Virus record (IMG/VR): IMGVR_UViG_3300029288_000059 | Span: 32,001-96,000 of that record | Length of the DNA: 64,000 nucleotides | From: a virus | Taxonomy: Duplodnaviria; Heunggongvirae; Uroviricota; Caudoviricetes | Direction: 5' to 3' (one strand) | Shown here: positions 1 through 64,000 of the stretch, piece after piece | Position numbering within the stretch: position 1 is the stretch's first letter | Layout of the letters: every line of letters begins with the position of its first letter | The notes under the pieces: model-generated | Database searches by the model: none | Told to the model about the DNA's origin: nothing | What the model saw: the letters and a program-made list of their open reading frames with translations, nothing else | Translations under genes and position numbers: made by a program

Positions 1-3
1 TTA

Positions 4-660
4 GTGGCTGCATTTGTAACATCGTCTAATAGTCATAGTTATTGTGTTTATAATATAAATGATGTAAGTTGGACGATTTCAACGGGGCTAGTGAAAAGTA
101 TTACAACTACAACTTATAATAGAAAACCAAGTGTTTCATATGATTCTATACAAGGTAAGTTACTATTCTCGATATCTAATACAACAGGGAATAATATCCT
201 TTACACTGGTACAGTATTAGCTACGACTTGTACATTAACTCAAACTCCATCAGTAACAATACCACCTTGTTTTCAAATTGAGTTTGACCCGAATGTTGGT
301 AAATTTTATTATATGACAACTTCAAATCAAGGATATATAGTCACTATAAGTGGTAGTGACGCGGTAGTAGGTAATTATAATACTACTTCACGCATTGTTA
401 ATTCACAAGCAACAATAAGATACAATACAGTATATTCAAAGATTGAAATAGGTTATACATTAACTAATGGGTTTGCTGTTTGTAAAGTTGATTTATCGGG
501 TACTACTCCATTGTATTTAGATGAACAAACAGTTATATTGGAAAGTAGTACCACTTATGCAACAGTACTATCGGTTACAAGTAATGGAATATTAGTAGCG
601 TATAATCCATCTGTTGCGGTTGCTGGTGGACATATAAAATCTAAAATATTAAGTATATAA
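4..660 (+). CDS. C-terminal part of a probable virion/tail protein (5' end likely outside window)
   Basis: Ser/Thr/Val-rich, beta-strand-like ORF open from the window edge, next to tail genes. Confidence 0.4.
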   Translation: MAAFVTSSNSHSYCVYNINDVSWTISTGLVKSITTTTYNRKPSVSYDSIQGKLLFSISNTTGNNILYTGTVLATTCTLTQTPSVTIPPCFQIEFDPNVGKFYYMTTSNQGYIVTISGSDAVVGNYNTTSRIVNSQATIRYNTVYSKIEIGYTLTNGFAVCKVDLSGTTPLYLDEQTVILESSTTYATVLSVTSNGILVAYNPSVAVAGGHIKSKILSI

Positions 661-671
661 TATTGTGAATT

Positions 672-699
672 AAATAGGTGAGATAATACTCACCTATTT
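672..699. terminator. Bidirectional intrinsic terminator
   Basis: AAATAGGTGAG-ATAATA-CTCACCTATTT hairpin between convergent genes. Confidence 0.7.
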
Positions 700-939
700 C
701 TTCATAGCACGATTGCGTTCAGTTATAAGATAATTATAGGCCTTAATAATATTAAGCCTATCTTCGGACGACATATTCCATACTTCATCCCACGAGACAA
801 TGCCATCTAATATAACAACCATTTTAGCGATTTCTTCTCTCATGTCTTCTGACTGTTTTTCTAATTCCATAATATACTGTTGAATTTCCTCATCAGTATA
901 CGTCAGAAGTTTTATACGAAAAAAGATGATGGGTCCCAC
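694..939 (-). CDS. Tail/baseplate assembly chaperone, downstream part (gp51-like or 'T' frame), probably reached by -1 frameshift
   Basis: Overlaps the end of 912..1754 in the -1 frame across T-TTT-TTC; W-x-E-V-W-N-M-S-x-x-x-R motif typical of small tail chaperone ORFs. Confidence 0.55.
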   Translation of the reverse strand: MGPIIFFRIKLLTYTDEEIQQYIMELEKQSEDMREEIAKMVVILDGIVSWDEVWNMSSEDRLNIIKAYNYLITERNRAMKK

Positions 940-1754
940 TTCATATCATTAATATCCCATTTGTGTTTGCATTCTACACATTCACAAACAGCATCTTTAA
1001 CGATTCCAATAGTTGCCATTTTACTAATCATACCATGTAGTTTATCCATAGTAGCTTTATCTAAGTCTAAGATGAACTCCTTGATATGTTCTTTATCTAT
1101 AACAATATCTTCTTCCGGAGTTACAATCTTTTCAATACTGGATAATATAGTTGTTAATTTGATATCCTGTAACGTTTCAAATACTTCTTCAAATTGTTTA
1201 TATTTGTCATCACTTGATGTAACGACATCCTCGTTTATATGTTTTAGTAATCTTTGTTGAAGAAATGTTTTTGTATTGTTATCCATATCTTCTTTAAATG
1301 AACGAGGTTGACAATAAATTTGTACACCATCATCGGTCTCCACAATATAATCATCCGTGAAATATTTAGTTTGGTCTAATATTGCCCGTATACTAAACGT
1401 CTGTTGTTGTTCTTTCTTACATTCAGGACAATTAACTTTAACAATAAATTCATCACCACGGGAGGCAAATTTAATAGCTAATAACAAGGCTTCTACGTCA
1501 TTGGCTTTTAATTGAGAGGGATCAACAATCTCAGGTACACATGAATGTATAATATCAATAATTGCCTGTCCTGATATCAATGCGTCAGGACTATTGAGTT
1601 CTAATTCGTCTTGTGTAGTCATAGCCTTAACATAGATTGCATTATCAATCGTATGGGAACTTAAAAAATCTTCTTTATACCAACGATTCATGGTAGGTAA
1701 TTTGATTGATATTTTGTTCTGTCTGAAATGTTTTTTTAGTGGGTTTTCACTCAT
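912..1754 (-). CDS. Baseplate hub assembly protein / tail chaperone (T4 gp26/gp51-like)
   Basis: NPLKKHFRQ..LP, MTTQDEL, LLLAIK.AS.G, two CxxC pairs, C-terminal SFFV; late promoter upstream. Confidence 0.7.
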   Translation of the reverse strand: MSENPLKKHFRQNKISIKLPTMNRWYKEDFLSSHTIDNAIYVKAMTTQDELELNSPDALISGQAIIDIIHSCVPEIVDPSQLKANDVEALLLAIKFASRGDEFIVKVNCPECKKEQQQTFSIRAILDQTKYFTDDYIVETDDGVQIYCQPRSFKEDMDNNTKTFLQQRLLKHINEDVVTSSDDKYKQFEEVFETLQDIKLTTILSSIEKIVTPEEDIVIDKEHIKEFILDLDKATMDKLHGMISKMATIGIVKDAVCECVECKHKWDINDMKWDPSSFFV

Positions 1755-1784
1755 CTTAATACCTCTTTAAATTCCGTATCTTCT

Positions 1785-1800
1785 TATATTTATAAATATA
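1785..1800. promoter_or_regulatory. Bidirectional T4-type late promoter
   Basis: Perfect palindrome TATATTTATAAATATA contains TATAAATA on both strands between divergent genes. Confidence 0.75.
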
Positions 1801-1818
1801 GAAAACGGGAGTTTTACT

Positions 1819-3996
1819 ATGACAGAAACATATGATGCACTAAAGACATATTCGGCTCAAATTGATGTCAAAGGACATTGGTTGACGGAGGAAACGTTTA
1901 AAGAATTCATGTCATTAGTTGATAAGGATAGTACTACTAAGAATAAGAAGAATAATTCATTTGTGGATAGATTTATTAACTCAAATGAAAAATCAAGTGC
2001 TAAAAATAATATAAGTATGAATCAATTATTGGATAAGATGAATAAATCCACTATTGAGATGATTTCAAAGATGCAAAGTATTATGGCTCATGCCTTAAAT
2101 GAAATCAATGACACTATGAATAGTGAGTTATCTAAAAGTGTTAAAGCTAGTAATTATAGTGCGATTATGTCGAATTTTCATAAAGCTATAGAGGCTAGTA
2201 AAGCTGATTTTGGTAAAAAAGAAAACTTAAAAGAGAATGTAGCAGTACAACAACTAGCACAAGTATTCCCTCAATACATGGACAAGATTAATAATTTATA
2301 TAAAGGATTTACTGAGAGTTTTAGTGATATGTCTAATCTTATGAGTAAGATTGATAATCAAAAATATAATAATGATGCACCACGTAATGATTTCTCATCT
2401 ATTGGTGGTGTATTTAAAACAATGGTTATTAATCCAATTATTGATAGCATAAATGTTTTAAATAATTTACGTGATAAAGGTTTGGGGTTTGGTATTACAT
2501 TAGAAAAGACACGATCATTAAATGCTGACCAATTTAGTACAAGTATTACTGAGTTTACTAACTTAACAAAGAATAATGCCGAAACTATAATACGTATGGG
2601 TAGTGGTGGATTAGAACTATTCGGCAATATATTAAAAGAAACTCGTATAAAAGTACAAGGACAATTTTATGGTTTGGGTATGAGTATAGACCAACTCAAT
2701 GAGTACACATCTGATTATTTAGATATTCAAAAGTTACAAGGGAATTTATCGTCTAAGTCTATAAATGACCAAACTACTAGCGCATCTAAATATATTAAAC
2801 AATTAGACCAATTATCACAAGTAACTGGTAAATCAAGGGAACAAATATCAAAAGAATTAAAGGATATTGTTAGTTCCGCCGATGTAACAACGGCAATAAG
2901 GTTATTACCTGAAAACATACAACGTCAAGCATCTGACCAATTTGGTGGGTTTGCAACTATGTTAGGGACGGTTTCTAAAACAGGTGAACAAGTATTTAAA
3001 GAATTATTCACTGCTAATGGATTATTTACACATGATTTATCTCAAAAGTTATTAGCGATTGACCCTGCATTAGCAAAAGTAATTCAACATACGGCACTAA
3101 TGGCTAGGGATGGCAAACTAACACACGAAGAACAAGTTAATGCAATGAATGAGATGAGAAGTATTATTTCCAAATCTCCTAATGCTGCCGCAAACTTAGC
3201 CTTATTGGGTGATGGCGTGGGGTCAGCAGCACAAGTCGTTATGGAATTTAGAGCTAATATGTTGAAATGGAGTGAGACACAATTAGTTGCATCTGAACGT
3301 CAAAATAAAGCAGCGGAAGATGCACAAGCAGCCTCTAATGCTATAACAGCATTAGGACATACATTTCAAAATGCAGTATCGACGTTTGTACTTAAATTGG
3401 GTGGTGGTAATTTAGAAAAGGGTATAGCAGTAGTTAATAGTGCAATTACAGATTTATCTACCCATCTAAATAAGGAGTTAGTTGCTGATATTGATAGTTT
3501 CTTTAAAGCGGTTAGTAATATAGTTAAATCCATTAATTGGTTAGCTGAAAAAATATCGAACCCATTTGGTTCTAGTAAGAAAGAACAACCTAAAATATTA
3601 ACATCACAAGAAAAAACTAAAATGGGTGACGAGGCAATGAAGAAGTTCGATGCTATGTTTGAAAATAGTATTGAAAAAAAACCAACAAACGTATTATCGG
3701 ATTTTGAACAATTTCGAATGGATAACATTGAGAAAACAAAAGCTGAATCATTTGATTTTTCAAAACTCAAACAGTGGAGTAATTCATTTATTGATAGTGT
3801 TAAACCTATGCCGAAATTAGAAACAACTAAAGTTAATAATGGACCAGTAGAACGTAAATTAGATGTTAATGTAAAGACTGATAATACTGATGTTGTTGAT
3901 TCATTATCACAAACTAATAGTCTATTACAAAAGATTGGTGATATGTTCTCATCTAAACATGATAGTGAAAAGTTTATTACTCCTACCTCTCACTAA
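1819..3996 (+). CDS. Tape-measure-like tail protein
   Basis: 725 aa, helical, Ala/Gln/Ser-rich; LSQVTGKSREQI motif; beside the tail chaperone genes. Confidence 0.55.
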   Translation: MTETYDALKTYSAQIDVKGHWLTEETFKEFMSLVDKDSTTKNKKNNSFVDRFINSNEKSSAKNNISMNQLLDKMNKSTIEMISKMQSIMAHALNEINDTMNSELSKSVKASNYSAIMSNFHKAIEASKADFGKKENLKENVAVQQLAQVFPQYMDKINNLYKGFTESFSDMSNLMSKIDNQKYNNDAPRNDFSSIGGVFKTMVINPIIDSINVLNNLRDKGLGFGITLEKTRSLNADQFSTSITEFTNLTKNNAETIIRMGSGGLELFGNILKETRIKVQGQFYGLGMSIDQLNEYTSDYLDIQKLQGNLSSKSINDQTTSASKYIKQLDQLSQVTGKSREQISKELKDIVSSADVTTAIRLLPENIQRQASDQFGGFATMLGTVSKTGEQVFKELFTANGLFTHDLSQKLLAIDPALAKVIQHTALMARDGKLTHEEQVNAMNEMRSIISKSPNAAANLALLGDGVGSAAQVVMEFRANMLKWSETQLVASERQNKAAEDAQAASNAITALGHTFQNAVSTFVLKLGGGNLEKGIAVVNSAITDLSTHLNKELVADIDSFFKAVSNIVKSINWLAEKISNPFGSSKKEQPKILTSQEKTKMGDEAMKKFDAMFENSIEKKPTNVLSDFEQFRMDNIEKTKAESFDFSKLKQWSNSFIDSVKPMPKLETTKVNNGPVERKLDVNVKTDNTDVVDSLSQTNSLLQKIGDMFSSKHDSEKFITPTSH

Positions 3997-4068
3997 TGTT
4001 AATTATAATCAACATTATCATTTATTGGGTTGTTTCAACTCAACATTTAATTACTACTATGATGATAT

Positions 4069-4076
4069 TATAAATA
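4069..4076 (+). promoter_or_regulatory. Late promoter for portal operon
   Basis: TATAAATA about 30 nt upstream of ATG, followed by AGGTGG RBS. Confidence 0.7.
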
Positions 4077-4104
4077 TAGTTATATTTTAATTATAGGTGG
4101 TTTA

Positions 4105-5841
4105 ATGGGTAGTTGGCAGCGACATATGAAATTAGAGGACACAACACCTAAGATGGGTGTTAAACCTAATAGTCACTCTAATGCCTTTTCCGGAGTATCG
4201 GGTTCATATTTGAGTAATGTTTATAGTGGTTCGCCCGGACGTATATCACGTTATGCACAATACGACCTAATGGAGTCAGACCCCGAAATTGCAACAGGAT
4301 TAGATATTATTGCCGATTTTTGTTCACAAAATTTAAAAGAAGATGATTTCGTACCTGTTAATTTAAGATTTAATTCTAGTAGTACTCGTATTGAAATTGA
4401 AACATTTGAATCTAAATTAACCGATTGGGTACATTTAAATGATATGGATGTACGGTCATTTTATTGGTTTAGAACACTGGCAAAATATGGTGACTTATTC
4501 TTCATTCGAGACCCTGAAACTTTTGAGTTATATGATGTAGACGTGTTTAATGTTGAAAATGCCATAGTTGACCCAAATAAAGGTAAAGAGATATTAGCAT
4601 ACTCTATTCGTAATGTTGATTTAAATGTAGCTAATAAAACCGCCGTTAGAATTGATGGTAGTCTGACTAATTATAATATGCCTGGTGTTGGTATGATTAA
4701 TGGTTGGAGTGGTACACAAAATAATACCAACTATGCAGCCAATATTGCTGATGCTAATGGTACTGCTGGTAATGTTGAAGCTACGACTACATTAGTTGAT
4801 GCCAAACACGTAATCCATATAGCATTAGGTTCAATTCATAGTTCACAGAGTTGGCCATTCGGAGAATCAATCCTTAATAATGTATTTAAAACATATAAAC
4901 AAAAAGAATTACTCGAAGATGCATTATTGATATATCGTATACAACGAGCCCCCGAACGTAGAGTATTCAAAATCTTTACAGGGCAGATGAATGCACAAAA
5001 AGCATCCGCTGTATTAGAACGTGTTAAGAATGAACAATATCAACAAAGATTACCCGTATCGGGTAATAACGGACAACCATTTACTATGATGGATGCATCA
5101 TATAATCCTATGTCTATACAGGAAGATTTTTACTTTTCAATGGATGAAGATGGACATGGTTCTACTGTTGAAACTTTACCGGGTGGTAATAATTTAGATA
5201 GTATTGATGATTTAAAGAACTGGAATAATAAACTAATAAGGGCTATGAAAATACCAGTATCATATCTACCAACTGGACCTGGGGATGGTTCGCAATCCTT
5301 TACTGATGGCAAACCTGGACAAGTATTAGTACAAGAATTGAGATTCAACAAGTATTGTCAACGTATTCAACGTGTAGTTGGTAAACAATTAGATATTGAA
5401 TTCAAAGTATATCTTAAACAGAAAAATTATCAATTCGATGCTGATATATTTGATGTAGTATTTAATGCCCCAATGAACTTTGCAGAATATACAATGAATG
5501 AATTATTAAGTTCTAAGATTAATAACTTCACTCAATTAGAAAATATACCATATATTTCAAAACGTTTTGCATTACAAGAGTTCTTAAAATTAACACCCGC
5601 ACAAATTAAAGAAAATGAACGCATGGTATTAGAAGAGAATGCGGATAAGAGTAAGAAGACAACACATGGTGTAAGTGGTGGATTTGATGATGGTATGGGT
5701 ATGTCGTCCGTTGGTATAACCCCTGATGATTTACAAGGTGATGAGTTTGATGGAGAACAAGATACTGGTGATACAAGTATGGGTATAGATACTCCCGAAG
5801 AGCCTGAACCAAGCGAAGAACCAACAGAAGGTGAATTATAA
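4105..5841 (+). CDS. Portal vertex protein (T4 gp20-like)
   Basis: YDLMESDPEI, EDALLIYRIQRAPERRVF, QEDFYF, VETLPGG, ELRFNKY motifs; acidic C-terminal tail. Confidence 0.92.
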   Translation: MGSWQRHMKLEDTTPKMGVKPNSHSNAFSGVSGSYLSNVYSGSPGRISRYAQYDLMESDPEIATGLDIIADFCSQNLKEDDFVPVNLRFNSSSTRIEIETFESKLTDWVHLNDMDVRSFYWFRTLAKYGDLFFIRDPETFELYDVDVFNVENAIVDPNKGKEILAYSIRNVDLNVANKTAVRIDGSLTNYNMPGVGMINGWSGTQNNTNYAANIADANGTAGNVEATTTLVDAKHVIHIALGSIHSSQSWPFGESILNNVFKTYKQKELLEDALLIYRIQRAPERRVFKIFTGQMNAQKASAVLERVKNEQYQQRLPVSGNNGQPFTMMDASYNPMSIQEDFYFSMDEDGHGSTVETLPGGNNLDSIDDLKNWNNKLIRAMKIPVSYLPTGPGDGSQSFTDGKPGQVLVQELRFNKYCQRIQRVVGKQLDIEFKVYLKQKNYQFDADIFDVVFNAPMNFAEYTMNELLSSKINNFTQLENIPYISKRFALQEFLKLTPAQIKENERMVLEENADKSKKTTHGVSGGFDDGMGMSSVGITPDDLQGDEFDGEQDTGDTSMGIDTPEEPEPSEEPTEGEL

Positions 5842-6062
5842 TGAAAGAACGTTATAGTGACGCGGATGATGCTAATTCTTTATATGTACCCGAAGATGGT
5901 AATAAAGAATATGAATTAACGGATACACGCAAACCATTATTCACTTTAAAACATTTGAATAAATTAAGACGTATGCGTGATATTAAACGTAAGAATTATT
6001 ATAAAGATATGGAAGTTATCCAAGCCGTTTATGGTAAAGAGGATAATGAGGAAGAATTATGA
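5841..6062 (+). CDS. Small head-module protein downstream of portal
   Basis: Coupled to portal stop; DTRKP.TLKHLNKLRRMR motif. Confidence 0.55.
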   Translation: MKERYSDADDANSLYVPEDGNKEYELTDTRKPLFTLKHLNKLRRMRDIKRKNYYKDMEVIQAVYGKEDNEEEL

Positions 6063-6256
6063 GTAATGATGAACAATATGTCTTAATGGGTAAATTAGAA
6101 CAATTACAAGACCGTTTGTATAAGTGTTATGCTACACCTAATACAAGACGTTTTGTCCCTGTTATACAAGCCGAAATTGAAAATATTAAAGCTAAATTGG
6201 ACGATACGAAAATACCTACTAACGATAATCCAGTTTTAATTGATACATCAAAATAA
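6059..6256 (+). CDS. Hypothetical protein
   Basis: ATGA-coupled ORF. Confidence 0.5.
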   Translation: MSNDEQYVLMGKLEQLQDRLYKCYATPNTRRFVPVIQAEIENIKAKLDDTKIPTNDNPVLIDTSK

Positions 6257-6394
6257 ATAAGTATTGACTTTATATTATACATAAGTTATAAATAAAGTAA
6301 TATTTTTATAAGAATCACATAAAAGGGTATTGACGATACTCGTGAATCGTATTATGTATGTTTGTAGTTGTACAAGTATATAGGAATATAAAGC

Positions 6395-7582
6395 ATGATT
6401 ATTAACAAGGATAACGTTGCATCATTTATAGGTCAAACCATTACAGAACCTGTTGAGATTGATGGTTCAAGTTGGAACTTAGAACTTGATAAGAACGAAG
6501 TTAAAATCTTTAAATCTTTATCTGAAAAAGAATTAGAAAATAATAAACTCGTCCCAGTATCCAAATATAATGAAGATAAGGGTTTAGGATTATCTAAAGA
6601 AGTATTATCTAAATATGATAGATTTGATGTAGTTGAAGAATTGGTTATTTTTTCTAAAATGTCTAAAGAAGAAGTAGCTAACTATGGTAAGATTTTCCTT
6701 CGTGGTATTAACTTTAAAAATAAAGTTAAATTTATTAATATGTCTGCTGAAAATCGTAAAGTGGTTGTTGTCGAAGATTGTTCATTCAAAAGTATGAACT
6801 GGACAAAAGATAACGTATTTTGGTTGACATTACGTGGTAATGTCACAACAAATAAGTTTAATATGCAACAAGAAACAATTCTTAAACTAGATAGTTGTAA
6901 ATTTACTTGTCCAACTCTAAACTTAATTCAATTGTGTCATCTTTATTTAGAAAATAGTACAATTGATTGTAAAGAATTTAAGATGAATGATTCAAGTGTA
7001 AGTCATCCAATGTTGACTTATATGACGATGATTGATTCAATGATTAATTGTGAGACTGATATTAACTTCTCACAAGTTAGGTTCGTTAATGAAGTATGGC
7101 CAATGTTAAACGCTCCTGCCGTACTGTTACATAAATCATGTATGCATAAAGATTGGAAAATTTCAATCCGTTCTGATTTTAAAGTACCCGTTATTAAGGG
7201 GTCTACTATATCAATCCAATTTGAAGACGGCGTTAAGTTTGACAAATTGTCACTTACAGATTCTGTTTGTGTCGTTAATGACAATGTTAATATTGACACA
7301 GTTGACTTAAATGATTGTTATTTTGCAAGTGATGACCATTATGTATTGAATTGTGATGAATTCTTAACTGATGATGTATTATTTGTTGATTTACATCTTG
7401 CCCAATTTACAAAGGAATCAGTTAAAGATAAACACGTTATCAACGGCAGACGTGTAGATGTGTTCAAAACTAACTGTACAATGGCAACTGAATTAGATAG
7501 CATTACTATTAATGCTACCGAGTCATTGTTTATTAATACATCATCCCGTATCAGTGAAGATGGACATATTTTGGTTTCCTAA
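6395..7582 (+). CDS. Hypothetical protein (possible beta-solenoid)
   Basis: 395-aa ORF with upstream TTGAC promoters, AGGA RBS and its own terminator. Confidence 0.6.
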   Translation: MIINKDNVASFIGQTITEPVEIDGSSWNLELDKNEVKIFKSLSEKELENNKLVPVSKYNEDKGLGLSKEVLSKYDRFDVVEELVIFSKMSKEEVANYGKIFLRGINFKNKVKFINMSAENRKVVVVEDCSFKSMNWTKDNVFWLTLRGNVTTNKFNMQQETILKLDSCKFTCPTLNLIQLCHLYLENSTIDCKEFKMNDSSVSHPMLTYMTMIDSMINCETDINFSQVRFVNEVWPMLNAPAVLLHKSCMHKDWKISIRSDFKVPVIKGSTISIQFEDGVKFDKLSLTDSVCVVNDNVNIDTVDLNDCYFASDDHYVLNCDEFLTDDVLFVDLHLAQFTKESVKDKHVINGRRVDVFKTNCTMATELDSITINATESLFINTSSRISEDGHILVS

Positions 7583-7587
7583 TATAA

Positions 7588-7613
7588 TAAGGGTTGGATA
7601 ATACCAACCCTTT
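7588..7613 (+). terminator. Intrinsic terminator
   Basis: AAAGGGTTGG-ATAATA-CCAACCCTTT hairpin. Confidence 0.7.
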
Positions 7614-7631
7614 AATTTTAAGGTTTATATT

Positions 7632-7820
7632 ATGGTTGATATAGTAGAACGCGAAGACGTATTGGTAGCACTAGATGCGGCCAAAGATAAAGGATTGGAT
7701 ATATCTTATTGGGATATGGAATATATTTTACAACGTAGCACTCGTATTTTGGATACTCGTGAATTAGAACGCGAAGTTGACCGGTTGAACGACCGTATTG
7801 AATATTTAGAAGAACATTAA
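7632..7820 (+). CDS. Hypothetical protein
   Basis: 62-aa ORF with AAGG RBS and coiled-coil C-terminus. Confidence 0.5.
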   Translation: MVDIVEREDVLVALDAAKDKGLDISYWDMEYILQRSTRILDTRELEREVDRLNDRIEYLEEH

Positions 7821-7888
7821 TAGCTATTGACTCTTAGTTATAATTATGTTATTACTAATGTTATGTAATTACAACTTAGGAGATTAAC

Positions 7889-8032
7889 ATGATTAAAATT
7901 ACAGCTAATAATGTTCATACATTCAAAGGTAAGACATTAAATGATACCGTTATCATTGATGGTAATTCCTGAAAGTTGGTCAAATTGGTTTGGCACATTT
8001 ACAAAGCCAACCACTACAAAATAAAAATATAA
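7889..8032 (+). pseudogene. Truncated paralog of the 6395 gene N-terminus
   Basis: MIKITANNVHTFKGKTLNDTVIIDGNS*KL aligns with MIINKDNVASFIGQTITEPVEIDGSSWNL; TGA at 7970-7972 replaces Trp; AGGAG RBS retained. Confidence 0.6.
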
Positions 8033-8040
8033 TTACTTAT

Positions 8041-8077
8041 AAAATAGTGGGAATTAAAAACCCCACTATTTTTTTTT
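8041..8077. terminator. Bidirectional intrinsic terminator
   Basis: AAAATAGTGGG...CCCACTATTTTTTTTT; near-identical copy at 57841. Confidence 0.75.
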
Positions 8078-8079
8078 GA

Positions 8080-10260
8080 TTACTTATTCCATAAACCGAG
8101 TTCTGCTAATCTTTGTGCAGCTGATACACCCATAGCCAAACTATTACCCGATGTATATGATTTCCAGTAAGTTGGTACTTCTGCCCAACTATTATTCTTA
8201 AGTGAATTTAACAATGCCGAACCATTACTTAATGAACCAACATTAGAATATAAACTAACTAATGCACTAAATTGATTTGTTGTAAAATTACATCCAGGTA
8301 ATTGAGTTTGTATCATCTTTTGTGCATAAGTTAAATCTTGTGTATATAATTGTTGTGTTTGCAATGTTGTTAATCCACCACTAGCAAAATTAACAATATT
8401 CCCACCTATTAATACGGTACCAGTCAACAATTCATCTGCCGTTAATGTATGGTCTACACCAATCTTACTAATGCCATTATCCGTATACGTTGTATTAGAA
8501 CCAGTCCCTTTAAGATTAGTTAAGTTTTTAAACACTTCATCGTTATTAGCTACTGATAATTGTGAAACAGGTGTAGTTATTAATGTTTGTGTTGTATCTA
8601 GTGTATAGACTGGTTTATTCTGTGTAGCATCAACTAATTTATAAACACCAGCGGGTTTAATCCCATCAGGACTACCTTTAATAACTTTTGGATAATCTTT
8701 AACAATATCTTTACTATTAGCAACAGTAACAGGAGGCGTTACTGTCTCATTTGGTTTAGGTAATTTACGTTCTTGTGTAGCATGAAGTTTGAATGGTTCA
8801 TGTTGTGGTATTCTACTTACAATCGTATCAGTAGTGGTTTCATTCCATTCCTTACTAGTTGTTTCATATTTGTTATCTTCAAACGTTTGTAATGGTAACG
8901 GTTCTATTGTTTTAGTATCACTTGGAAATGATGTATAAATTTTATCAATATTAGCAGTTGCTTCACTTGTATAATCGGGTAAAGTACTTTCAAGTGTAGG
9001 TGATGGATTTGCAATAGGATAAACAACTGCTGTATGGCAAGGTTTTGCCCCTCCATTTTTATACGTTGAGTAGCTATCTGCAATATAGTCATTAGTAACA
9101 TCTTTACCGTAATAATTAACAGTTTCACCAATAGTGTAGTTGAATACATCACCGCCAATATCGTAAAACACTGTATTATTAACAGTAAGATTATAGTTTA
9201 ACGATGTCTGATAATAATCCCCCGTTGATAGATTATAGTCATGTGTTGATTGAATAGTGATATTATTGTTAGCTTTAACGTTTATATCATTTGATTCTAT
9301 ATTGGTTGTTTCGGTTGCTTTAAGTTTTATATTGTTAGCTTCGACGTTAAACGTGCCATTAGCATAATGATTAATATCACCCTCACTTCTAAATGAAATA
9401 CTTTCTTTAGCATAACAATCAATATTGCCGTCATTGGATAATTCTAACCATGTATTGCCGTCTTTTGTAATACAATAGATGTTACCGTATGTTTCACTTA
9501 ATAATACTTGAGTACCACTTCGTGTTCTAATACGAATTAACTCACCATTACGTTTACCACCATCATGTGCTGGATTTGCCTTACCATCTTTACTAGTATT
9601 AACCTTTTTATCTTTAAACCAACCAGGCATATTTAATTCTTCATCAGTCCAACCGTCATCTAATACGAATTGACTACCTCTTGGCGTTAATATACCCCAA
9701 CAACGGGAAGGTGATTCTCTTCTACTAGAGGATGTTCCACCCCCCCTCAAATAGTCATCCGTTAAACCTTGTTTATTTAACCCAGTCTTTAATGGTTTAT
9801 ATGATTGTGGTTTTTGTTTGGAATTATGTTTATTAACTTCGGTTGCAGCCAATAAATCATCTTGTGTTGTTCCAATACCAGGAACCATTTGATTCATACC
9901 CATATTGGGTACACTTGCAAAATAATACAATTCAAAGTTATTAACTGCTACTTGAGTAAATGCAACCAAAACAATATTACCCTTATCAGGTACAGGAAAC
10001 CATGTGCCATACGATTTTGGACTTTCACTAGAAACATTAGGTTCTAAGTATGGAGTATTACCAAATGACATCGGAGCATAATTGGCATATAACCAATTAC
10101 TAGAATCACTCTTATCATACGGACTTGATAGTAACCAAACTTTAACTATTCCATTATGAGTTTCATCTCTATTATCCATAATCTCAGCTTGATGTATTTT
10201 TGAAGTATCAAATACTGAATTTAATGAACTATACTGTTTTTGTGTTAAATAAGTTGCCAT
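8080..10260 (-). CDS. Baseplate central spike (T4 gp5/VgrG-like) with C-terminal GH24 lysozyme-like domain
   Basis: N-terminal OB fold (DNRD..GIVKVWL, WFPVPDKGNIVLVAF), beta-helix region, C-terminal IG.DH / NQFSALVSL..NVG / RLAE..LW. Confidence 0.75.
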   Translation of the reverse strand: MATYLTQKQYSSLNSVFDTSKIHQAEIMDNRDETHNGIVKVWLLSSPYDKSDSSNWLYANYAPMSFGNTPYLEPNVSSESPKSYGTWFPVPDKGNIVLVAFTQVAVNNFELYYFASVPNMGMNQMVPGIGTTQDDLLAATEVNKHNSKQKPQSYKPLKTGLNKQGLTDDYLRGGGTSSSRRESPSRCWGILTPRGSQFVLDDGWTDEELNMPGWFKDKKVNTSKDGKANPAHDGGKRNGELIRIRTRSGTQVLLSETYGNIYCITKDGNTWLELSNDGNIDCYAKESISFRSEGDINHYANGTFNVEANNIKLKATETTNIESNDINVKANNNITIQSTHDYNLSTGDYYQTSLNYNLTVNNTVFYDIGGDVFNYTIGETVNYYGKDVTNDYIADSYSTYKNGGAKPCHTAVVYPIANPSPTLESTLPDYTSEATANIDKIYTSFPSDTKTIEPLPLQTFEDNKYETTSKEWNETTTDTIVSRIPQHEPFKLHATQERKLPKPNETVTPPVTVANSKDIVKDYPKVIKGSPDGIKPAGVYKLVDATQNKPVYTLDTTQTLITTPVSQLSVANNDEVFKNLTNLKGTGSNTTYTDNGISKIGVDHTLTADELLTGTVLIGGNIVNFASGGLTTLQTQQLYTQDLTYAQKMIQTQLPGCNFTTNQFSALVSLYSNVGSLSNGSALLNSLKNNSWAEVPTYWKSYTSGNSLAMGVSAAQRLAELGLWNK

Positions 10261-10263
10261 AAA

Positions 10264-12405
10264 TTAACCCTTCAAATACTTTTGGACTGTACTGTTGTTA
10301 GAATTAACTATATCGGAAGATGATATATCGGATAACTTAAACATATCTAATACTTGAGTAAATTTACCACTATCGAATGTCGATTGTACTGTGCGTACTG
10401 AATATATACCTTTTAAGAACATACTATCCTTAATCATCAATTCACCCGTATCCTCATCTAATTTATTGACTGTCTTAAATGCAATCATTACATTGGGTGG
10501 TTCTAATACGGTCTTGTCTATACCAGGAATATTATAACTGGAATTATCTTTAGTATAACGAGTAGTATGATTTTTATTTTTAGTATTAATAGTAGTACCC
10601 AAATATATAGGATCGCCTTTAATCGTCAAACTCATTTGAAGCATACAAGTAGTTGAATATGCCTGTTCCAATGCATTCATTCTTGTTTCTGCTTTAAGAT
10701 TAGGATTGATTGGCCCGGATTTATTACCACTATTTGTTTGTGGGGTACTCACATTCTGTGGTATCTTCAACGAAGTTGTATCGCTTAAACTATTAACACT
10801 GGAATCAACATCACTCAAATATGTTATACGATTAGTCTTATTACTAGATGTACCACCATTACTAGATTGTGTTGTATTTGAAGTCTTAGTCAAGGAATTA
10901 TTATCGGATGAGTTTGATAATTTATTAGATGAATTAGACGCGACACTTTTATCATTAGTACTTGTGCCATTTGTTGATTTAGTAATATCTGTTACATTTG
11001 TATCCTTTGGATTTAACTGTGATATTTGGGCCGTTGTATTGGCTGAAAATTGTGTTAATCCTCTTGATAAGATAGACATATAAGCAATGTCTAAGTTTAT
11101 CTTACAATCTAATACACTGTCATTCTTACCTGTATAGATGTAATTATATTTTCTAATCAAACGTTTAGCCACGTCATCAATAATAGTGTTCTTGTCTATA
11201 TTTGATGAAATTATGTTGGTATCAATCTTATCATTAACAACTGGAATTAAGTAATATGTAGTTATACCAATAGGTTCTTTAGTGACTTCATGTACTTTTT
11301 TAAGTTCAAAAATTGGGACTACACGAATAACCGTTTTAGTTTTATTAGTAGCCTTATCTTCATGGACATATACTAAATCGTTTGATATCTTTTCTACTAT
11401 GGTTTGTATGGTGTCATTTGTTAAAAATGTATAGGTTCTTTTATCAGTTGACACATTATCAATTTGTTGATTGGTAGATGGAATATCGATAAATTTAGAA
11501 TTGAATATTTCTAAACTTTTATCATACGCAAATTGGACATAGGTCGATAATCCCCAATGTTTCAACTTACCATTCTTTAAATTATTATTAATAGTATCTT
11601 GTATATTGGATAGTAATTTAGAAAATGTATCTAAATTTTTATCAGGTAAGTCAATCGTTATAGCATTATTAAGTACAAATGAATTAGTATCAAATCCTAA
11701 TTGGTCGTACGCAATAGTAGACATTTTATATAAAGTAGAACCTGTATTAACCGTTGGTACGATATTCAACAACTTCAATGGGAACTCGTATTGTAATTGA
11801 ATACCATCTTTATCATTTAGTAACGGTTTAGCTTCACCTGTTTCTGTATCATAACCATTAAATGATAGATGAAGTATTAATGGCATACTTGAGATAGACC
11901 CTTGATAATTATAACTATGTGAGTATGCCAATAATTGGTCTAGTAAATTAATTCCAAATGGTTCTACTAATGTAAAGTCTATATTGGTTGTAGTGACATT
12001 TTTAGTTAGTGAATTAGAGGCAAGAATTGTATTAATGGTTAAATTATCAATCCCTATCTCGGTTACACCCGATTTAGCAATTACTAACTTTTCTTGAAAT
12101 TCATACGTACTACCACTATTACGAGCATTTGTATATTGAATCATATCTGAACAGGATGGTATGAATAATTCTAAATTATAACTGACGTTGTCATAATCAT
12201 TTAATGGATTTTGTGGTACATCACTTGTATCTTCAGAAGAAGCATGAGACGAGTATTTCGTAGCCGTATCATCGTTTTTAGGTACACTGGAGGCGAATCT
12301 ATTGTTAGTATTAGTAATTGTAGTATTCGTAGTATTCGTTGTATTACCCTCTACATTCGCCGTAGATTTAAACTTATTAGGTACATACGTAATATTATCA
12401 GCCAT
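10264..12405 (-). CDS. Baseplate hub protein (gp27-like)
   Basis: NPLNDY..YN, EPFG..L, YNYIYTGKN..VLD, IKGDP.YL, G.Y.V..V.S.F..GKFTQ.L; directly upstream of gp5-like gene. Confidence 0.55.
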   Translation of the reverse strand: MADNITYVPNKFKSTANVEGNTTNTTNTTITNTNNRFASSVPKNDDTATKYSSHASSEDTSDVPQNPLNDYDNVSYNLELFIPSCSDMIQYTNARNSGSTYEFQEKLVIAKSGVTEIGIDNLTINTILASNSLTKNVTTTNIDFTLVEPFGINLLDQLLAYSHSYNYQGSISSMPLILHLSFNGYDTETGEAKPLLNDKDGIQLQYEFPLKLLNIVPTVNTGSTLYKMSTIAYDQLGFDTNSFVLNNAITIDLPDKNLDTFSKLLSNIQDTINNNLKNGKLKHWGLSTYVQFAYDKSLEIFNSKFIDIPSTNQQIDNVSTDKRTYTFLTNDTIQTIVEKISNDLVYVHEDKATNKTKTVIRVVPIFELKKVHEVTKEPIGITTYYLIPVVNDKIDTNIISSNIDKNTIIDDVAKRLIRKYNYIYTGKNDSVLDCKINLDIAYMSILSRGLTQFSANTTAQISQLNPKDTNVTDITKSTNGTSTNDKSVASNSSNKLSNSSDNNSLTKTSNTTQSSNGGTSSNKTNRITYLSDVDSSVNSLSDTTSLKIPQNVSTPQTNSGNKSGPINPNLKAETRMNALEQAYSTTCMLQMSLTIKGDPIYLGTTINTKNKNHTTRYTKDNSSYNIPGIDKTVLEPPNVMIAFKTVNKLDEDTGELMIKDSMFLKGIYSVRTVQSTFDSGKFTQVLDMFKLSDISSSDIVNSNNSTVQKYLKG

Positions 12406-12689
12406 TATGCACCAACCATTTTAAGCATTCTAACTTTGGTTGGAATACGAATGGTAATTCCTGTTTTAAAATCAAATACCATATCCCGTAATATTTCTTG
12501 ATTCATCTGTTTAAGTACGAATGCATACGTATTATCTCCGTATGTATCATAACAGAATTTACCAGGTTTAAAATTATACGTAGTTGTGATAGTATAAAAA
12601 GTATCAGTATCATCATTAGGAGTATTAATTGGGTCTAACGGTGCCATATACCATGTTATAGAATTTGTATTTTTATATGGATTTGTCAT
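12405..12689 (-). CDS. Small baseplate protein (gp53/LysM-like)
   Basis: P...YD.YG....F...N...D..FDFK.G..I.IP pattern; position in baseplate operon. Confidence 0.55.
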   Translation of the reverse strand: MTNPYKNTNSITWYMAPLDPINTPNDDTDTFYTITTTYNFKPGKFCYDTYGDNTYAFVLKQMNQEILRDMVFDFKTGITIRIPTKVRMLKMVGA

Positions 12690-13433
12690 TTAGCACCACC
12701 CTGGAGTTTTTAATAATTCCCCACTTTTAAACGCATTAAGATCAAATTCTTTTCGAATCTTAGTAGGGTTTGTTTGTACAACTAAGTTAATTGTTATATC
12801 ACATTTATATGGAACTTTAGTTTCTTCATCATTATCATCAAATACAGATTGATAATCAACATCTGATGGTAATGGGAATGAGTAAGACTCAATAATAACA
12901 GGTACTTCATTATACATATACTTACCATAGGCACTAAACAATAGGACTGGTGGTACTATTCCCGCCCGTTCTTCCGCTTTAATCCCTTGTTCCATTTTAG
13001 TAAATGAACGCAAGAAGTGTCTTGTTTCTAACATTAAACGTGCATTTTCTTTTGAGTTAGCAACGAACAACCCATTGATTGATATCGTAGGTGATTTATT
13101 ATTAGTGAAACTACGATAATCATAATTGTTATGAGTAAATTGCATTACTTCCCAATTAGATGAATTGGTTTCGGTAATACTAGGGGTAAATGGAAATATC
13201 AACCCACCCATCTCTTTTATAGTGGACATGAATGTATTATCACTATAAAGAGTATCACTCTTGGGTTTTAGTATTGCATACCATTTTTTAGTAGAAGTTG
13301 TATTGGTAGATGAACTATTATTCGAGGAAGATGATTGTGTTTCAACATCATCTGTATTAGTGGATGAAGTTGTTTGATTCTCAATACTAGAAGCGGAACC
13401 ATTAGATGGAAATGAAATACTACCTGAACTCAT
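12690..13433 (-). CDS. Tail tube initiator / baseplate protein (gp48/gp54-like)
   Basis: FPFTPSI, HFLRSFTKM, PPVLLFSAYG, VPVII motifs; late promoter. Confidence 0.55.
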   Translation of the reverse strand: MSSGSISFPSNGSASSIENQTTSSTNTDDVETQSSSSNNSSSTNTTSTKKWYAILKPKSDTLYSDNTFMSTIKEMGGLIFPFTPSITETNSSNWEVMQFTHNNYDYRSFTNNKSPTISINGLFVANSKENARLMLETRHFLRSFTKMEQGIKAEERAGIVPPVLLFSAYGKYMYNEVPVIIESYSFPLPSDVDYQSVFDDNDEETKVPYKCDITINLVVQTNPTKIRKEFDLNAFKSGELLKTPGWC

Positions 13434-13448
13434 ACGTTACTCCTCGTT

Positions 13449-13464
13449 TATATTTATAAATATA
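13449..13464. promoter_or_regulatory. Bidirectional T4-type late promoter
   Basis: Same 16-bp palindrome TATATTTATAAATATA as at 1785, between divergent genes. Confidence 0.75.
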
Positions 13465-13468
13465 GAAT

Positions 13469-14209
13469 ATGGTGAATTGGAGTATGAATATGCCAGTAAG
13501 TAAGACTAAAGAAAGAACTAAATCAACCATCGATTTGGATTTTTTAAATCCTCAAAATAACCCACTTACGACGAGTAAGAGTAGTTCTAATTCTATAAGT
13601 AGTGAAGATGAATTTCTTAGTAATAAATCAAAGACTTCACCGACAATTAGAACTGATGCCAAAACACGGGCAATGGCACAAAATTCAATGCGTGATTTGA
13701 TGAATATTGTTACGGATTATGATGTCCCTACTCCTAATAAAACCGAACAATCTGAACCCGATACGAAGAATGCATTAACAGTAAAAGATACTTCATTATG
13801 GAATAATAAAAATAATAGAGTAACTCCAAATCTTAAGATGCCCAAATATACCACAGTCGACCAATTACCAGGCACAGTACAACAGGGCATACGAAAATTA
13901 GGACAAGACCTATTTAATTCGTTTAATGGTGCCCCTTTAGACCAAATTAAAGTATGGTCTACTTTTACTAATGATAAAGAAGATATGAGTATGGTATCAC
14001 AATATGTAAAAGCTAAAGGGATACGTGATGACGATGCTAATATTGATTTTAGTAACGTATTACCCGGATATACTGCTAAAGTTTCAATTTGGAATACGGA
14101 TGAAAATACGTTTATGTTTGTTAAGGATAAGATGGGTGAATATGTATACTCTTGGCCTGCGGGTAGAGGTAGTAAACTAACGAATAACACGTCAAATCGT
14201 ATTAAATGA
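13469..14209 (+). CDS. Hypothetical late protein
   Basis: 246-aa ORF downstream of late promoter. Confidence 0.6.
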   Translation: MVNWSMNMPVSKTKERTKSTIDLDFLNPQNNPLTTSKSSSNSISSEDEFLSNKSKTSPTIRTDAKTRAMAQNSMRDLMNIVTDYDVPTPNKTEQSEPDTKNALTVKDTSLWNNKNNRVTPNLKMPKYTTVDQLPGTVQQGIRKLGQDLFNSFNGAPLDQIKVWSTFTNDKEDMSMVSQYVKAKGIRDDDANIDFSNVLPGYTAKVSIWNTDENTFMFVKDKMGEYVYSWPAGRGSKLTNNTSNRIK

Positions 14210-14222
14210 AGGACCCGTTAGT

Positions 14223-15521
14223 ATGGTAAACATCTTAAAATTAATAAACGAATATAGGGTCTATAACGATACTGCTTTAAGTGACTACTTGAAACAATAC
14301 ATTCAAAACCCATATCTTTATAAGTTATTTTATAAAGAAATATCTAATAATACCCAATATATGTCTAAAATAACATCTAAACTTACTAATGAATGGGATA
14401 TTAAAGACAGAGAACAAGATACATTACGCGAATTTGAACCAAATGACAACTTAACCAATCAATTAACCCATATAAGGGACTGGTTGACAGCTAGTAATCC
14501 AAATCCAGCCACATTTAACACTATTAAAAATATTGATATGGCTTTTAATATAGCCGACACGTGGTTTAATAAACAAAAAGTGACTAATACACAAGATGGC
14601 GTATCAGGCACTAAATTAATACATACATATAGTGATGGTTATAAGATATTACAACTGCTTACTCCAACAGCACTTGATTACGAGTCACAACACATGGGGC
14701 ATTGTGTGGGTAAAGGGACTTATGATACTAAAGTTACTAGTGGTGATACGATAATATACTCATTACGTGATACTAAAAATATACCCCATGCCACATTGGA
14801 AGTAACTGATAACACACTTAAACAAATAAAAGGTAAGCAAAATCAACCAGTTGTTGAGAAATATCGCGACTATATAACAGATTTTATTAATCTTAATAAC
14901 TTTAAAGATGTTAATGATGTTAAAAATATTGGCATGATTAAATTAGATAACAAAGTATATACACTCAAACAACTTTATGAAATGAAAGATATTATTGTAG
15001 AAGGAAATGTTGATTTATCGAAGTTGGGATTAACCACGTTACCTCATTTCAAAAGCATAGGCGGTATATTTGATTGTGGTGATAACAAATTAACAAGTTT
15101 AGATGGATGCCCAACTTATATAGGTGGTTATTTAGATTGTAGAGGTAACCAATTAACAAGTTTAAAGGGTTGTGCTACTTATATAGGTGGTAGTTTTGAT
15201 TGTCGTTATAACCAATTAACAAGTTTAAAGGGATGTCCTACTAGTATAGGTGGTGGTTTTGTTTGTAGTTTTAACCAACTAACAAGTTTAGAAGGTTGTG
15301 CTACCCGTATAGGTGGTGGGTTTCATTGTCGTTATAACCAATTAACAAGTTTAAAGGGATGTCCTACTAGTATAGGTGGTGGTTTTGTTTGTAGTTTTAA
15401 CCAACTAACAAGTTTAGACGGATGCCCAACTTATATAGGCGGTATATTTGATTGTGGTAATAACAAAGTTAAATTATCACGTCCTAAAGGAGTTAAGATT
15501 AGGGGTAATTTTTATAATTAA
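14223..15521 (+). CDS. MVNILKL-leader protein with PcfJ-like domain and six 21-aa LRR-like repeats
   Basis: ESQHMGHCVG..Y, IYSLRD...PHATLEV, QIKGKQN (PcfJ-like); repeats xxCxxNQLTSLxGCPTxIGG; paralog of 58542. Confidence 0.75.
   Translation: MVNILKLINEYRVYNDTALSDYLKQYIQNPYLYKLFYKEISNNTQYMSKITSKLTNEWDIKDREQDTLREFEPNDNLTNQLTHIRDWLTASNPNPATFNTIKNIDMAFNIADTWFNKQKVTNTQDGVSGTKLIHTYSDGYKILQLLTPTALDYESQHMGHCVGKGTYDTKVTSGDTIIYSLRDTKNIPHATLEVTDNTLKQIKGKQNQPVVEKYRDYITDFINLNNFKDVNDVKNIGMIKLDNKVYTLKQLYEMKDIIVEGNVDLSKLGLTTLPHFKSIGGIFDCGDNKLTSLDGCPTYIGGYLDCRGNQLTSLKGCATYIGGSFDCRYNQLTSLKGCPTSIGGGFVCSFNQLTSLEGCATRIGGGFHCRYNQLTSLKGCPTSIGGGFVCSFNQLTSLDGCPTYIGGIFDCGNNKVKLSRPKGVKIRGNFYN
15060..15460 (+). repeat. 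63-bp tandem repeats (21-aa LRR-like units)
   Basis: AACCAATTAACAAGTTTA recurs at 63-bp spacing; a ~90-bp block is repeated at a 126-bp offset (about 15200 and 15326). Confidence 0.9.
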
Positions 15522-15632
15522 ACTTTAACTTTTTATGTAGTTAATAAATAAAACAATTTGACATTCAAATATATCTCGTTATTATAGAATAACGTTCAAC
15601 TATTATGAACTAATTCTATAAGGGGTAGTACA

Positions 15633-16475
15633 ATGGCTAAGACTAATTATATATCAAATAAGAATCTATTAAGAGAAATTAATAACTCAAAGATGACTTA
15701 CTGTCAAGTATTGGATAAGAAATACCATGTATTTGATTATATTACGGAAGATTTAACTAATATTACTGATGAATTATTTCAAGAAATCAAAACTAAACGT
15801 AAAAGTAGACTCGAAGGAATTGAGATTGATAAGTTAAATAAGAAGAGTAAAACTTACCAACAAGAAAGAGCTAGTATTAATATTGATGTTAATGACGAAG
15901 ATGTAGTTATACGATTAATGACCAAAGAACATATAATTCCCTATATTACTGGTAAGATTAAGATTAACTTCCCCCCATTTAAACATTTTATTAAACAAGA
16001 TAATCAATGGGTAGAAGTTGTTCGTTCTCATTGGGAAGGTGATTTCACAACAGGTAAGTTAAATTTAAATAAGGGTAAATTATCAAATGAACTAGTTTTA
16101 ATGTTTATGGCATTAGCAAAGAGATATTCTTTTGTGGGTAAGTTTAGAGATTATACTTATAGAGAAGATATGGTAAGTGAAGCAACATTACATCTATGCA
16201 TTAATTGTTTAAAATTTAATGAGAGTCGTTCGGATAATCCATTTTCATTCTATACAACGTTAGTTACCAACTGTTTCAAAGCAACTTTAAAGATTGAAGC
16301 TAAATATCGAGATTTAAAAGATGATATTGCAATGGAAAATAATATGCCTGCATCATTTAACTCACAAGATTATCTTATTGAGGAAGCAAGTAAAGCATAT
16401 TACTCTAATGACCAAAGTTATGGACATAGTGTCTTTGTAGACGCAGAAAAAGGTATAGTTACAAATGATTTATAA
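15633..16475 (+). CDS. Late-transcription sigma factor (T4 gp55-like)
   Basis: NYISNKNLLREI, YTYREDMVSEA, KFNESRSDNPFSFYT; upstream of gp47/gp46 as in T4. Confidence 0.8.
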   Translation: MAKTNYISNKNLLREINNSKMTYCQVLDKKYHVFDYITEDLTNITDELFQEIKTKRKSRLEGIEIDKLNKKSKTYQQERASINIDVNDEDVVIRLMTKEHIIPYITGKIKINFPPFKHFIKQDNQWVEVVRSHWEGDFTTGKLNLNKGKLSNELVLMFMALAKRYSFVGKFRDYTYREDMVSEATLHLCINCLKFNESRSDNPFSFYTTLVTNCFKATLKIEAKYRDLKDDIAMENNMPASFNSQDYLIEEASKAYYSNDQSYGHSVFVDAEKGIVTNDL

Positions 16476-17208
16476 TGAAGATTGTCTTATTGGATTAAAA
16501 CGTATTCCTGATAAGTCGATTGACGCTTGTATTACAGACCCACCGTATTCATTAAATAAAGATTATGGTAATGATTCAGATAAGTTATCAAAGGCAGATT
16601 ACTTAGCATTTATGTATGAGTGGATTGATGAAGTTGATAGAGTATTAAAAGATAATGGTAGTTTTTATATCTTCTTGTCATGGCAATATAGTCCTGAGAT
16701 ATTTTCATATATTAAAACAAAGATGAATATGGTTAATGAAATTATATGGGACCGTAGAGTTCCTAGTATGGGAGGGTCTACAAGAAGTTATTCATCAGTA
16801 CATGATAATATTGGATTCTTTGTTAAGGGTAAAGGATATACTTTTAATATAGATGATATTAGAATTCCTTATGATGAAGAAACAAAAAAGAAACGGTCAA
16901 GAAAACGATTTGAGGGTGCCAAATGGTTGGAACTAGGTTGTAATCCTAAAGATGTATGGTCAATTAGTAGAATACATGGTCAATCACAAGAACGTCAACC
17001 CCATCCTACCCAAAAACCATTAGAGTTGATTAACCGTTTAGTATTAGCAAGTTCAAATGAGAATGATACAATATTAGACCCGTTTCTTGGTAGTGGTACC
17101 ACTGCAATTTCCTGTATAAATTTAAAGAGAAATATTATTGGATTTGAATTGAATCCAATATACTATACTCAAGTACTTAAAAGAATACAGGATAATAGTA
17201 ATGGATAA
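16465..17208 (+). CDS. N6-A/N4-C DNA methyltransferase, beta class
   Basis: DPPY catalytic motif precedes HPTQKP and DPFLGSGTT SAM-binding motif. Confidence 0.92.
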   Translation: MIYNEDCLIGLKRIPDKSIDACITDPPYSLNKDYGNDSDKLSKADYLAFMYEWIDEVDRVLKDNGSFYIFLSWQYSPEIFSYIKTKMNMVNEIIWDRRVPSMGGSTRSYSSVHDNIGFFVKGKGYTFNIDDIRIPYDEETKKKRSRKRFEGAKWLELGCNPKDVWSISRIHGQSQERQPHPTQKPLELINRLVLASSNENDTILDPFLGSGTTAISCINLKRNIIGFELNPIYYTQVLKRIQDNSNG

Positions 17209-18226
17209 TTTATTTGAGCGAGCGATAGTATTTTCCGATTTACATTTGGGATTGAAGAATAATAGTAAGGAACATAATGTAGATTGTACTAAGTATATTG
17301 ATTGGTTAATTAAAGAGAATAAAACTCTTAAGGCGGAAACATTATTATTCCTTGGTGATTTTCATCATGTTAGGAATGCCATATATACGAGTACATTGGA
17401 TTATAGTATTCGAATTTTACGCAAATTATCAAAGAATTTTAAGGATGTATATTTCTTAGTTGGTAATCACGATATGCACTTTCGTGATAAACGTGATATT
17501 ACGTCATTAGAGTTTTTACGTGAATATCCAAATATACACTTAATTGATGAACCTACTTCGGTTGGTAATTGCTTATTACTTCCATGGTTAATTGATGATG
17601 AATGGAAGGAAGTTCCGAAGAGTGAAGCCAAATATGTATTTGGTCATTTAGAATTACCGGATTTCTTCCTCAATGCAAAAATAGTTATGAGTGACAAGGG
17701 TGAGCTAAATAGTAAATTATTAATGAACCCCGATTATGTATTCTCAGGACATTTTCATAAACGTCAAAAGAGAGATAAGGTTGTATATATCGGGAATGCA
17801 TTCCCTCATAATTATGCCGATATTGGGGATGAGAATGAACGTGGCTTTATGTTTTTAAAATGGGACGAAACACCAAGATTCCATACATGGCCGGAAACAC
17901 CAAAATATATGAATGCAAGTCTTGTTTATATATTGAATAATTTAGGAATGTTGGATTCCAAAACATTTTTAAAAATACAAATTCCAAGTGATATAAACGC
18001 ACTTGATATTGCTTATGTAAAAGAAACATTGTTATCATATTTTAAATTAAGGGAAGCATCCTTAGTTTTTACAAATGACGTATATGATAGTATAGAGGGG
18101 ACGATTGATGATATGGACAATGAAGAATTTGAAAGCATAGACGATATAATTATTACTTTACTTCGTAACGTAGAATCAAGTACACTAGATAAAGAAATGT
18201 TAGTGGACTTATATGGGATGTTATGA
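17201..18226 (+). CDS. Recombination endonuclease subunit (gp47, Mre11/SbcD-like)
   Basis: SDLHLG, LGDFHH, GNHD, FGHLE, SGHFH phosphoesterase motifs. Confidence 0.9.
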   Translation: MDNLFERAIVFSDLHLGLKNNSKEHNVDCTKYIDWLIKENKTLKAETLLFLGDFHHVRNAIYTSTLDYSIRILRKLSKNFKDVYFLVGNHDMHFRDKRDITSLEFLREYPNIHLIDEPTSVGNCLLLPWLIDDEWKEVPKSEAKYVFGHLELPDFFLNAKIVMSDKGELNSKLLMNPDYVFSGHFHKRQKRDKVVYIGNAFPHNYADIGDENERGFMFLKWDETPRFHTWPETPKYMNASLVYILNNLGMLDSKTFLKIQIPSDINALDIAYVKETLLSYFKLREASLVFTNDVYDSIEGTIDDMDNEEFESIDDIIITLLRNVESSTLDKEMLVDLYGML

Positions 18227-18227
18227 T

Positions 18228-18434
18228 ATGTATCGGTTAGACCAAGGAAGTAAGTTAGAAATTTATCCTACATTGACATTACCTAATAAACAAGGTGGCT
18301 GTAAAAATATTATATGGAAAACATCAATATTTAACCCTATTAAATATAACGTACTAACTATCTACAATGGTAAAGTAGTGAAGTTTAAATATATTAAAGG
18401 GAATCATAGGGTGATAGATAGTGATAACGTTTAA
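18228..18434 (+). CDS. Degenerate LEPY-family-like small protein between gp47 and gp46
   Basis: MYR...KLEIY start with KNII and KFKYIKG family motifs. Confidence 0.4.
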   Translation: MYRLDQGSKLEIYPTLTLPNKQGGCKNIIWKTSIFNPIKYNVLTIYNGKVVKFKYIKGNHRVIDSDNV

Positions 18435-20223
18435 TAAGTTATACATTCGTAATTTTATGTCTTTTGGTAACGTAACGGAAGAGATTGAATTAACAAAAGA
18501 ACAAGTAACTCTTATATTGGGTGAAAACCGTGATAAGGGAATTAATACGGGTGAACGTAATGGTGTAGGTAAGTCTTCTATCGCTATGGCATTACATTAT
18601 GCAATTACGGGTAAATCGATTGGTAATAAGATTAAACTATCCAATCTTATTAATAAGACGAATCGAAAGAATATGGAAGTCACACTCGAATTCTCCAAGA
18701 ACAATGTTCAATATAAGATTGAACGTGGTCGTCATCCTGAATATTTAAGATTTTATATACAAGATAACTTAGTTGTGGAAGATGCTGCACAAGGCGAAAA
18801 GAAAGATACTCAATTAGAGATATATAGACATTTGGGTATGAGTGCTGAACTGTTAAACCAAACAGTATTATTAACAACTTATGTTGAACAATTTCTCGAC
18901 CAAGGTGGAACAGAACAAAAGAACCTAATAGAAGAGTTACTTGGTATATCACTACTCACACAAAAGTCCGATAAATTAAAAGAGTTGATAAAAGTTACAA
19001 AACAAGCAATAGAACAAGAAGAATTTAAGATTAAAACTATCAATGACTCTAATAATAGATTATTAGAAGTTTATGAAGATGAACAAAATAGATTGTCATC
19101 TAAATTAAAAGAATGGGATATAACACATACTAATGCTATACAAAATTTACTATTGGATATAGAAACATTATCCACTGTTGATATTGAAAAAGAATTACAA
19201 AACCACGAAACAATGACTACGTGGAATATGTTGAATGATATGGTTATTAGAGCTACTAAAGATAAGTATTCATTAGAGAATAATCGTAAGTCTATACTAC
19301 GTGATATTAACACCATATCAGCTCGTATAGTGGAGATTGAAAAGAATATACAATGTGTCAATGAAGATATTTGTCCTACTTGTAAGCAGACTATATCCAA
19401 TAAGGAATTGATGATACAGACATTTACTAAGTCTTTAAATGATGAAGTAACTAAATTGGAAGGTAAGAAGAAAGATATTGTTGATGTTGATAATCGTATA
19501 AGTGAATGTATGGATAACATTGTTGCTATGCCACCCAAACCAACATTGTCATATAATAACATCAAAGATGTTTATTCCCATAAGGATAGATTACAGGAAA
19601 AAGTTAATAAACTAACTCATATACAAAATGAAGTTAATCCTTATATTGAACAGTTACAAAATAAACAAAAAATCCCGTTACAGGAGATATCACGTGAGGT
19701 ATATGATGACCTTAATAATATATTAACTCATCAAGTATTTTTGTTTCAAATGTTGTCATCCAAAAGTAGTTATGCACGTAAGCAAATATTGGAACGCAAT
19801 CTACAACACTTAAATATAAAACTTAAAAAGTATTTGGAGAAGTTGGGATTACCACATAAAGTTAAGATACTTGGTGATTTAAGTGTCGAGATAAACCACT
19901 TAGGGGAAGAATATGATTATGCGAACCTCAGTCGAGGGCAAAGAACAAGATTAACACTGGCTCTAATGTTTAGTTTTCGTGATGTATGGGAAAGCAGCAA
20001 TGATTCCATTAACTTAATGTTTATGGATGAAATTATTGATTTAGGATTAGATGATGCCGGTATGGAATCTGCATTAGAAATATTAAAGAGTTTTGCTCGT
20101 GATAGAGGTAGAAATATATTTCTTGTATCACATAAAGATAGTTTATGCTCACGTGTTAGTTCTACTATGAAAGTTATATACGAAGTTGGATTTAGTCGCA
20201 CTGAATGGGTTAATAATGTATAA
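18421..20223 (+). CDS. Recombination ATPase subunit (gp46, Rad50/SbcC-like)
   Basis: NFMSFGN, NGVGKS Walker A, CPTC hook, LSRGQ signature, MDE Walker B, SH. Confidence 0.92.
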   Translation: MITFNKLYIRNFMSFGNVTEEIELTKEQVTLILGENRDKGINTGERNGVGKSSIAMALHYAITGKSIGNKIKLSNLINKTNRKNMEVTLEFSKNNVQYKIERGRHPEYLRFYIQDNLVVEDAAQGEKKDTQLEIYRHLGMSAELLNQTVLLTTYVEQFLDQGGTEQKNLIEELLGISLLTQKSDKLKELIKVTKQAIEQEEFKIKTINDSNNRLLEVYEDEQNRLSSKLKEWDITHTNAIQNLLLDIETLSTVDIEKELQNHETMTTWNMLNDMVIRATKDKYSLENNRKSILRDINTISARIVEIEKNIQCVNEDICPTCKQTISNKELMIQTFTKSLNDEVTKLEGKKKDIVDVDNRISECMDNIVAMPPKPTLSYNNIKDVYSHKDRLQEKVNKLTHIQNEVNPYIEQLQNKQKIPLQEISREVYDDLNNILTHQVFLFQMLSSKSSYARKQILERNLQHLNIKLKKYLEKLGLPHKVKILGDLSVEINHLGEEYDYANLSRGQRTRLTLALMFSFRDVWESSNDSINLMFMDEIIDLGLDDAGMESALEILKSFARDRGRNIFLVSHKDSLCSRVSSTMKVIYEVGFSRTEWVNNV

Positions 20224-20235
20224 CTTGGGGGTAAT

Positions 20236-20424
20236 ATGAAAAGAGCAATAGAACCTTATATTGTTAAGGTTAATCAATATAATGATGATGTACCTAAATA
20301 TAGTAAATCTATAATCACAAAACGTGATACTGATATTCGTTGCAATGAATTACCTGATATGTTTCATAATACTGTGAGTATAAATGATTTTAAATATACG
20401 AACAACATACTAATACGATGGTGA
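20236..20424 (+). CDS. LEPY-family protein
   Basis: MKRAIEPY; SIITKRD; FKY. Confidence 0.6.
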   Translation: MKRAIEPYIVKVNQYNDDVPKYSKSIITKRDTDIRCNELPDMFHNTVSINDFKYTNNILIRW

Positions 20425-20430
20425 CAATGA

Positions 20431-20856
20431 ATGTATAGAACGCTGGAACCATATAATGAACTAGAATCAATAACAAGGAGGTTCTTTGCACATGGTCATC
20501 TAACTCCTAGTAATGTGAACAAAGCACGTTTAAATGTATCGAAGGGATTGCCAGTATATCAATATATTGATGGTAATGGGTTTTATGGAATTGTTTGGAG
20601 TGGAGTAAAGATTAGTAATCTTATTTCACGTTTTGAAATAAAAACATTCGTTGGTAACTCACATGAAGTTGAACAGAATTTTAAATATGTACTTGGTAAT
20701 TTTAAATTGTTAAACTCACCAACTAATAGTTATATATCAAACTTTAATAACTGTCCTTTGTTTATAGGTGGTAAATTTAGTTGTGATGTCCCGTTTAATA
20801 TCGGACTAACTATTAATGAGAAATGCCAAATTGAAATTTATTCGGGTGAGACATGA
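20431..20856 (+). CDS. LEPY-family protein with one LRR-like unit
   Basis: MYRTLEPY; FKYVLGNF; CPLFIGGKFSC. Confidence 0.7.
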   Translation: MYRTLEPYNELESITRRFFAHGHLTPSNVNKARLNVSKGLPVYQYIDGNGFYGIVWSGVKISNLISRFEIKTFVGNSHEVEQNFKYVLGNFKLLNSPTNSYISNFNNCPLFIGGKFSCDVPFNIGLTINEKCQIEIYSGET

Positions 20857-21080
20857 GACGCACATTAGAACCCATTAATATGATGATTATAATATCAGAA
20901 CCAATAAATCACTATATTAATGCTATTGAACGTACGAATTCATTTAGAGATGATTGCTATACATCAAGTTTTAAATTTCGAACTTATGATTATAAGTTCA
21001 TTGATTTCGGTATACAACATCCAATACTCCTATTGCCATATAACTCTTTTGGACTGAATGATTATTATTTTCACTATTAA
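20853..21080 (+). CDS. LEPY-family protein
   Basis: MRRTLEPI; ATGA-coupled to previous gene. Confidence 0.55.
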   Translation: MRRTLEPINMMIIISEPINHYINAIERTNSFRDDCYTSSFKFRTYDYKFIDFGIQHPILLLPYNSFGLNDYYFHY

Positions 21081-21143
21081 CTATTTCAACCTTATATGTT
21101 ATGATGGATAACATTGAATGTTTATTAATAATGAGGATGGTTA

Positions 21144-21470
21144 ATGAAAAGAAATTTAGACCCATATATTAAGTATCCAAACTATTATACATTTGATAAA
21201 CCATGTATTCATTATTTATTACAACGTGAAATGATAGAAACAGTAACCAATGTCATTAGTCGTCCTTGTCAAACAATCATACTTGATAGTAATAATCATT
21301 TAAGTAGATTGAAATATGTGAGTTGTGAGTACGTTAGTTTATATGATATGAGATGGTCTTCTCGTTTGAATCAACCATTTATTGGCTACAAGTATTCTCA
21401 TCTTACGGGTGAGTGGGTTGATACTAAGTCATATGGGACAATAATAAAAGGTCATATTATGAATGTATAG
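21144..21470 (+). CDS. LEPY-family protein
   Basis: MKRNLDPY; NVISR; LKYVS; IIKG C-cap. Confidence 0.65.
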   Translation: MKRNLDPYIKYPNYYTFDKPCIHYLLQREMIETVTNVISRPCQTIILDSNNHLSRLKYVSCEYVSLYDMRWSSRLNQPFIGYKYSHLTGEWVDTKSYGTIIKGHIMNV

Positions 21471-21819
21471 AAACTTAGAACCAACAAACAATGAAATACT
21501 AATGGGTTGTATGGCTGGAATATTCCCCAATGATAGAACTACTGATATTAAGTTTCCCACCCCAATCATGCTTGGCTCACCATTAACATCGAATTATAAT
21601 TTTCATTTAATCTGTAATAGTAGATGTAACAATGTTGTTACTAGACATAAATGTATTTTATTAATTAATAATAGTAATATTATGGGTCATGTTTTGAAGT
21701 ATATTAATGGAACATTAACCATTCGCCCAGTAGAACGATGTAAATTTCTAAAAGGTACAAATGGATTTCCAAAATATGTGAGAGAAATAGATTTACGTTT
21801 ACCCTTTTATAATATATGA
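21463..21819 (+). CDS. LEPY-family protein
   Basis: MYRNLEPT; NVVTR; LKYING; FPKYV. Confidence 0.65.
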   Translation: MYRNLEPTNNEILMGCMAGIFPNDRTTDIKFPTPIMLGSPLTSNYNFHLICNSRCNNVVTRHKCILLINNSNIMGHVLKYINGTLTIRPVERCKFLKGTNGFPKYVREIDLRLPFYNI

Positions 21820-21846
21820 TGTTAATTAACATACTGAGTTTAAGAA

Positions 21847-22245
21847 ATGGCTATTAATTCAATACGGTGCTTAGAACCTTATGATATGAGTAAAGCCCAA
21901 AATATAGTAATAGATTGGGATTTATATAGTAGTCGGTATGGTTTTGAGTTGTATTATACCAACATGATAACAAGGGATGATGTTTGTTTAGCAATAATGG
22001 GTATTACGTCATTACCAAAATTTAAGTATTGTGGTGATACTTTTTATGTTCACAATAATAAATTGTCTAGTTTAAAAGGTAGTCCTATTTATGTAGGTGG
22101 CGATTTCCATTGTGAATTGAATAAGTTGACGAGTTGGGAAGATGGACCAATAGTCGTAAATGGGGAAGTTCGTTGTTGTGATAATAAGACAATGATTAAA
22201 TTACCTAAGAATTTATTAGTTAGAGGTAAATTTATAAATGTTTAG
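21847..22245 (+). CDS. LEPY-family protein with LRR-like repeats
   Basis: IRCLEPY; NMITRDDV; LPKFKY; LSSLKGSPIYVGGDFHC; VRGKFIN C-cap. Confidence 0.75.
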   Translation: MAINSIRCLEPYDMSKAQNIVIDWDLYSSRYGFELYYTNMITRDDVCLAIMGITSLPKFKYCGDTFYVHNNKLSSLKGSPIYVGGDFHCELNKLTSWEDGPIVVNGEVRCCDNKTMIKLPKNLLVRGKFINV

Positions 22246-22648
22246 AGAGTTAGAGCCATATAGTGAGAATAGTCTAACAAAACATTACCTTAAGAGGAAT
22301 AATGATTTAGGTTGGTATGATACCGTACCTAACTTAATCGGAAGGGACAATATCTTTATATATAACGGTATATCACATATTGATTGTAGTTTCCTATATC
22401 AATTCGTAGTACCAATATGTGATTTAAAAAATATAATTACTAGACAATCCGTTGGATGTGTTACATTTCAACGTAATAATATTATAATGAAATTCAAGTA
22501 TATGACTAATTCAATTACTTCTAGTGGTGATTGTGGGGCTTGTTGCTGGATACATAGTCATGTATTAACAAACAAGATGAAACAACGTATATTAGATAGT
22601 GGTAATTTTAATAATGGAGTCTATGACGGCACCTTATTTATGGAATGA
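22238..22648 (+). CDS. LEPY-family protein
   Basis: MFRELEPY; NIITR; KFKY. Confidence 0.65.
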   Translation: MFRELEPYSENSLTKHYLKRNNDLGWYDTVPNLIGRDNIFIYNGISHIDCSFLYQFVVPICDLKNIITRQSVGCVTFQRNNIIMKFKYMTNSITSSGDCGACCWIHSHVLTNKMKQRILDSGNFNNGVYDGTLFME

Positions 22649-22664
22649 CAAGAGGAAGAACATA

Positions 22665-23159
22665 ATGTTCAATAATAGAAAGATTCAAGATGATGGTACG
22701 GTAATTCTTAACAACGACGGATTATTGGAATACTTGTATATTGATAGTTCCTTATCCAATGTTTGTTTTGAGGATACGGAAGAAGTCAAACAGTATAATG
22801 AATTAGCTAAAATATATAATTTACCAATTTTGAAAAATATAAATAACAAACAAAATAACGATTGGTTTATGCCAAATAAGTATAAGACGATGGATGTATA
22901 TGATTACTTTCATAGTATGTCGTTAAGTGAAGTACAGTTATTAAGAGTAGATGAAGAACTAATGTTATATGAAAAATATCACTTTATTAATGCTTTAAAG
23001 TTCATAATCTATTTGATTGATTACATGAAAAGTAATAGTATTATTTGGGGAGTAGGCAGAGGTAGTTCTTCTGCATCGTATTTATTGTATTTGGTTGATT
23101 TACATATGGTGGATTCATTAGCTTATAATATACCAATTACAGAATTTTTACATGATTAA
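22665..23159 (+). CDS. Stand-alone DNA polymerase III alpha (DnaE)-like fragment
   Basis: RVDEEL..Y, WGVGRGSSSASYLLYL...VD family-C polymerase motif; GAGG RBS before ATG at 22665. Confidence 0.75.
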   Translation: MFNNRKIQDDGTVILNNDGLLEYLYIDSSLSNVCFEDTEEVKQYNELAKIYNLPILKNINNKQNNDWFMPNKYKTMDVYDYFHSMSLSEVQLLRVDEELMLYEKYHFINALKFIIYLIDYMKSNSIIWGVGRGSSSASYLLYLVDLHMVDSLAYNIPITEFLHD

Positions 23160-23170
23160 GAGGTAGTAGG

Positions 23171-24067
23171 ATGAGTGAACTATATATACAACAAGATAAG
23201 GGTAAAGAATATAACTTATACAACATTAAAGATGAAGTTGTAGGTAGTTATATGTTACATCCTAAATCGGAAAATGTATTGAATGTGACTGTAAAGGGTA
23301 AATTTGTTTTACCTTATAAATTTAAATTGTATATGGATGTGTTAAAACTTAAAAAATTAGGACTTGTGATAGAGAAACAACCTAGTATTACTAAACAAGA
23401 AGAAGATATTTTATCTCAAACGTTAGATACTATGGATGATGATAACCTTGAAACGGTGAGATACATTGATAGTGTCCTACTAGACAGAATCCTGTCTGCG
23501 AAAAATCAAACGGAAGTTGATGTCATTGTGACAGATGTTAATTCTCATAAAGAGGACGAGTCATATAACACATACAGGAACGCCAATCCATCAGAAAAGG
23601 ATGATAATACTTCTATATTTAAGAATTGGTATTTACGTACATTTACCAATACGGATAAACAAATTGAACAATTAATGACGTGCTTAAATAATCGTTTAAT
23701 ACGACATGGTACGCCATTAACAGTTGATGAATTGAATTCATGTATTTTCCATATAACGCTAGAATATCGTAAGAGGTTTAAACCAAACGAAACATTAATA
23801 GAAATATATTCCTATTATGGATATCAACATTTGAAACCGAAGACTCTTGATCAAATATTACTATACCCCCCTCATTACTTTGGCAAGTATGGTAGCGATG
23901 AACATAAGTTATATTTCTTAATGGATAAAGTATCTAATAGAGATATTCCATTATCACTGTATAGATTATGCGACGCGTTTTTCACATCACTATCATTTGG
24001 ACAGTTAAACAGATATAAAGATTCTGTTAAATTAAAAGTATTTGAATCAATAATGAATTATAAGTAG
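23171..24067 (+). CDS. Hypothetical protein (YRTF-motif family)
   Basis: KNWYLRTFTNTDKQIEQLM shared with 24657 and 25709. Confidence 0.6.
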   Translation: MSELYIQQDKGKEYNLYNIKDEVVGSYMLHPKSENVLNVTVKGKFVLPYKFKLYMDVLKLKKLGLVIEKQPSITKQEEDILSQTLDTMDDDNLETVRYIDSVLLDRILSAKNQTEVDVIVTDVNSHKEDESYNTYRNANPSEKDDNTSIFKNWYLRTFTNTDKQIEQLMTCLNNRLIRHGTPLTVDELNSCIFHITLEYRKRFKPNETLIEIYSYYGYQHLKPKTLDQILLYPPHYFGKYGSDEHKLYFLMDKVSNRDIPLSLYRLCDAFFTSLSFGQLNRYKDSVKLKVFESIMNYK

Positions 24068-24078
24068 GAGGAAGAAAT

Positions 24079-24309
24079 ATGGCTAAAAGTTTTAGAGGAC
24101 AACAAGTAGATATGGATAAGTTGGTTTTAACCAACCAACAATCCATTGCTATTGGTAATGCTAATATGAATGCCCGTGGGGATATTATTGGTAAGGGTGG
24201 GAAGATTATTAAGACTCGTGAGGAACAAAATAAGGAATTTCATGAAGCCAATCTATCTAATCCTGAACCGGAAAAAGTTAGTTTGAATGATGTAAAGGTG
24301 GATAAGTAA
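24079..24309 (+). CDS. Conserved small phage protein next to co-chaperonin
   Basis: GQQVDM..L, AIGNANMNARGDIIGKGG; strong AGGAGG RBS. Confidence 0.6.
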   Translation: MAKSFRGQQVDMDKLVLTNQQSIAIGNANMNARGDIIGKGGKIIKTREEQNKEFHEANLSNPEPEKVSLNDVKVDK

Positions 24310-24310
24310 C

Positions 24311-24655
24311 ATGGGGAAGAATCAACTAATTGATGGTAAGTTAATACCTAAACCAAATGAGATTATTGTATCTAATATGGATAGAGGGTTAAAGGTAACA
24401 TTGGCTGGTATTATTGTACCAAACGATGAAATGACTGAACGAGGTATACACCCACGATGGGCTAAAGTTCATCGTGTTGGTTCTAATATCGATTATTTAA
24501 CTGCCGGACAATGGGTTCTTATTGAACATGGGTATTGGTCACATATTGTTGAAATAGTCGAAGATGGGGTTCCGTATGATTTACAAGTAATCATCAAAAA
24601 GAATATGGAACATTTATTAATGGTAAGTGATACTTGCCCAGATGGAGTAAATTAA
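24311..24655 (+). CDS. GroES-like co-chaperonin
   Basis: LIP...IIV, T.AGIIVP mobile loop, V..VG, GQWVL pattern. Confidence 0.7.
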   Translation: MGKNQLIDGKLIPKPNEIIVSNMDRGLKVTLAGIIVPNDEMTERGIHPRWAKVHRVGSNIDYLTAGQWVLIEHGYWSHIVEIVEDGVPYDLQVIIKKNMEHLLMVSDTCPDGVN

Positions 24656-24656
24656 G

Positions 24657-25697
24657 ATGGCTAAGAAAAAAACATTATTGACGGATACACCAGTACCTGT
24701 AATTGATAACAACAAGGTTGATGAAATGGATAAACCTACGGTTGAATCAATCTATCAACCATTAGAAGAATGTTTATCATTTGCATTCAAGCAGCTATTG
24801 GCAAAAGCATTCTATGTATCACCAAAGATTGTTAATTGTATGATTAAATCTATGAATGAAGTATATATTCATAATCCCCTATTATTGAAACAGGAAGTTG
24901 AAGTTTTAACCACCGTATTAGAAGATATATTAAAATCGGAAGATATTTTCTTTGGTTTGTCTAGTATCGTTAGTGATGAATTAATTATTAGATTGCCTAG
25001 TGAATTTAAGAAACAATTATCAACTGTTTATAACAACAGACCATTAATTGTTAAAACAATAACTAATGCATTACAAGTAGTATATGACGACTGTAAATTA
25101 GTAAGTAGTAATGATATTAAACAGTATTCTACCTTACTCACTGGGTTGACTACCGAAAACGTTGAACAACTAGAAGAACAAGTTGATAGTAAGGAAACTA
25201 TTAGTGTTAAAATCCGTGAACGAATTGGACATTCTATATTCGACGATAAAGAATTGTTAAATTATCCATTAACTACATCAAAGGATAATAGTGACAGACC
25301 GATTACGACAATGAATGAAAAGGGTAAGTATAATACTATTAGTATTGATAACGACGTACTGGATGGTATCAAAGATACAATGTCACGTATTAGTAAAGAT
25401 TGTAAGGACGTAAAACCAACAAATTTACTAAAAGTTAAAAATTGGTTATATCGTACTTTTACTCCGATACAAAAACAGGTGAGTGATTTACGTGAAGTGA
25501 TGAGTCATCAGTCAAAAGATTCTGTCTTATCACGAGAACAATATTACAGTACCATCCAATATGGAATTAGAACAAAGTTTAGGCAAGACGCTACATTAAG
25601 AGTATTAAGTGAACGTAATCCTAACTTGCGTTCATTATTGGATTTAATAGGGGATGACCATATTCCATTAAAAGTAAAGAAACGTTGGTTTAAATAA
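24657..25697 (+). CDS. Hypothetical protein (YRTF-motif family)
   Basis: KNWLYRTFTPIQKQVSDL near C-terminus. Confidence 0.6.
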   Translation: MAKKKTLLTDTPVPVIDNNKVDEMDKPTVESIYQPLEECLSFAFKQLLAKAFYVSPKIVNCMIKSMNEVYIHNPLLLKQEVEVLTTVLEDILKSEDIFFGLSSIVSDELIIRLPSEFKKQLSTVYNNRPLIVKTITNALQVVYDDCKLVSSNDIKQYSTLLTGLTTENVEQLEEQVDSKETISVKIRERIGHSIFDDKELLNYPLTTSKDNSDRPITTMNEKGKYNTISIDNDVLDGIKDTMSRISKDCKDVKPTNLLKVKNWLYRTFTPIQKQVSDLREVMSHQSKDSVLSREQYYSTIQYGIRTKFRQDATLRVLSERNPNLRSLLDLIGDDHIPLKVKKRWFK

Positions 25698-25708
25698 GGA
25701 GTTGAGAG

Positions 25709-26029
25709 ATGTATAAATTAATCGCGGATAAATTGTATCGAACCTTTGTACCTACTAATAGACAAATCGAAACATTAATGACAAAAATGGCGGAAGAAGC
25801 GGATGTAATGTGTGGGTATCCAATATGTAATAGTGAAATCGGTGAACAAATCAAAAAAGTACAAACTAGTATATATAACGTGTCAAAAGAGACTGGTAAT
25901 TGGATACCTAATAGACAAACGTTATTGGTGTTGGGGTATAATAGTATGTCTGATAAGGGTATGTTAAATAGGTATGCACTACGAGTGAAGAGACGGGTTA
26001 CATATTATTTAACCCATGAACTTATATAA
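25709..26029 (+). CDS. Hypothetical protein (YRTF-motif family)
   Basis: DKLYRTFVPTNRQIETLM at N-terminus; AGGAG RBS. Confidence 0.6.
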   Translation: MYKLIADKLYRTFVPTNRQIETLMTKMAEEADVMCGYPICNSEIGEQIKKVQTSIYNVSKETGNWIPNRQTLLVLGYNSMSDKGMLNRYALRVKRRVTYYLTHELI

Positions 26030-26056
26030 CCCATTGACTTAGTATCATTCTTACCT

Positions 26057-26096
26057 ATATAATGGCGTTATAATTAATTTTATAACGCCATTATAT
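26057..26096. promoter_or_regulatory. 17-bp perfect inverted repeat overlapping a sigma70-like -10 box
   Basis: ATATAATGGCGTTATAA-TTAATT-TTATAACGCCATTATAT; TTGACT at 26035. Confidence 0.6.
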
Positions 26097-27109
26097 TGAG
26101 TAACATCATGTACCAACTAACCTGTAATGATATCGTATATAACGGTTTAAAACATTTTATTAAATGGAATAATGCTTTAGGTTTAACATTACTCAATAAG
26201 GTTGATTTGGATTTAACAACTTGTGGTATTATGTCCTACAATGAAAAGTATAATTGGATTAAAGTACCATTAATAAGTGATTCGACACAGGTTGGTACGG
26301 TTAAAGTTAAGGAACATACATTCAAATTAAAATACTTTCAACGAGGTGATGTATCAAACTGTTCAATCGAAACTAAACCAACAAATAATGAAAAACTATC
26401 AATCGAAATACATACATTATGGAATCAAATTAATGAAATTATTAATCTATATTCTGACTATAAGAATGATGGATTTAAAGGGCGGGCAGTAACATCATTT
26501 AATACATTAGACGTTATAGCACATACAATCAAAGTTGTCGATATACATAGCTTTGTACCCGCTAGTGATAGGAACAATATACCAACTTATTCACGTGTAT
26601 TGAACTCTTTACTACCATATAATACAGTATCACCATCACCTACTATTGAACAATACGATAGAGCAAAGTTATTAATGGATAAGTTTGGTAATATCTCTAA
26701 TCCTCCACCAACCATCCTAGATAGTTTTAGTGAACAATTAGAACAAAAGATTACAAGATTATGTAAGCATGATGATATCACTTTTAAAGACTTACCAACA
26801 ATAGTATGTATTGTTCAATGGCAACTAGAAGAAGCAACGTTACCTACTAGTATTGGTAAAGTAGGGGATAAAATTAAGATAACCGTTGAAGTGATTACCA
26901 ATCGTGAAGTATTGGGTGTGTTTGGGAAATATAATGAGTTATATATGAGAAGTGATGATGGACAGGAATATGATTGGTACAGTAATAGATACTTTGATGT
27001 CGTTAGAGGTGATAAGTTGGAATTAATGGGCGTTATCGCATCTGTCCAACAGAAGTATGGTAGGATAAGAACACGTATTAATTATGTTAAATTATTGAAT
27101 CGCTTATAA
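26096..27109 (+). CDS. Hypothetical protein with possible C-terminal OB fold
   Basis: IGKVGDKI...V....FG......G....W....G.I......T.INYVK pattern. Confidence 0.5.
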   Translation: MSNIMYQLTCNDIVYNGLKHFIKWNNALGLTLLNKVDLDLTTCGIMSYNEKYNWIKVPLISDSTQVGTVKVKEHTFKLKYFQRGDVSNCSIETKPTNNEKLSIEIHTLWNQINEIINLYSDYKNDGFKGRAVTSFNTLDVIAHTIKVVDIHSFVPASDRNNIPTYSRVLNSLLPYNTVSPSPTIEQYDRAKLLMDKFGNISNPPPTILDSFSEQLEQKITRLCKHDDITFKDLPTIVCIVQWQLEEATLPTSIGKVGDKIKITVEVITNREVLGVFGKYNELYMRSDDGQEYDWYSNRYFDVVRGDKLELMGVIASVQQKYGRIRTRINYVKLLNRL

Positions 27110-27177
27110 ACATTTTGACTTTAAAATTCTATACGATATAATACGTAATAAGTTATTTAAAATTGAGGAGAATATAA

Positions 27178-28098
27178 TTGAAGAAAGAACAGTTTTTATG
27201 GGTTGAAAAGTATCGTCCTAAAACATTAGAAGATTATGTTTTCAAAGATGACAATGTTAAGAAAACAGTTGAACAATGGATTCATTCTAAAGACATTCCT
27301 CATATTTTGTTATATGGGCCACCAGGTACAGGTAAGTCTGCATTAATTAATATATTAAAACAAGATTTGGGTTTAGAAGACATATTAGAAATTAATGCAT
27401 CTAATGAAACCAGTATTGATGTTATACGTACTAAGGTTATGAATTTCATTCAAACAATGAGTTTTCAACCATATAAAGTAGTAATCTTAGAAGAAGCTGA
27501 GATGATTAGTCCAAACGGACAAGCAGCATTAAAACGTCCTATGGAAGAATATGCTTCTAGTGTCCGATTTATATTAACGTCTAATAATGTTAATAGGATT
27601 GACCCTGCTATTCGGTCACGTTTACAAGCGATTCATATTGATAGACAAGACGAGTTATCATTTAAGATTCGTGCTGTTCAAATACTTGCAGAAGAAGGTG
27701 TTAATTTTACAGAAGAAACATTGGATGCATATATGAGGGCATCATATCCCGATATGCGGAAAATGATTAACTCCTTACAATTGAACTGTGTCGATGGTGT
27801 GTTATTATCCTCTACTAGTAGTGATGTAAGTACATCGGATTATCAGTTACAGGCAGTTGAATTATTCAAAGCTAATAAAATACAAGAAGCAAGAAAACTT
27901 ATCTGTGCCAATATCAAACAAGAAGAATATGAAGAATTCTATCGTTTCTTGTATCGTAACTTAGATTTGTTTGCTGCCGATGAAACTAAACAAAACGAGG
28001 CATTAATTATTATCAACCAAGGATTACTTGATAATACAATTACGGCTGACTCCGAGATTAATTTATCCGCTACATTAGTTAAGTTGGGAATGCTTTAA
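27178..28098 (+). CDS. Sliding clamp loader subunit (T4 gp44 / RFC-like)
   Basis: WVEKYRP, GPPGTGKS, INAS, LEEAE, RFILTSN, IRSR, DMRK. Confidence 0.93.
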   Translation: MKKEQFLWVEKYRPKTLEDYVFKDDNVKKTVEQWIHSKDIPHILLYGPPGTGKSALINILKQDLGLEDILEINASNETSIDVIRTKVMNFIQTMSFQPYKVVILEEAEMISPNGQAALKRPMEEYASSVRFILTSNNVNRIDPAIRSRLQAIHIDRQDELSFKIRAVQILAEEGVNFTEETLDAYMRASYPDMRKMINSLQLNCVDGVLLSSTSSDVSTSDYQLQAVELFKANKIQEARKLICANIKQEEYEEFYRFLYRNLDLFAADETKQNEALIIINQGLLDNTITADSEINLSATLVKLGML

Positions 28099-28100
28099 TA

Positions 28101-28535
28101 ATGGATAATTCACAAGAAGAATCAAACGATTCACATTTCACAGTATGTAAATGTTATGTTAGTGCAGTCCAAGAAGCTGAAACTATGCAATTTAAAACTT
28201 GTATAGAACTATTTGGTATGGATATAATAACTCAAACAATGAAAACTAATAACCTATACATACCTAAACTGTTTAGTAATTGGGCTAAGGCAATTCTTTA
28301 TGGACTCGATGTAGTTGAGATGTTACAGTATCCATTAGAATGCATTGTGGAGGGTGATTGTTCAGATTATTTCCAAGTAGTTTATTTCAATCCATCCACC
28401 CAACAAGGTGAACCTATCATTAAGAAAGTATTAAATACAAAGGCAATGAGTTTAGTATCATTAGATGATTTAGCTATTGGATTACCTAATAGTAAAAAAC
28501 ATCTAGTACATCGTTCTAATCAATCAGTAAATTAA
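28101..28535 (+). CDS. Hypothetical protein
   Basis: ORF in operon after clamp loader. Confidence 0.5.
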   Translation: MDNSQEESNDSHFTVCKCYVSAVQEAETMQFKTCIELFGMDIITQTMKTNNLYIPKLFSNWAKAILYGLDVVEMLQYPLECIVEGDCSDYFQVVYFNPSTQQGEPIIKKVLNTKAMSLVSLDDLAIGLPNSKKHLVHRSNQSVN

Positions 28536-28542
28536 GGAGTTA

Positions 28543-28830
28543 ATGTTAATGGAAAATTTAACTAAGTTTGAATTTAAGGCTAAGACGGCGTATTTAATCG
28601 TCACACAACGGATAGTTACACAGAATCGTGTTCCTAGTATAGTGGAAGATGTCAACGCCTGTACGAACATTAAAACACATAATTTACAAGAAGGTTGGGT
28701 CATACTAGACTTGAAACATGGTAAAGTAATTAAAAATCGTATGGCTGATACTAAAGAAAAAGTTTATAATTACTATACTGATAAGTATGTTACTGAGATT
28801 AAACAACTTCAAGCAGAAGTTAATAAGTAA
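28543..28830 (+). CDS. Hypothetical protein
   Basis: AGGAG RBS. Confidence 0.55.
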   Translation: MLMENLTKFEFKAKTAYLIVTQRIVTQNRVPSIVEDVNACTNIKTHNLQEGWVILDLKHGKVIKNRMADTKEKVYNYYTDKYVTEIKQLQAEVNK

Positions 28831-28832
28831 TT

Positions 28833-29075
28833 ATGTATCGAGTATTAGAACCATATACGTTGAGTACTCGTCATACTATTAGTGATGCTATATGGGATGA
28901 GAACGATGATGTATCAATGGAGGAACGATTAATTTCTAAATTGCTTCGTTGTCTTTATCAGCCAATAATACGAAACCCCATCATAAAGAATTCATGTAAC
29001 TTTATGGACAGTCATGGTATCTCAAGGCCTATTAAGTATTATCAGTATTATACGCAATCTTCCAATTTAAATTAG
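28833..29075 (+). CDS. LEPY-family protein
   Basis: MYRVLEPY; IKYY. Confidence 0.6.
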   Translation: MYRVLEPYTLSTRHTISDAIWDENDDVSMEERLISKLLRCLYQPIIRNPIIKNSCNFMDSHGISRPIKYYQYYTQSSNLN

Positions 29076-29409
29076 GGGTAAGTTCCTTAAATAACGTAAT
29101 GAACTTTTCCGGTTCATTTTTGTTAATTTTTAACAAACGAGTTTTTTTAATTACATTACCATCATCGTCCATAAATTTATTCTTCTTTGAATTGTAGATT
29201 GAACATATAGCAGTAGATGCATATATGTAATTGCCTCGTTGTCTTATCATATATATACTATTACGGTCTGATAGAACCATCATCTTTTGACGACCATTCC
29301 TTAACCATAACGATGCATATACATAACTATAATGGCTTGAGTCAAGTATATCTACCCACGTCGGTTGTTCATACATTGTGAATCTTTTAAAACTATTTGC
29401 AGAATACAT
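29032..29409 (-). CDS. Hypothetical protein
   Basis: GGGGA RBS. Confidence 0.5.
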   Translation of the reverse strand: MYSANSFKRFTMYEQPTWVDILDSSHYSYVYASLWLRNGRQKMMVLSDRNSIYMIRQRGNYIYASTAICSIYNSKKNKFMDDDGNVIKKTRLLKINKNEPEKFITLFKELTPNLNWKIAYNTDNT

Positions 29410-29430
29410 CAGTCATCCCCATTATAGTAA

Positions 29431-29832
29431 TCATTTTTGGCACATTATAGCAGTTAATTCCTTCATTATCGATTTTTCATGTTTAGCGAAGTATGCTACT
29501 AATTTTTCTTTTGTATAACAAGGTCTATCTCTATGCCATTTACAACCATCATGAGTTGAATTGTCCGCCTCGAACGATTTAATAGTATCATATGCATTAA
29601 TGGTAATTGATGCTCCCTCATATCTACATCTTAATACTCTTGTATCAATAGTAAAATATATATATGGACCAAAGTCGTATTGTTCAAATTCTTCAATGCT
29701 TTCAAACGAAAGACAATCCTTGTCCGCAATATAACGTCTAAATACTCGTATAAATGTAGGTTTCATATTAGCATTGGTTTCTATAAACCCTGCCATCGCA
29801 TTGTTGTAGTTTTTGATAAATTCTTCACTCAT
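29431..29832 (-). CDS. Hypothetical protein
   Basis: GGGGA RBS; divergent from the phosphoesterase gene. Confidence 0.55.
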   Translation of the reverse strand: MSEEFIKNYNNAMAGFIETNANMKPTFIRVFRRYIADKDCLSFESIEEFEQYDFGPYIYFTIDTRVLRCRYEGASITINAYDTIKSFEADNSTHDGCKWHRDRPCYTKEKLVAYFAKHEKSIMKELTAIMCQK

Positions 29833-29894
29833 ATCATATCCCCAAATTAATTTATAATACTGTTATAACATACTTATTATTAAAATACAAGACA

Positions 29895-29923
29895 TTGACA
29901 AAAATAATTTAAAAGTTTATAAT
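29895..29923 (+). promoter_or_regulatory. Consensus sigma70 early promoter
   Basis: TTGACA-N17-TATAAT exact match. Confidence 0.8.
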
Positions 29924-29947
29924 GAGTTAACATTTAAAGGAGTTATA

Positions 29948-30709
29948 ATGAAAGCATATATTATATCTGATATTCATAGTGAGTTTTGTGAATCCAAAAT
30001 ATCAAAACAAAACAATATATTCAAACATATCATTATTCCTGACGATATAGATTTGGTTATAATTGCTGGTGATATATCAAACAACATAGAAGACCATAAA
30101 CAACTGTTTAAACAAATCAAACAACCAATCGTCTTTGTAGCGGGTAATCATGAATTCTATAAACGGGAATATTATCAACAAATCCAGGAACTGGAATCAC
30201 TTAATAGTGATAATGTACATTTCTTAAACAATAGTACGTTTGAGATGAATGGTACAACGTTTGTTGGTGGGACATTATGGACTGATATGAGACTAACAAA
30301 TTCTCAATCTCTTCATTTACAACTCGGTAAAAAGTATATGAACGATTTTAGAATCATTCGTTATGCACAAGGGACATTGACCCCAGATGATACTTTATTA
30401 TTACATAATACGACGATAGATTGTATTAGACAGACATTGATTAAAAAAGATAATGTTGTAATAGTAACCCATCATGGTATGTGTCCAAGAAGTATTGATA
30501 TTGATTATAAAGGTGATTTTTCTAATGATTACTATGTTAGTGATTATGATTCTTTAATTAGAGAATATAGCCCTAAAGCAGTAATACATGGTCATGTTCA
30601 TACTCCATTTAGATATAATATTGGTTATACGGAATTACTATGTAATCCGATGGGTTATTATGGTGAAAGAAAAGATACAACAGTCGTACCAATGATATTG
30701 GATTTTTAA
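29948..30709 (+). CDS. Calcineurin-like metallophosphoesterase
   Basis: SDIH, AGD, GNHEFY, TLWTD, THH, HGHVH, NPMGY. Confidence 0.9.
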   Translation: MKAYIISDIHSEFCESKISKQNNIFKHIIIPDDIDLVIIAGDISNNIEDHKQLFKQIKQPIVFVAGNHEFYKREYYQQIQELESLNSDNVHFLNNSTFEMNGTTFVGGTLWTDMRLTNSQSLHLQLGKKYMNDFRIIRYAQGTLTPDDTLLLHNTTIDCIRQTLIKKDNVVIVTHHGMCPRSIDIDYKGDFSNDYYVSDYDSLIREYSPKAVIHGHVHTPFRYNIGYTELLCNPMGYYGERKDTTVVPMILDF

Positions 30710-30710
30710 G

Positions 30711-31046
30711 ATGAGAGAATTTATTGTAGATGTTAGCCATGATGACAATGTGAATGTTTGGGTAGCTAAATGTGATGAGATTCCAGCCATAACCGAATCT
30801 ACTACATTAGATGTATTATATGAACAATTCGCCACGATGGCATCAGAAATAGCCGTATTAAATAAATTGGTTGATAAGATAGAAGATGCGGTCTTTAAAT
30901 ACGAAGGATATGTCATAAACGAAAGTGATGTAGAATTGGCTAAATTCAATCGTGAGTTTATATCACAACAAAAGAGTTTAGATGGTGATTTATTAAAAGT
31001 GATGATAGATAACCGTTATGATTTGTATGAACGTGCCGAAGAATGA
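30711..31046 (+). CDS. DUF1902/HicB-like protein
   Basis: V..D....VWVAKCDEIP..TES.TLD.L pattern. Confidence 0.55.
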   Translation: MREFIVDVSHDDNVNVWVAKCDEIPAITESTTLDVLYEQFATMASEIAVLNKLVDKIEDAVFKYEGYVINESDVELAKFNREFISQQKSLDGDLLKVMIDNRYDLYERAEE

Positions 31047-31270
31047 TTAGAGGGCTATCACCATATAAGGAAGAATGTGATGAACTAATTAACTTAGAAG
31101 TTCATAATGATTTTTATCTTCGTGATGTAATATTAGAATATAACGGTAGAAATGTTATTTTGCGGGGTAGTTTGATAATAGTTAGTGCTATAAGACTCGG
31201 ACAGGACCGTAAAAGGTTTAAGTTTTCCAAGTCATGGTTGTATGATTTTAGTATGAGGATGTTCCAATGA
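31043..31270 (+). CDS. LEPY-family protein
   Basis: MIRGLSPY; NVILRG; FKF. Confidence 0.6.
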   Translation: MIRGLSPYKEECDELINLEVHNDFYLRDVILEYNGRNVILRGSLIIVSAIRLGQDRKRFKFSKSWLYDFSMRMFQ

Positions 31271-31527
31271 AAATTAATAACTTATATGAAGAAATAGTTG
31301 AAGATGGGAAATTAGTTATCGTGATAACTAAAGGCCCTCATACAAATACAAGATTGATAATTAAAGATATGGTAATGGATAATGACGGGGTTGATTGTAC
31401 TGTCGATTACGAATATAAGGCAACGCACAACCCTAGTTTAAAACTTTATCAATCAATACTATCAAATGTTATTAATGATATGTTACTAAAATCGATTAAT
31501 GAAGTTGAACATAAGATGAGTGAGTAA
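31267..31527 (+). CDS. Hypothetical protein
   Basis: ATGA-coupled ORF. Confidence 0.5.
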   Translation: MKINNLYEEIVEDGKLVIVITKGPHTNTRLIIKDMVMDNDGVDCTVDYEYKATHNPSLKLYQSILSNVINDMLLKSINEVEHKMSE

Positions 31528-31783
31528 ATTAATGTATCGATTCTTGGAATCTTATTTTAGTGAACGGATGTATTGTGATGAACGTACCGTATTTAGATGT
31601 GATAAGAACAAAACATTATCTACTAGTTTATACGTTCGTAATATAACAGATGGTTCGTGTAGTAACATAATATATAGAAAGACATTTAGCGTTGACTTTA
31701 ATACAACATATAATTTAGATTCAAACTATAAGTATTCACTAAGAGTATTATCATATTTAAAAGGTAGAGTTGAACTCGGCTAG
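31520..31783 (+). CDS. LEPY-family protein
   Basis: MYRFLESY; NIIYR; YKY. Confidence 0.6.
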   Translation: MSKLMYRFLESYFSERMYCDERTVFRCDKNKTLSTSLYVRNITDGSCSNIIYRKTFSVDFNTTYNLDSNYKYSLRVLSYLKGRVELG

Positions 31784-31988
31784 GCAATATAAGGATATTG
31801 AAATGAAAGTAATACTATGCACGTTATTAATGTTTATACCCTCAACAACCTCTATACTCGCAGCTGCATGGCTGTCTTATCATGATAAGACAGGATGGGG
31901 GTGGTTTATATTTACTGCAATATTAACTTATGGTGGTAGTATTAAATTTTCAGACGATAAGACGGATAATAGTGATGATGCAAATTAG
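31770..31988 (+). CDS. Small membrane protein
   Basis: Two hydrophobic segments; GWGWFIF. Confidence 0.55.
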   Translation: MNSARQYKDIEMKVILCTLLMFIPSTTSILAAAWLSYHDKTGWGWFIFTAILTYGGSIKFSDDKTDNSDDAN

Positions 31989-32238
31989 AGGTCTTGAACC
32001 ATACAAAGATGTTCCAACAATATGTGATTGGTTATGGGATTACGAAGTAATATACATATCGACAAGAATTACGGACAGTAATAGGATATCAAGATATCCT
32101 AATAATAATATGAGTATTTCAAAACATAACATACAGTTTTCTATGGAGGCCGATAGAACATATATTATAACATCAAAGTATTATCCTTCAATGACAGCTG
32201 AAAAATACAGAATTAAACAAATAATGCTACATGATTAG
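31975..32238 (+). CDS. LEPY-family protein
   Basis: MMQIRGLEPY. Confidence 0.6.
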   Translation: MMQIRGLEPYKDVPTICDWLWDYEVIYISTRITDSNRISRYPNNNMSISKHNIQFSMEADRTYIITSKYYPSMTAEKYRIKQIMLHD

Positions 32239-32442
32239 TACTGTTAAGTTATCTTCTTTACCAATATCAGTCACTCTATCTTTATAACCCTTATAATATT
32301 TAAACTTAATATTAGTAGACATATTAAAACGAGCAATACAACGTTCAAACTTAAGAATTACATCTATGTCGTAAGGGAATGGTAATATGTATCGGTCTTC
32401 TCGCATTGACATACATGGTTCGATATTTCGGTATTGCCTCAT
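32227..32442 (-). CDS. LEPY-family protein
   Basis: MRQYRNIEPC; KFKYYKG. Confidence 0.55.
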   Translation of the reverse strand: MRQYRNIEPCMSMREDRYILPFPYDIDVILKFERCIARFNMSTNIKFKYYKGYKDRVTDIGKEDNLTVLIM

Positions 32443-32756
32443 TATAACCACCATTGTTTGTTTAAATCATAAGAACTAATGTGATGCGTTCTATGTGGGG
32501 AAGTGCGTTTTATCTCTATCTTTTTTTGAAATTGTTTCATTGCTTCACGTAATATACAATCGTCTAAGAATCGTTCAAACTGTATTAATTCAATTTTGTT
32601 CGGTGAGTATTTGGTAGCGATAGGAGATGAGTTATATACATAGTTACGACTAATGACGGACTCACATTTGGTTATGCTTATTCCAACGTTACCCTTATAA
32701 CTATATTTTTCTAGTAATATAGCATCATCAGTTATTGAGATTGTACGATAGGTCAT
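32442..32756 (-). CDS. Hypothetical protein, possibly degenerate LEPY-family member
   Basis: MTYRTI start and VISRN; lies inside the LEPY array. Confidence 0.45.
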   Translation of the reverse strand: MTYRTISITDDAILLEKYSYKGNVGISITKCESVISRNYVYNSSPIATKYSPNKIELIQFERFLDDCILREAMKQFQKKIEIKRTSPHRTHHISSYDLNKQWWL

Positions 32757-32764
32757 AACTACTC

Positions 32765-33142
32765 CTAATAATTGTAGTTGATATTATTAATTATAATAGT
32801 ACCTTTATCCTCGGGTGGGGTATTAAAATCCCATCCTCGAAAAATCCTACCAACGTATAATGGACAACCATCGATTGTCCCTATATGATTATCTTGACAT
32901 ATAAAGTCACCACCTACATAACGAGGACTACCCGTTAGTGAATATAATTCTATATGATTACATATAAACGTACCACTCACATATTTGAAATGTGGTAGTT
33001 GGTATTTCGTATCCATTATAACAGTCCCACGGTCGATAATATTATACAATGCACAATCATTGTATACTGTAATGCTTAATTCCCCCGTCCGTACTGATGA
33101 GTATGAGTAATTGTCATTGTATGGTTCTAAGTTTCTATTCAT
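32765..33142 (-). CDS. LEPY-family protein with LRR-like repeats
   Basis: MNRNLEPY; NIIDR; LPHFKYVSG; SLTGSPRYVGGDFIC. Confidence 0.75.
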   Translation of the reverse strand: MNRNLEPYNDNYSYSSVRTGELSITVYNDCALYNIIDRGTVIMDTKYQLPHFKYVSGTFICNHIELYSLTGSPRYVGGDFICQDNHIGTIDGCPLYVGRIFRGWDFNTPPEDKGTIIINNINYNY

Positions 33143-33542
33143 TTATAAATTCACCACTAATAGTAACTCCTTCAGACGAGGTAATATAGTTATGGAAATA
33201 ATTTAAACTACCACCTACATAGATAGGACAATATTTTAAACTTGTTAATTGGTTATTATCACAATCAAAATCTCTACCCACATAAATCGGACAACCCTTT
33301 AAACTTGTTAGTTTCATGTTACTACAAGTAAAGTCACCACCTACATAGATAGGGCATCCCTTTAAACTTGTTAATTGGTGATGATAACAAGCGAAATCGC
33401 CACGGGCATACTTGAAATGTGGTAATGTTTTAACCCCTGAATCATTCAAGTATTCATTATCACGAGTAATAATGTTAACATCACTAACTCGATATTTAAT
33501 AGATCTAACATCTGAACGGTATGGGTTAAGTTGTCTATTCAT
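33135..33542 (-). CDS. LEPY-family protein with three LRR-like repeats
   Basis: MNRQLNPY; NIITRD; LPHFKY; 3x LTSLKxCPIYVG. Confidence 0.8.
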   Translation of the reverse strand: MNRQLNPYRSDVRSIKYRVSDVNIITRDNEYLNDSGVKTLPHFKYARGDFACYHHQLTSLKGCPIYVGGDFTCSNMKLTSLKGCPIYVGRDFDCDNNQLTSLKYCPIYVGGSLNYFHNYITSSEGVTISGEFINE

Positions 33543-33960
33543 TTTGAAAACGACCTATGATTTTAATATTACGTGGTCTCTTCAAACTAATTCGATTGTC
33601 GTAACATGAAAATACATTACCTACATACTTAGGACTATATTTTAAATCAATTAAGTCATTGTTGTTACAAGTGAAATTACCTCCAACATACAACGGTGCA
33701 TATTGTAATGTTGTTAAATTATTTATATCACAATCAAAATCTCTACCCACATAGATTGGACTACCCTTTAAACTTGTTAGTTTCATTCCACTACAAGTAA
33801 TAAACCCCGCAACATATTTAAAGTTAGGTAGTCTATCATTATGTAATGTACAAGAACCTCTAATAATCATATTCGTAAATCCATCCATCCTATCGTATAA
33901 ACGAGTTAATGGTGATGAATTGCATTCTAATTGAGTATATGGTTCTAAGTCTCTATTCAT
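33535..33960 (-). CDS. LEPY-family protein with three LRR-like repeats
   Basis: MNRDLEPY; NMIIRG; LPNFKYVAG; repeats; IIGRFQNE C-cap. Confidence 0.8.
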   Translation of the reverse strand: MNRDLEPYTQLECNSSPLTRLYDRMDGFTNMIIRGSCTLHNDRLPNFKYVAGFITCSGMKLTSLKGSPIYVGRDFDCDINNLTTLQYAPLYVGGNFTCNNNDLIDLKYSPKYVGNVFSCYDNRISLKRPRNIKIIGRFQNE

Positions 33961-34351
33961 TTTGAAAGTTACCCAATATTGTTATATGAACGGGGTGTGA
34001 TAGTTTTATTTTATTATTATAGCAATAGAATCCTCGTCCTGTATATAGAGGACTGTAATCCAAATTAGTTAATTGGTTATCCTCACAATGAAACCCACCA
34101 CCTACATAAATCGGGCAACCTTCTAAACTGGTTAATTGATTATCGTTACAGGTGAAATGACTACTCACATATTTAAATAGGGGTAGGGAATTCCCGTCTG
34201 CACGACAGTACCCTCTAATGATAATATTATTACTACCATTTAGACGAAGATAATAGTTTTGTTGTATATTATAATCGGATTCACATCTCCATTCTATTTT
34301 ACTATATGGCTCTAGTTTCCGTTTATATGGATTTATATAACTTTTCTTCAT
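33953..34351 (-). CDS. LEPY-family protein with two LRR-like repeats
   Basis: KRKLEPY; NIIIRG; LPLFKYV; NQLTSLEGCPIYVGG. Confidence 0.8.
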   Translation of the reverse strand: MKKSYINPYKRKLEPYSKIEWRCESDYNIQQNYYLRLNGSNNIIIRGYCRADGNSLPLFKYVSSHFTCNDNQLTSLEGCPIYVGGGFHCEDNQLTNLDYSPLYTGRGFYCYNNKIKLSHPVHITILGNFQNE

Positions 34352-34550
34352 ATATTAATGAACTCAATCTTGTATATGGTTCTTGTACTTATTAAATTTC
34401 TTACAGTATTTAATCCGTTTGAATGCATTGAAGTCATCAACCCCACGCCCTCATAACTACTAATGTTAATTAACAGTTAATTAAACTTAATTTAACCTAT
34501 CATTATTAATTTAACAAGACGGTATTTTTATAAATATAACAAATAATGAA

Positions 34551-35174
34551 TTGGAGTACAAGAACATGAGTATGAATCGTCAACAAAGATATACATATAC
34601 AATAACTTTAACCGATACAGATATCATCGGTTCGACTGTTGGATTCGTTACTAATAAGAAGATATGGCAGTATGATACGTTCACAACGGTTAAACCATTT
34701 ACTCCTGGTACTAATATACCAACATCAACCGCGATTTCAACAATGTTATCCGCTAGTAATTTTAGATGGAATCAAATATTAAAAAACATTGGATTTAATG
34801 CAATGCCTATATTAATTGGCAATGTCGTTACTAGTTCAATGACGATAGACACTTGTCCATCAACGATTACATTTGATGTAGTATATGAGAATGTTGACTA
34901 TATAACATATCCAGATAGTTTTAATGACGGGGTTGTCTTAACCGGTGTTGATGCAATAAAGAGAATGGTTTCTCTTGTATTAGCTAACCAATATTCACAA
35001 CAACTTTGTGAAGTGTTTAATGCCACTTTAGATGATTTAAATCGTCCATACGGGGTTAGTACTATTAAGATTGATATATTACCAATAGTAACTGGTTCAA
35101 CACTAGAAGCCCGTGTAACGGCATTAGAAACTAATAATATAACAGTTACCGTGGTCAAGGAAGAGATTATCTAG
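34551..35174 (+). CDS. Probable virion structural protein
   Basis: TATAAATA at 34529-34536; Thr-rich; true start probably the ATG near 34567 after GGAG. Confidence 0.5.
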   Translation: MEYKNMSMNRQQRYTYTITLTDTDIIGSTVGFVTNKKIWQYDTFTTVKPFTPGTNIPTSTAISTMLSASNFRWNQILKNIGFNAMPILIGNVVTSSMTIDTCPSTITFDVVYENVDYITYPDSFNDGVVLTGVDAIKRMVSLVLANQYSQQLCEVFNATLDDLNRPYGVSTIKIDILPIVTGSTLEARVTALETNNITVTVVKEEII

Positions 35175-35459
35175 TTACAAAATGTTATTCATTACGGGGT
35201 GATTTATTTTTAATTCATTTGAGTCACTTTCCGTAAATTGTGATACTCTACCTTCATCATGCCATACTCTTAATGCATATAAACATTTTGTCGTACTAGT
35301 TAATAAAACGTATGTTTCATGGTTATTAGTATTTTTTAATATAATGTTAAGAGTATCACCATATGCAACGCATTGATTCCAGGTATTCCACCATAAGTTA
35401 GGATTACCTGTTTCTACTTGTAACTCACCCCGTTCTTCTTCTGGTCTAAACATAATCAT
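35175..35459 (-). CDS. Hypothetical early protein
   Basis: GGAGG RBS; TTGACT-N16-TATAAT on minus strand at 35508..35481. Confidence 0.55.
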   Translation of the reverse strand: MIMFRPEEERGELQVETGNPNLWWNTWNQCVAYGDTLNIILKNTNNHETYVLLTSTTKCLYALRVWHDEGRVSQFTESDSNELKINHPVMNNIL

Positions 35460-35562
35460 TCCTCCATAATATATTTTTATATTATAACAAACTTTAGCTT
35501 AAAGTCAAGTAGTTGACTTTTATATTTGTATAATCTATTATGTTGAAACTGGAGATGACGGA

Positions 35563-37067
35563 TGTTATTTAACATCATATAATCTATTACATTTTATAAC
35601 AAAATACAACATTATTTGTATATAAAACATATTGACTGACTTATTAATTTAGTACATAATAACGTTAAATAATAAGGAATTTATATGATACGTACAAGTA
35701 CTCATTCTATACAAGACAGCAATACAGGTAAGTTAAACAACTTGGCTATATTGCATAATGAGTACATACGGGTATGTACGCAACTGATTGATTATTGTTG
35801 GGATAATCCAGTTATTACTTCTTATACATCAAGTGATAACATAATACATACTACTACTTTTGACGTATCACGTAATTTATTTGACTTGCCTGTATTTTTA
35901 CCAACTAACATAACAAAACTAGCCAAAATTGATACCTTTTTAACGGGTAAATCCCTTAAAAGTATCATTACTAAAGTGAATGGTATGCTTAAAGCAAGTA
36001 CTATTAAACAAAGAAAACGCATATACCAATATAATAAATTAAAGCAAGAGGGATATACTAAAAAACAACTATCTTCCCTTATTAAGAAAATAAAACAAAA
36101 TATACCACAAAAGCCAAATTGTTCCAATATCAATATGGAATACGATACCAATTGTTGTAAATTCTATTATACTAATAAAAATAACAATGAATTCAATGGG
36201 TTTGATGGCTTTTTACGTCTTACCGCCATTACTAAAAGTAAGATGAATATATGTATTCCTATTAAGATGACTAAACATTCTAATAAATTTAAAGATATTG
36301 GAAAGATGAAGACTTCCTTCCTAATAACACCAAAGAAAGTAGATATTAGATGGGATATACCAACACCACAACTCTGCACAACTGGTGAAGTTGTTGGTGC
36401 GGACCAAGGACTGTTAGATGTATTGACCCTATCAGATAAACAAGTAACAACCAAAGTAGACATACATGGACATACGCAGAAATCCATTATAGACAAAGTA
36501 TGTAGGAAGAAAAGAGGAAGTAAGGCATTTAAACGTGCTAAACAACATCAAGTCAATTTTGTTAATTGGTCTATCAACCAACTCAATTTTGATAATGTTA
36601 AGCAAGTAAATTTAGAAGATATATGGAACATTAATTATAAGAAGAATTCATGTTCAATGCTAACGCATTGGCAGAATACTATTATCAGAGACAAGTTGTT
36701 GTCTGTTTGCGAGCTACTCGGGGTCCGAGTAATCAAACAGGCATCTACTTATAGAAGTCAAAGATGTAGTGCGTGTGGACAAGTGCGGAAGTCGAATCGG
36801 AAAGGCAAGCTCTATACCTGCCATAATTGTGGTTTAGATATGGATGCAGATTTAAATGCATCTATCAATCTAAGTATGGATTTACCTGAAATCCCGTGGA
36901 ATTTACGCAAACTTAATTTGAATAGAAAAGGGTTTTACTGGACAAAAGACGGGTTGTTTAGTGATAACACCTATCTAGATAGATTAAGCGATGGGAGTTT
37001 ACAGTCCCCATCTCCGAATAAACTTAAAACAATACAAAGTTAATAATGTATTGGTTTAGGTGACTGT
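35563..37067 (+). mobile_element. Non-autonomous IS607-type tnpB element 1
   Basis: Left end TGTTA(T/A)TTAAC..CATATAATCTATTAC shared with element 2; right end ..GTATTGGTTTAGGTGACTGT; TGT at both borders; removal restores GGAG-N7-ATG TTG AGA TAT TTA GAA CCT TAT. Confidence 0.85.
35685..37043 (+). CDS. tnpB: TnpB RNA-guided endonuclease
   Basis: RuvC GADQG / NLED / DADLNA all intact; CSACG and CHNCG zinc finger. Confidence 0.9.
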   Translation: MIRTSTHSIQDSNTGKLNNLAILHNEYIRVCTQLIDYCWDNPVITSYTSSDNIIHTTTFDVSRNLFDLPVFLPTNITKLAKIDTFLTGKSLKSIITKVNGMLKASTIKQRKRIYQYNKLKQEGYTKKQLSSLIKKIKQNIPQKPNCSNINMEYDTNCCKFYYTNKNNNEFNGFDGFLRLTAITKSKMNICIPIKMTKHSNKFKDIGKMKTSFLITPKKVDIRWDIPTPQLCTTGEVVGADQGLLDVLTLSDKQVTTKVDIHGHTQKSIIDKVCRKKRGSKAFKRAKQHQVNFVNWSINQLNFDNVKQVNLEDIWNINYKKNSCSMLTHWQNTIIRDKLLSVCELLGVRVIKQASTYRSQRCSACGQVRKSNRKGKLYTCHNCGLDMDADLNASINLSMDLPEIPWNLRKLNLNRKGFYWTKDGLFSDNTYLDRLSDGSLQSPSPNKLKTIQS

Positions 37068-37087
37068 TGAGATATTTAGAACCTTAT
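36985..37087 (+). ncRNA. 3' part of predicted omegaRNA (reRNA) plus flanking guide; 5' limit unknown
   Basis: Hairpins GATGGG..CCCATC and CAATAC..GTATTG; the second is conserved at all three right ends; guide = flank TGAGATATTTAGAACCTTAT. Confidence 0.6.
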
Positions 37088-37360
37088 AATTCAATACAAC
37101 GTACTCCTATTATACATTTAAAGAATACTAATATGATTAGTCGTGAATCCATATATGTTCGTTGGTATCATAATTCAATTAAATATATTGGTTCCGATGT
37201 ATACGTTAGAGAGGATGAATTTATAATTAACAATTACCCTCGATATATTGGCGGTAAATTAATGGTATCAGGAGTTAGTTATACATCGATGGTTAATGAT
37301 TTCACACGTTATATTAATGATCATGGTATCGTTATAATGAAAGGATTAAGTTTTGGTTAG
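37067..37360 (+). CDS. LEPY-family protein whose start codon was split by element 1
   Basis: (M)LRYLEPY; NMISR; IKYIG; YPRYIGG; may now start at TTG after AGGTG. Confidence 0.65.
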   Translation: MRYLEPYNSIQRTPIIHLKNTNMISRESIYVRWYHNSIKYIGSDVYVREDEFIINNYPRYIGGKLMVSGVSYTSMVNDFTRYINDHGIVIMKGLSFG

Positions 37361-37640
37361 GTATTTAGAGCCTTATATCCAACATATAGATATTAATGAT
37401 GTAGTTAGATATAAACGCTATATCTGTCGTAAGAACCTATCATTAGAAAAACTTAATATGGATAGTATATTATCAATCAAATATATTAACGGTAAATTGT
37501 ATTATAAATCATTAGACCAATGGAAGAATCACGATTTTACTTTTTATTGTAATACATTGGAATATCAGAACCTATGGTGTGATTACCCAACCATTTTTCT
37601 TGGAAGTAGATTTCATGAATGTGGTATAATCCATGTATAG
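37353..37640 (+). CDS. LEPY-family protein
   Basis: MVRYLEPY; IKYING. Confidence 0.65.
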   Translation: MVRYLEPYIQHIDINDVVRYKRYICRKNLSLEKLNMDSILSIKYINGKLYYKSLDQWKNHDFTFYCNTLEYQNLWCDYPTIFLGSRFHECGIIHV

Positions 37641-37899
37641 AAATTTAGAACCATACAAAAAAATAATACATAATAATAGTGAAGTTTATAGTACTTCCCA
37701 TGAGTATAAATTTACTTGTAAATCTATAGAACAGAAGTATAAGAATCAAGTATTGCGTTTTGATAGCTACTATTCCAGCGACATATATTACAATTTCTAT
37801 TTTGGTTATAGAATATTCAATAACGTAGGAATGGATAATCAACCATTGAAATATGGTACTAATATATTTGAACATATGGGCGTCTTTTTGGAACTGTAA
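37633..37899 (+). CDS. LEPY-family protein
   Basis: MYRNLEPY; NQVLR. Confidence 0.65.
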   Translation: MYRNLEPYKKIIHNNSEVYSTSHEYKFTCKSIEQKYKNQVLRFDSYYSSDIYYNFYFGYRIFNNVGMDNQPLKYGTNIFEHMGVFLEL

Positions 37900-37912
37900 T
37901 ATTGGGTCAACG

Positions 37913-38197
37913 ATGATTAGACTTCTTGAACCATACTTAACTTATAGTTTATCCCATAATAAATTAAGAGATATGCATTAGTATTCTTATAATTGTATTA
38001 CTAGTGGTAGTAAACAGATTCTGTGTAGTCACGAATTATGTTGTAATTTAATTCACCAAGTTACGATTATTCATAATGATAAACGTGATGATAGTGACTA
38101 TTATAGAATGTTTTTACGAATGAAGTATTTTAATATGAATTATAATGAACGCTCATACGAATTCGTTCATGTGAAACATTGTGATATAGGTCGTTAA
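37913..38197 (+). pseudogene. LEPY-family gene with in-frame TAG (37979-37981)
   Basis: MIRLLEPY...DMH* then the frame stays open for 71 more codons to TAA at 38195. Confidence 0.65.
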
Positions 38198-38904
38198 ATA
38201 ACCCCTTCATTACGATAGAATGTATATAACGTTTCAATCCATTCATCTTTGAGTGTATCAAATTCTTTACCATTAAAGACAAACTCTTGATATCCCCCTG
38301 TTCTATCGGCTATAAACAATACACCTTGATTTATATTTGTATCGTATAATTGATTATGTGCTATGGCGTATGCTGCGAGTTGTAACTGATACCCTTTAAT
38401 ATATTCTAGTTTTTTAGGTTTTTTTGTATTCTTATAGTCCATTATACTTGGAACACCTTTAAACGTCCCAATAAGGTCACTAGTACCAGCATAAAGCCCT
38501 TCCATATATAAACGGGCTTCACAGCCCCATACCTCCTGTACGTTGATTACCCCCTTATTTACGATGGCATTAGCTTGTAGTTGGGCAATCTTATATATCG
38601 CATTAGAATAATTAGGTATGGGTGTACCATTAACAACATATTCTTCTAACATTTCATGCATTAACGTACCTAGTTCAGATGCTTCTTTACCTTCACGCTC
38701 GGCTTGTTTGACACCAATACGTTTTTTCCATTCTTCTAAGAACGCATGGTCACTAGTTTCACCAAGTATCGTTGTAACTGAATGTATGTACTTATGAGTC
38801 TTAGGACATAGATATACCCGTCTACCCTTTGAATCAGTATTACGTTCGAATGTTGGATAGATATACTTATTAAGAATATGCATTATATAGGTTCCCAGTA
38901 ACAA
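38194..38904 (-). CDS. PD-(D/E)XK exonuclease
   Basis: SVTTIL, EWKKRIG, GTLMH..LE, YAGTSDL, DYK, QLAAYA.AHN. Confidence 0.85.
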   Translation of the reverse strand: MLLGTYIMHILNKYIYPTFERNTDSKGRRVYLCPKTHKYIHSVTTILGETSDHAFLEEWKKRIGVKQAEREGKEASELGTLMHEMLEEYVVNGTPIPNYSNAIYKIAQLQANAIVNKGVINVQEVWGCEARLYMEGLYAGTSDLIGTFKGVPSIMDYKNTKKPKKLEYIKGYQLQLAAYAIAHNQLYDTNINQGVLFIADRTGGYQEFVFNGKEFDTLKDEWIETLYTFYRNEGVI

Positions 38905-38967
38905 AATTAAATTTTGACTTACGTATGTAATATGTTAAAGTTAATTGAATTTAAAGGAGAAGTCAAA

Positions 38968-39339
38968 ATGTATATGATTAGCAAGACGGTTGAATTAGGA
39001 CATTCTATTTATACTGGTGGTTCTATCCGAATTGGTTTAGAATTCGATGATGTCGTAAATGATACAGATAAGGAATTTTATTCAAAGTTAATTGATTCAT
39101 TAGACCATACAATTATTACCATCGATGAATCAATTAAACAACAATCACGTAGATATTTTTTATTGAAGTCTTCATCTAATATTTTTTATGATATATGTTA
39201 TGTAATAACTAGTCTATTGAAAGATTCACCTAAGAGTAATAAGGAAAGATTTAAAATCCATATTGAATACGGGGATGAAACATATACGGGTGGGATGATA
39301 GTTGGTGAACATTTAATAAGTTATAATATAGAGGGTTAG
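38968..39339 (+). CDS. Degenerate QueD/T-fold-like protein
   Basis: MYMISKTVELGH start and IDSLDH motif resemble QueD; HxH absent; adjacent to queD. Confidence 0.4.
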   Translation: MYMISKTVELGHSIYTGGSIRIGLEFDDVVNDTDKEFYSKLIDSLDHTIITIDESIKQQSRRYFLLKSSSNIFYDICYVITSLLKDSPKSNKERFKIHIEYGDETYTGGMIVGEHLISYNIEG

Positions 39340-39342
39340 TAC

Positions 39343-39936
39343 ATGATTATTAGAAAACAGTTCAAATTTAATAATACTCACGTCGTTAGAAATTGTTCTA
39401 GTGAACGTTGTAAGCATAGTATTCATTCCCATACATATAAAGTAGAACTATTATTTGAAGCTCATGGTTTAGATAATGGTCATATGGTAATGGATTTTGG
39501 ATTAATGAAAGATAATATCAAAGATATTATTATGTCATTTAATAAATCTGTTACATATTGGGACAAAGACACTAGTGAATATATTGATTCTGTTAAAGGT
39601 GATAGGTGGATTAGTTTACCAGTGAATCCATCAGCTGAACAAATAAGTAGAGTTATATTCATGCTAGTAAACTCAATTATTAGTAAGACTGAGTTTGCTA
39701 ACGGTGAATGTACTCCTATTGTAAATTCTGTAATTGTACACGAGACAGAAACAGGATATGCACAGTGCTTTAGAGAAGATGTTACTAATCCTAATATGGG
39801 AACTATAACACTTGATACAATTATAGTTTCCGATGGGGTCGCGTCTTCTTGGAAAGATAAAGACTTATATAACAAGATTAAGTCTAGTAATCGTATTGAG
39901 TTCATTAATGTTAAACCGTTGATTCAGGTACAATAG
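39343..39936 (+). CDS. queD: 6-carboxy-5,6,7,8-tetrahydropterin synthase (long QueD type)
   Basis: IIRKQFKF...HVVRNCSSERCKHSIHSHTY, MVMDFG, NPSAEQ, VHETETGYA. Confidence 0.85.
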   Translation: MIIRKQFKFNNTHVVRNCSSERCKHSIHSHTYKVELLFEAHGLDNGHMVMDFGLMKDNIKDIIMSFNKSVTYWDKDTSEYIDSVKGDRWISLPVNPSAEQISRVIFMLVNSIISKTEFANGECTPIVNSVIVHETETGYAQCFREDVTNPNMGTITLDTIIVSDGVASSWKDKDLYNKIKSSNRIEFINVKPLIQVQ

Positions 39937-40242
39937 ATGAATAGTAGAGATATCATACTTGAGAATAGTTTTAATGAACTAGTTCGTTATATGGAAGAAG
40001 AAATCCCTAGTTACGAGTTTGTATCTGGAATTGAATACTTTAAGAAGATGACTGAGTTTCACGCCAATGATATGGACGCAGTAATTGCTTATGATACCAT
40101 TATACAGTTATATAATTGGTGGAAATATAAGAGACCTACTCGTCCCGAGCCATTAAATGTAACGGATATGGAATCTAATATGATGGAAGACAATGTAAAG
40201 TTCTCAAGTTTGGCTAGTGTTTGGAGTTGGTTATGGATTTAA
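39937..40242 (+). CDS. Hypothetical protein, paralog of next gene
   Basis: LYNWWKYKRPTRPEP vs VYKWWKLIRPYRQDP; both end in xW(I/V). Confidence 0.55.
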   Translation: MNSRDIILENSFNELVRYMEEEIPSYEFVSGIEYFKKMTEFHANDMDAVIAYDTIIQLYNWWKYKRPTRPEPLNVTDMESNMMEDNVKFSSLASVWSWLWI

Positions 40243-40817
40243 ATATTAGAGGGTATCGTTATAAACTATTCCCATTCACAGATGTAAAGATGGATATTGA
40301 CCATAACTATATGGATACTAGAGACCGTTTATTGTATTCACTAATGCAATGTGTGGTGGACTATGTTGAAGTCGAAAATGCAATGATGTATTTGTTTTGC
40401 TTTTCAGATGCGAAGAAAGAGTTATCATTAAAGGATAAGATATTCTATTATCTTCCTCTACCATTTAGAAGTGCTAAACTTGGTATGAAGTATTTAGAAG
40501 AAGAAATAAAAACCGATGATGTAAATGACTTTCAACGTATACGTGCCGAAGTAACATTAGAAGTATATAAATGGTGGAAGTTAATTCGTCCATATAGACA
40601 AGACCCATATACTGCATTTGACGAACCATTGGTTACTCCGATAATAAACAAAGTCAACCTTGATTTACCATTTACGGAAGTTTCATATACAGAAGAAGAA
40701 TCAAAGTTATTGAATGAACATTATAGTAAGATTAATGAATTGGAAACCAAGTATGACAAAGAAGATAATGAAATGATGCATAAGATTATTAATATTAGAC
40801 TTAGTATGTGGGTTTAG
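40221..40817 (+). CDS. Hypothetical protein
   Basis: DYVEVE, YKWWK..RP.R.DP, EDNEMM..II.IR..MW. Confidence 0.6.
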   Translation: MELVMDLNIRGYRYKLFPFTDVKMDIDHNYMDTRDRLLYSLMQCVVDYVEVENAMMYLFCFSDAKKELSLKDKIFYYLPLPFRSAKLGMKYLEEEIKTDDVNDFQRIRAEVTLEVYKWWKLIRPYRQDPYTAFDEPLVTPIINKVNLDLPFTEVSYTEEESKLLNEHYSKINELETKYDKEDNEMMHKIINIRLSMWV

Positions 40818-40827
40818 GGAGTAACAA

Positions 40828-41178
40828 TTGAATAGAAACTTAGAATCATACCAATCAGACATTGAATTTAGTGAGTATCGAGTTAGTGATGTTAATATTA
40901 TCACTCGTGATAAGGTAGACTTGAGCGGTTTATCTTTAGTAACATTACCTCATTTCAAAAGTATAGGTGGTAATTTAGATTGTCGTCATAACCAATTAAC
41001 TAGTTTAAAAGGATGTCCTACTTATATAAGTGGTACTTTAGATTGTCGTTATAATCAATTAACAAGTTTAGAAGGATGTCCTACCAGTATAGGTGGTGGT
41101 TTATATTGTTATCATAACAAAGACAAATTATCGTGTCCTAAAGGGGTTGAGATTGGAGGGAAATTTATAAATTCATGA
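40828..41178 (+). CDS. LEPY-family protein, chimeric with a PcfJ-type repeat block
   Basis: MNRNLESY..YRVSDVNIITRD like 33135; VDLS...LPHFKSIGG and C-cap like 14223/58542. Confidence 0.8.
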   Translation: MNRNLESYQSDIEFSEYRVSDVNIITRDKVDLSGLSLVTLPHFKSIGGNLDCRHNQLTSLKGCPTYISGTLDCRYNQLTSLEGCPTSIGGGLYCYHNKDKLSCPKGVEIGGKFINS

Positions 41179-41254
41179 TAATATCTTAAAATAAGAATTT
41201 AACCTATTATAAATAATAGTATAATTTGTTTCAATTATTGGGAAGTCCAATCAA

Positions 41255-42025
41255 ATGGTAAAACAACAAAAGAAGAATACACGGTTTAATAAACAAACAA
41301 GACGTACCGATAAGGCTGGATTCCAACAAGACCAAACTAAAAAAGTATCAATCGTGCCGAAACATAATAATATCGAAGTTATTCCTCGTAATGTGGAACA
41401 AGAAAAATATCTTGAAATGTTAAATGACCCTAGTAAATTTGTTGTTGTTTGTACCGGACGGGCAGGTAGTGGTAAAACCCATTTAGCAACTTTATGGGCA
41501 ATCCAACAATATCAAATGGGTAAAGCAGATAAGATTGTTATTACACGCCCTAACGTGGCGACTGATGGTATGGGTATTGGTTTTATGCCGGGTACACTTA
41601 TTGAAAAGATGTGGGATTGGATTGGTCCATTTGTTGACGCATTCTATCAAGCCGGATATTCTAAGATTGAATTGGAAAAATTCTTAGAGATTGGCGTTAT
41701 AGAAATTATTCCTATTGCATTTATAAGAGGGCGTTCATTAACTGATTGTGTTATCTTAGCAGATGAATGTCAAAACTTAACTAAGAATTCAATGCTTAGT
41801 ATCTTAACCCGTTTTGGTAAGAATTCTAAATTGGTTGTAATTGGTGATGTTAAACAATCTGATTTGGGTAGAGATAATAAGAATGGATTGGGCGACTTTA
41901 TTGAAAGATTTAAAAGTCGAGTAGATAGTGGTGTCGCGGTAACGTCATTGACACAGTGTGAACGTCATCCCGTAATCCAAGAGATATTGGACGTATATGA
42001 AGCCAATGGAGTTTGGGATAGTTAA
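41255..42025 (+). CDS. phoH: PhoH-family ATPase
   Basis: GRAGSGKT, ITRP, GFMPG, FIRGRSL, DECQN, LTRFG, GDVKQSD, RHP; TATAAATA at 41208. Confidence 0.92.
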   Translation: MVKQQKKNTRFNKQTRRTDKAGFQQDQTKKVSIVPKHNNIEVIPRNVEQEKYLEMLNDPSKFVVVCTGRAGSGKTHLATLWAIQQYQMGKADKIVITRPNVATDGMGIGFMPGTLIEKMWDWIGPFVDAFYQAGYSKIELEKFLEIGVIEIIPIAFIRGRSLTDCVILADECQNLTKNSMLSILTRFGKNSKLVVIGDVKQSDLGRDNKNGLGDFIERFKSRVDSGVAVTSLTQCERHPVIQEILDVYEANGVWDS

Positions 42026-42329
42026 TATGAGTATTGTAACGTATCGTAATATTGAACTCTTACCATTAACGTTTGTTTTGGAACAAATTACTAATGGTGA
42101 TGTTGTATCTAATTCATTAACCGATTGGATGAATGAATTCTTACGACAAGTTCAATATTTACGAACTACTAATGATATGATGTATGATTATTATCCTTAT
42201 GTTACTAATATGGTAACTAACGATTGTTTAGTTGGAATTACAACGATTGATAATATAACGATAGAACAAGCTAAATCGTTACTAATCACTATTAATGATA
42301 AGTTTTTTAATAATAATCCATTGTTTTAA
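41997..42329 (+). CDS. Hypothetical protein
   Basis: ORF after phoH; true start probably a later ATG. Confidence 0.45.
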   Translation: MKPMEFGIVNMSIVTYRNIELLPLTFVLEQITNGDVVSNSLTDWMNEFLRQVQYLRTTNDMMYDYYPYVTNMVTNDCLVGITTIDNITIEQAKSLLITINDKFFNNNPLF

Positions 42330-42377
42330 TGTTATATTGTTTAATAGTTAAACTATTAATAAACGAGAAAAACCCAA

Positions 42378-42590
42378 ATGACTAGTATAGAAACAACGAT
42401 TGATGATACAATTAAACTTCATGGGAAGGTTAATGATGCATTACAGGATATGACAAGGGGTGAACCTTATCTTTCTAATAAAGAATGTGCGACTATTATT
42501 GACAAGATAATAGCTAAAAATAAAGAAATGGAGTACGAATTGAATTTATTAGCCGAAGATGTGAGTATTAACCCACACGATTATAATTAG
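42378..42590 (+). CDS. Hypothetical protein
   Basis: 70-aa ORF. Confidence 0.45.
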   Translation: MTSIETTIDDTIKLHGKVNDALQDMTRGEPYLSNKECATIIDKIIAKNKEMEYELNLLAEDVSINPHDYN

Positions 42591-42623
42591 TACCTCGTTT
42601 AAACAATTAAACCACAATGGTAT

Positions 42624-42645
42624 AGGTGAGTATTAATACTCACCT
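42624..42645. terminator. Palindromic terminator between convergent genes
   Basis: AGGTGAGTATTAATACTCACCT; related to the hairpin at 672. Confidence 0.6.
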
Positions 42646-42942
42646 CTATTTTGATGCCTTATAATGTGCTGTTATAGTTACAACATCTATTTTAATTGAA
42701 GATTTACGGTTCTTATCCGTATTGAATAGACGGTCCAGTCGTATCAGTTCACCCAATATCAAATCTAAACTTCCTATCTTTTTAGTAAGTTTTCGATAAC
42801 CGGCAATACTTTTCCAATCTTTATTACTTTTTTTCATATAATTAATGATTTCTCTGAACGTATGTACCTTACGTCCCTTACCAATAGTATAATATATTGG
42901 TAATGTTCGTACCATTTTGGCGAATTTATGACGTTTTGACAT
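42646..42942 (-). CDS. Basic hypothetical early protein
   Basis: AAGGAG RBS and conserved early promoter. Confidence 0.55.
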   Translation of the reverse strand: MSKRHKFAKMVRTLPIYYTIGKGRKVHTFREIINYMKKSNKDWKSIAGYRKLTKKIGSLDLILGELIRLDRLFNTDKNRKSSIKIDVVTITAHYKASK

Positions 42943-42964
42943 TGTAGTTCTCCTTGGTATGTTG

Positions 42965-43003
42965 TTTATAATTTAAGTATAACATATTATATTATAATGT
43001 CAA
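42965..43003 (-). promoter_or_regulatory. Phage early promoter (TTGACA-N16-TATACT-TAAATTATAAA)
   Basis: Same extended pattern at 43026(+), 46636(+), 50892(-), 58495(-). Confidence 0.7.
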
Positions 43004-43085
43004 CTCTTATTTTAATAGAAAGTAATTGACTTAATATTGCATTATATGTTATATTAAAATTATAACATTATATAAGGAATATAAC

Positions 43086-43556
43086 ATGAAAGATTATACA
43101 TTAGAAGATTTAGAACGTGATGGTGGTTTTGGTTTGGATATAGACCTTAAACCAATTCCGTATGTCACCCATCTTCAAAAAACTCAGTTAGAAGAATTAA
43201 ACGAATTAATTTGTACTTTAAAGAATTTAAAGATTGGTGATTCATTTACTGTAAAGACGTATGACGAATTACAAAGAATAAGATATAAGTCTGCAGTTCT
43301 TCATGTTAATTTGCAATATGAACAAATTGATGATGGTTATCGTATAACTGCTATTGGTGAGAATGGTAATGACCTACTAATAAAACATAAGAAGGAAATG
43401 ATGGAATTATTAAAAAAGATGAAATCAGGGGAATCTTTTGTGATTAAGTCTACATCTAATCATAGGCATCAATATGTAAGATATGGACGTGAGTTGGGTA
43501 TTAAAATAGCCACTCGTTATGAATATAAAGACCATTATCGTGTTTGGAAGCTATAA
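43086..43556 (+). CDS. Hypothetical protein with duplicated small domain
   Basis: LKIGDSF...GYRI and MKSGESF...YRVWK; paralog of 43544. Confidence 0.6.
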   Translation: MKDYTLEDLERDGGFGLDIDLKPIPYVTHLQKTQLEELNELICTLKNLKIGDSFTVKTYDELQRIRYKSAVLHVNLQYEQIDDGYRITAIGENGNDLLIKHKKEMMELLKKMKSGESFVIKSTSNHRHQYVRYGRELGIKIATRYEYKDHYRVWKL

Positions 43557-43951
43557 GGAATATTACGATGACAGAATGCATATTAGAGATTTTACAAGAT
43601 GTTGACATACTAAGTATTGCCGATACATTAAGAAATTTAAAACATGGTGATGTTATTAATGTTCGTACCAGTAAAGAACTATGTATCATATATGATGTGG
43701 CAGATAAGTTAAGAATAAAATTAGTTACTAGTAAACAGGAAAATGGGTATTATCTCGTATTAGATAGCGTTCGTACAGAACAGTATAGAAATAAAATCAT
43801 TAAACTACTTAGTCGAATGGAACATGGTGATTCATTTTGCATTGTTAAACGAAGTGATGATATATATTATAATAATATTAGTAAAAGAATTGGAATTAAT
43901 ATAGTTGCTCGTAGAGTATGTGATAATTATTATCGAATTTGGAAGATTTAA
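43544..43951 (+). CDS. Hypothetical protein, tandem paralog of 43086
   Basis: LKHGD...GYY and MEHGDSF...YRIWK. Confidence 0.6.
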   Translation: MEAIRNITMTECILEILQDVDILSIADTLRNLKHGDVINVRTSKELCIIYDVADKLRIKLVTSKQENGYYLVLDSVRTEQYRNKIIKLLSRMEHGDSFCIVKRSDDIYYNNISKRIGINIVARRVCDNYYRIWKI

Positions 43952-43984
43952 AATCCCATAAATATAACAGTATGGGAGTTAATA

Positions 43985-45004
43985 ATGGTTAATATATTAA
44001 AGTTATTAGATGAGAAACGTTCACACGATGGATTGAACGTAAGAGTATCAACATATCAATTTTTATCAAAATATAAAAATGACCCAAATGCTTATCTACA
44101 TACATCAGCTATTAAGAAGATTGGTATTAAACCATTAACAAATGCAGAAGATGATACTCCATTAGGCGTTTATACTTTTAAAATAATGGATATATGGAAA
44201 CGGATTGAAGCTAGTAAGGATAAGAATGATTTATCATATCAACTAACTTACTATGGTGGTCCTGAATTATACATACTGCATCCAACTAAACCAATCATGG
44301 ATGAAAATACTTATACATTAAGTATGTATAAGAAAGATTTGAAACGATTAAATATTACACAAAAACGTGAATTAGAATTATTGTCCGATACTGGATATAA
44401 GTATAAGAATCTAAAACTACCATTATATAGATTTTGGGAAATAACTAAGTTATATGTTTGTGACTTCGACTATGGTGCTAATAACCCAGTTAAATGGAAT
44501 AACTTGTTAAGAAAGTTAGGCTATTATATTTTTAGTGATGATGGGGTTGGTTATATTCATGACCACGAACCAGTTCAAACGGTATTCTTAACAACTAATG
44601 CATTTGAAGTAATTGATACACATTATAACAATGAAGTATATAAAGTTAAGGTAGATGATAAAGAGTTACGTTCAAACCGTTTATCATCTATAATGAATAC
44701 TAAAACTTTACATCCATCTTACGATGATGAAATTCGTCCTGAACAATACCGTAATGTAAAAGTATGGAATGTTAAGGAAGTTGGATTACAAGAGTTACAT
44801 GACTTCTATGATGATTATGGTAGGACTGGTATGACTATTAATGTTGGTAAATTAGTTATCCCACATACTGTTATTGATTCATTAGACTATATATGTGATA
44901 ATATGAATAAATTTAAAACTATTAATGTTAATACTGTACATATTGATGGTGGTAAGAAAGAGGATTATGATTTAATCCCCTTTAAGTATAATGGTATTGT
45001 ATAA
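43985..45004 (+). CDS. MVNILKL-leader late protein
   Basis: MVNILKLLDE leader; CATAAATA at 43957; GGGAG RBS. Confidence 0.65.
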   Translation: MVNILKLLDEKRSHDGLNVRVSTYQFLSKYKNDPNAYLHTSAIKKIGIKPLTNAEDDTPLGVYTFKIMDIWKRIEASKDKNDLSYQLTYYGGPELYILHPTKPIMDENTYTLSMYKKDLKRLNITQKRELELLSDTGYKYKNLKLPLYRFWEITKLYVCDFDYGANNPVKWNNLLRKLGYYIFSDDGVGYIHDHEPVQTVFLTTNAFEVIDTHYNNEVYKVKVDDKELRSNRLSSIMNTKTLHPSYDDEIRPEQYRNVKVWNVKEVGLQELHDFYDDYGRTGMTINVGKLVIPHTVIDSLDYICDNMNKFKTINVNTVHIDGGKKEDYDLIPFKYNGIV

Positions 45005-45017
45005 TCTGTTATGATAA

Positions 45018-46523
45018 TGTTAATTAACTTCATATAATCTATTACATTTTATAATATAATACAACATTATTTGTATATAAATAATATATTGACTTCTTTG
45101 TTAATGAAGTACATACTAACTTTAAATAATAAGGAAGTTATATGATTAGAACTAGTACTCATAATATACAACAAAGCAATACAGGTAAGTTATCTAACTT
45201 AGCTATATTGCATAATGAGTATATACGTGTATGTTCTCAACTGATTGATTATTGTTGGGATAATCCAGTTATTACTTCATATACGTCAAGCGATAACATA
45301 ACCCATACTACTACTTTTGATGTATCACGTAATTTATTTGATTTGCCTGTATTTTTACCAACTAACATAACAAAATTAGCTAAAATTAATACTTTTTTGA
45401 CAGGTAAATCACTTAAAAGTATCATTACTAAAGTGAATGGTATGCTTAAAGCAAGTACTACGAAACAAAGGAAACGTATATACCAATATAATAAATTAAA
45501 ACAAGATGGATATACTAAAAAGCAATTATCACAACTGATTAAAAAAATAAAACAAAATATACCACAGAAACCAAATTGTTCCAATATTAATATGGAATAC
45601 GATACCAACTGTTGTAAATTCTATACAACTAATAAAAATAACAATGAATTCAATGGGGTTGATGGCTTTTTACGTCTTACTGCCATTACTAAAAGTAAGA
45701 TGAATATATGTATTCCTATTAATATGACTCGTCACTCGAATAAATTCAAGACTATTGGTAAAATGAAGACTTCCTTCCTAATAACACCAAAGAAAGTAGA
45801 TATTAGATGGGATATTCCTACTCCTGTATTACGCACAACTGGTAGTATAGTCGGTGCAGACCAAGGACTATTAGACGTATTAACCCTATCAGATACACAA
45901 GTTACCACTAACGAAGACATACATGGACATACTCAAAAATCCATACTAGACAAGGTATGTCGTAAGAAAAGAGGTAGTAAGGCCTTTAAACGTGCTAAAC
46001 AACACCAAGTCAACTTCGTTAATTGGTCAATCAACCAACTCAATTTTGATAATGTTAAGCAAGTAAATTTAGAAGATATATGGAACATTAACTATAAGAA
46101 GAATTCATGTCAAATGCTAAAACATTGGCAGAATACTATCATCAGAGACAAGTTGTTGTCTGTTTGTGAATCACTCGGGGTCCGAGTGGAGAAGCAGGCA
46201 TCTACTTATAGAAGTCAAAGATGTAGTTGTTGTGGGCAAGTGCGGAAATCGAATCGGAAAGGGAAAACCTATACGTGCCATAATTGTGGTTTAGAACTAG
46301 ATGCAGACTTAAATGCATCTATCAATCTAAGTATGAAGTTGCCTGAAATCCCGTGGAATATCCGCAAACTTAATTTAAATAGAAAAGGGTTTTACTGGAC
46401 TGCCAATGGCATATTCAGTGATAATACCTATCTAGATAGATTAAGTGATGGGCGTTTACAGTCCCCATCACCAAAAAACTTAAAACAATACAAGGTTAAT
46501 AATGTATTGGTTTAGGTGACTGT
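45018..46523 (+). mobile_element. Non-autonomous IS607-type tnpB element 2
   Basis: Close copy of element 1 along its whole length; TGT at both borders. Confidence 0.85.
45142..46515 (+). CDS. tnpB: TnpB RNA-guided endonuclease
   Basis: GADQG / NLED / DADLNA; CSCCG, CHNCG; highly similar to 35685. Confidence 0.9.
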   Translation: MIRTSTHNIQQSNTGKLSNLAILHNEYIRVCSQLIDYCWDNPVITSYTSSDNITHTTTFDVSRNLFDLPVFLPTNITKLAKINTFLTGKSLKSIITKVNGMLKASTTKQRKRIYQYNKLKQDGYTKKQLSQLIKKIKQNIPQKPNCSNINMEYDTNCCKFYTTNKNNNEFNGVDGFLRLTAITKSKMNICIPINMTRHSNKFKTIGKMKTSFLITPKKVDIRWDIPTPVLRTTGSIVGADQGLLDVLTLSDTQVTTNEDIHGHTQKSILDKVCRKKRGSKAFKRAKQHQVNFVNWSINQLNFDNVKQVNLEDIWNINYKKNSCQMLKHWQNTIIRDKLLSVCESLGVRVEKQASTYRSQRCSCCGQVRKSNRKGKTYTCHNCGLELDADLNASINLSMKLPEIPWNIRKLNLNRKGFYWTANGIFSDNTYLDRLSDGRLQSPSPKNLKQYKVNNVLV

Positions 46524-46697
46524 AAAAACTCTTAATCCTTGTTTTATTGATTTATTAAGGAGATGTTTTGTCCTTCTTGCATATATTGAATGAATCTTTC
46601 TCTTCTGTTTCAACTACTGAATTAATGATTGTCTATTGACTTAGTAATGAAATACTATTATACTTAAATTATAAATTGAACATTAGGAGTAACAATA

Positions 46698-46994
46698 ATG
46701 AGTTTATTTTATGTAACCACTAATGCATTAGAGTGTGGAATTGGTTTATATCATGGTGAATTATTGGAGAATAATAAAGTAGTCTTACAAGCAGATAAAA
46801 AGGAATACGAGTTAAACGTTGATTGTTTTACCAGTTTAACGGCTGCACGTAATAAGTTACGGGAAATGACTGATGATGAGATTAACCGTTTAGAGTGTAA
46901 TATAAGCAATTTAAAGAATACGTTGAATCGTTTAAAGAATTCACCTTTTTGTTCTAGTAATTTTATTGACTGTGAAGATGTTAATTTAACATGA
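46698..46994 (+). CDS. Hypothetical early protein
   Basis: TTGACT-N17-TATACT promoter at 46636; AGGAG RBS. Confidence 0.6.
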   Translation: MSLFYVTTNALECGIGLYHGELLENNKVVLQADKKEYELNVDCFTSLTAARNKLREMTDDEINRLECNISNLKNTLNRLKNSPFCSSNFIDCEDVNLT

Positions 46995-47368
46995 CTAGAT
47001 ATTTAGAACCATATAAAGAACAGAAGGGAAGTTACCCACGTATATGTAGTGATAGGTATTATGAATTGAACGCTAGTCATAAATGGAAAAATATCATCAC
47101 TCGTTATTCATTAGTATTAACAACTCGTGCTACTCCAACTCATATAATTCCGAGTATTAAGTACATTAATTGGAATATAACAATGGAGGACGGTAGTTTG
47201 TTGCCCGTGTGTAAGAACCCCTTTTATGTAGGAAATGATATTTTTACAAATGGAAATACATCAAATGACTTAGTAGAACATTATGTATTAGGCGAACATA
47301 CAAAATGGTATTGTAATGTTTCTAAAAATAGTTCACCTTTTTATGTAACTCATTGTAGCAGTATATAA
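46991..47368 (+). CDS. LEPY-family protein
   Basis: MTRYLEPY; NIITR; PSIKYI; PFYVG. Confidence 0.7.
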   Translation: MTRYLEPYKEQKGSYPRICSDRYYELNASHKWKNIITRYSLVLTTRATPTHIIPSIKYINWNITMEDGSLLPVCKNPFYVGNDIFTNGNTSNDLVEHYVLGEHTKWYCNVSKNSSPFYVTHCSSI

Positions 47369-47739
47369 TGAGATATTTAGAGCCATATATCAAGCATGAT
47401 AATTCTATATTAAATAATACGTATGAAGACGTTGTACTTCGTAGTCGTGAAGAATCGAATTATAGTAATATAATAGTGAGAGGTACGGCAGCGATTGGTT
47501 GTAGTAGAAGTTGGTTTCGTCCTTATTATAAGTATGTAAAAGACAACTTTTTAGGTAGTCCGATTTATGCAGGAGGATTATTATGTTGTAATAATTTTGG
47601 TTTAAAATCATTAGACAGATTTCCATTAGCGATAGGTAAAGATTTATATTATTCAAATAATAATATTCCCATTCACGAAGTTATATCAAAAATTCATCCT
47701 TTTGTTGGTGGGTTACTTATAAGTAATAAATATACTTAG
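47368..47739 (+). CDS. LEPY-family protein with LRR-like units
   Basis: MRYLEPY; NIIVRG; YKYV; GSPIYAGG; LKSLDRFP. Confidence 0.7.
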   Translation: MRYLEPYIKHDNSILNNTYEDVVLRSREESNYSNIIVRGTAAIGCSRSWFRPYYKYVKDNFLGSPIYAGGLLCCNNFGLKSLDRFPLAIGKDLYYSNNNIPIHEVISKIHPFVGGLLISNKYT

Positions 47740-47769
47740 GATTTTTAATTTGTTAATGGGGTATTCATA

Positions 47770-48462
47770 ATGCGTATAGATGATATAGAAGTAGGATTGA
47801 ATGAGGAAATACTAACTAATCTTACTCATAACCCTAACGAATTTCCAAGTAAGTATAGATTCGAATTAGGATTAAAAATTGTATCTAATAATGTACATAA
47901 TATTATACAAAACATTGCTGATGCATATATTATATCACTATTAGATAAACGCAGTGTATTTGATATTATTAATGAAGAACATGGAAGTATAAGTGATACA
48001 TTAGCCGTTATAAATGATGCATTACATAATTATTCAGACCATGATAGTTTTTTAAAGTTTGTATCCGCCAAAGATTGCAAACAAGAACTACAAAAATTAG
48101 TTAAGATATCAAATCTTGTTTTAGACCGTTCTTATTCATTAAGAGTTAATATTGATAAAACCTTACCTCAAGAATTTCAAAGTTTGTTATTTCAATGTTG
48201 TTGTACATTAATGGATGTTTGCTCTAATATAACATTAGGGTGTCGTAGTGTTGTAACTAATGTATATAGAGAACCTAAGATGCAATTTTCTATTGGTAAG
48301 TTATCTATGAAAGTAAGAGATTTTTTATATGCCGTTCAAAAGAATAGTAATCCTATTGAGGAAGATGAAGCGTGCGGCTTATCAGAATTAGAAGTGCAAC
48401 AACTGCGTGCATTGAGAAAATTAAAGAAACAATTAGATGAGATGCAGTTTAAAGACATTTAA
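47770..48462 (+). CDS. Hypothetical protein
   Basis: 230-aa ORF. Confidence 0.55.
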   Translation: MRIDDIEVGLNEEILTNLTHNPNEFPSKYRFELGLKIVSNNVHNIIQNIADAYIISLLDKRSVFDIINEEHGSISDTLAVINDALHNYSDHDSFLKFVSAKDCKQELQKLVKISNLVLDRSYSLRVNIDKTLPQEFQSLLFQCCCTLMDVCSNITLGCRSVVTNVYREPKMQFSIGKLSMKVRDFLYAVQKNSNPIEEDEACGLSELEVQQLRALRKLKKQLDEMQFKDI

Positions 48463-48465
48463 TCA

Positions 48466-48663
48466 TCATTCATAAAGACGACCTGATAAGTATTTACGGT
48501 CGGGTAATCCGTCATTAAGATGTTGTTTATTAAACCAAAAATCACCTCTTATTATTATATTTTTGTTGTTACTGGATATGTAACCAATTGAATAATTCTA
48601 GTTAATATATGGGTACTCGTCGTATTCCTCATTATATGGTTCTAAATAACGGAATCTCATCAT
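48466..48663 (-). pseudogene. LEPY-family gene with in-frame TAG (48600-48598)
   Basis: MMRFRYLEPYNEEYDEYPYIN*NYSIGYISSNNKNIIIRGDF...LPDRKYLSG; family motifs continue past the stop. Confidence 0.7.
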
Positions 48664-48941
48664 CAAACTCGTTTTTCTAATTCTGATATAGAACAGTTCT
48701 TTAGCTCATTAATACCCGGTTCTTTAATTACATTATTTATCAACATCATCGAACCATTTAGGAATAACGTTAATAGGAAAATCCCGTGCATACCAAAAGA
48801 ACCACTATATAGCATCATCAAACCATTTAGGAATATTAGTCCGAAGATAAACTTACGAATCTTTAGAAATTTACGCCGATTATACGATACTGAATATAAG
48901 TATGCATTATATAACGATTGATATCTTGTGAATTTATCCAT
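48663..48941 (-). CDS. Small membrane protein
   Basis: Two hydrophobic helices each containing FLNG.M; GAGGAG RBS. Confidence 0.55.
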   Translation of the reverse strand: MDKFTRYQSLYNAYLYSVSYNRRKFLKIRKFIFGLIFLNGLMMLYSGSFGMHGIFLLTLFLNGSMMLINNVIKEPGINELKNCSISELEKRV

Positions 48942-48990
48942 TATTTAAGTCTCCTCTTTTGTGATATATTATTGTATTCATCGAATTATG

Positions 48991-49449
48991 TCAATCTGTT
49001 AGGCGTCTAAATTTCCCATGGACTATTAATGTTGGTGGTTGTATTGGTATACCAGTACGATTAGTATAAATAAAATCACCCCGTACTTCAGTATTAATAT
49101 CTTCTAAATTGGTTATATTGGTACTACTATAAATTGCATTCTTGCCTATATAGAGAGGACTATATTTGGCAGAAGTAAGTTCATAATTTAATGAACAGTC
49201 AACGTCACCACCTACATATAACGGACAACCATATAATGATTCTATCTTCAAATTACAAATACAGAATTTACCAGCCACATATTTAAATTTTGGTAAATTA
49301 ATAATACGCGAACCATATAAGAAGACATCATTCCGAGTTATAATATTACCCGTGGTGCATAAGTAACGAGTGGTAATATTATGTTCACGCCATTGTTCTT
49401 CAGGATATCTACTATTAAAGATTTGATATGGTTCAATAGTCCTAATCAT
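48991..49449 (-). CDS. LEPY-family protein with LRR-like repeats
   Basis: MIRTIEPY; NIITRNDV; LPKFKYVAG; SLYGCPLYVGG; start overlaps RNA ligase stop. Confidence 0.75.
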   Translation of the reverse strand: MIRTIEPYQIFNSRYPEEQWREHNITTRYLCTTGNIITRNDVFLYGSRIINLPKFKYVAGKFCICNLKIESLYGCPLYVGGDVDCSLNYELTSAKYSPLYIGKNAIYSSTNITNLEDINTEVRGDFIYTNRTGIPIQPPTLIVHGKFRRLTD

Positions 49450-50629
49450 CGAAGTCATTCCATGATAATTCATATTTGATATTACCAAACATATTACGAA
49501 TGTTATTAATATCCGTCTGAGAATGACTATTTTTTACAATATACCGTTTTAACAATTCAACGGCATCTTGTCCCTTTAATACGTAATGAACAACACAGTT
49601 AAGTTGTTGGTATTGAAATAAAGGCAAGTATTTCATAGCGAATGCTTTTCTGCGTTCAACGTCATTATGTATAAGGTCTAACGTTTTTTTAGATTCTTTA
49701 ACGAAACTATCAATTAATTTGGCAGTATTGAGAATTTGAGAATTTAATTCATTCTCAAAACGTTCAACTACTTCACGGTCAATATCTGATAATAACGATT
49801 TAAAATCATCTAATCCATCACCTGCAATAATATGCCATACGTCTTTTTCACGTAAGATAGCTTCTTGAGCTTTATGCATCATAATGTATTGTTCACATTT
49901 AATCTTGTACATCGTACCGTCATTAAACCGTAATACGAATCCTTCGATATCTTGCATTTGAGATATTAGTTGTACTACATCATTAATATTATTCGTATCG
50001 ACTTGTAAGCATGAAACTACATCAATGTTATAGTTTTTAGCAACTGATACTAAGTCATCATATGACATATACATACCCGTATTATTTTGACGTATTGCCG
50101 TTAAAGTTAAAGCAGGTTTGTTATACGCAACAACTATGCGATTTGTTGGGGAAGTATATTCATATATAGGTGACATATTGTTTTGAACGCATTCTTTATA
50201 TAAACGATAAAACTTATCATCATTTAAAAAGAAATTTTCACATTCAATGGCAACGTCAGTATGCCCCATCTTAGTATGAAACTGGAATACGCCATTAATT
50301 TCAACCGTATTGATTAATGAACCGTCTAATTTGTTTAAAATTATATGTGGTTTTGATAAATCAATATCGTTTATTTGTGAGGATTCGTTTTCATTAATAT
50401 TAAAAAACTTATGATACTTACGTACTAATATATCACCGTTATCATCAAACGTTAATCCACGACATTCACGTCGAATGGCATCAATTGTGGAATCACCACT
50501 AAAGAACGTATCTTTAAACGCGACGTTGTAGTTGATAATTTGATAACCATTACGTTTGGCTACGATGAACTCATCACGCCCTTGTATGGCGGGTAAAACG
50601 TCCATTATGTTGTTGATAATTGGGAACAT
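49442..50629 (-). CDS. RNA ligase 1 (T4 Rnl1-like)
   Basis: RECRGLTFD, KFFNINE, KLDGS, EYTSP.NRIVV.Y, EGFVL, KIK. Confidence 0.9.
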   Translation of the reverse strand: MFPIINNIMDVLPAIQGRDEFIVAKRNGYQIINYNVAFKDTFFSGDSTIDAIRRECRGLTFDDNGDILVRKYHKFFNINENESSQINDIDLSKPHIILNKLDGSLINTVEINGVFQFHTKMGHTDVAIECENFFLNDDKFYRLYKECVQNNMSPIYEYTSPTNRIVVAYNKPALTLTAIRQNNTGMYMSYDDLVSVAKNYNIDVVSCLQVDTNNINDVVQLISQMQDIEGFVLRFNDGTMYKIKCEQYIMMHKAQEAILREKDVWHIIAGDGLDDFKSLLSDIDREVVERFENELNSQILNTAKLIDSFVKESKKTLDLIHNDVERRKAFAMKYLPLFQYQQLNCVVHYVLKGQDAVELLKRYIVKNSHSQTDINNIRNMFGNIKYELSWNDFDD

Positions 50630-50832
50630 TATTTTGCCTCCCGTGCTTCTAAGATTGATTCTACATTATTAAGAACTTGTTGTAAATCATAACGCATTAA
50701 GCTATATGATTCACTATCCATAATTTCAGTATGAAGAATTATGGTAATTTCATTTTTACAATTAACCAATTCTTCATCGGTTACAGTTAAACAACGACTT
50801 AACTTTTCTTTTACTGTTATAATATTTGCCAT
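50629..50832 (-). CDS. Hypothetical early protein
   Basis: AAGGA RBS; conserved early promoter at 50892. Confidence 0.5.
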   Translation of the reverse strand: MANIITVKEKLSRCLTVTDEELVNCKNEITIILHTEIMDSESYSLMRYDLQQVLNNVESILEAREAK

Positions 50833-50938
50833 TGTTTTGTTCCTTTGTTTGTGTTTATAATTTAAGTATAACACATTATAATCTATTGTCAATAGTCATT
50901 TTAATAAATATAACAAATTAATATAGGAGCATAAGATA

Positions 50939-51259
50939 ATGGTTAACATATTAAAATTGTTAAACGAAGATTGCGTAAGTAATACATGGACAACAATAGA
51001 AATACATGAAGGTGATTATCCGGGTATTAAATTAGATAATGACGGTGTTTTGGGGTCACGTAGTTATGACAAAGGTAATTGTACATTAGATGTACATTTA
51101 GATTATAGCGTTCCATCTCTTAATGGGGTTCGTGCTATATATAAGGGCGAAGTTATTAAATTAGATACTGATAAGATGTCACCCGATTTTAAAAAGAAGA
51201 TAGATTCAATATTACAGGATGAAATACTTAAATTATTCACTGAATGGAATAATAAATGA
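50939..51259 (+). CDS. MVNILKL-leader small late protein
   Basis: MVNILKLLNE; AATAAATA at 50903; AGGAG RBS. Confidence 0.65.
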   Translation: MVNILKLLNEDCVSNTWTTIEIHEGDYPGIKLDNDGVLGSRSYDKGNCTLDVHLDYSVPSLNGVRAIYKGEVIKLDTDKMSPDFKKKIDSILQDEILKLFTEWNNK

Positions 51260-51678
51260 TTAAATCTATTGGGGCATTATTTATCGCACAAGACACGGGG
51301 AGGATATTATTAGCCCTGCGTTCTTCACGACAAAGTCACCCATTAGAATTTAGTTTATTTGGTGGTAAAGTTAATAGTGATGAAACGTTAATCGAAGGAT
51401 TAGAACGTGAATTACATGAGGAATTAGGACAGTTACCCCATATAGTTAAAACTATACCAATTGATGTATTTAAGAGTAAGGATAATAACTTTGAGTATTA
51501 CTCAATGTTAGTCGTAACTCCATGTGAATTTATACCTATATTGAATAGTGAGAACTCAGGTTATGTATGGGTACTACCAGGAGAATGGCCTAAGATGATT
51601 CATCCTGGTGCAAAATCTATGTTATTCAATCAATCATTTATTAGACAGATAAAGAAAATTATTAGTTCCCAAAAATAA
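51256..51678 (+). CDS. NUDIX hydrolase
   Basis: Nudix box GGKVNSDETLIEGLERELHEELG. Confidence 0.9.
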   Translation: MIKSIGALFIAQDTGRILLALRSSRQSHPLEFSLFGGKVNSDETLIEGLERELHEELGQLPHIVKTIPIDVFKSKDNNFEYYSMLVVTPCEFIPILNSENSGYVWVLPGEWPKMIHPGAKSMLFNQSFIRQIKKIISSQK

Positions 51679-51913
51679 GGGCATATACTAATGAATTATC
51701 AGTTGTATCACCCGCTTTAATAGCTTGCCAAGATGTACCATTCGATACTTCTAATAATCCACTTGTGGTATTCAATCTAACAACACCTTTATTACTTATC
51801 GGTGATATATTAGTACCATCACCAATTAGTACACCACCAGTACCACCAACTGAGATAATACCATCATCATTTGTTTCTATTACATTTTTTTTATGGTCTG
51901 TATTAATTGACAT
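51662..51913 (-). CDS. Small virion protein
   Basis: G.VRLNTT...LEV..G..W, ends ALIFG; in structural operon. Confidence 0.55.
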   Translation of the reverse strand: MSINTDHKKNVIETNDDGIISVGGTGGVLIGDGTNISPISNKGVVRLNTTSGLLEVSNGTSWQAIKAGDTTDNSLVYALIFGN

Positions 51914-51925
51914 TTTAAATTACTC

Positions 51926-52678
51926 CTAGAGAACTAATGTTTTAGTCATCATTTTCCAATTTACTTGATTGGTACCACTAACACCATATAATGTGAATCT
52001 TAAATAATTATTATATGCTGTTACAGTCACAGACCAATTTTCTGCATTACCTGATGAACGACCTAATAGTTGTATTGTTGGATTACCAATAATTGAAACA
52101 ACCCCCGCCACGTTAATGAATAATCCACTTATCTCCCAAGCTGCTACATCTGTTAATGTAACAATGTCTTTCGCTATAATAGAGGTATTAAATTTATGTG
52201 TACAACCCAATGTGGATGATAAATCTTTAATGACTGTTGTGCTACCAGTTATTGTTGATGCTGTATCCGAAATGATACCTTCCCCAGCACTAGGCCCAAT
52301 AGCAATCCAGTTTTCATTATAGTAGATATATAATGTTGTTGATACCGTATCAAAATATAAATCTGTATCATGTGCGGGTGATGGTCTAGTTGTATATAGG
52401 AATGTAATAGTCCTAAATTTATCAGTACCTGTTTCAGTAATACATATTTTAGGTTTAAGGGTAGAAGTATCAAACCATAGCTGACCAATTATTGGGTTGG
52501 CTGGTTCTGAATCAGATGCAAAATGTTCCATTAAATGAAGAAAGTTTTCATTTTGTACAGTACCAATACCAACAGTATCTTGTCCTATTAAGGATATAGA
52601 ACGGTTAGTATTAACTGTTTTTGGTGGTACAGTAGCTTCTAAATTACCATTAGTTCTTTTTATACTATATGTAGTCAT
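51926..52678 (-). CDS. Virion/baseplate-associated protein
   Basis: LIG....G..QNENFLHLMEHFA...P.NPI.GQLWFD. Confidence 0.65.
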   Translation of the reverse strand: MTTYSIKRTNGNLEATVPPKTVNTNRSISLIGQDTVGIGTVQNENFLHLMEHFASDSEPANPIIGQLWFDTSTLKPKICITETGTDKFRTITFLYTTRPSPAHDTDLYFDTVSTTLYIYYNENWIAIGPSAGEGIISDTASTITGSTTVIKDLSSTLGCTHKFNTSIIAKDIVTLTDVAAWEISGLFINVAGVVSIIGNPTIQLLGRSSGNAENWSVTVTAYNNYLRFTLYGVSGTNQVNWKMMTKTLVL

Positions 52679-52687
52679 CTGTAACCC

Positions 52688-53272
52688 CTATACCATTTGA
52701 ATTCTTATTTTATAGATAAACTTAAATCTTCTATTTAATGATTTTGTTAGTGGTGAAAATATGGCATGAGTAAGTAAATTACCATCATAGTCTTTTAATC
52801 CAATCTCATCAAACGTATAACTACCTTCAGTAGTTGAAGTAGTGTCTGTTAAGTTTTGACCAGTTGGCTCACCATAATCTAATGTACAAGTGACTGTTAA
52901 ATCAGAATATAAATTACCCGTAGTATGACTAACAGTCATAAAATTATTAGTAGGGTCAGTATTGGAAGTATTTAAATTATCAACTATTTTATAATATGTT
53001 GTATTATATAAATCCGCACCTTGTCCATCAACATTAGGTGTTTGATAACTAACTTCACCTAGTGCATTAACAACACTACCACCATTACCTAAGTATAACC
53101 AATTAATTGGACCCGTTGGTTTATTACCTAACGATTTTACAATTGCGTAACTTAGATTTTCAAAGTGAATATCATTATGAGTTTCAAACACAGTTGATAA
53201 GACATTGTCATTACTGTCAACATCTAATATCGTGATAAACCCTTGTGCTTTAACTTGTGCTACTTCTAACAT
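52688..53272 (-). CDS. Virion structural protein (tail/baseplate)
   Basis: N.IHFEN, GNGG, CTLDYGEP.GQ, FDEIGL, LLTH.IF.P..KSLNR; TATAAATA(-) at 53298-53305. Confidence 0.65.
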   Translation of the reverse strand: MLEVAQVKAQGFITILDVDSNDNVLSTVFETHNDIHFENLSYAIVKSLGNKPTGPINWLYLGNGGSVVNALGEVSYQTPNVDGQGADLYNTTYYKIVDNLNTSNTDPTNNFMTVSHTTGNLYSDLTVTCTLDYGEPTGQNLTDTTSTTEGSYTFDEIGLKDYDGNLLTHAIFSPLTKSLNRRFKFIYKIRIQMV

Positions 53273-53328
53273 CTAATATAACCCTCATTATTTGTTATAT
53301 TTATAAAAATAGTGATAGGTTAAAATAA

Positions 53329-56300
53329 TCAATTTATAATCCTTAATAGTCCACCCACGTTAGGCGTGAATGTGAGCTTTATAGCTTTATTACTATAAAT
53401 GTAATCAACACCTTTAGTTAGACGTTTAATCGTACTACCTTGTATAACCATTCCAGTAGATTTAGTTGTTAGTTCCACATCTACATCATTCGTATAAATG
53501 TCTTTTAATACGTCATATACATTAGTATACGTATCGACTTTTTTAAAGAAGTATTTAATTTCATTTAGCCATACTTCCCCATGTTTAGTTGGTAAAATAC
53601 CATTAATCGTTACTTTGCTATCGTTGTAAATGAAAACACTATTACCCGATGTATTAGATAGTCCTAATATGGATAAATTGTCAAGCGAAGTAAGATTGTT
53701 AATCTCTATACCACTACCAGCAGTATTGATAATTTGTAATTTATTATTTTTAACTTGGGCCATTATGTATTGAATATCTGCATTATTAATATCATTAACA
53801 ATATCTAACGTTGTTGTACCAGTAAAGATAACATCCGTCCCATTGATTGATATACCATTATAACCATCCACCGTAACAGAACTATTATTACCTAGTATTG
53901 TAGCACCAAATAAGTCTTGTAATGGATAACCTAGTGCATTACCTAATACTAATGATAATCCATTTTTAACAGAGAATCTTAACGTGTGATATGATGTTGT
54001 ATAATTAGTTGTAATGGTAACAATTTCGGAACTAACACCATATTTGATAGCCGTTAAGTTCGTATTAATTGTAGTTACTAAATCTTCCCAATCAATAGAA
54101 GTGATTATAATAGGAAACGTTTCACCCTCAATGGTAAAATTAATAATATCACCAATAGTTAATTCCCCTATGTAATTATTACCATTGTCTATTATCGTAT
54201 TATCTGGCAAATTAAGAACGGATGAATCATTAACGTTTATAGTGGTATCGTTAGACGTAAGGTCACTATATAACTTGGTAGCGGGGATATAATCAACTCT
54301 TATATCATCTATATTGTGAATAGTTCCTCTTATATGATACCATGTATCAAAATTAGAATCTAAGTTATGGGTAATCTTATTAACTTTGGGTAATACATAG
54401 GGAGTTTTGTATTTGTTATGATAATCAATAACCGTCTCACCACTATAATGAGTAACAGAACTATCCATTTCTAAATCAGATATTGTATTGGTTGTATAGT
54501 CTATACTCCAAAACTTAATAATGTCATTATTGATTAATATCTGTCCAGGAATTGAGTTTTTAGGATTACGATGTTTATACGGTGGGGTTATAACAGTCAC
54601 ATCACTTAATATGATTGAATTACTATTAGGTGTTAAGTCATTCGCTAATGTAGTAATATGTTTATCATTAATAGTATGTTGAACCCATTCATTACCTTGT
54701 TTTTTAATAATAAAAGTAGATGGTTCACTACCCTTAGTTTCTAATTCATAAATTACTTGAACGACTCGTTCATCTTCATTTGTAGGTAGTATCAATTTAT
54801 CATCATTAATAAAGTAATCAACCCCTTTATGTTGAAACAAACCATCAATGAACACACCTAATAATTTATCATCCGTTATTGGAGTTGATAGGGGTATTGT
54901 ACTTTCAACAGTATTAAAAACTTCAGTTATCAACTTAGTCGAAATTTGATTCTTATATGTATAGATATCTACATTTGAACTTGTAGCTAATGTTAAGATA
55001 TTGTTCGTAATATAATAATCGTTTGTTAAGTTATGCGTATATATATCAATAACTGTTCCTAATACCATAGTACCTAAAAAGGTAATAGTATTATCAATCA
55101 TCGAATATTGAGTAGTAGGAGTACCATCTACATAGACAGTATAGTCACCTACATAATTAGATGGTGCAAATGTCTTATATGATACGGTTGCATCATTAAC
55201 AACATATCTTTTATGATATTGTGGTGTTAATAGTTTCCCTGTTGTATCAAATACGTGTATGGCTTGATAATTCATTGGTACAGTAAGGTTATAGTGTTGT
55301 AGTGTAATTGTACTAGTATTAGATGAGTTCTGTTTGTAGACCCTATTAAAAACGTCCGATACAGAAGAATATACGGTTATAATAACAGTACTATTTGTTG
55401 GTTGAGTGGATAAGGTAATTGTTTTATCATTTAATGTAAAATCTACATAGTTACCATCAACGGTTATTACAATGTAACTAACATCGGTTACGATAGATTC
55501 AATTATATGTGAGATATCAGAATTGTTATATTTAATGATTCTTTCTTCTACTCGTCCACCACCATCTTTAAAGGTAATAATGTCTACATAGTTAGATGGG
55601 ATTATGTTGATGGTTGGATTTGTTATATGTGTATCAGTTTTAATATCCGCCCAATTCAAAGTATAGTTATTAGTATATAATCTATCATTAAATACCCAAA
55701 TAGATTCATTTGATTGTGGTAATTGGGGTAGTTCAAGTTGATTGTTAAATACTTCATTATTATTAATATGTAATTGAGATATGGTAGTGGCAATATAATC
55801 AGTTGTACCCGTAAAGTTAGTATCATACGGCATACTATCAAATGGAGTATCATCATATCCACTTGTTATATTATAGATATTCTTATCATTCGTTTCTACG
55901 GTGATTTGTATATCTTCATAGGTTAAGACTCTTGATAACTCTTCAGGTCTGTTTCTCTCCCATTTTGGGCGGAGCAATCCATCACCATTGAATATATAAT
56001 CCATCTCTGATATATCTTGAAACCCAGTAGAAGAATATATTTTATCATATATGTAATTAAAATCTAATACTGCTATAAAGACTATACTATTTTCTAATGG
56101 TGCAGAAGTTAGAACAACACAGTTATTGATGACTGTGAAGTCGGTAATGTTTGTTCTTATATCATTATTAGTGATATAAACTTCTACTTTGTTAGTATGA
56201 TAATTCGTTGTAGGTAATTCGAATATAGTTGAACCGATTGATTTAATAGCACGAACGGTTGTATCATCTTCTTGTCCGAGTTCAAAAGGTGCCACATTAC

Positions 56301-56907
56301 CATCAGTTATATAATAATATGCTTCGAATGTTGGTCCATCATATCCTTTAGAGAAGTAATAGTCATTATCATAACCAATATTAGTCGAATCAAAATCTGC
56401 ACCATTTATAGTGTAAGATTTAAAATCACAACCGAGTATCTCACTAATGTTTAATTGATACGCGGAACTAGAATCATAATAAGTATAAATTCTATTAGCG
56501 GCATTATTCATATTGGTAGTTATATCATTAACTGTTGTATCATAGTTAATAGAATCATATCCACCACAATCATACCCACCCAATTCAGGAGTAATTGATA
56601 TACGGTCAAAGTTAATCGTTACTTCTTGAGATAACGTATCAGTAGCTTCAATATTACCTATATCATCAGTCGTATTATATTCTTCAGTTAGTACTGATAT
56701 TTTTGAATGGTATGGTTTAGTTTCATTAATAAAGTCACGGAAGTATGCATTCTTGTCTGTAGTATCTAATAATGCATTTTGACCTAATACTTGTGATAAG
56801 CCAGATATATCAATAATGGACGTTTTAAAAGCCCAATCAACATTCTCTTGTTCAGAAAATATCTGATGTAACAATGTAAAGAAGACTTTGTTTTGTGCTT
56901 TAGTCAT
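53329..56907 (-). CDS. Large baseplate wedge / tail structural protein
   Basis: FSEQ..VDWAFKTS, INETKPYHSKI, GYD..YD repeats, PEEL; Thr/Asn-rich. Confidence 0.6.
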   Translation of the reverse strand: MTKAQNKVFFTLLHQIFSEQENVDWAFKTSIIDISGLSQVLGQNALLDTTDKNAYFRDFINETKPYHSKISVLTEEYNTTDDIGNIEATDTLSQEVTINFDRISITPELGGYDCGGYDSINYDTTVNDITTNMNNAANRIYTYYDSSSAYQLNISEILGCDFKSYTINGADFDSTNIGYDNDYYFSKGYDGPTFEAYYYITDGNVAPFELGQEDDTTVRAIKSIGSTIFELPTTNYHTNKVEVYITNNDIRTNITDFTVINNCVVLTSAPLENSIVFIAVLDFNYIYDKIYSSTGFQDISEMDYIFNGDGLLRPKWERNRPEELSRVLTYEDIQITVETNDKNIYNITSGYDDTPFDSMPYDTNFTGTTDYIATTISQLHINNNEVFNNQLELPQLPQSNESIWVFNDRLYTNNYTLNWADIKTDTHITNPTINIIPSNYVDIITFKDGGGRVEERIIKYNNSDISHIIESIVTDVSYIVITVDGNYVDFTLNDKTITLSTQPTNSTVIITVYSSVSDVFNRVYKQNSSNTSTITLQHYNLTVPMNYQAIHVFDTTGKLLTPQYHKRYVVNDATVSYKTFAPSNYVGDYTVYVDGTPTTQYSMIDNTITFLGTMVLGTVIDIYTHNLTNDYYITNNILTLATSSNVDIYTYKNQISTKLITEVFNTVESTIPLSTPITDDKLLGVFIDGLFQHKGVDYFINDDKLILPTNEDERVVQVIYELETKGSEPSTFIIKKQGNEWVQHTINDKHITTLANDLTPNSNSIILSDVTVITPPYKHRNPKNSIPGQILINNDIIKFWSIDYTTNTISDLEMDSSVTHYSGETVIDYHNKYKTPYVLPKVNKITHNLDSNFDTWYHIRGTIHNIDDIRVDYIPATKLYSDLTSNDTTINVNDSSVLNLPDNTIIDNGNNYIGELTIGDIINFTIEGETFPIIITSIDWEDLVTTINTNLTAIKYGVSSEIVTITTNYTTSYHTLRFSVKNGLSLVLGNALGYPLQDLFGATILGNNSSVTVDGYNGISINGTDVIFTGTTTLDIVNDINNADIQYIMAQVKNNKLQIINTAGSGIEINNLTSLDNLSILGLSNTSGNSVFIYNDSKVTINGILPTKHGEVWLNEIKYFFKKVDTYTNVYDVLKDIYTNDVDVELTTKSTGMVIQGSTIKRLTKGVDYIYSNKAIKLTFTPNVGGLLRIIN

Positions 56908-56998
56908 TACTGTTAATACCCTTCATCTGTTAATACTATTTATTAAGACGATAACTATTATAAATAATGTAGTGATTCATCAATCGGAGTAATATAAT

Positions 56999-57820
56999 AT
57001 GTCACATGGTTTAAGCAAGAAATGGTTTGATAATACTACCAATACCGGGAAACAATTTATCATTCATGGTAATTTAAGTGGTACTGTTGGTAGTGGTTAT
57101 ATCAATAAGCAAGTTGGTTCACGCCGTTATGATTCAACTATTGGTTCTGATACAGGTAGACTTGCATTGGTTGGTAATGAAACTCCAGCATTAAACGAAG
57201 GATTTATTAAGGTATATCCTTTCGGTGCTGGTAATGTTGAAGTTGGACATGGTGCTAATTTAACAGCTGTTATGGAACTTGATACGGCTACAATTAATGT
57301 AGGTGGTAGTGGTTATGAAGTAGGTGATACTATTTCTGTTGGTAATGGTACAGTTATTACCGTTTCTACTGTTGATGGTAGTGGTGTAATTTTAACTTTC
57401 GCATTAACCAATAGAGGTTCATTTACTACTATTTCAAGTTATACTGGTGTTGCAACTAGTGCAGTAAGTAGTGATGGTATTGATTCAACTTTTAATCTTA
57501 CATTTAGATTAAAAGATGTTACTATCGTTAGTGGTGGTGTTAGTTACGATGTAGCACCAACAGTAACCATTGATGGTAATGCAACTATCACAGTTACAAG
57601 AACTAATGGTGTTATTACTAGTAAAACAGTTACTGCTGTTGGTAGTGGTTATACTTCAATTCCTGTGATTCATGTAACTGCAAATACCGAAGGTGCCGTA
57701 TACGAATTAGCACACAAGATTAATCGTCATGTAGTTGTTACATTTAGTGGTAATACATATAAATGGAATAAAGATATCGATGCAAGTGTTGATGGTGAAG
57801 CAGATATCGAATCTGCTTAG
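56999..57820 (+). CDS. Virion structural protein (Gly/Thr-rich)
   Basis: TATAAATA at 56959; GGSGY and GSGYT repeats. Confidence 0.6.
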   Translation: MSHGLSKKWFDNTTNTGKQFIIHGNLSGTVGSGYINKQVGSRRYDSTIGSDTGRLALVGNETPALNEGFIKVYPFGAGNVEVGHGANLTAVMELDTATINVGGSGYEVGDTISVGNGTVITVSTVDGSGVILTFALTNRGSFTTISSYTGVATSAVSSDGIDSTFNLTFRLKDVTIVSGGVSYDVAPTVTIDGNATITVTRTNGVITSKTVTAVGSGYTSIPVIHVTANTEGAVYELAHKINRHVVVTFSGNTYKWNKDIDASVDGEADIESA

Positions 57821-57840
57821 TTTATAATACAATATAGTTA

Positions 57841-57876
57841 AAAAATAGTGGGAATTAAAAACTCCCACTATTTTTT
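57841..57876. terminator. Bidirectional intrinsic terminator
   Basis: AAAAATAGTGGGA...TCCCACTATTTTTT. Confidence 0.75.
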
Positions 57877-57878
57877 AT

Positions 57879-58328
57879 TCACTTATAATTCTTCCCATCA
57901 GGGGTTGTAACTTTAACGTAGGATACATAGTCGTCAAACGAGCGACAATAGTGATTTTTATTAGCTGTTTCGATGTCAATTTCATCATACTCAACCGATA
58001 CATTCACCAATTCCCACGAATCATCTTTTGTTTTAGCCCAATATAATCCAATTTCGAGATTATATTTAGATAATAATTTGTTATCTTCAGTATCTGAAAT
58101 ACAACGAAGTAAACGGTCGTTTAATTCATCAGACAATAGATTTAGACTGTTAAAGTAATCATGGTTGATATAAATTTCGTCAATATTATCACGTTCTTCC
58201 CGTTTATGAATCGCATTAATAACATATTCTTCACCATACAACTTACATAACTCATTGTATGCTCTTTTATGGGTAACGCCACAGCTATAACTAATATCAT
58301 TCCATAATTGTTTTTCTGTTTTACTCAT
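57879..58328 (-). CDS. Hypothetical protein
   Basis: GGAG RBS. Confidence 0.55.
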   Translation of the reverse strand: MSKTEKQLWNDISYSCGVTHKRAYNELCKLYGEEYVINAIHKREERDNIDEIYINHDYFNSLNLLSDELNDRLLRCISDTEDNKLLSKYNLEIGLYWAKTKDDSWELVNVSVEYDEIDIETANKNHYCRSFDDYVSYVKVTTPDGKNYK

Positions 58329-58541
58329 CAGTTTAATACTCCCGAAATAATTAAATGAAGTAGAGGGACGGTAGCATAATCATTAACCCATGATGATAAA
58401 CGTATATCATCATTATGTTTGATTCTTAATGCCATTGTTGTTCTCCTCATTAATTGTTTATAATTTAATAATAACATATTACGATATAATGTCAATATCC
58501 ATTTTTAATAAATATAGTTAATAGTGATAAGGAAGATTAGT

Positions 58542-59777
58542 ATGGTAAACATCTTAAAATTATTAAACGAATATAGGGTCTATAACGACAATACTTTAAG
58601 TGACTACTTAAAGCAATACATTCAAAATCCTTATCTTTATAAGTTATTTTATAAAGAAATATCTAATAATCCAAAATATATGTCCAAAATAACATCTAAA
58701 CTTACTAATGAATGGGATATTAAAGACAAAGAAAATGATACATTACGCGAATTTGAACCAAATGACGACTTAACTAACCAACTAATACATATACGTGATT
58801 GGATTACTCGCAGTAATCCAAATCCAGCCACATTTAACACTATTAAAAATATTGATATGGCTTTTAATATAGCAGAAACTTGGTTTAATAAACAAAAAGT
58901 AACAAATACACAAGATGGTGTTACTGGTACTAAATTAATACATACATATAGTGATGGTTATAAGATATTACAACTACTTACTCCATTAGCACTTGATTAC
59001 GAATCACAACACATGGGGCATTGTGTGGGTAAAGGCGGTTATGATACGAATGTTACTAGTGGAAAAACTATAATTTACTCACTAAGGGATACTAAAAATA
59101 TACCCCATGCTACATTAGAAGTAACTGATAATATACTCGAACAGATAAAGGGTAAGCAAAATCAACCAGTTGTTGAGAAATATCGCGACTATATAGCTAC
59201 TTTTATTAATCTTAATAACTTTAAAGATGTTAATGATATTAAGAGTATTGGTATGATTAAATTAGATAACAAAATATATACACTAAAACAATTATACGAA
59301 ATGAAGGATATTGTTGTTAAAGGAGATGTAAATTTAAGTAGTATGGGATTAACCAAGTTACCTCACTTCAAAAGCATAGGTGGTTATTTAGATTGTAGAG
59401 GTAACCAATTAACAAGTTTAGAAGGTTGTCCTACTAGTATAGGTGGTTATTTAAATTGTTATCATAACCAATTAACTAGTTTGAAGGGTTGTGCTACTTA
59501 TATAGGTGGTAGTTTAAATTGTAGTGGTAACCAATTAACAAGTTTAGAGGGTTGTCCAATTAGTATAGGTGGTGTTTTTAATTGTATGCATAATGCATTA
59601 ACTAGCTTACGATATGGTCCTAAGTATGTAGGTGGTGATTTATGGTGTAACGATAACAAATTAACCAGTTTAAAATATTGTGCTACTAGTATAGGTGGTG
59701 GGTTATATTGTTATGATAACAAAGTAGAATTATCGCGTCCTAAGGGTATTAAGATAGGTGATGGATTTAGTAATTAA
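58542..59777 (+). CDS. MVNILKL-leader protein with PcfJ-like domain and five 21-aa LRR-like repeats
   Basis: Close paralog of 14223; AATAAATA at 58507; AAGGA RBS before ATG at 58542. Confidence 0.75.
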   Translation: MVNILKLLNEYRVYNDNTLSDYLKQYIQNPYLYKLFYKEISNNPKYMSKITSKLTNEWDIKDKENDTLREFEPNDDLTNQLIHIRDWITRSNPNPATFNTIKNIDMAFNIAETWFNKQKVTNTQDGVTGTKLIHTYSDGYKILQLLTPLALDYESQHMGHCVGKGGYDTNVTSGKTIIYSLRDTKNIPHATLEVTDNILEQIKGKQNQPVVEKYRDYIATFINLNNFKDVNDIKSIGMIKLDNKIYTLKQLYEMKDIVVKGDVNLSSMGLTKLPHFKSIGGYLDCRGNQLTSLEGCPTSIGGYLNCYHNQLTSLKGCATYIGGSLNCSGNQLTSLEGCPISIGGVFNCMHNALTSLRYGPKYVGGDLWCNDNKLTSLKYCATSIGGGLYCYDNKVELSRPKGIKIGDGFSN

Positions 59778-59842
59778 TAACTATTGGTGGTGATTTTATA
59801 AATTAAATAAAAGAATACATAAAAATAACTTAGGGGATTGAT

Positions 59843-60907
59843 ATGGTTCATCATTATTTTGCTAGTAAGAAAAACGGAGATTATAATTTCATTGATAAAT
59901 CAATATTATCATGGATGGAAATGGGGGGTGCTTGTTTGCATATATATAAGTATCTTGGACCAAAGGAAACTACGTCTACCGATTTAACATTGTCTAATAC
60001 GTTAAATGAATCAAGTATTGGTGATACAGTATTAATGACTAATGCTACTAGAAGATATTCAACTGATTTTTATGAAATATTCGGCCTTACTACATTATCT
60101 GATGTTAAATTTGATTTATCACAGTTTGGTTTTTCATTATCAACAACCGATACTTTATATTTTACATTCCATATAAACGATTCAGTTAAACGTATTGGTA
60201 GAAAATTAATGTGTGGTGATATTATTGAATGTACATTTATGCGTGATGCCGATATATTAGACGAAGATAAAGCAGCTATTAATAGATTTTATGTAATACA
60301 AGATGTAGATAGAGATGCAGCTGGATACTCAGCAACATGGAAACCACACTTATTAAAATGTCGTGCAACCGTATTAACAGATAGTCCTGAATTTTCTGAT
60401 ATATTAGGTAGTGTAGATGACCCTAATTCATTAAAATCAAACTTATCAACATATAAACAAGAAATGTCAATTATGGATACTTTATTGGCACAAGCAGATA
60501 TAGAAGTACCTTATAATGGATTTAGTGAACATCAGTTCTGGGTAGACCCTAGTGTTGAAACTAACGCATTAGATAAATGTGAATGTACGAGTGCGGATAC
60601 TGGTGTTGATGGGATACCGATTAATATGAATCCAAATGATGTAGAACGAGGTACTTACTTCCCACCATCCCCAACCGATAATATGTATTATCTAAGAACC
60701 GATTATCCGGAACCAAGATTGTTTAAATATTATAAGAATCGCTGGAGATTGATTGAAGTTAATACTAAGAAAGCATGGACTCCAGGACCACAACCAATCG
60801 TAGACTTAATTAATAATACAACAACGTTTACAGATGAAGAGAAGAATCTTGTTAAAAGCAGACAAGCATTATCACAAGTTGTTAAACCAAGAGATGAATT
60901 ATATTAA
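59843..60907 (+). CDS. Neck / head-completion protein (gp14-like)
   Basis: DY.FID, HIYKYLGP, FDLSQFG, FHIND...IGRKLM.GDI.E, W.PHL. Confidence 0.6.
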   Translation: MVHHYFASKKNGDYNFIDKSILSWMEMGGACLHIYKYLGPKETTSTDLTLSNTLNESSIGDTVLMTNATRRYSTDFYEIFGLTTLSDVKFDLSQFGFSLSTTDTLYFTFHINDSVKRIGRKLMCGDIIECTFMRDADILDEDKAAINRFYVIQDVDRDAAGYSATWKPHLLKCRATVLTDSPEFSDILGSVDDPNSLKSNLSTYKQEMSIMDTLLAQADIEVPYNGFSEHQFWVDPSVETNALDKCECTSADTGVDGIPINMNPNDVERGTYFPPSPTDNMYYLRTDYPEPRLFKYYKNRWRLIEVNTKKAWTPGPQPIVDLINNTTTFTDEEKNLVKSRQALSQVVKPRDELY

Positions 60908-62115
60908 TTATTCTTTCTATATTGTGTAATAAGTTGTTTAACTTTATGTCCTTCATCGGTAAAGATACCTTCAGCGACAAGTATGTTTTGATATAAGGTA
61001 GTATTAATTAAGTTATGTTCTTCACATAGTAATTTTAAGAACCCAATAAATTCCATTGAGTATTTTATTAGGTTATATGTAATAGTATCTTCCCCACCTA
61101 AATACTCAATAACTTGATGTTCCTCAAAATTATTACTAGTGCCACGACCAGAAGAATTAACTTCAATCGTTTTATTATTATATGTATATTGTCCTCTTGG
61201 AACTTCGGGTAAGTAAAAACCATTAGTAATAGGGGTGAAGTTTTTCACTTGTTGGCGTTTATTGATTTGTTTTGGAATTGGACAACTCGTACAGTAAGTC
61301 ACAACATCACTCATTTGAGAATTGTAAGGTCGTCCCAATCTACCTAACTTTTGTAACAATAATTCATCTGTATTCCACATAGAACGTTCAATGAACAAAT
61401 TTGAACACGTGAAATTAACTCCTTGTGCCAATAAGTTAGTAGCACATATCGTAGTTAGTTGCCCCGTTTTAAATTTATATTGAGTAATTAAACGTTTACT
61501 AGGCGTATTAAGTGAGGTCAAACTTGCTGCTTTAACACCGTTAGATTGAAGTTCATCCGCATAATTGATTGCTTCATTAATACTTCCACAGAAAAAGATG
61601 GTAGGAATACCCGACATCATTCTTTGTTCAAATTCAGTCCAACCAATTTCGACTTTTGGGGGTGCTTCAAGTGTAGGCATATAAGTTGTCTTGTAATGAG
61701 GAAAGTCTTTCTTACGTAGACTATTAGTAGCCGTCAATAAGTAGATTTCTTTTTGTTGCTCTTTTGCTACATCTAATAATTTACTTAAATTAGCACCACG
61801 GTCTTCATCACAAAGAAAATGTGCCTCATCAATAATTAACGCTGAATAATTTTTAATTTGTTCAACGTTTAGTGATTCATAAACCGCAAATAAGTTACCA
61901 TATTGTTTGTTAATAATTTTAACTTCACCTGTTGATAAGTCATCTTCAGGATGACTATATTCAATAAATGTTTCATACACCAATTGACGACATGGTGCGA
62001 TATATACAAACGATGTATTATCGTTTTGTAGTTTCTTAATGGTAGAGTAGGTTTTACCACAACCCGTCTCACCAGTTATAATATTTAGTTTGAAAACAGT
62101 ACCCATCGTTGACAT
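60904..62115 (-). CDS. SF2 helicase, SUV3-like
   Basis: GETGCGKTY, YIAPCRQL..E, IIDEAH, TAT, ATN...QGVN, QKLGRLGR. Confidence 0.8.
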   Translation of the reverse strand: MSTMGTVFKLNIITGETGCGKTYSTIKKLQNDNTSFVYIAPCRQLVYETFIEYSHPEDDLSTGEVKIINKQYGNLFAVYESLNVEQIKNYSALIIDEAHFLCDEDRGANLSKLLDVAKEQQKEIYLLTATNSLRKKDFPHYKTTYMPTLEAPPKVEIGWTEFEQRMMSGIPTIFFCGSINEAINYADELQSNGVKAASLTSLNTPSKRLITQYKFKTGQLTTICATNLLAQGVNFTCSNLFIERSMWNTDELLLQKLGRLGRPYNSQMSDVVTYCTSCPIPKQINKRQQVKNFTPITNGFYLPEVPRGQYTYNNKTIEVNSSGRGTSNNFEEHQVIEYLGGEDTITYNLIKYSMEFIGFLKLLCEEHNLINTTLYQNILVAEGIFTDEGHKVKQLITQYRKNN

Positions 62116-62121
62116 CCTATA

Positions 62122-62259
62122 TTAAGAATTTATAATTTTATTAGCTAAATCTGTTGATTCACTAAAGATTTTCTTAAATGACTCATATTTTCTTTTAATG
62201 CGTTCAGCTTTTCGTTGTGCCACACGTTCTTTATTAATAATATGATTCTTTAGACGTGT
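62122..62259 (-). pseudogene. 3' part of a gene interrupted by element 3
   Basis: Joining at TGT gives ...KKKNT|RLKNHIINKERVAQRKAERIKRKYESF...KIINS* in frame with 63992. Confidence 0.75.
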
Positions 62260-62353
62260 TAATTAAGTTCATTTAAAATGACATATTTTAATACATAAAT
62301 CAACATATTTTGTAAAATGTTATAAATAATGTATATAACATATAGGTGATAAA

Positions 62354-62515
62354 ATGCAACGAATTAGATTATCAAAATGGGCAGAATTAAACGGATATAC
62401 AAAAAGAGGAGCGTATAATCTGTTTAAACAAGGAAAATTACCCAATGCAACTCAATTACCTACTGGTACTAAACGTAAGACTGAGAAGTTAATACAGGAA
62501 CTTAATAATGATTAG
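62354..62515 (+). CDS. tnpA: Internally deleted IS607 TnpA (53 aa: MerR-type HTH plus C-terminal helix, no catalytic domain)
   Basis: MQRIRLSKWAELNGYTKRGAYNLFKQGKLPNATQLPTGT|KRKTEKLIQELNND; AGGTGA RBS; overlaps tnpB start. Confidence 0.75.
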   Translation: MQRIRLSKWAELNGYTKRGAYNLFKQGKLPNATQLPTGTKRKTEKLIQELNND

Positions 62516-63788
62516 GTCAAGTAAGCTATCACTTAAATTTATGAATACTAATAAACGTGATAGATATAACGAGTTCCTACTTGACTATAATCATGCAGTA
62601 CAATTTTATATCAATTACTTATGGAATACCGAAATCACAAGAAATATTAAAGATAAACAATATAAATGGTATCCATCAAAACAGATGTATGAACTACCAA
62701 CTATGTTATCAACCACGGATATACAAATAGATACTCCTTTATCAGCCCGAGCTTTGAAATGTGCAATTACTCAATCTATTGGCATTATACAATCAGTTGT
62801 ACGAAAATATAATAAGAAGAAATATGTATTAACAAAAAAACAGAAATCGAATACTCAATCTATTAGAAAATTACAAAGTTTTATTGATAAAAATCAACCA
62901 ACCAAACCATTAATAAACAAAATAGAGATGGAACTAAACTCAATAGTGGCTAAATTAGTTGATAATAAAACAAAATTTGATTGTTTGCTTAAATTATCAT
63001 GTTTAGGTAAGAAGTATGGTACTATTATAATACCAATAAAATACACGACACATAGTAATAAATTAAGCAATATGGGACAAGTCAAAACTTCTTTCTTGTT
63101 TGGAAACAATGCAGTTTCATTTAGATATGATATAGAACCAATACATAATACGTCAAATGTGATAGTTGGTGGTGATATAGGGCAAACTACTACTTTGACT
63201 TTAAGTGATGGAAATATAACCAAGCCAAATAATCATGGGTATGACTTGAAGTTAATCAATAACATCATGGCAAGGAAGAAAAAAGGAAGCAAGGCATTTG
63301 CCCGTTGTCAAGCACACAGAACTAATTATATAAATTGGTCTATTAAACAACTAAACTTAGGTAATTATAAAGAAATAAGACTCGAATCGAATAAAAATAT
63401 CAAGAAGGGACGTAGAATGAGTAAGTCACTTACTCACTGGTCTTGGAAGGATATTAATAATTCCATAACAATGAATGCGGAACTACATGATGTTCATGTA
63501 GTAATGCAACATCCGACTTATAAAAGTCAGAGATGTAATTGTTGTGGTTATGTACATAAAGGAAATCGCAAAAGTAAATTGTTCAAGTGCCGTCATTGTG
63601 GTTATACTGCGGATGCGGATTTGAATGGTGCTTTGAATAATAGCATTGATTTGCCTATTATTAGTCGTACCTTTATGGCTGAAAAACATAATACCATTGG
63701 TTTCTTTTGGAATACAACTGGTATTAGTTTATCGGGAGAGGCACGTACAGTTCCTCTTACTAAAAAACATAAACCAATACAAGGTTAA
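62508..63788 (+). CDS. tnpB: TnpB RNA-guided endonuclease
   Basis: GGDIG / IRLES / DADLNG; CNCCG, CRHCG. Confidence 0.9.
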   Translation: MIRSSKLSLKFMNTNKRDRYNEFLLDYNHAVQFYINYLWNTEITRNIKDKQYKWYPSKQMYELPTMLSTTDIQIDTPLSARALKCAITQSIGIIQSVVRKYNKKKYVLTKKQKSNTQSIRKLQSFIDKNQPTKPLINKIEMELNSIVAKLVDNKTKFDCLLKLSCLGKKYGTIIIPIKYTTHSNKLSNMGQVKTSFLFGNNAVSFRYDIEPIHNTSNVIVGGDIGQTTTLTLSDGNITKPNNHGYDLKLINNIMARKKKGSKAFARCQAHRTNYINWSIKQLNLGNYKEIRLESNKNIKKGRRMSKSLTHWSWKDINNSITMNAELHDVHVVMQHPTYKSQRCNCCGYVHKGNRKSKLFKCRHCGYTADADLNGALNNSIDLPIISRTFMAEKHNTIGFFWNTTGISLSGEARTVPLTKKHKPIQG

Positions 63789-63800
63789 TAATGTATTGGT

Positions 63801-63992
63801 TTAAGTAACTGTGTTTTTCTTTTTAGCCTCAATTTCATTCCGTTTAATTATTTTAGCGTTATTAATAGCAACTTCTTCTGCTATGATTTCATCTTTCAAT
63901 TCGTAATTACCGTTTTGGGTACATACGAAGTCTTCTATATCTTCCTTTAATTCGTCATCATCAACATTGGCACAGACGCTATTAGGGTCCAT
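63801..63992 (-). CDS. 5' part of the gene interrupted by element 3 (may begin beyond window)
   Basis: Now ends in element-derived VT*; frame is open to the window edge. Confidence 0.65.
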   Translation of the reverse strand: MDPNSVCANVDDDELKEDIEDFVCTQNGNYELKDEIIAEEVAINNAKIIKRNEIEAKKKNTVT

Positions 63993-64000
63993 TTTCTTAT

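Follow-up and report, generated by a model that had tools for sequence, protein, structure and literature searches.

Why would a phage devote about one gene in ten to small, mostly basic proteins (median pI 8.6) that open with the same short leader, RxLEPY, while the identity between paralogues ranges from only 15 to 64%? The family, which has no earlier description, belongs to an uncultured jumbo phage from landfill/wastewater with a genome of 289.8 kb (about 290 kb), and the question was raised by a 64,000-nucleotide stretch of that genome, here termed the window. An earlier note on this DNA had proposed about 25 such open reading frames (ORFs). Every ORF that it listed is present at its coordinates, and the window holds 25 in total (23 intact and two interrupted by an in-frame TAG); 47 leaders occur across the genome. 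The predicted enrichment of the leader over shuffled starts, a test named beforehand, is pronounced: the motif lies within the first 20 residues of 33 of the 413 ATG-called genes, where 0.24 would be expected from its internal frequency and 1000 shuffles gave 0.31 genes on average (maximum 3).

The members had also been described as forming arrays. Their coordinates stand, but the stretches 31043-34351 and 46991-49449 carry genes on both strands together with unrelated genes and are not single arrays. On the plus strand, a minimal member of 62 aa with the leader, two rungs and no repeat (20236-20424) is followed by a 141-aa member with a long spacer and a degenerate repeat (20431-20856), a degenerate member of 75 aa (20853-21080), members of 108 aa (21144-21470) and 118 aa (21463-21819; dN/dS 0.51 in a partial comparison with a relative), a 132-aa member with two repeats and a C-cap (21847-22245; dN/dS 0.32) and a 136-aa member without an intact repeat (22238-22648; dN/dS 0.36). 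A single degenerate member of 80 aa resides at 28833-29075 (plus). Further plus-strand members are found at 31043-31270 (75 aa), 31532-31783 (83 aa, degenerate) and 31978-32238 (86 aa, degenerate). The minus strand then encodes a degenerate member of 71 aa (32227-32442), a 125-aa member with two repeats (32765-33142; dN/dS 0.29), two members with three repeats and a C-cap (135 aa, 33135-33542, missing from the same array in relative L012; and 141 aa, 33535-33960, dN/dS 0.33), and a 132-aa member with a second leader-like copy ahead of its leader (33953-34351). Plus-strand members resume at 37067-37360 (97 aa, now with a TTG start), 37353-37640 (95 aa, TTG start), 37633-37899 (88 aa, degenerate) and 37913-38197 (broken by an in-frame TAG at 37979), with a single TTG-initiated member of 116 aa carrying two repeats and a C-cap at 40828-41178. 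The remaining representatives are two plus-strand genes of 125 aa (46991-47368) and 123 aa (47368-47739), a broken minus-strand member (48466-48663) whose leader is separated from its first rung by an in-frame TAG at 48600, and a 152-aa minus-strand member (48991-49449) whose first 8 nt give the upstream RNA ligase its stop codon.

The shared scaffold proposed earlier is readily recognized. Conservation reaches 90-100% among 44 sequences at R, L, P and Y in the leader, at I and R in an NIIxR rung and at K and Y in an FKY rung, and leader and rung are separated by a spacer of 15-50 residues (mode 16, never fewer than 15). A C-cap is present in some members and is not family-wide, and the suggested range of zero to three repeats is exceeded outside the window, where members reach about seven. 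In tandem arrays, where consecutive genes overlap by 8 nt, the C-cap sequence doubles as the ribosome binding site and start codon (ATG) of its downstream neighbour. Across 42 copies of the 21-residue repeat from 21 members, hydrophobic positions 2, 6, 8, 13 and 16 and Asn 11 are conserved, whereas positions 5, 7, 9 and 10, which lie on the beta-strand face and agree with the variable binding face anticipated in the earlier note, show an entropy of 2.6-3.2 bits versus less than 1 bit at core positions. About half of the members lack an intact repeat.

AF2 models of two members (pLDDT 88.6, for the member at 33535-33960, and 91.0; 89-98 from residue 21 onward) were compared with known structures by VIA-align, which returned InlC2 (Z 12.9), InlA (12.4), SDS22 (11.4) and LIC11098 (11.0). 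There were 82 chains at Z>=8, LRR-type throughout among the 50 matches listed. With pLDDT about 90 and Z scores of 11-13, the models indicate that the bodies are right-handed LRR solenoids with a parallel beta-sheet, as had been supposed. Foldseek gave weak LRR/L-domain matches only, with nothing at E<=0.001 against PDB/BFVD. Pfam produced no match for the members tested (LRR_4 was sub-threshold on a long paralogue), NCBIfam matches to InlJ and SspH2 fell far under cut-off, and none of Pfam, PHROG and NCBIfam assigned the family above its cut-off. PADLOC and PHROG contained no meaningful match, an absence compatible with a defence or anti-defence role. These comparisons uphold the view that this is not a described system; likewise, a literature search found no description of the RxLEPY family, and the 21-residue repeat class may be named in viral LRR work. 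The leader was found in this phage lineage only, and cultured phages yielded no DNA match and protein matches confined to the LRR part. The repeat itself is not new, being widespread in phages under other N-termini. A homodimer prediction for one member scored 0.00, which weighs neither for nor against a dimer.

Conservation of the leader acts on the protein, as had been claimed: in nine syntenic pairs with a relative, its key positions carry 12 synonymous and no replacement changes, the 10 residues that follow are 49% identical, and leader codon choice resembles genome codon usage. The leader is still present in members stripped of repeats and is copied in tandem in two members; no longer fused forms of it were found, a result of little weight. 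Based on eight pairs and one relative, dN/dS is 0.35 for RxLEPY genes versus 0.05 for core genes at an equal dS of 0.52. By this comparison the genes are under purifying selection, which marks them as translated, and evolve about seven times faster than core genes.

Rapid evolution might also be expected if the family consisted mostly of relaxed or decaying duplicates, inflated by recombination between tandem copies, with the leader serving as a translation-start or coupling module. The upstream gene's TAG spans codons 2-3 in about 14 members, and a TAG within the 8-nt overlap would force Arg at codon 3. Relatives show changes in repeat number and loss of whole genes, and because truncation affects at least five members and an IS has struck one, part of the divergence is decay. 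However, the leader Arg is specified by a CGN codon in 14 of 46 cases, where TAG is impossible, L, E, P and Y show synonymous changes only, and even repeat-less members have a dN/dS of 0.31-0.44. This explanation is already weakened, and we regard it as improbable.

At repeat positions 5, 7, 9 and 10, pooled pN (0.54) exceeds pS (0.39-0.45) over non-independent pairs, a hint of diversification that is suggestive only, with whole-gene dN/dS below 1. Integron-like or DGR diversification was rejected, given that leader DNA varies at synonymous sites and no conserved recombination site or template repeat is present, and so was a mobile-cassette junction, since an upstream remnant precedes only 2 of 23 first-in-run genes. 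A neighbouring feature outside the family, an IS607-like TnpB element (35565-37066, plus strand), has inserted directly after the original ATG of the member at 37067, ahead of codon 2 (empty site X3), and so severed that member from its start. A search with the TnpB found no relatives in genomes and only distant phage matches; a TnpB guide driving the family was dismissed because other leaders either lie out of register or differ from the guide at its first bases. Three TAG-broken members are most plausibly nonsense mutants. An alternative genetic code was discarded: long ORFs stop at TAG with unrelated frames beyond, TAG read-through raises coding density no more than TGA, and an amber tRNA was not found.

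Predicted promoter context suggests that RxLEPY genes are expressed early. Sigma70-type promoters, called from matches to a consensus at distances of up to several kb ahead of the genes, precede 29 of 30 assignable RxLEPY genes, or 10 of 11 operons (p=0.006), a context consistent with the proposed role in host takeover. In a consensus scan, the late motif lies within 60 nt of none of 48 RxLEPY genes, versus 15 of 34 structural or CTS-like genes. Regarding the host, the phage's RpoH-like sigma factor shares 31-39% identity with proteins from proteobacterial MAGs. A separate, CTS-like leader is also encoded in this phage genome, mostly on late genes (9 of 11), and five of the genes with this leader carry the LRR; L-L-(x)-E sites occur in the head proteins and CTS-like genes. 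Because this late leader exists and the RxLEPY operons have sigma70-type promoters, the RxLEPY leader is not, by the tests available, a T4-type capsid-targeting sequence (CTS).

A related proposal, in which the leader would serve as a further signal for capsid loading and the proteins would enter the host by injection, as T4 internal proteins do, draws on the small size and basic charge of the proteins, on the position of the leader at the extreme N-terminus (Arg is residue 3 in 30 of 39) and on the fact that the same LRR bears CTS-like leaders both here and in another phage, in an array of 14 genes. It is very unlikely, as the promoter context is early, a distinct CTS-like leader is already in place, and an (I/L)-x-E site is missing from the RxLEPY leader: two residues ahead of E the position varies and is mostly polar, E is followed by Pro, and 8 of 47 leaders have another residue in place of E. 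A Tat signal was also rejected, as the sequences lack a hydrophobic region.

We consider the family to be, probably, a repertoire of LRR binders that is expressed early and works in the cytoplasm, and we tentatively propose that the leader, together with the first two rungs, may be a docking element for one shared partner. The main rival function, which we judge somewhat unlikely, is that of an N-cap in cis, in which L, P and Y would pack on the exposed first rung (I25, Tyr ladder) in place of the capping helix of related phage LRRs, leaving the gene products as early binders or inhibitors that each act independently and have no partner in common. LxPY turns are frequent capping elements, and a purely cis role is conceivable because I25 and T26 of the top rung look in need of cover. 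In the widespread family, the place taken here by leader and spacer is filled by a capping helix, and the N-cap hairpin of that family is homologous to what follows the spacer in RxLEPY proteins. The lower limit and mode of the spacer length would suit a cap, as would the co-conservation of leader, NIIxR and FKY, and a member at genome position 214880 combines a decayed leader with R27K. Yet in both AF2 models the leader has low confidence (block means 55-73) and no helix, it is retained where no solenoid remains to cap, and a simple cap would seldom have a near-invariant charged Arg or spacers as long as 50 residues. Moreover, the same LRR persists in five long paralogues that lack the leader. 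The conserved basic and aromatic set (R3, Y8, R27, K44, Y45) could alternatively bind nucleic acid or a nucleotide signal, given that Arg, Lys and Tyr make up the near-invariant residues and the proteins are mostly basic; the lack of similarity to known nucleotide sponges speaks against this idea, which seems very unlikely.

On the favoured reading, a small LRR binder gene would have expanded within one lineage by birth-and-death, with whole genes gained and lost, the genes would be read early off host sigma70-type promoters, and their products would act in the infected cytoplasm. Each paralogue might grip a different host target, such as a defence or regulatory protein, via its variable face, and the constant element (the RxLEPY tail plus the first-two-rung surface residues R27, K44 and Y45) might dock on one common phage or host partner, in an adaptor logic resembling that of RxLR and F-box repertoires. 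A ClpA-like ATPase with an IGF loop, which has a DnaJ-like neighbour, is encoded by the phage at genome positions 211712-214015, and this unfoldase is only a candidate for the docking partner. Among the phage's presumed sliding-clamp partners, the C-terminal piece of the polymerase and the protein next to it terminate in x-L-F-x-F/Y, a motif that differs from the leader. It is doubtful that about 45 LRR receptors tag-deliver diverse host proteins to one machine, e.g. the ClpA-like unfoldase with host ClpP; if they did, such F-box-like delivery would amount to programmable targeted degradation or sequestration in bacteria. A common receptor would make the six-residue peptide a handle on mass neutralization of host proteins, and would offer a portable docking tag with a small LRR scaffold to target proteins in bacteria. 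Should the leader prove no more than a cap, anti-defence screens could still draw on the genes as a naturally occurring set of about 45 miniature LRR binders.

RxLEPY proteins share their fold, repeat consensus and variable concave face with the LRR superfamily (internalin/SDS22/Leptospira-type), and their repeat with an uncharacterised 21-residue phage LRR (G-C/A-P turn) that occurs in many phage proteins and in tandem arrays. They differ from other LRRs in their lineage-specific leader, their very short solenoids (0-7 repeats) and the many members that lost repeats and kept the leader. Oomycete RxLR, poxvirus ankyrin/PRANC and F-box-LRR proteins likewise combine a short constant motif with diversified repeat binders that evolve by birth-and-death. 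These eukaryotic repertoires have no homology to the RxLEPY proteins, which serve a phage of a bacterial host and have no signal peptide, F-box or secretion.

Among phages, SPO1 Gp53, from a host-takeover module, is an adaptor of ClpCP (PMC6873191), and thus sets a precedent for early small phage proteins that act on host machines, including an AAA+ protease. By its description, Gp53 is one unrelated protein and not a tagged repeat-protein repertoire (PMC6873191). Bacillus phage G carries about 35 zinc-ribbon copies (PMC7824862), and jumbo phages can have arrays of more than 30 similar genes (PMC13282480). These expansions match RxLEPY in scale and lineage restriction and differ in domain, and the portions of the two papers available to us do not report a constant-tag/variable-binder architecture. 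[quoted passage not shown] The RxLEPY tag is unlike it in sequence, has no such site and is associated with early rather than late promoters. Tag-plus-variable-body families of T4-like and jumbo phages have until now been read as capsid cargo, and the RxLEPY family points to a second class that is early and cytoplasmic.

The window spans positions 32001-96000 of one 289,811-bp contig (GC 31%; standard genetic code). The contig comes from a jumbo phage in the PA5oct/Atu_ph07/BF group, with an SbcC that shares 39.5% identity with those of PA5oct and Paride and an RpoH-like sigma factor. A 272-kb ENA contig carries a stretch identical to the phage. The metagenome that matches best is from a landfill and is a possible source, and the strains used for comparison derive from wastewater, landfill and freshwater runs.

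All RxLEPY open reading frames listed in the earlier note are present, and its estimate of about 25 members in the window is accurate (23 intact and 2 with an in-frame TAG). Two of the arrays described there include both strands and intervening other genes. Genome-wide there are 47 leaders, corresponding to about one-tenth of phage genes, and the motif lies within the first 20 residues of 33 of 413 ATG-called genes, compared with 0.24-0.31 expected by chance. An alignment of 44 sequences shows no variation at K44 and conservation of 90% or more at R3, L5, P7, Y8, I25, R27 and Y45; paralogue identity averages 32% (maximum 64%). An in-frame TAG interrupts three of the five truncated members (window 37979 and 48600; genome 264874), and the frame stays open beyond it for 25-72 codons. 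The search for an amber tRNA gave none. A tRNA-like element, called by ARAGORN without a determined anticodon (genome 223835-223908; L006:13835-13908), adjoins its only clear tRNA (Ser).

AlphaFold2 models of two members are beta-solenoids (mean pLDDT 88.6 and 91.0), and the best structural matches are exclusively LRR proteins (Z 11-13), in agreement with the solenoid originally proposed. Pfam, PHROGs, NCBIfam and PADLOC provide no assignment to a characterised family. Core positions are conserved across the 42 repeats, whereas positions 5, 7, 9 and 10, which lie on the strand face that serves binding in LRR proteins, reach entropies of 2.6-3.2 bits. Pooled pN at these positions (0.54) exceeds pS (0.39-0.45), which is only suggestive because the pairs are non-independent and possibly saturated. 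The 21-residue repeat itself is not new, being shared by many phage proteins with different N-termini. It occurs in another phage in a 14-gene array with a leader resembling a capsid-targeting sequence (CTS); the L001 array, on a 192-kb IMG/VR contig (1942-12218), comprises about 14 tandem genes in which this LRR comes after a conserved N-domain and a leader of T4-CTS-like type. Five long paralogues in the present genome join the repeat to a CTS-like leader and a PcfJ-like domain. Constant heads have been swapped repeatedly on this LRR, since a separate metagenomic lineage (contigs L017, L019, L020 and L021) has expanded it behind a different, Trp/Gly-rich constant N-terminus.

A search with a profile of the leader and first rungs against 1.84 billion representatives yielded full-length matches confined to the phage and its close relatives. 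In nine syntenic pairs, one or two of them possibly paralogous replacements, the five key leader positions exhibit 12 synonymous and no replacement changes. The x position changed in five of the nine, and the ten residues that follow the leader are 49% identical. The Arg is partly dictated by an overlapping TAG, but CGN is used in 14 of 46 leaders. The leader is therefore a protein feature, as had been proposed. Its block pLDDT is 55-73, and a linker of 15-50 residues (mode 16) leads from it to the first rung. Two members carry a tandem duplication of the leader. The strongest rival to a docking role, which we consider less likely, is that the leader caps the solenoid N-terminus in cis; the capping helix of related phage LRRs occupies the place of the leader and spacer.

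Selection was evaluated using contigs of a relative that is approximately 85-90% identical in core genes. At equal dS (0.52), dN/dS is 0.35 for eight family pairs versus 0.05 for nine core genes, and therefore the family genes are translated and constrained, yet fast-evolving. Members without repeats give 0.31-0.44. In tandem runs, the C-cap sequence doubles, through an 8-nt overlap, as the RBS and ATG of the gene that follows. Relaxed decay combined with translational coupling is an improbable account of the family. The relative lacks the genes at window 33135 and genome 263257, carries a different paralogue behind the gyrase A gene, and has a hybrid gene, joined at the leader, that combines the 33953 N-terminus with the 33535 body. 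Other strains differ in repeat number by 63 nt. Such turnover amounts to ordinary birth and death driven by recombination, and the analysis detected no dedicated site for cassettes. Two separate DnaE-like polymerase fragments (window 22614-23159 and L002:6423-7022; PHROG 11127 and 11778) each immediately adjoin a family gene. PolB of the same phage (genome 139373-143572) is split as well, and an intein-like piece together with an endonuclease-like ORF interrupts it.

An IS607-like TnpB element (window 35565-37066) separates the ATG of one family gene from its codon 2, and the empty site is seen on a contig of sequencing run X3. The gene may still be read, because the right end of the element brings an RBS-like sequence ahead of a TTG. 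The genome holds four copies of this kind, each of which apparently inserted directly after an ATG.

Within 60 nt, a late motif accompanies 9 of 17 structural genes and 6 of 17 CTS-like genes, whereas none of the 48 family genes has one. Among genes with an uninterrupted assignable promoter, sigma70-type sites precede 29 of 30 family genes, or 10 of 11 operons (p=0.006 for a null proportion of one half), and late sites precede 9 of 11 CTS-like genes. These family genes frequently close replication or repair operons. The promoter sites are consensus matches rather than mapped starts. The same sigma70-type motifs are used in PA5oct (PMC7318152). A highly conserved, extended early-promoter motif occurs at about 25 sites genome-wide, often divergent from a late promoter. 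The second, CTS-like leader ends in L-L-N/D-E (window 14223-15521, 43985-45004, 50939-51259 and 58542-59777, with about eight more genes genome-wide); its genes are mostly late, and five carry a PcfJ-like domain with the RxLEPY-family LRR. The (I/L)-x-E site that partly defines a CTS (PMC9026906) is absent from the family leader. Because of this absence and the early promoter context, the RxLEPY leader fails the CTS tests applied, and loading of the family into capsids is very unlikely.

The family probably acts early, in the cytoplasm, as a repertoire of small binders. The LRR body, variable face, constrained leader and early context uphold this portion of the earlier proposal of a diversifying repertoire; its common docking motif is more tentative. 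Selection has retained the leader, R27 and K44-Y45 despite lost repeats, as would fit residues that together dock on a single shared partner, a possibility we place somewhat below an even chance. That the repertoire delivers targets to one machine as adaptors is unlikely, and binding of nucleic acid is very unlikely. Our literature search found neither a description of the leader, consistent with the original impression of an undescribed system, nor any account of an LRR repertoire with an early tag other than a CTS. Large gene expansions in jumbo phages are already known, as two published accounts indicate (PMC7824862, PMC13282480). The phage encodes a ClpA-like ATPase with an IGF loop beside a DnaJ-like gene (L006:1712-4610, genome 211712-214610), and two family remnants come straight after the pair. 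The DnaJ-like gene has an HPD motif and a DnaJ_C match, and a hexapeptide resembling the leader lies inside it at residue ~80. The ATPase is a candidate partner, and nothing more, by analogy with SPO1 Gp53 (PMC6873191).

Follow-up and report, generated by a model that had tools for sequence, protein, structure and literature searches.

How does a nuclease come to carry, as its guide, the signature of the very gene family that its own element interrupts? At this locus of a 290-kb jumbo phage, a TnpB element splits the start of a gene of the LEPY family, and the 20 bases just past the element, its predicted guide, encode residues that the family shares. The initial annotation took this to mean that an intact nuclease is aimed at a multicopy family, while also counting chance insertion as plausible since many members begin with ATGT. 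We analysed a window of 64,000 nucleotides, bases 32001-96000 of a 289,811-bp IMG/VR virus record (31% G+C; CheckV completeness 79%); all coordinates are those of the window.

Megablast of window positions 34000-39000 found nothing similar in 50,697 phage records, and tblastn with the TnpB protein of the element (E1) returned only distant matches, with identities of 31% or less. When the E1 protein was compared with the whole 290-kb record, six places were found, comprising four close copies (E1-E4), the distant E5 and the solo right end E6. For the comparison of borders we added L007, an element of 79% identity that comes from a different metagenome.

35566..37067, plus strand: Element 1 (E1), an IS607-type TnpB-only element of 1502 bp, delimited by alignment with its copies
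35685..37043, plus strand: tnpB of E1, the query copy, 452 aa, with Pfam PF07282 (E = 3.7e-14; Cas12f1-like TNB domain)
45017..46523: E2, with tnpB at 45142-46515; 92% amino acid identity to E1
62261..63812: E5, with tnpB at 62508-63788; 38% identity to E1
outside the window: E3 (91% identity to E1) and E4 (85%)
E6: a 29-residue fragment at a solo right end

The extent of E1 was set by alignment with E2 and then with the five further copies E3-E6 and L007. E1 and E2 are 88.8% identical across about 35562-37067 and 45017-46523, respectively, and unrelated beyond. Both borders are fixed to the base across the seven copies, with TGT on each side. On the right, similarity to E1 ends abruptly at ...GGTGACTGT, with TGT at 37065-37067; all seven right ends stop at ...GGTTAATAATGTATTGGTTTAGGTGACTGT, and the following 20 bases are different in each. 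On the left, similarity begins just past (R)TGT, which places the left TGT of E1 at 35563-35565. The left flanks seen (GGATGT, TAATGT, TAATGT, GATGTGT, ACGTGT and AATGTGT) all end in TGT, and apart from this triplet the flanks of the copies are unrelated. The TGT borders of the initial annotation are thus real. Since TGT stands at both borders, the E1 junction is ambiguous by 3 nt, and 35563-37064 is an equivalent span. The triplet is present at both junctions in E1-E5 and L007, which have neither terminal inverted repeats nor a target-site duplication. At position -4 every left flank of the copies has A or G (7/7), whereas C occupies this position in 7/7 of the phage's own right ends and in 26/26 of the listed right ends of relatives. 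The motif of the left flank is therefore presumably better described as RTGT, to judge by these seven flanks.

The sequences on either side of E1 are those of a single gene with its expression signals:

35513..35541, plus strand: orphaned LEPY promoter, TTGACT (35513-35518), 17-nt spacer, TATTAT (35536-35541), 10/12 consensus matches
35551..35565, plus strand: orphaned GGAG ribosome-binding site (35551-35554), 7-nt spacer, ATG (35562-35564), then T
35632..35660, plus strand: E1's own tnpB promoter, TTGACT, 17 nt, CATAAT, conserved in E1-E4
37067..37360, plus strand: LEPY gene body, an open frame of 97 codons

The orphaned promoter, back to back with the minus-strand promoter of the gene at 35175-35459, now reads into E1, and a stub ORF of 6 codons begins at the orphaned ATG and extends into the left end of the element. 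Removal of E1 rejoins the promoter, GGAG, 7 nt and ATG TTG AGA TAT TTA GAA CCT TAT (MLRYLEPY) in frame. The uninterrupted start so reconstructed, ATGTTGAGA..., encodes M-L-R-Y-LEPY, which fits the family start pattern M-x-R-x-LEPY. Insertion into a LEPY start codon, as proposed from the first reading of the locus, is borne out by this restored reading frame, and the ATGT of the start presumably served as the target-adjacent motif RTGT. Across the genome we count at least 20 family members, of which 7 start with ATGT, in keeping with the earlier statement that many do.

What the interrupted gene does at present may be read in two ways. The junction creates CTG TTG AGA, whose TTG, at 37067, could serve as a substitute start, with AGGTGA in the E1 right end 3 nt ahead of it. 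That the frame is open for 97 codons at 31% G+C, despite the lost ATG, means either that the insertion is recent or that the gene is still expressed. A hybrid promoter made by the right end of E1 was ruled out, there being no -35-like hexamer at the right spacing. LEPY proteins have no match in Pfam or PHROGs. The search for an empty site that the initial annotation had suggested was carried out and found none: the 97-aa LEPY protein matched only itself among 5.8 billion proteins, with no homologue outside this phage; a related-locus search of IMG/VR with the same protein found nothing; and the exact empty-junction pattern had no match in IMG/VR. Two other contigs contain the LEPY protein, both 100% identical to the window, and in both the E1 site is occupied as well. 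The pre-insertion state of the LEPY start is thus a reconstruction, as the viral and metagenome collections yielded neither an empty allele nor an uninterrupted orthologue.

The nuclease itself looks intact, as had been supposed. Residues D240, E311 and D389 of the RuvC site and C361, C364, C379 and C382 of the zinc finger are all present in the E1 protein, and the D/E/D triad and the four cysteines (CxxC...CxxC) are invariant in an alignment of 12 sequences, E1 and 11 relatives. The C-terminal part of the protein aligns to Cas12f and TnpB structures in the PDB, with the RuvC-II glutamate and the RuvC-III aspartate in register with Cas12f; the profile covers residues 188-368 of ISDra2 TnpB. 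Pairwise dN/dS among E1-E4 is 0.10-0.16, at dS of 0.47-0.73. By these substitution rates the copies are old, yet the protein is maintained by purifying selection. Relatives at about 50% identity are numerous: 52 lie on IMG/VR viral contigs, many of them 100-370 kb long, and one 49%-identical protein is labelled as coming from a Richelia MAG. A scan of GTDB genomes for the TnpB profile by two peptide patterns, which has limited sensitivity, found none.

Whether the flanking LEPY codons are the guide depends on where the omegaRNA scaffold ends. The RNA features that we predict are:

36943..37067, plus strand: predicted omegaRNA scaffold, ending in ...GGUGACUGU and overlapping the 3' end of tnpB, from fold and covariation
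37068..37087, plus strand: predicted guide TGAGATATTTAGAACCTTAT, the first bases past the shared right border

The last 228 nt of E1 fold with a single-sequence z-score of -4.76 relative to shuffles. In the consensus structure of the seven copies, the final GACUGU pairs with an internal ACAGUC, a terminal hairpin is formed, and compensatory changes are seen in E5 and L007. A covariance model built from the seven copies and run on 49 related phage loci matched 34 of them, always on the coding strand and at the 3' end of tnpB. In the resulting alignment 86% of cells are paired, compared with 62% for column shuffles and 36-42% for slid partners, and double (compensatory) changes occur in 28 of 35 pairs, figures that are inflated somewhat because the alignment is fitted to the model. 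Relatives have ACTGT, ACTCT or ACTAT at the right end, with covariation between the base that varies and its partner: the penultimate right-end base and its internal partner are CG in 8 sequences, GC in 7 and UA in 6. Because this variable end base covaries with an internal partner, the scaffold reaches the last base of the right end, and because the covarying scaffold runs that far, the guide should be the right flank, 37068-37087.

The assignment draws on analogy with the experimentally studied TnpBs of IS605 and IS607, whose guides are taken from the right flank (PMC8612924, PMC10690162), and is in line with the right-flank guide of the initial annotation, as far as scaffold covariation can indicate. 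Among the copies the scaffold is almost invariant despite a dS of about 0.5. Rfam, searched over 35500-37200 at E <= 10, gave no RAGATH-18, no group I intron (Intron_gpI) and no other family, and the right-end motif had no match in IMG/VR when the phage's own genome was left out. The predicted guide equals LEPY codons 2-8 (L-R-Y-L-E-P-Y) on the sense strand.

A close relative assigns the element to the IS607 group. In L008, a 52%-identical relative whose phage-like contigs reach 369 kb, tnpB is overlapped by a tnpA of 198 aa with a Resolvase domain; this is the IS607 architecture. In E5, a 53-aa ORF matches the N-terminus of the L008 TnpA (51% over 37 aa, E = 1e-9) and has lost the catalytic domain. 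Neither Resolvase (PF00239) nor Y1 (PF01797) was matched anywhere in the 290-kb record, itself 79% complete. As L008 has a TnpA while this record is without either type, we regard E1 as a non-autonomous derivative of the IS607 type. Decay of elements can be seen in this phage, in the solo right end E6 and in the TnpA stump of E5.

Measured against characterised IS607 systems, E1 agrees in several respects. It has the RuvC D-E-D residues and the zinc finger of a TnpB and, by prediction, a structured 3' omegaRNA that abuts the flank; as in the CboIStron and RAGATH-18 (PMC11061315) TnpBs, tnpA overlaps tnpB in its close phage relatives, inverted repeats and target duplications are lacking, the same core stands at the left flank and the right end, and the scaffold ends in the core with the flank-derived guide next to it. 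CboIStron, for its part, has the shared core both in its target-adjacent motif, TGGG, and at the end of its scaffold, UCGG (PMC10690162). A GG core dinucleotide and a G-rich motif are typical of most IS607 members (PMC13565253, PMC10690162). E1 departs from this textbook form in its core, (R)TGT (TCT or TAT in relatives) as opposed to the GG-based TGGG, AGGAG and GAGGG; in having no Rfam match, whether to RAGATH-18 or, unlike CboIStron, to a group I intron, for which its non-coding portion of only ~145 nt would have to suffice; and in the absence of a serine-recombinase TnpA upstream of tnpB, which is missing from E1 and from every other copy, several of them under selection in one phage. An IStron, in which splicing restores the mRNA, was rejected, since Rfam found no intron in 35500-37200 and only ~120 nt separate the left border from tnpB. 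A nuclease-dead repressor of the TldR type was likewise rejected, the RuvC residues being intact and invariant.

Does the guide, then, target the LEPY family? The matches quoted in the initial annotation are correct: positions 47369-47388 match the guide at 18/20 and positions 46995-47014 at 17/20, and neither follows TGT (the preceding bases are ATATAA and ACATGA, respectively). Genome-wide, six other sites have at most three mismatches, none of them preceded by TGT, and the same is true of the matches with three to four mismatches that lie outside the window. The paralogs that do follow ATGT, at 37637 and 22242, have five mismatches each, at guide positions 1, 2, 6, 17 and 20 and at positions 2, 6, 8, 14 and 17, respectively. 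In each, three mismatches fall within the motif-proximal 12 nt, in agreement with the seed mismatches already reported for such paralogs. The TnpBs studied so far are not known to tolerate mismatches in this part of the guide. No paralog in the 290-kb genome combines TGT with fewer than five mismatches to the guide.

The same picture emerged outside the phage. The proposed search for motif plus guide was made in IMG/VR and metagenome collections, and TGT followed by 16 nt of guide had one exact viral and three exact metagenome matches, about the number predicted by chance. All four lie inside longer open frames; none is at a gene start and none at a LEPY-family start. As no paralog, collection match or homologue fits, the only predicted target is the element's own, unobserved empty site, and no other LEPY member is a predicted target on the present motif and guide. 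For a nuclease aimed at a multicopy family, as claimed, the near matches are without the motif and the motif-bearing paralogs are mismatched; with no paralog apparently cleavable, the strong form of this claim seems to fail on present data.

We consider instead, with a probability of about 75%, that E1 is an ordinary non-autonomous IS607 insertion at RTGT, that its guide specifies its own empty site, and that the family motif is a by-product. In this view, a serine-recombinase TnpA acting in trans at some past time would have delivered E1 to an RTGT sequence, by chance the ATG|T with which one gene of the largest accessory family of the phage begins. As one of at least 20 paralogs, the LEPY gene would have been dispensable, which may be why the insertion was retained. 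Because E1 is co-oriented with the gene, both the LEPY promoter and the E1 promoter would transcribe tnpB, the omegaRNA and the read-through LEPY frame. The guide would take its 16-20 nt from the beginning of the LEPY coding sequence and so specify the empty site, ATGT then TGAGATATTTAGAACC..., which TnpB could cut in an element-free sister or co-infecting genome, whereupon recombination would copy E1 into it. Cutting of the occupied site would be avoided, as the right end has CTGT there in place of RTGT. That the guide contains the family motif would follow from the landing place.

Such a landing by chance is plausible. The genome has 5170 RTGT sites, and about 80 of some 433 crudely called genes start with ATGT, 7 of these being LEPY genes. 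At least one of six insertions would be expected on a gene start with a frequency of ~9%, and one of six on a LEPY start with ~0.8%, a category defined in hindsight. The initial annotation had allowed for chance insertion at an ATGT start, and this fits best. A more neutral comparison concerns the recurrence of the flanks. Among 1500 TGT sites that we sampled, 3.3% have a right flank that recurs at least five times with at most three mismatches; the same holds for two of the six elements, E1 with 6 sites and E4 with 24 (binomial p ~0.016, post hoc). The E4 guide is the -10 region of the phage consensus promoter, from which it differs at position 9, and it matches that promoter at about 24 sites with 1-3 mismatches, and TGT is present at most of these. 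Perhaps more than chance was at work where repeated motifs were chosen. The simplest account is a survivorship filter, by which insertions are retained at places where they do no harm, for example in a redundant gene or at one promoter among many; the co-orientation of E1, E2 and E4 with local transcription fits this account. A contribution from guide-driven ectopic homing strikes us as improbable.

Several observations lend some appeal to the idea that TnpB of E1 cuts other LEPY genes, in its own genome or in co-infecting relatives, for homing, cassette turnover or the killing of competitors. Guide positions 4-18, the only part covered by the family motif, encode the shared R-Y-L-E-P; six further near matches put the guide at a level seen for only ~3% of random TGT sites; the guide of the sister element E4 matches a repeated motif as well; the selection on TnpB where TnpA is absent makes a TnpA-independent role likely; and non-restorative homing, with co-infecting phages as recipients, is an established concept (PMC13565253, Table 1). 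Against this, every site with four or fewer mismatches is without TGT, the ATGT paralogs are mismatched next to the motif, the wider search brought up no LEPY-type target, and E3-E6 lie away from LEPY genes. Moreover, the flanks of the copies, which share TGT only, bear no signature of co-conversion between paralogs, and such sharp borders without co-conversion of the flanks suggest that a recombinase made the insertion, at a site where it was tolerated, and speak against homing. We consider cutting of other family members unlikely, and we are equally sceptical of the broader proposition that RNA-guided homing, favoured at multicopy motifs such as LEPY starts and the consensus promoter, is what maintains and spreads the TnpB elements of this TnpA-less phage.

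Alternatively, E1 might no longer be selfish and might regulate or guard the LEPY array, for instance by binding or nicking the 5' ends of LEPY genes, or by providing the downstream gene with transcription and the new TTG start. Four R-Y-LEPY genes sit in two arrays, and a TnpB element lies just upstream of each, E1 adjoining one array and E2 lying ~470 bp ahead of the other. The LEPY frame is intact, AGGTGA precedes the new TTG, three elements share the orientation of the genes around them, and domesticated TnpB regulators (TldR) do occur in phages (10.1101/2023.11.30.569447). Regulators of that kind, however, are without the RuvC residues that are invariant here; the guide has the sense of the mRNA, so that an antisense effect is impossible; no paralog offers motif plus seed; a spacing of 3 nt between ribosome-binding site and start is poor; and, as LEPY genes are dense in the window, the proximity of E2 may be coincidence. 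We give this possibility the least credence. Scarcely more probable is a decaying relic, its TnpB and omegaRNA inactive or unexpressed, that has merely knocked out one redundant gene. The missing TnpA, the age of the copies and the remnants E5 and E6 would suit such a relic, but not the low dN/dS across four copies, the full set of catalytic and zinc-binding residues, the nearly unchanged scaffold or the promoter that each copy has retained.

The preferred reading, insertion by a recombinase with the empty site as target, has parallels in two other systems. As in the cut-and-copy cycle of ISDra2 and the IS200-IS605 elements (PMC8612924; 10.1101/2023.03.14.532601), the guide lies in the right flank and the motif in the left flank, and the nuclease would be expected to cut the empty donor joint, the element being restored by recombination. 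The partner of ISDra2 is a Y1 HUH enzyme, whereas that of E1 would be of the serine class, which implies movement via double-stranded rather than single-stranded DNA; and while the recipient of ISDra2 is a sister chromosome, that of E1 is likely to be a co-infecting phage genome. The free-standing homing endonucleases of T4-like phages, Seg and Mob (PMC13565253), are also selfish nuclease genes of lytic phages that spread into co-infecting relatives by cutting the allele without the nuclease gene. In contrast to their islands with fuzzy, co-converted borders, E1 would be RNA-guided and has discrete, transposon-like borders.

In conclusion, E1 is a real insertion with exactly defined borders, which has placed a probably active TnpB/omegaRNA element inside a start codon. 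A nuclease aimed at a whole gene family would be notable, and the sequence gives no support for one. Were homing at multicopy motifs nevertheless to occur, the element could jump or kill across paralogs and related co-infecting phages, as an RNA-guided gene drive on a diversifying cassette family. What the locus provides is a fully dissected natural IS607-type TnpB element in a lytic jumbo phage, with exact borders, a likely RTGT motif set against a seemingly self-protecting CTGT right end, and an omegaRNA family that is supported by covariation and unmatched by Rfam. The clades to which E1 belongs may hold compact nucleases with an unusual T-rich motif. Furthermore, TnpA-less copies under purifying selection pose the question of the role of TnpB in a phage that lacks the transposase, and homing between co-infecting genomes is the obvious candidate.

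Four further copies of E1, the TnpB-only IS607-type element inserted in the start codon of a LEPY gene, are considered here:

Window 45021-46523: E2, a close copy
Genome 148005-149530 (L004, outside the window): E4, a close copy
Window 62261-63812: E5, a distant copy of the IS607 element
Genome about 129582-129706 (L006): E6, a solo right end roughly 124 nt long

The insertion of E4 splits the consensus promoter of the phage, which reads TTGACa, then N16 with TGT at its end, then TATACTTAAATTATAAACA, so that TGT lies on one side of the element and TATACT on the other. With up to three mismatches allowed, the guide of E4 matches 24 other sites, and the majority of these are promoter copies directly preceded by TGT. 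Guide position 9 separates the guide, which carries T, from most of the matched promoter copies, which carry A. The promoter copies in the window include the following:

Window 42981, minus strand: promoter copy
Window 46659, plus strand: promoter copy
Window 50870, minus strand: promoter copy
Window 58473, minus strand: promoter copy

The gene at 43985-45004 has E2 inserted 5 nt past its stop codon. The two best near-matches to the guide of E1, the R-Y-LEPY genes 46991 and 47368, lie near this copy; they form the sole other such array, about 470 bp downstream of E2. The M-x-R-x-LEPY start is shared by at least 20 small genes, found at 20443-47739 of the window and at 14 further sites genome-wide. 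Apart from this start their bodies are strongly divergent, with an internal (S)IKYI(N/G) motif common to some members. Searches of the family against Pfam and PHROG returned no match, and no homologue of the interrupted member (37067) was found outside this phage. The layout of a fixed N-terminal tag and a variable body is reminiscent of the capsid-targeting leaders of T4 internal proteins.

Elsewhere in the window, a PcfJ-like domain occurs in each of two paralogs, both about 420-430 aa long:

Window 14223-15521: PcfJ-like paralog 1
Window 58524-59777: PcfJ-like paralog 2

In E5, tnpA is reduced to a stump encoding the N-terminal 53 aa (62354-62515) that overlaps tnpB. Its borders read ACGTGT in the left flank and AACTGT at the right end, and its predicted guide is GTTTTTCTTTTTAGCCTCAA. 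In the related jumbo-phage contigs L008 and L009, a full IS607 relative directly follows a ribonucleotide reductase gene interrupted by three inteins that bear HNH and LAGLIDADG endonuclease domains, and the region looks like a hotspot for selfish elements.

The solo right end E6 retains a complete omegaRNA scaffold, and a separate guide of its own, CCATATCAACATAAACGACT, is predicted. Across the clade, ACT-N-T closes the right end (alignment A6, 34 related phage loci), and in the same alignment its N covaries with an internal partner as CG, GC or UA. The RNA structure thus seems to carry a readout of the recombination core too.
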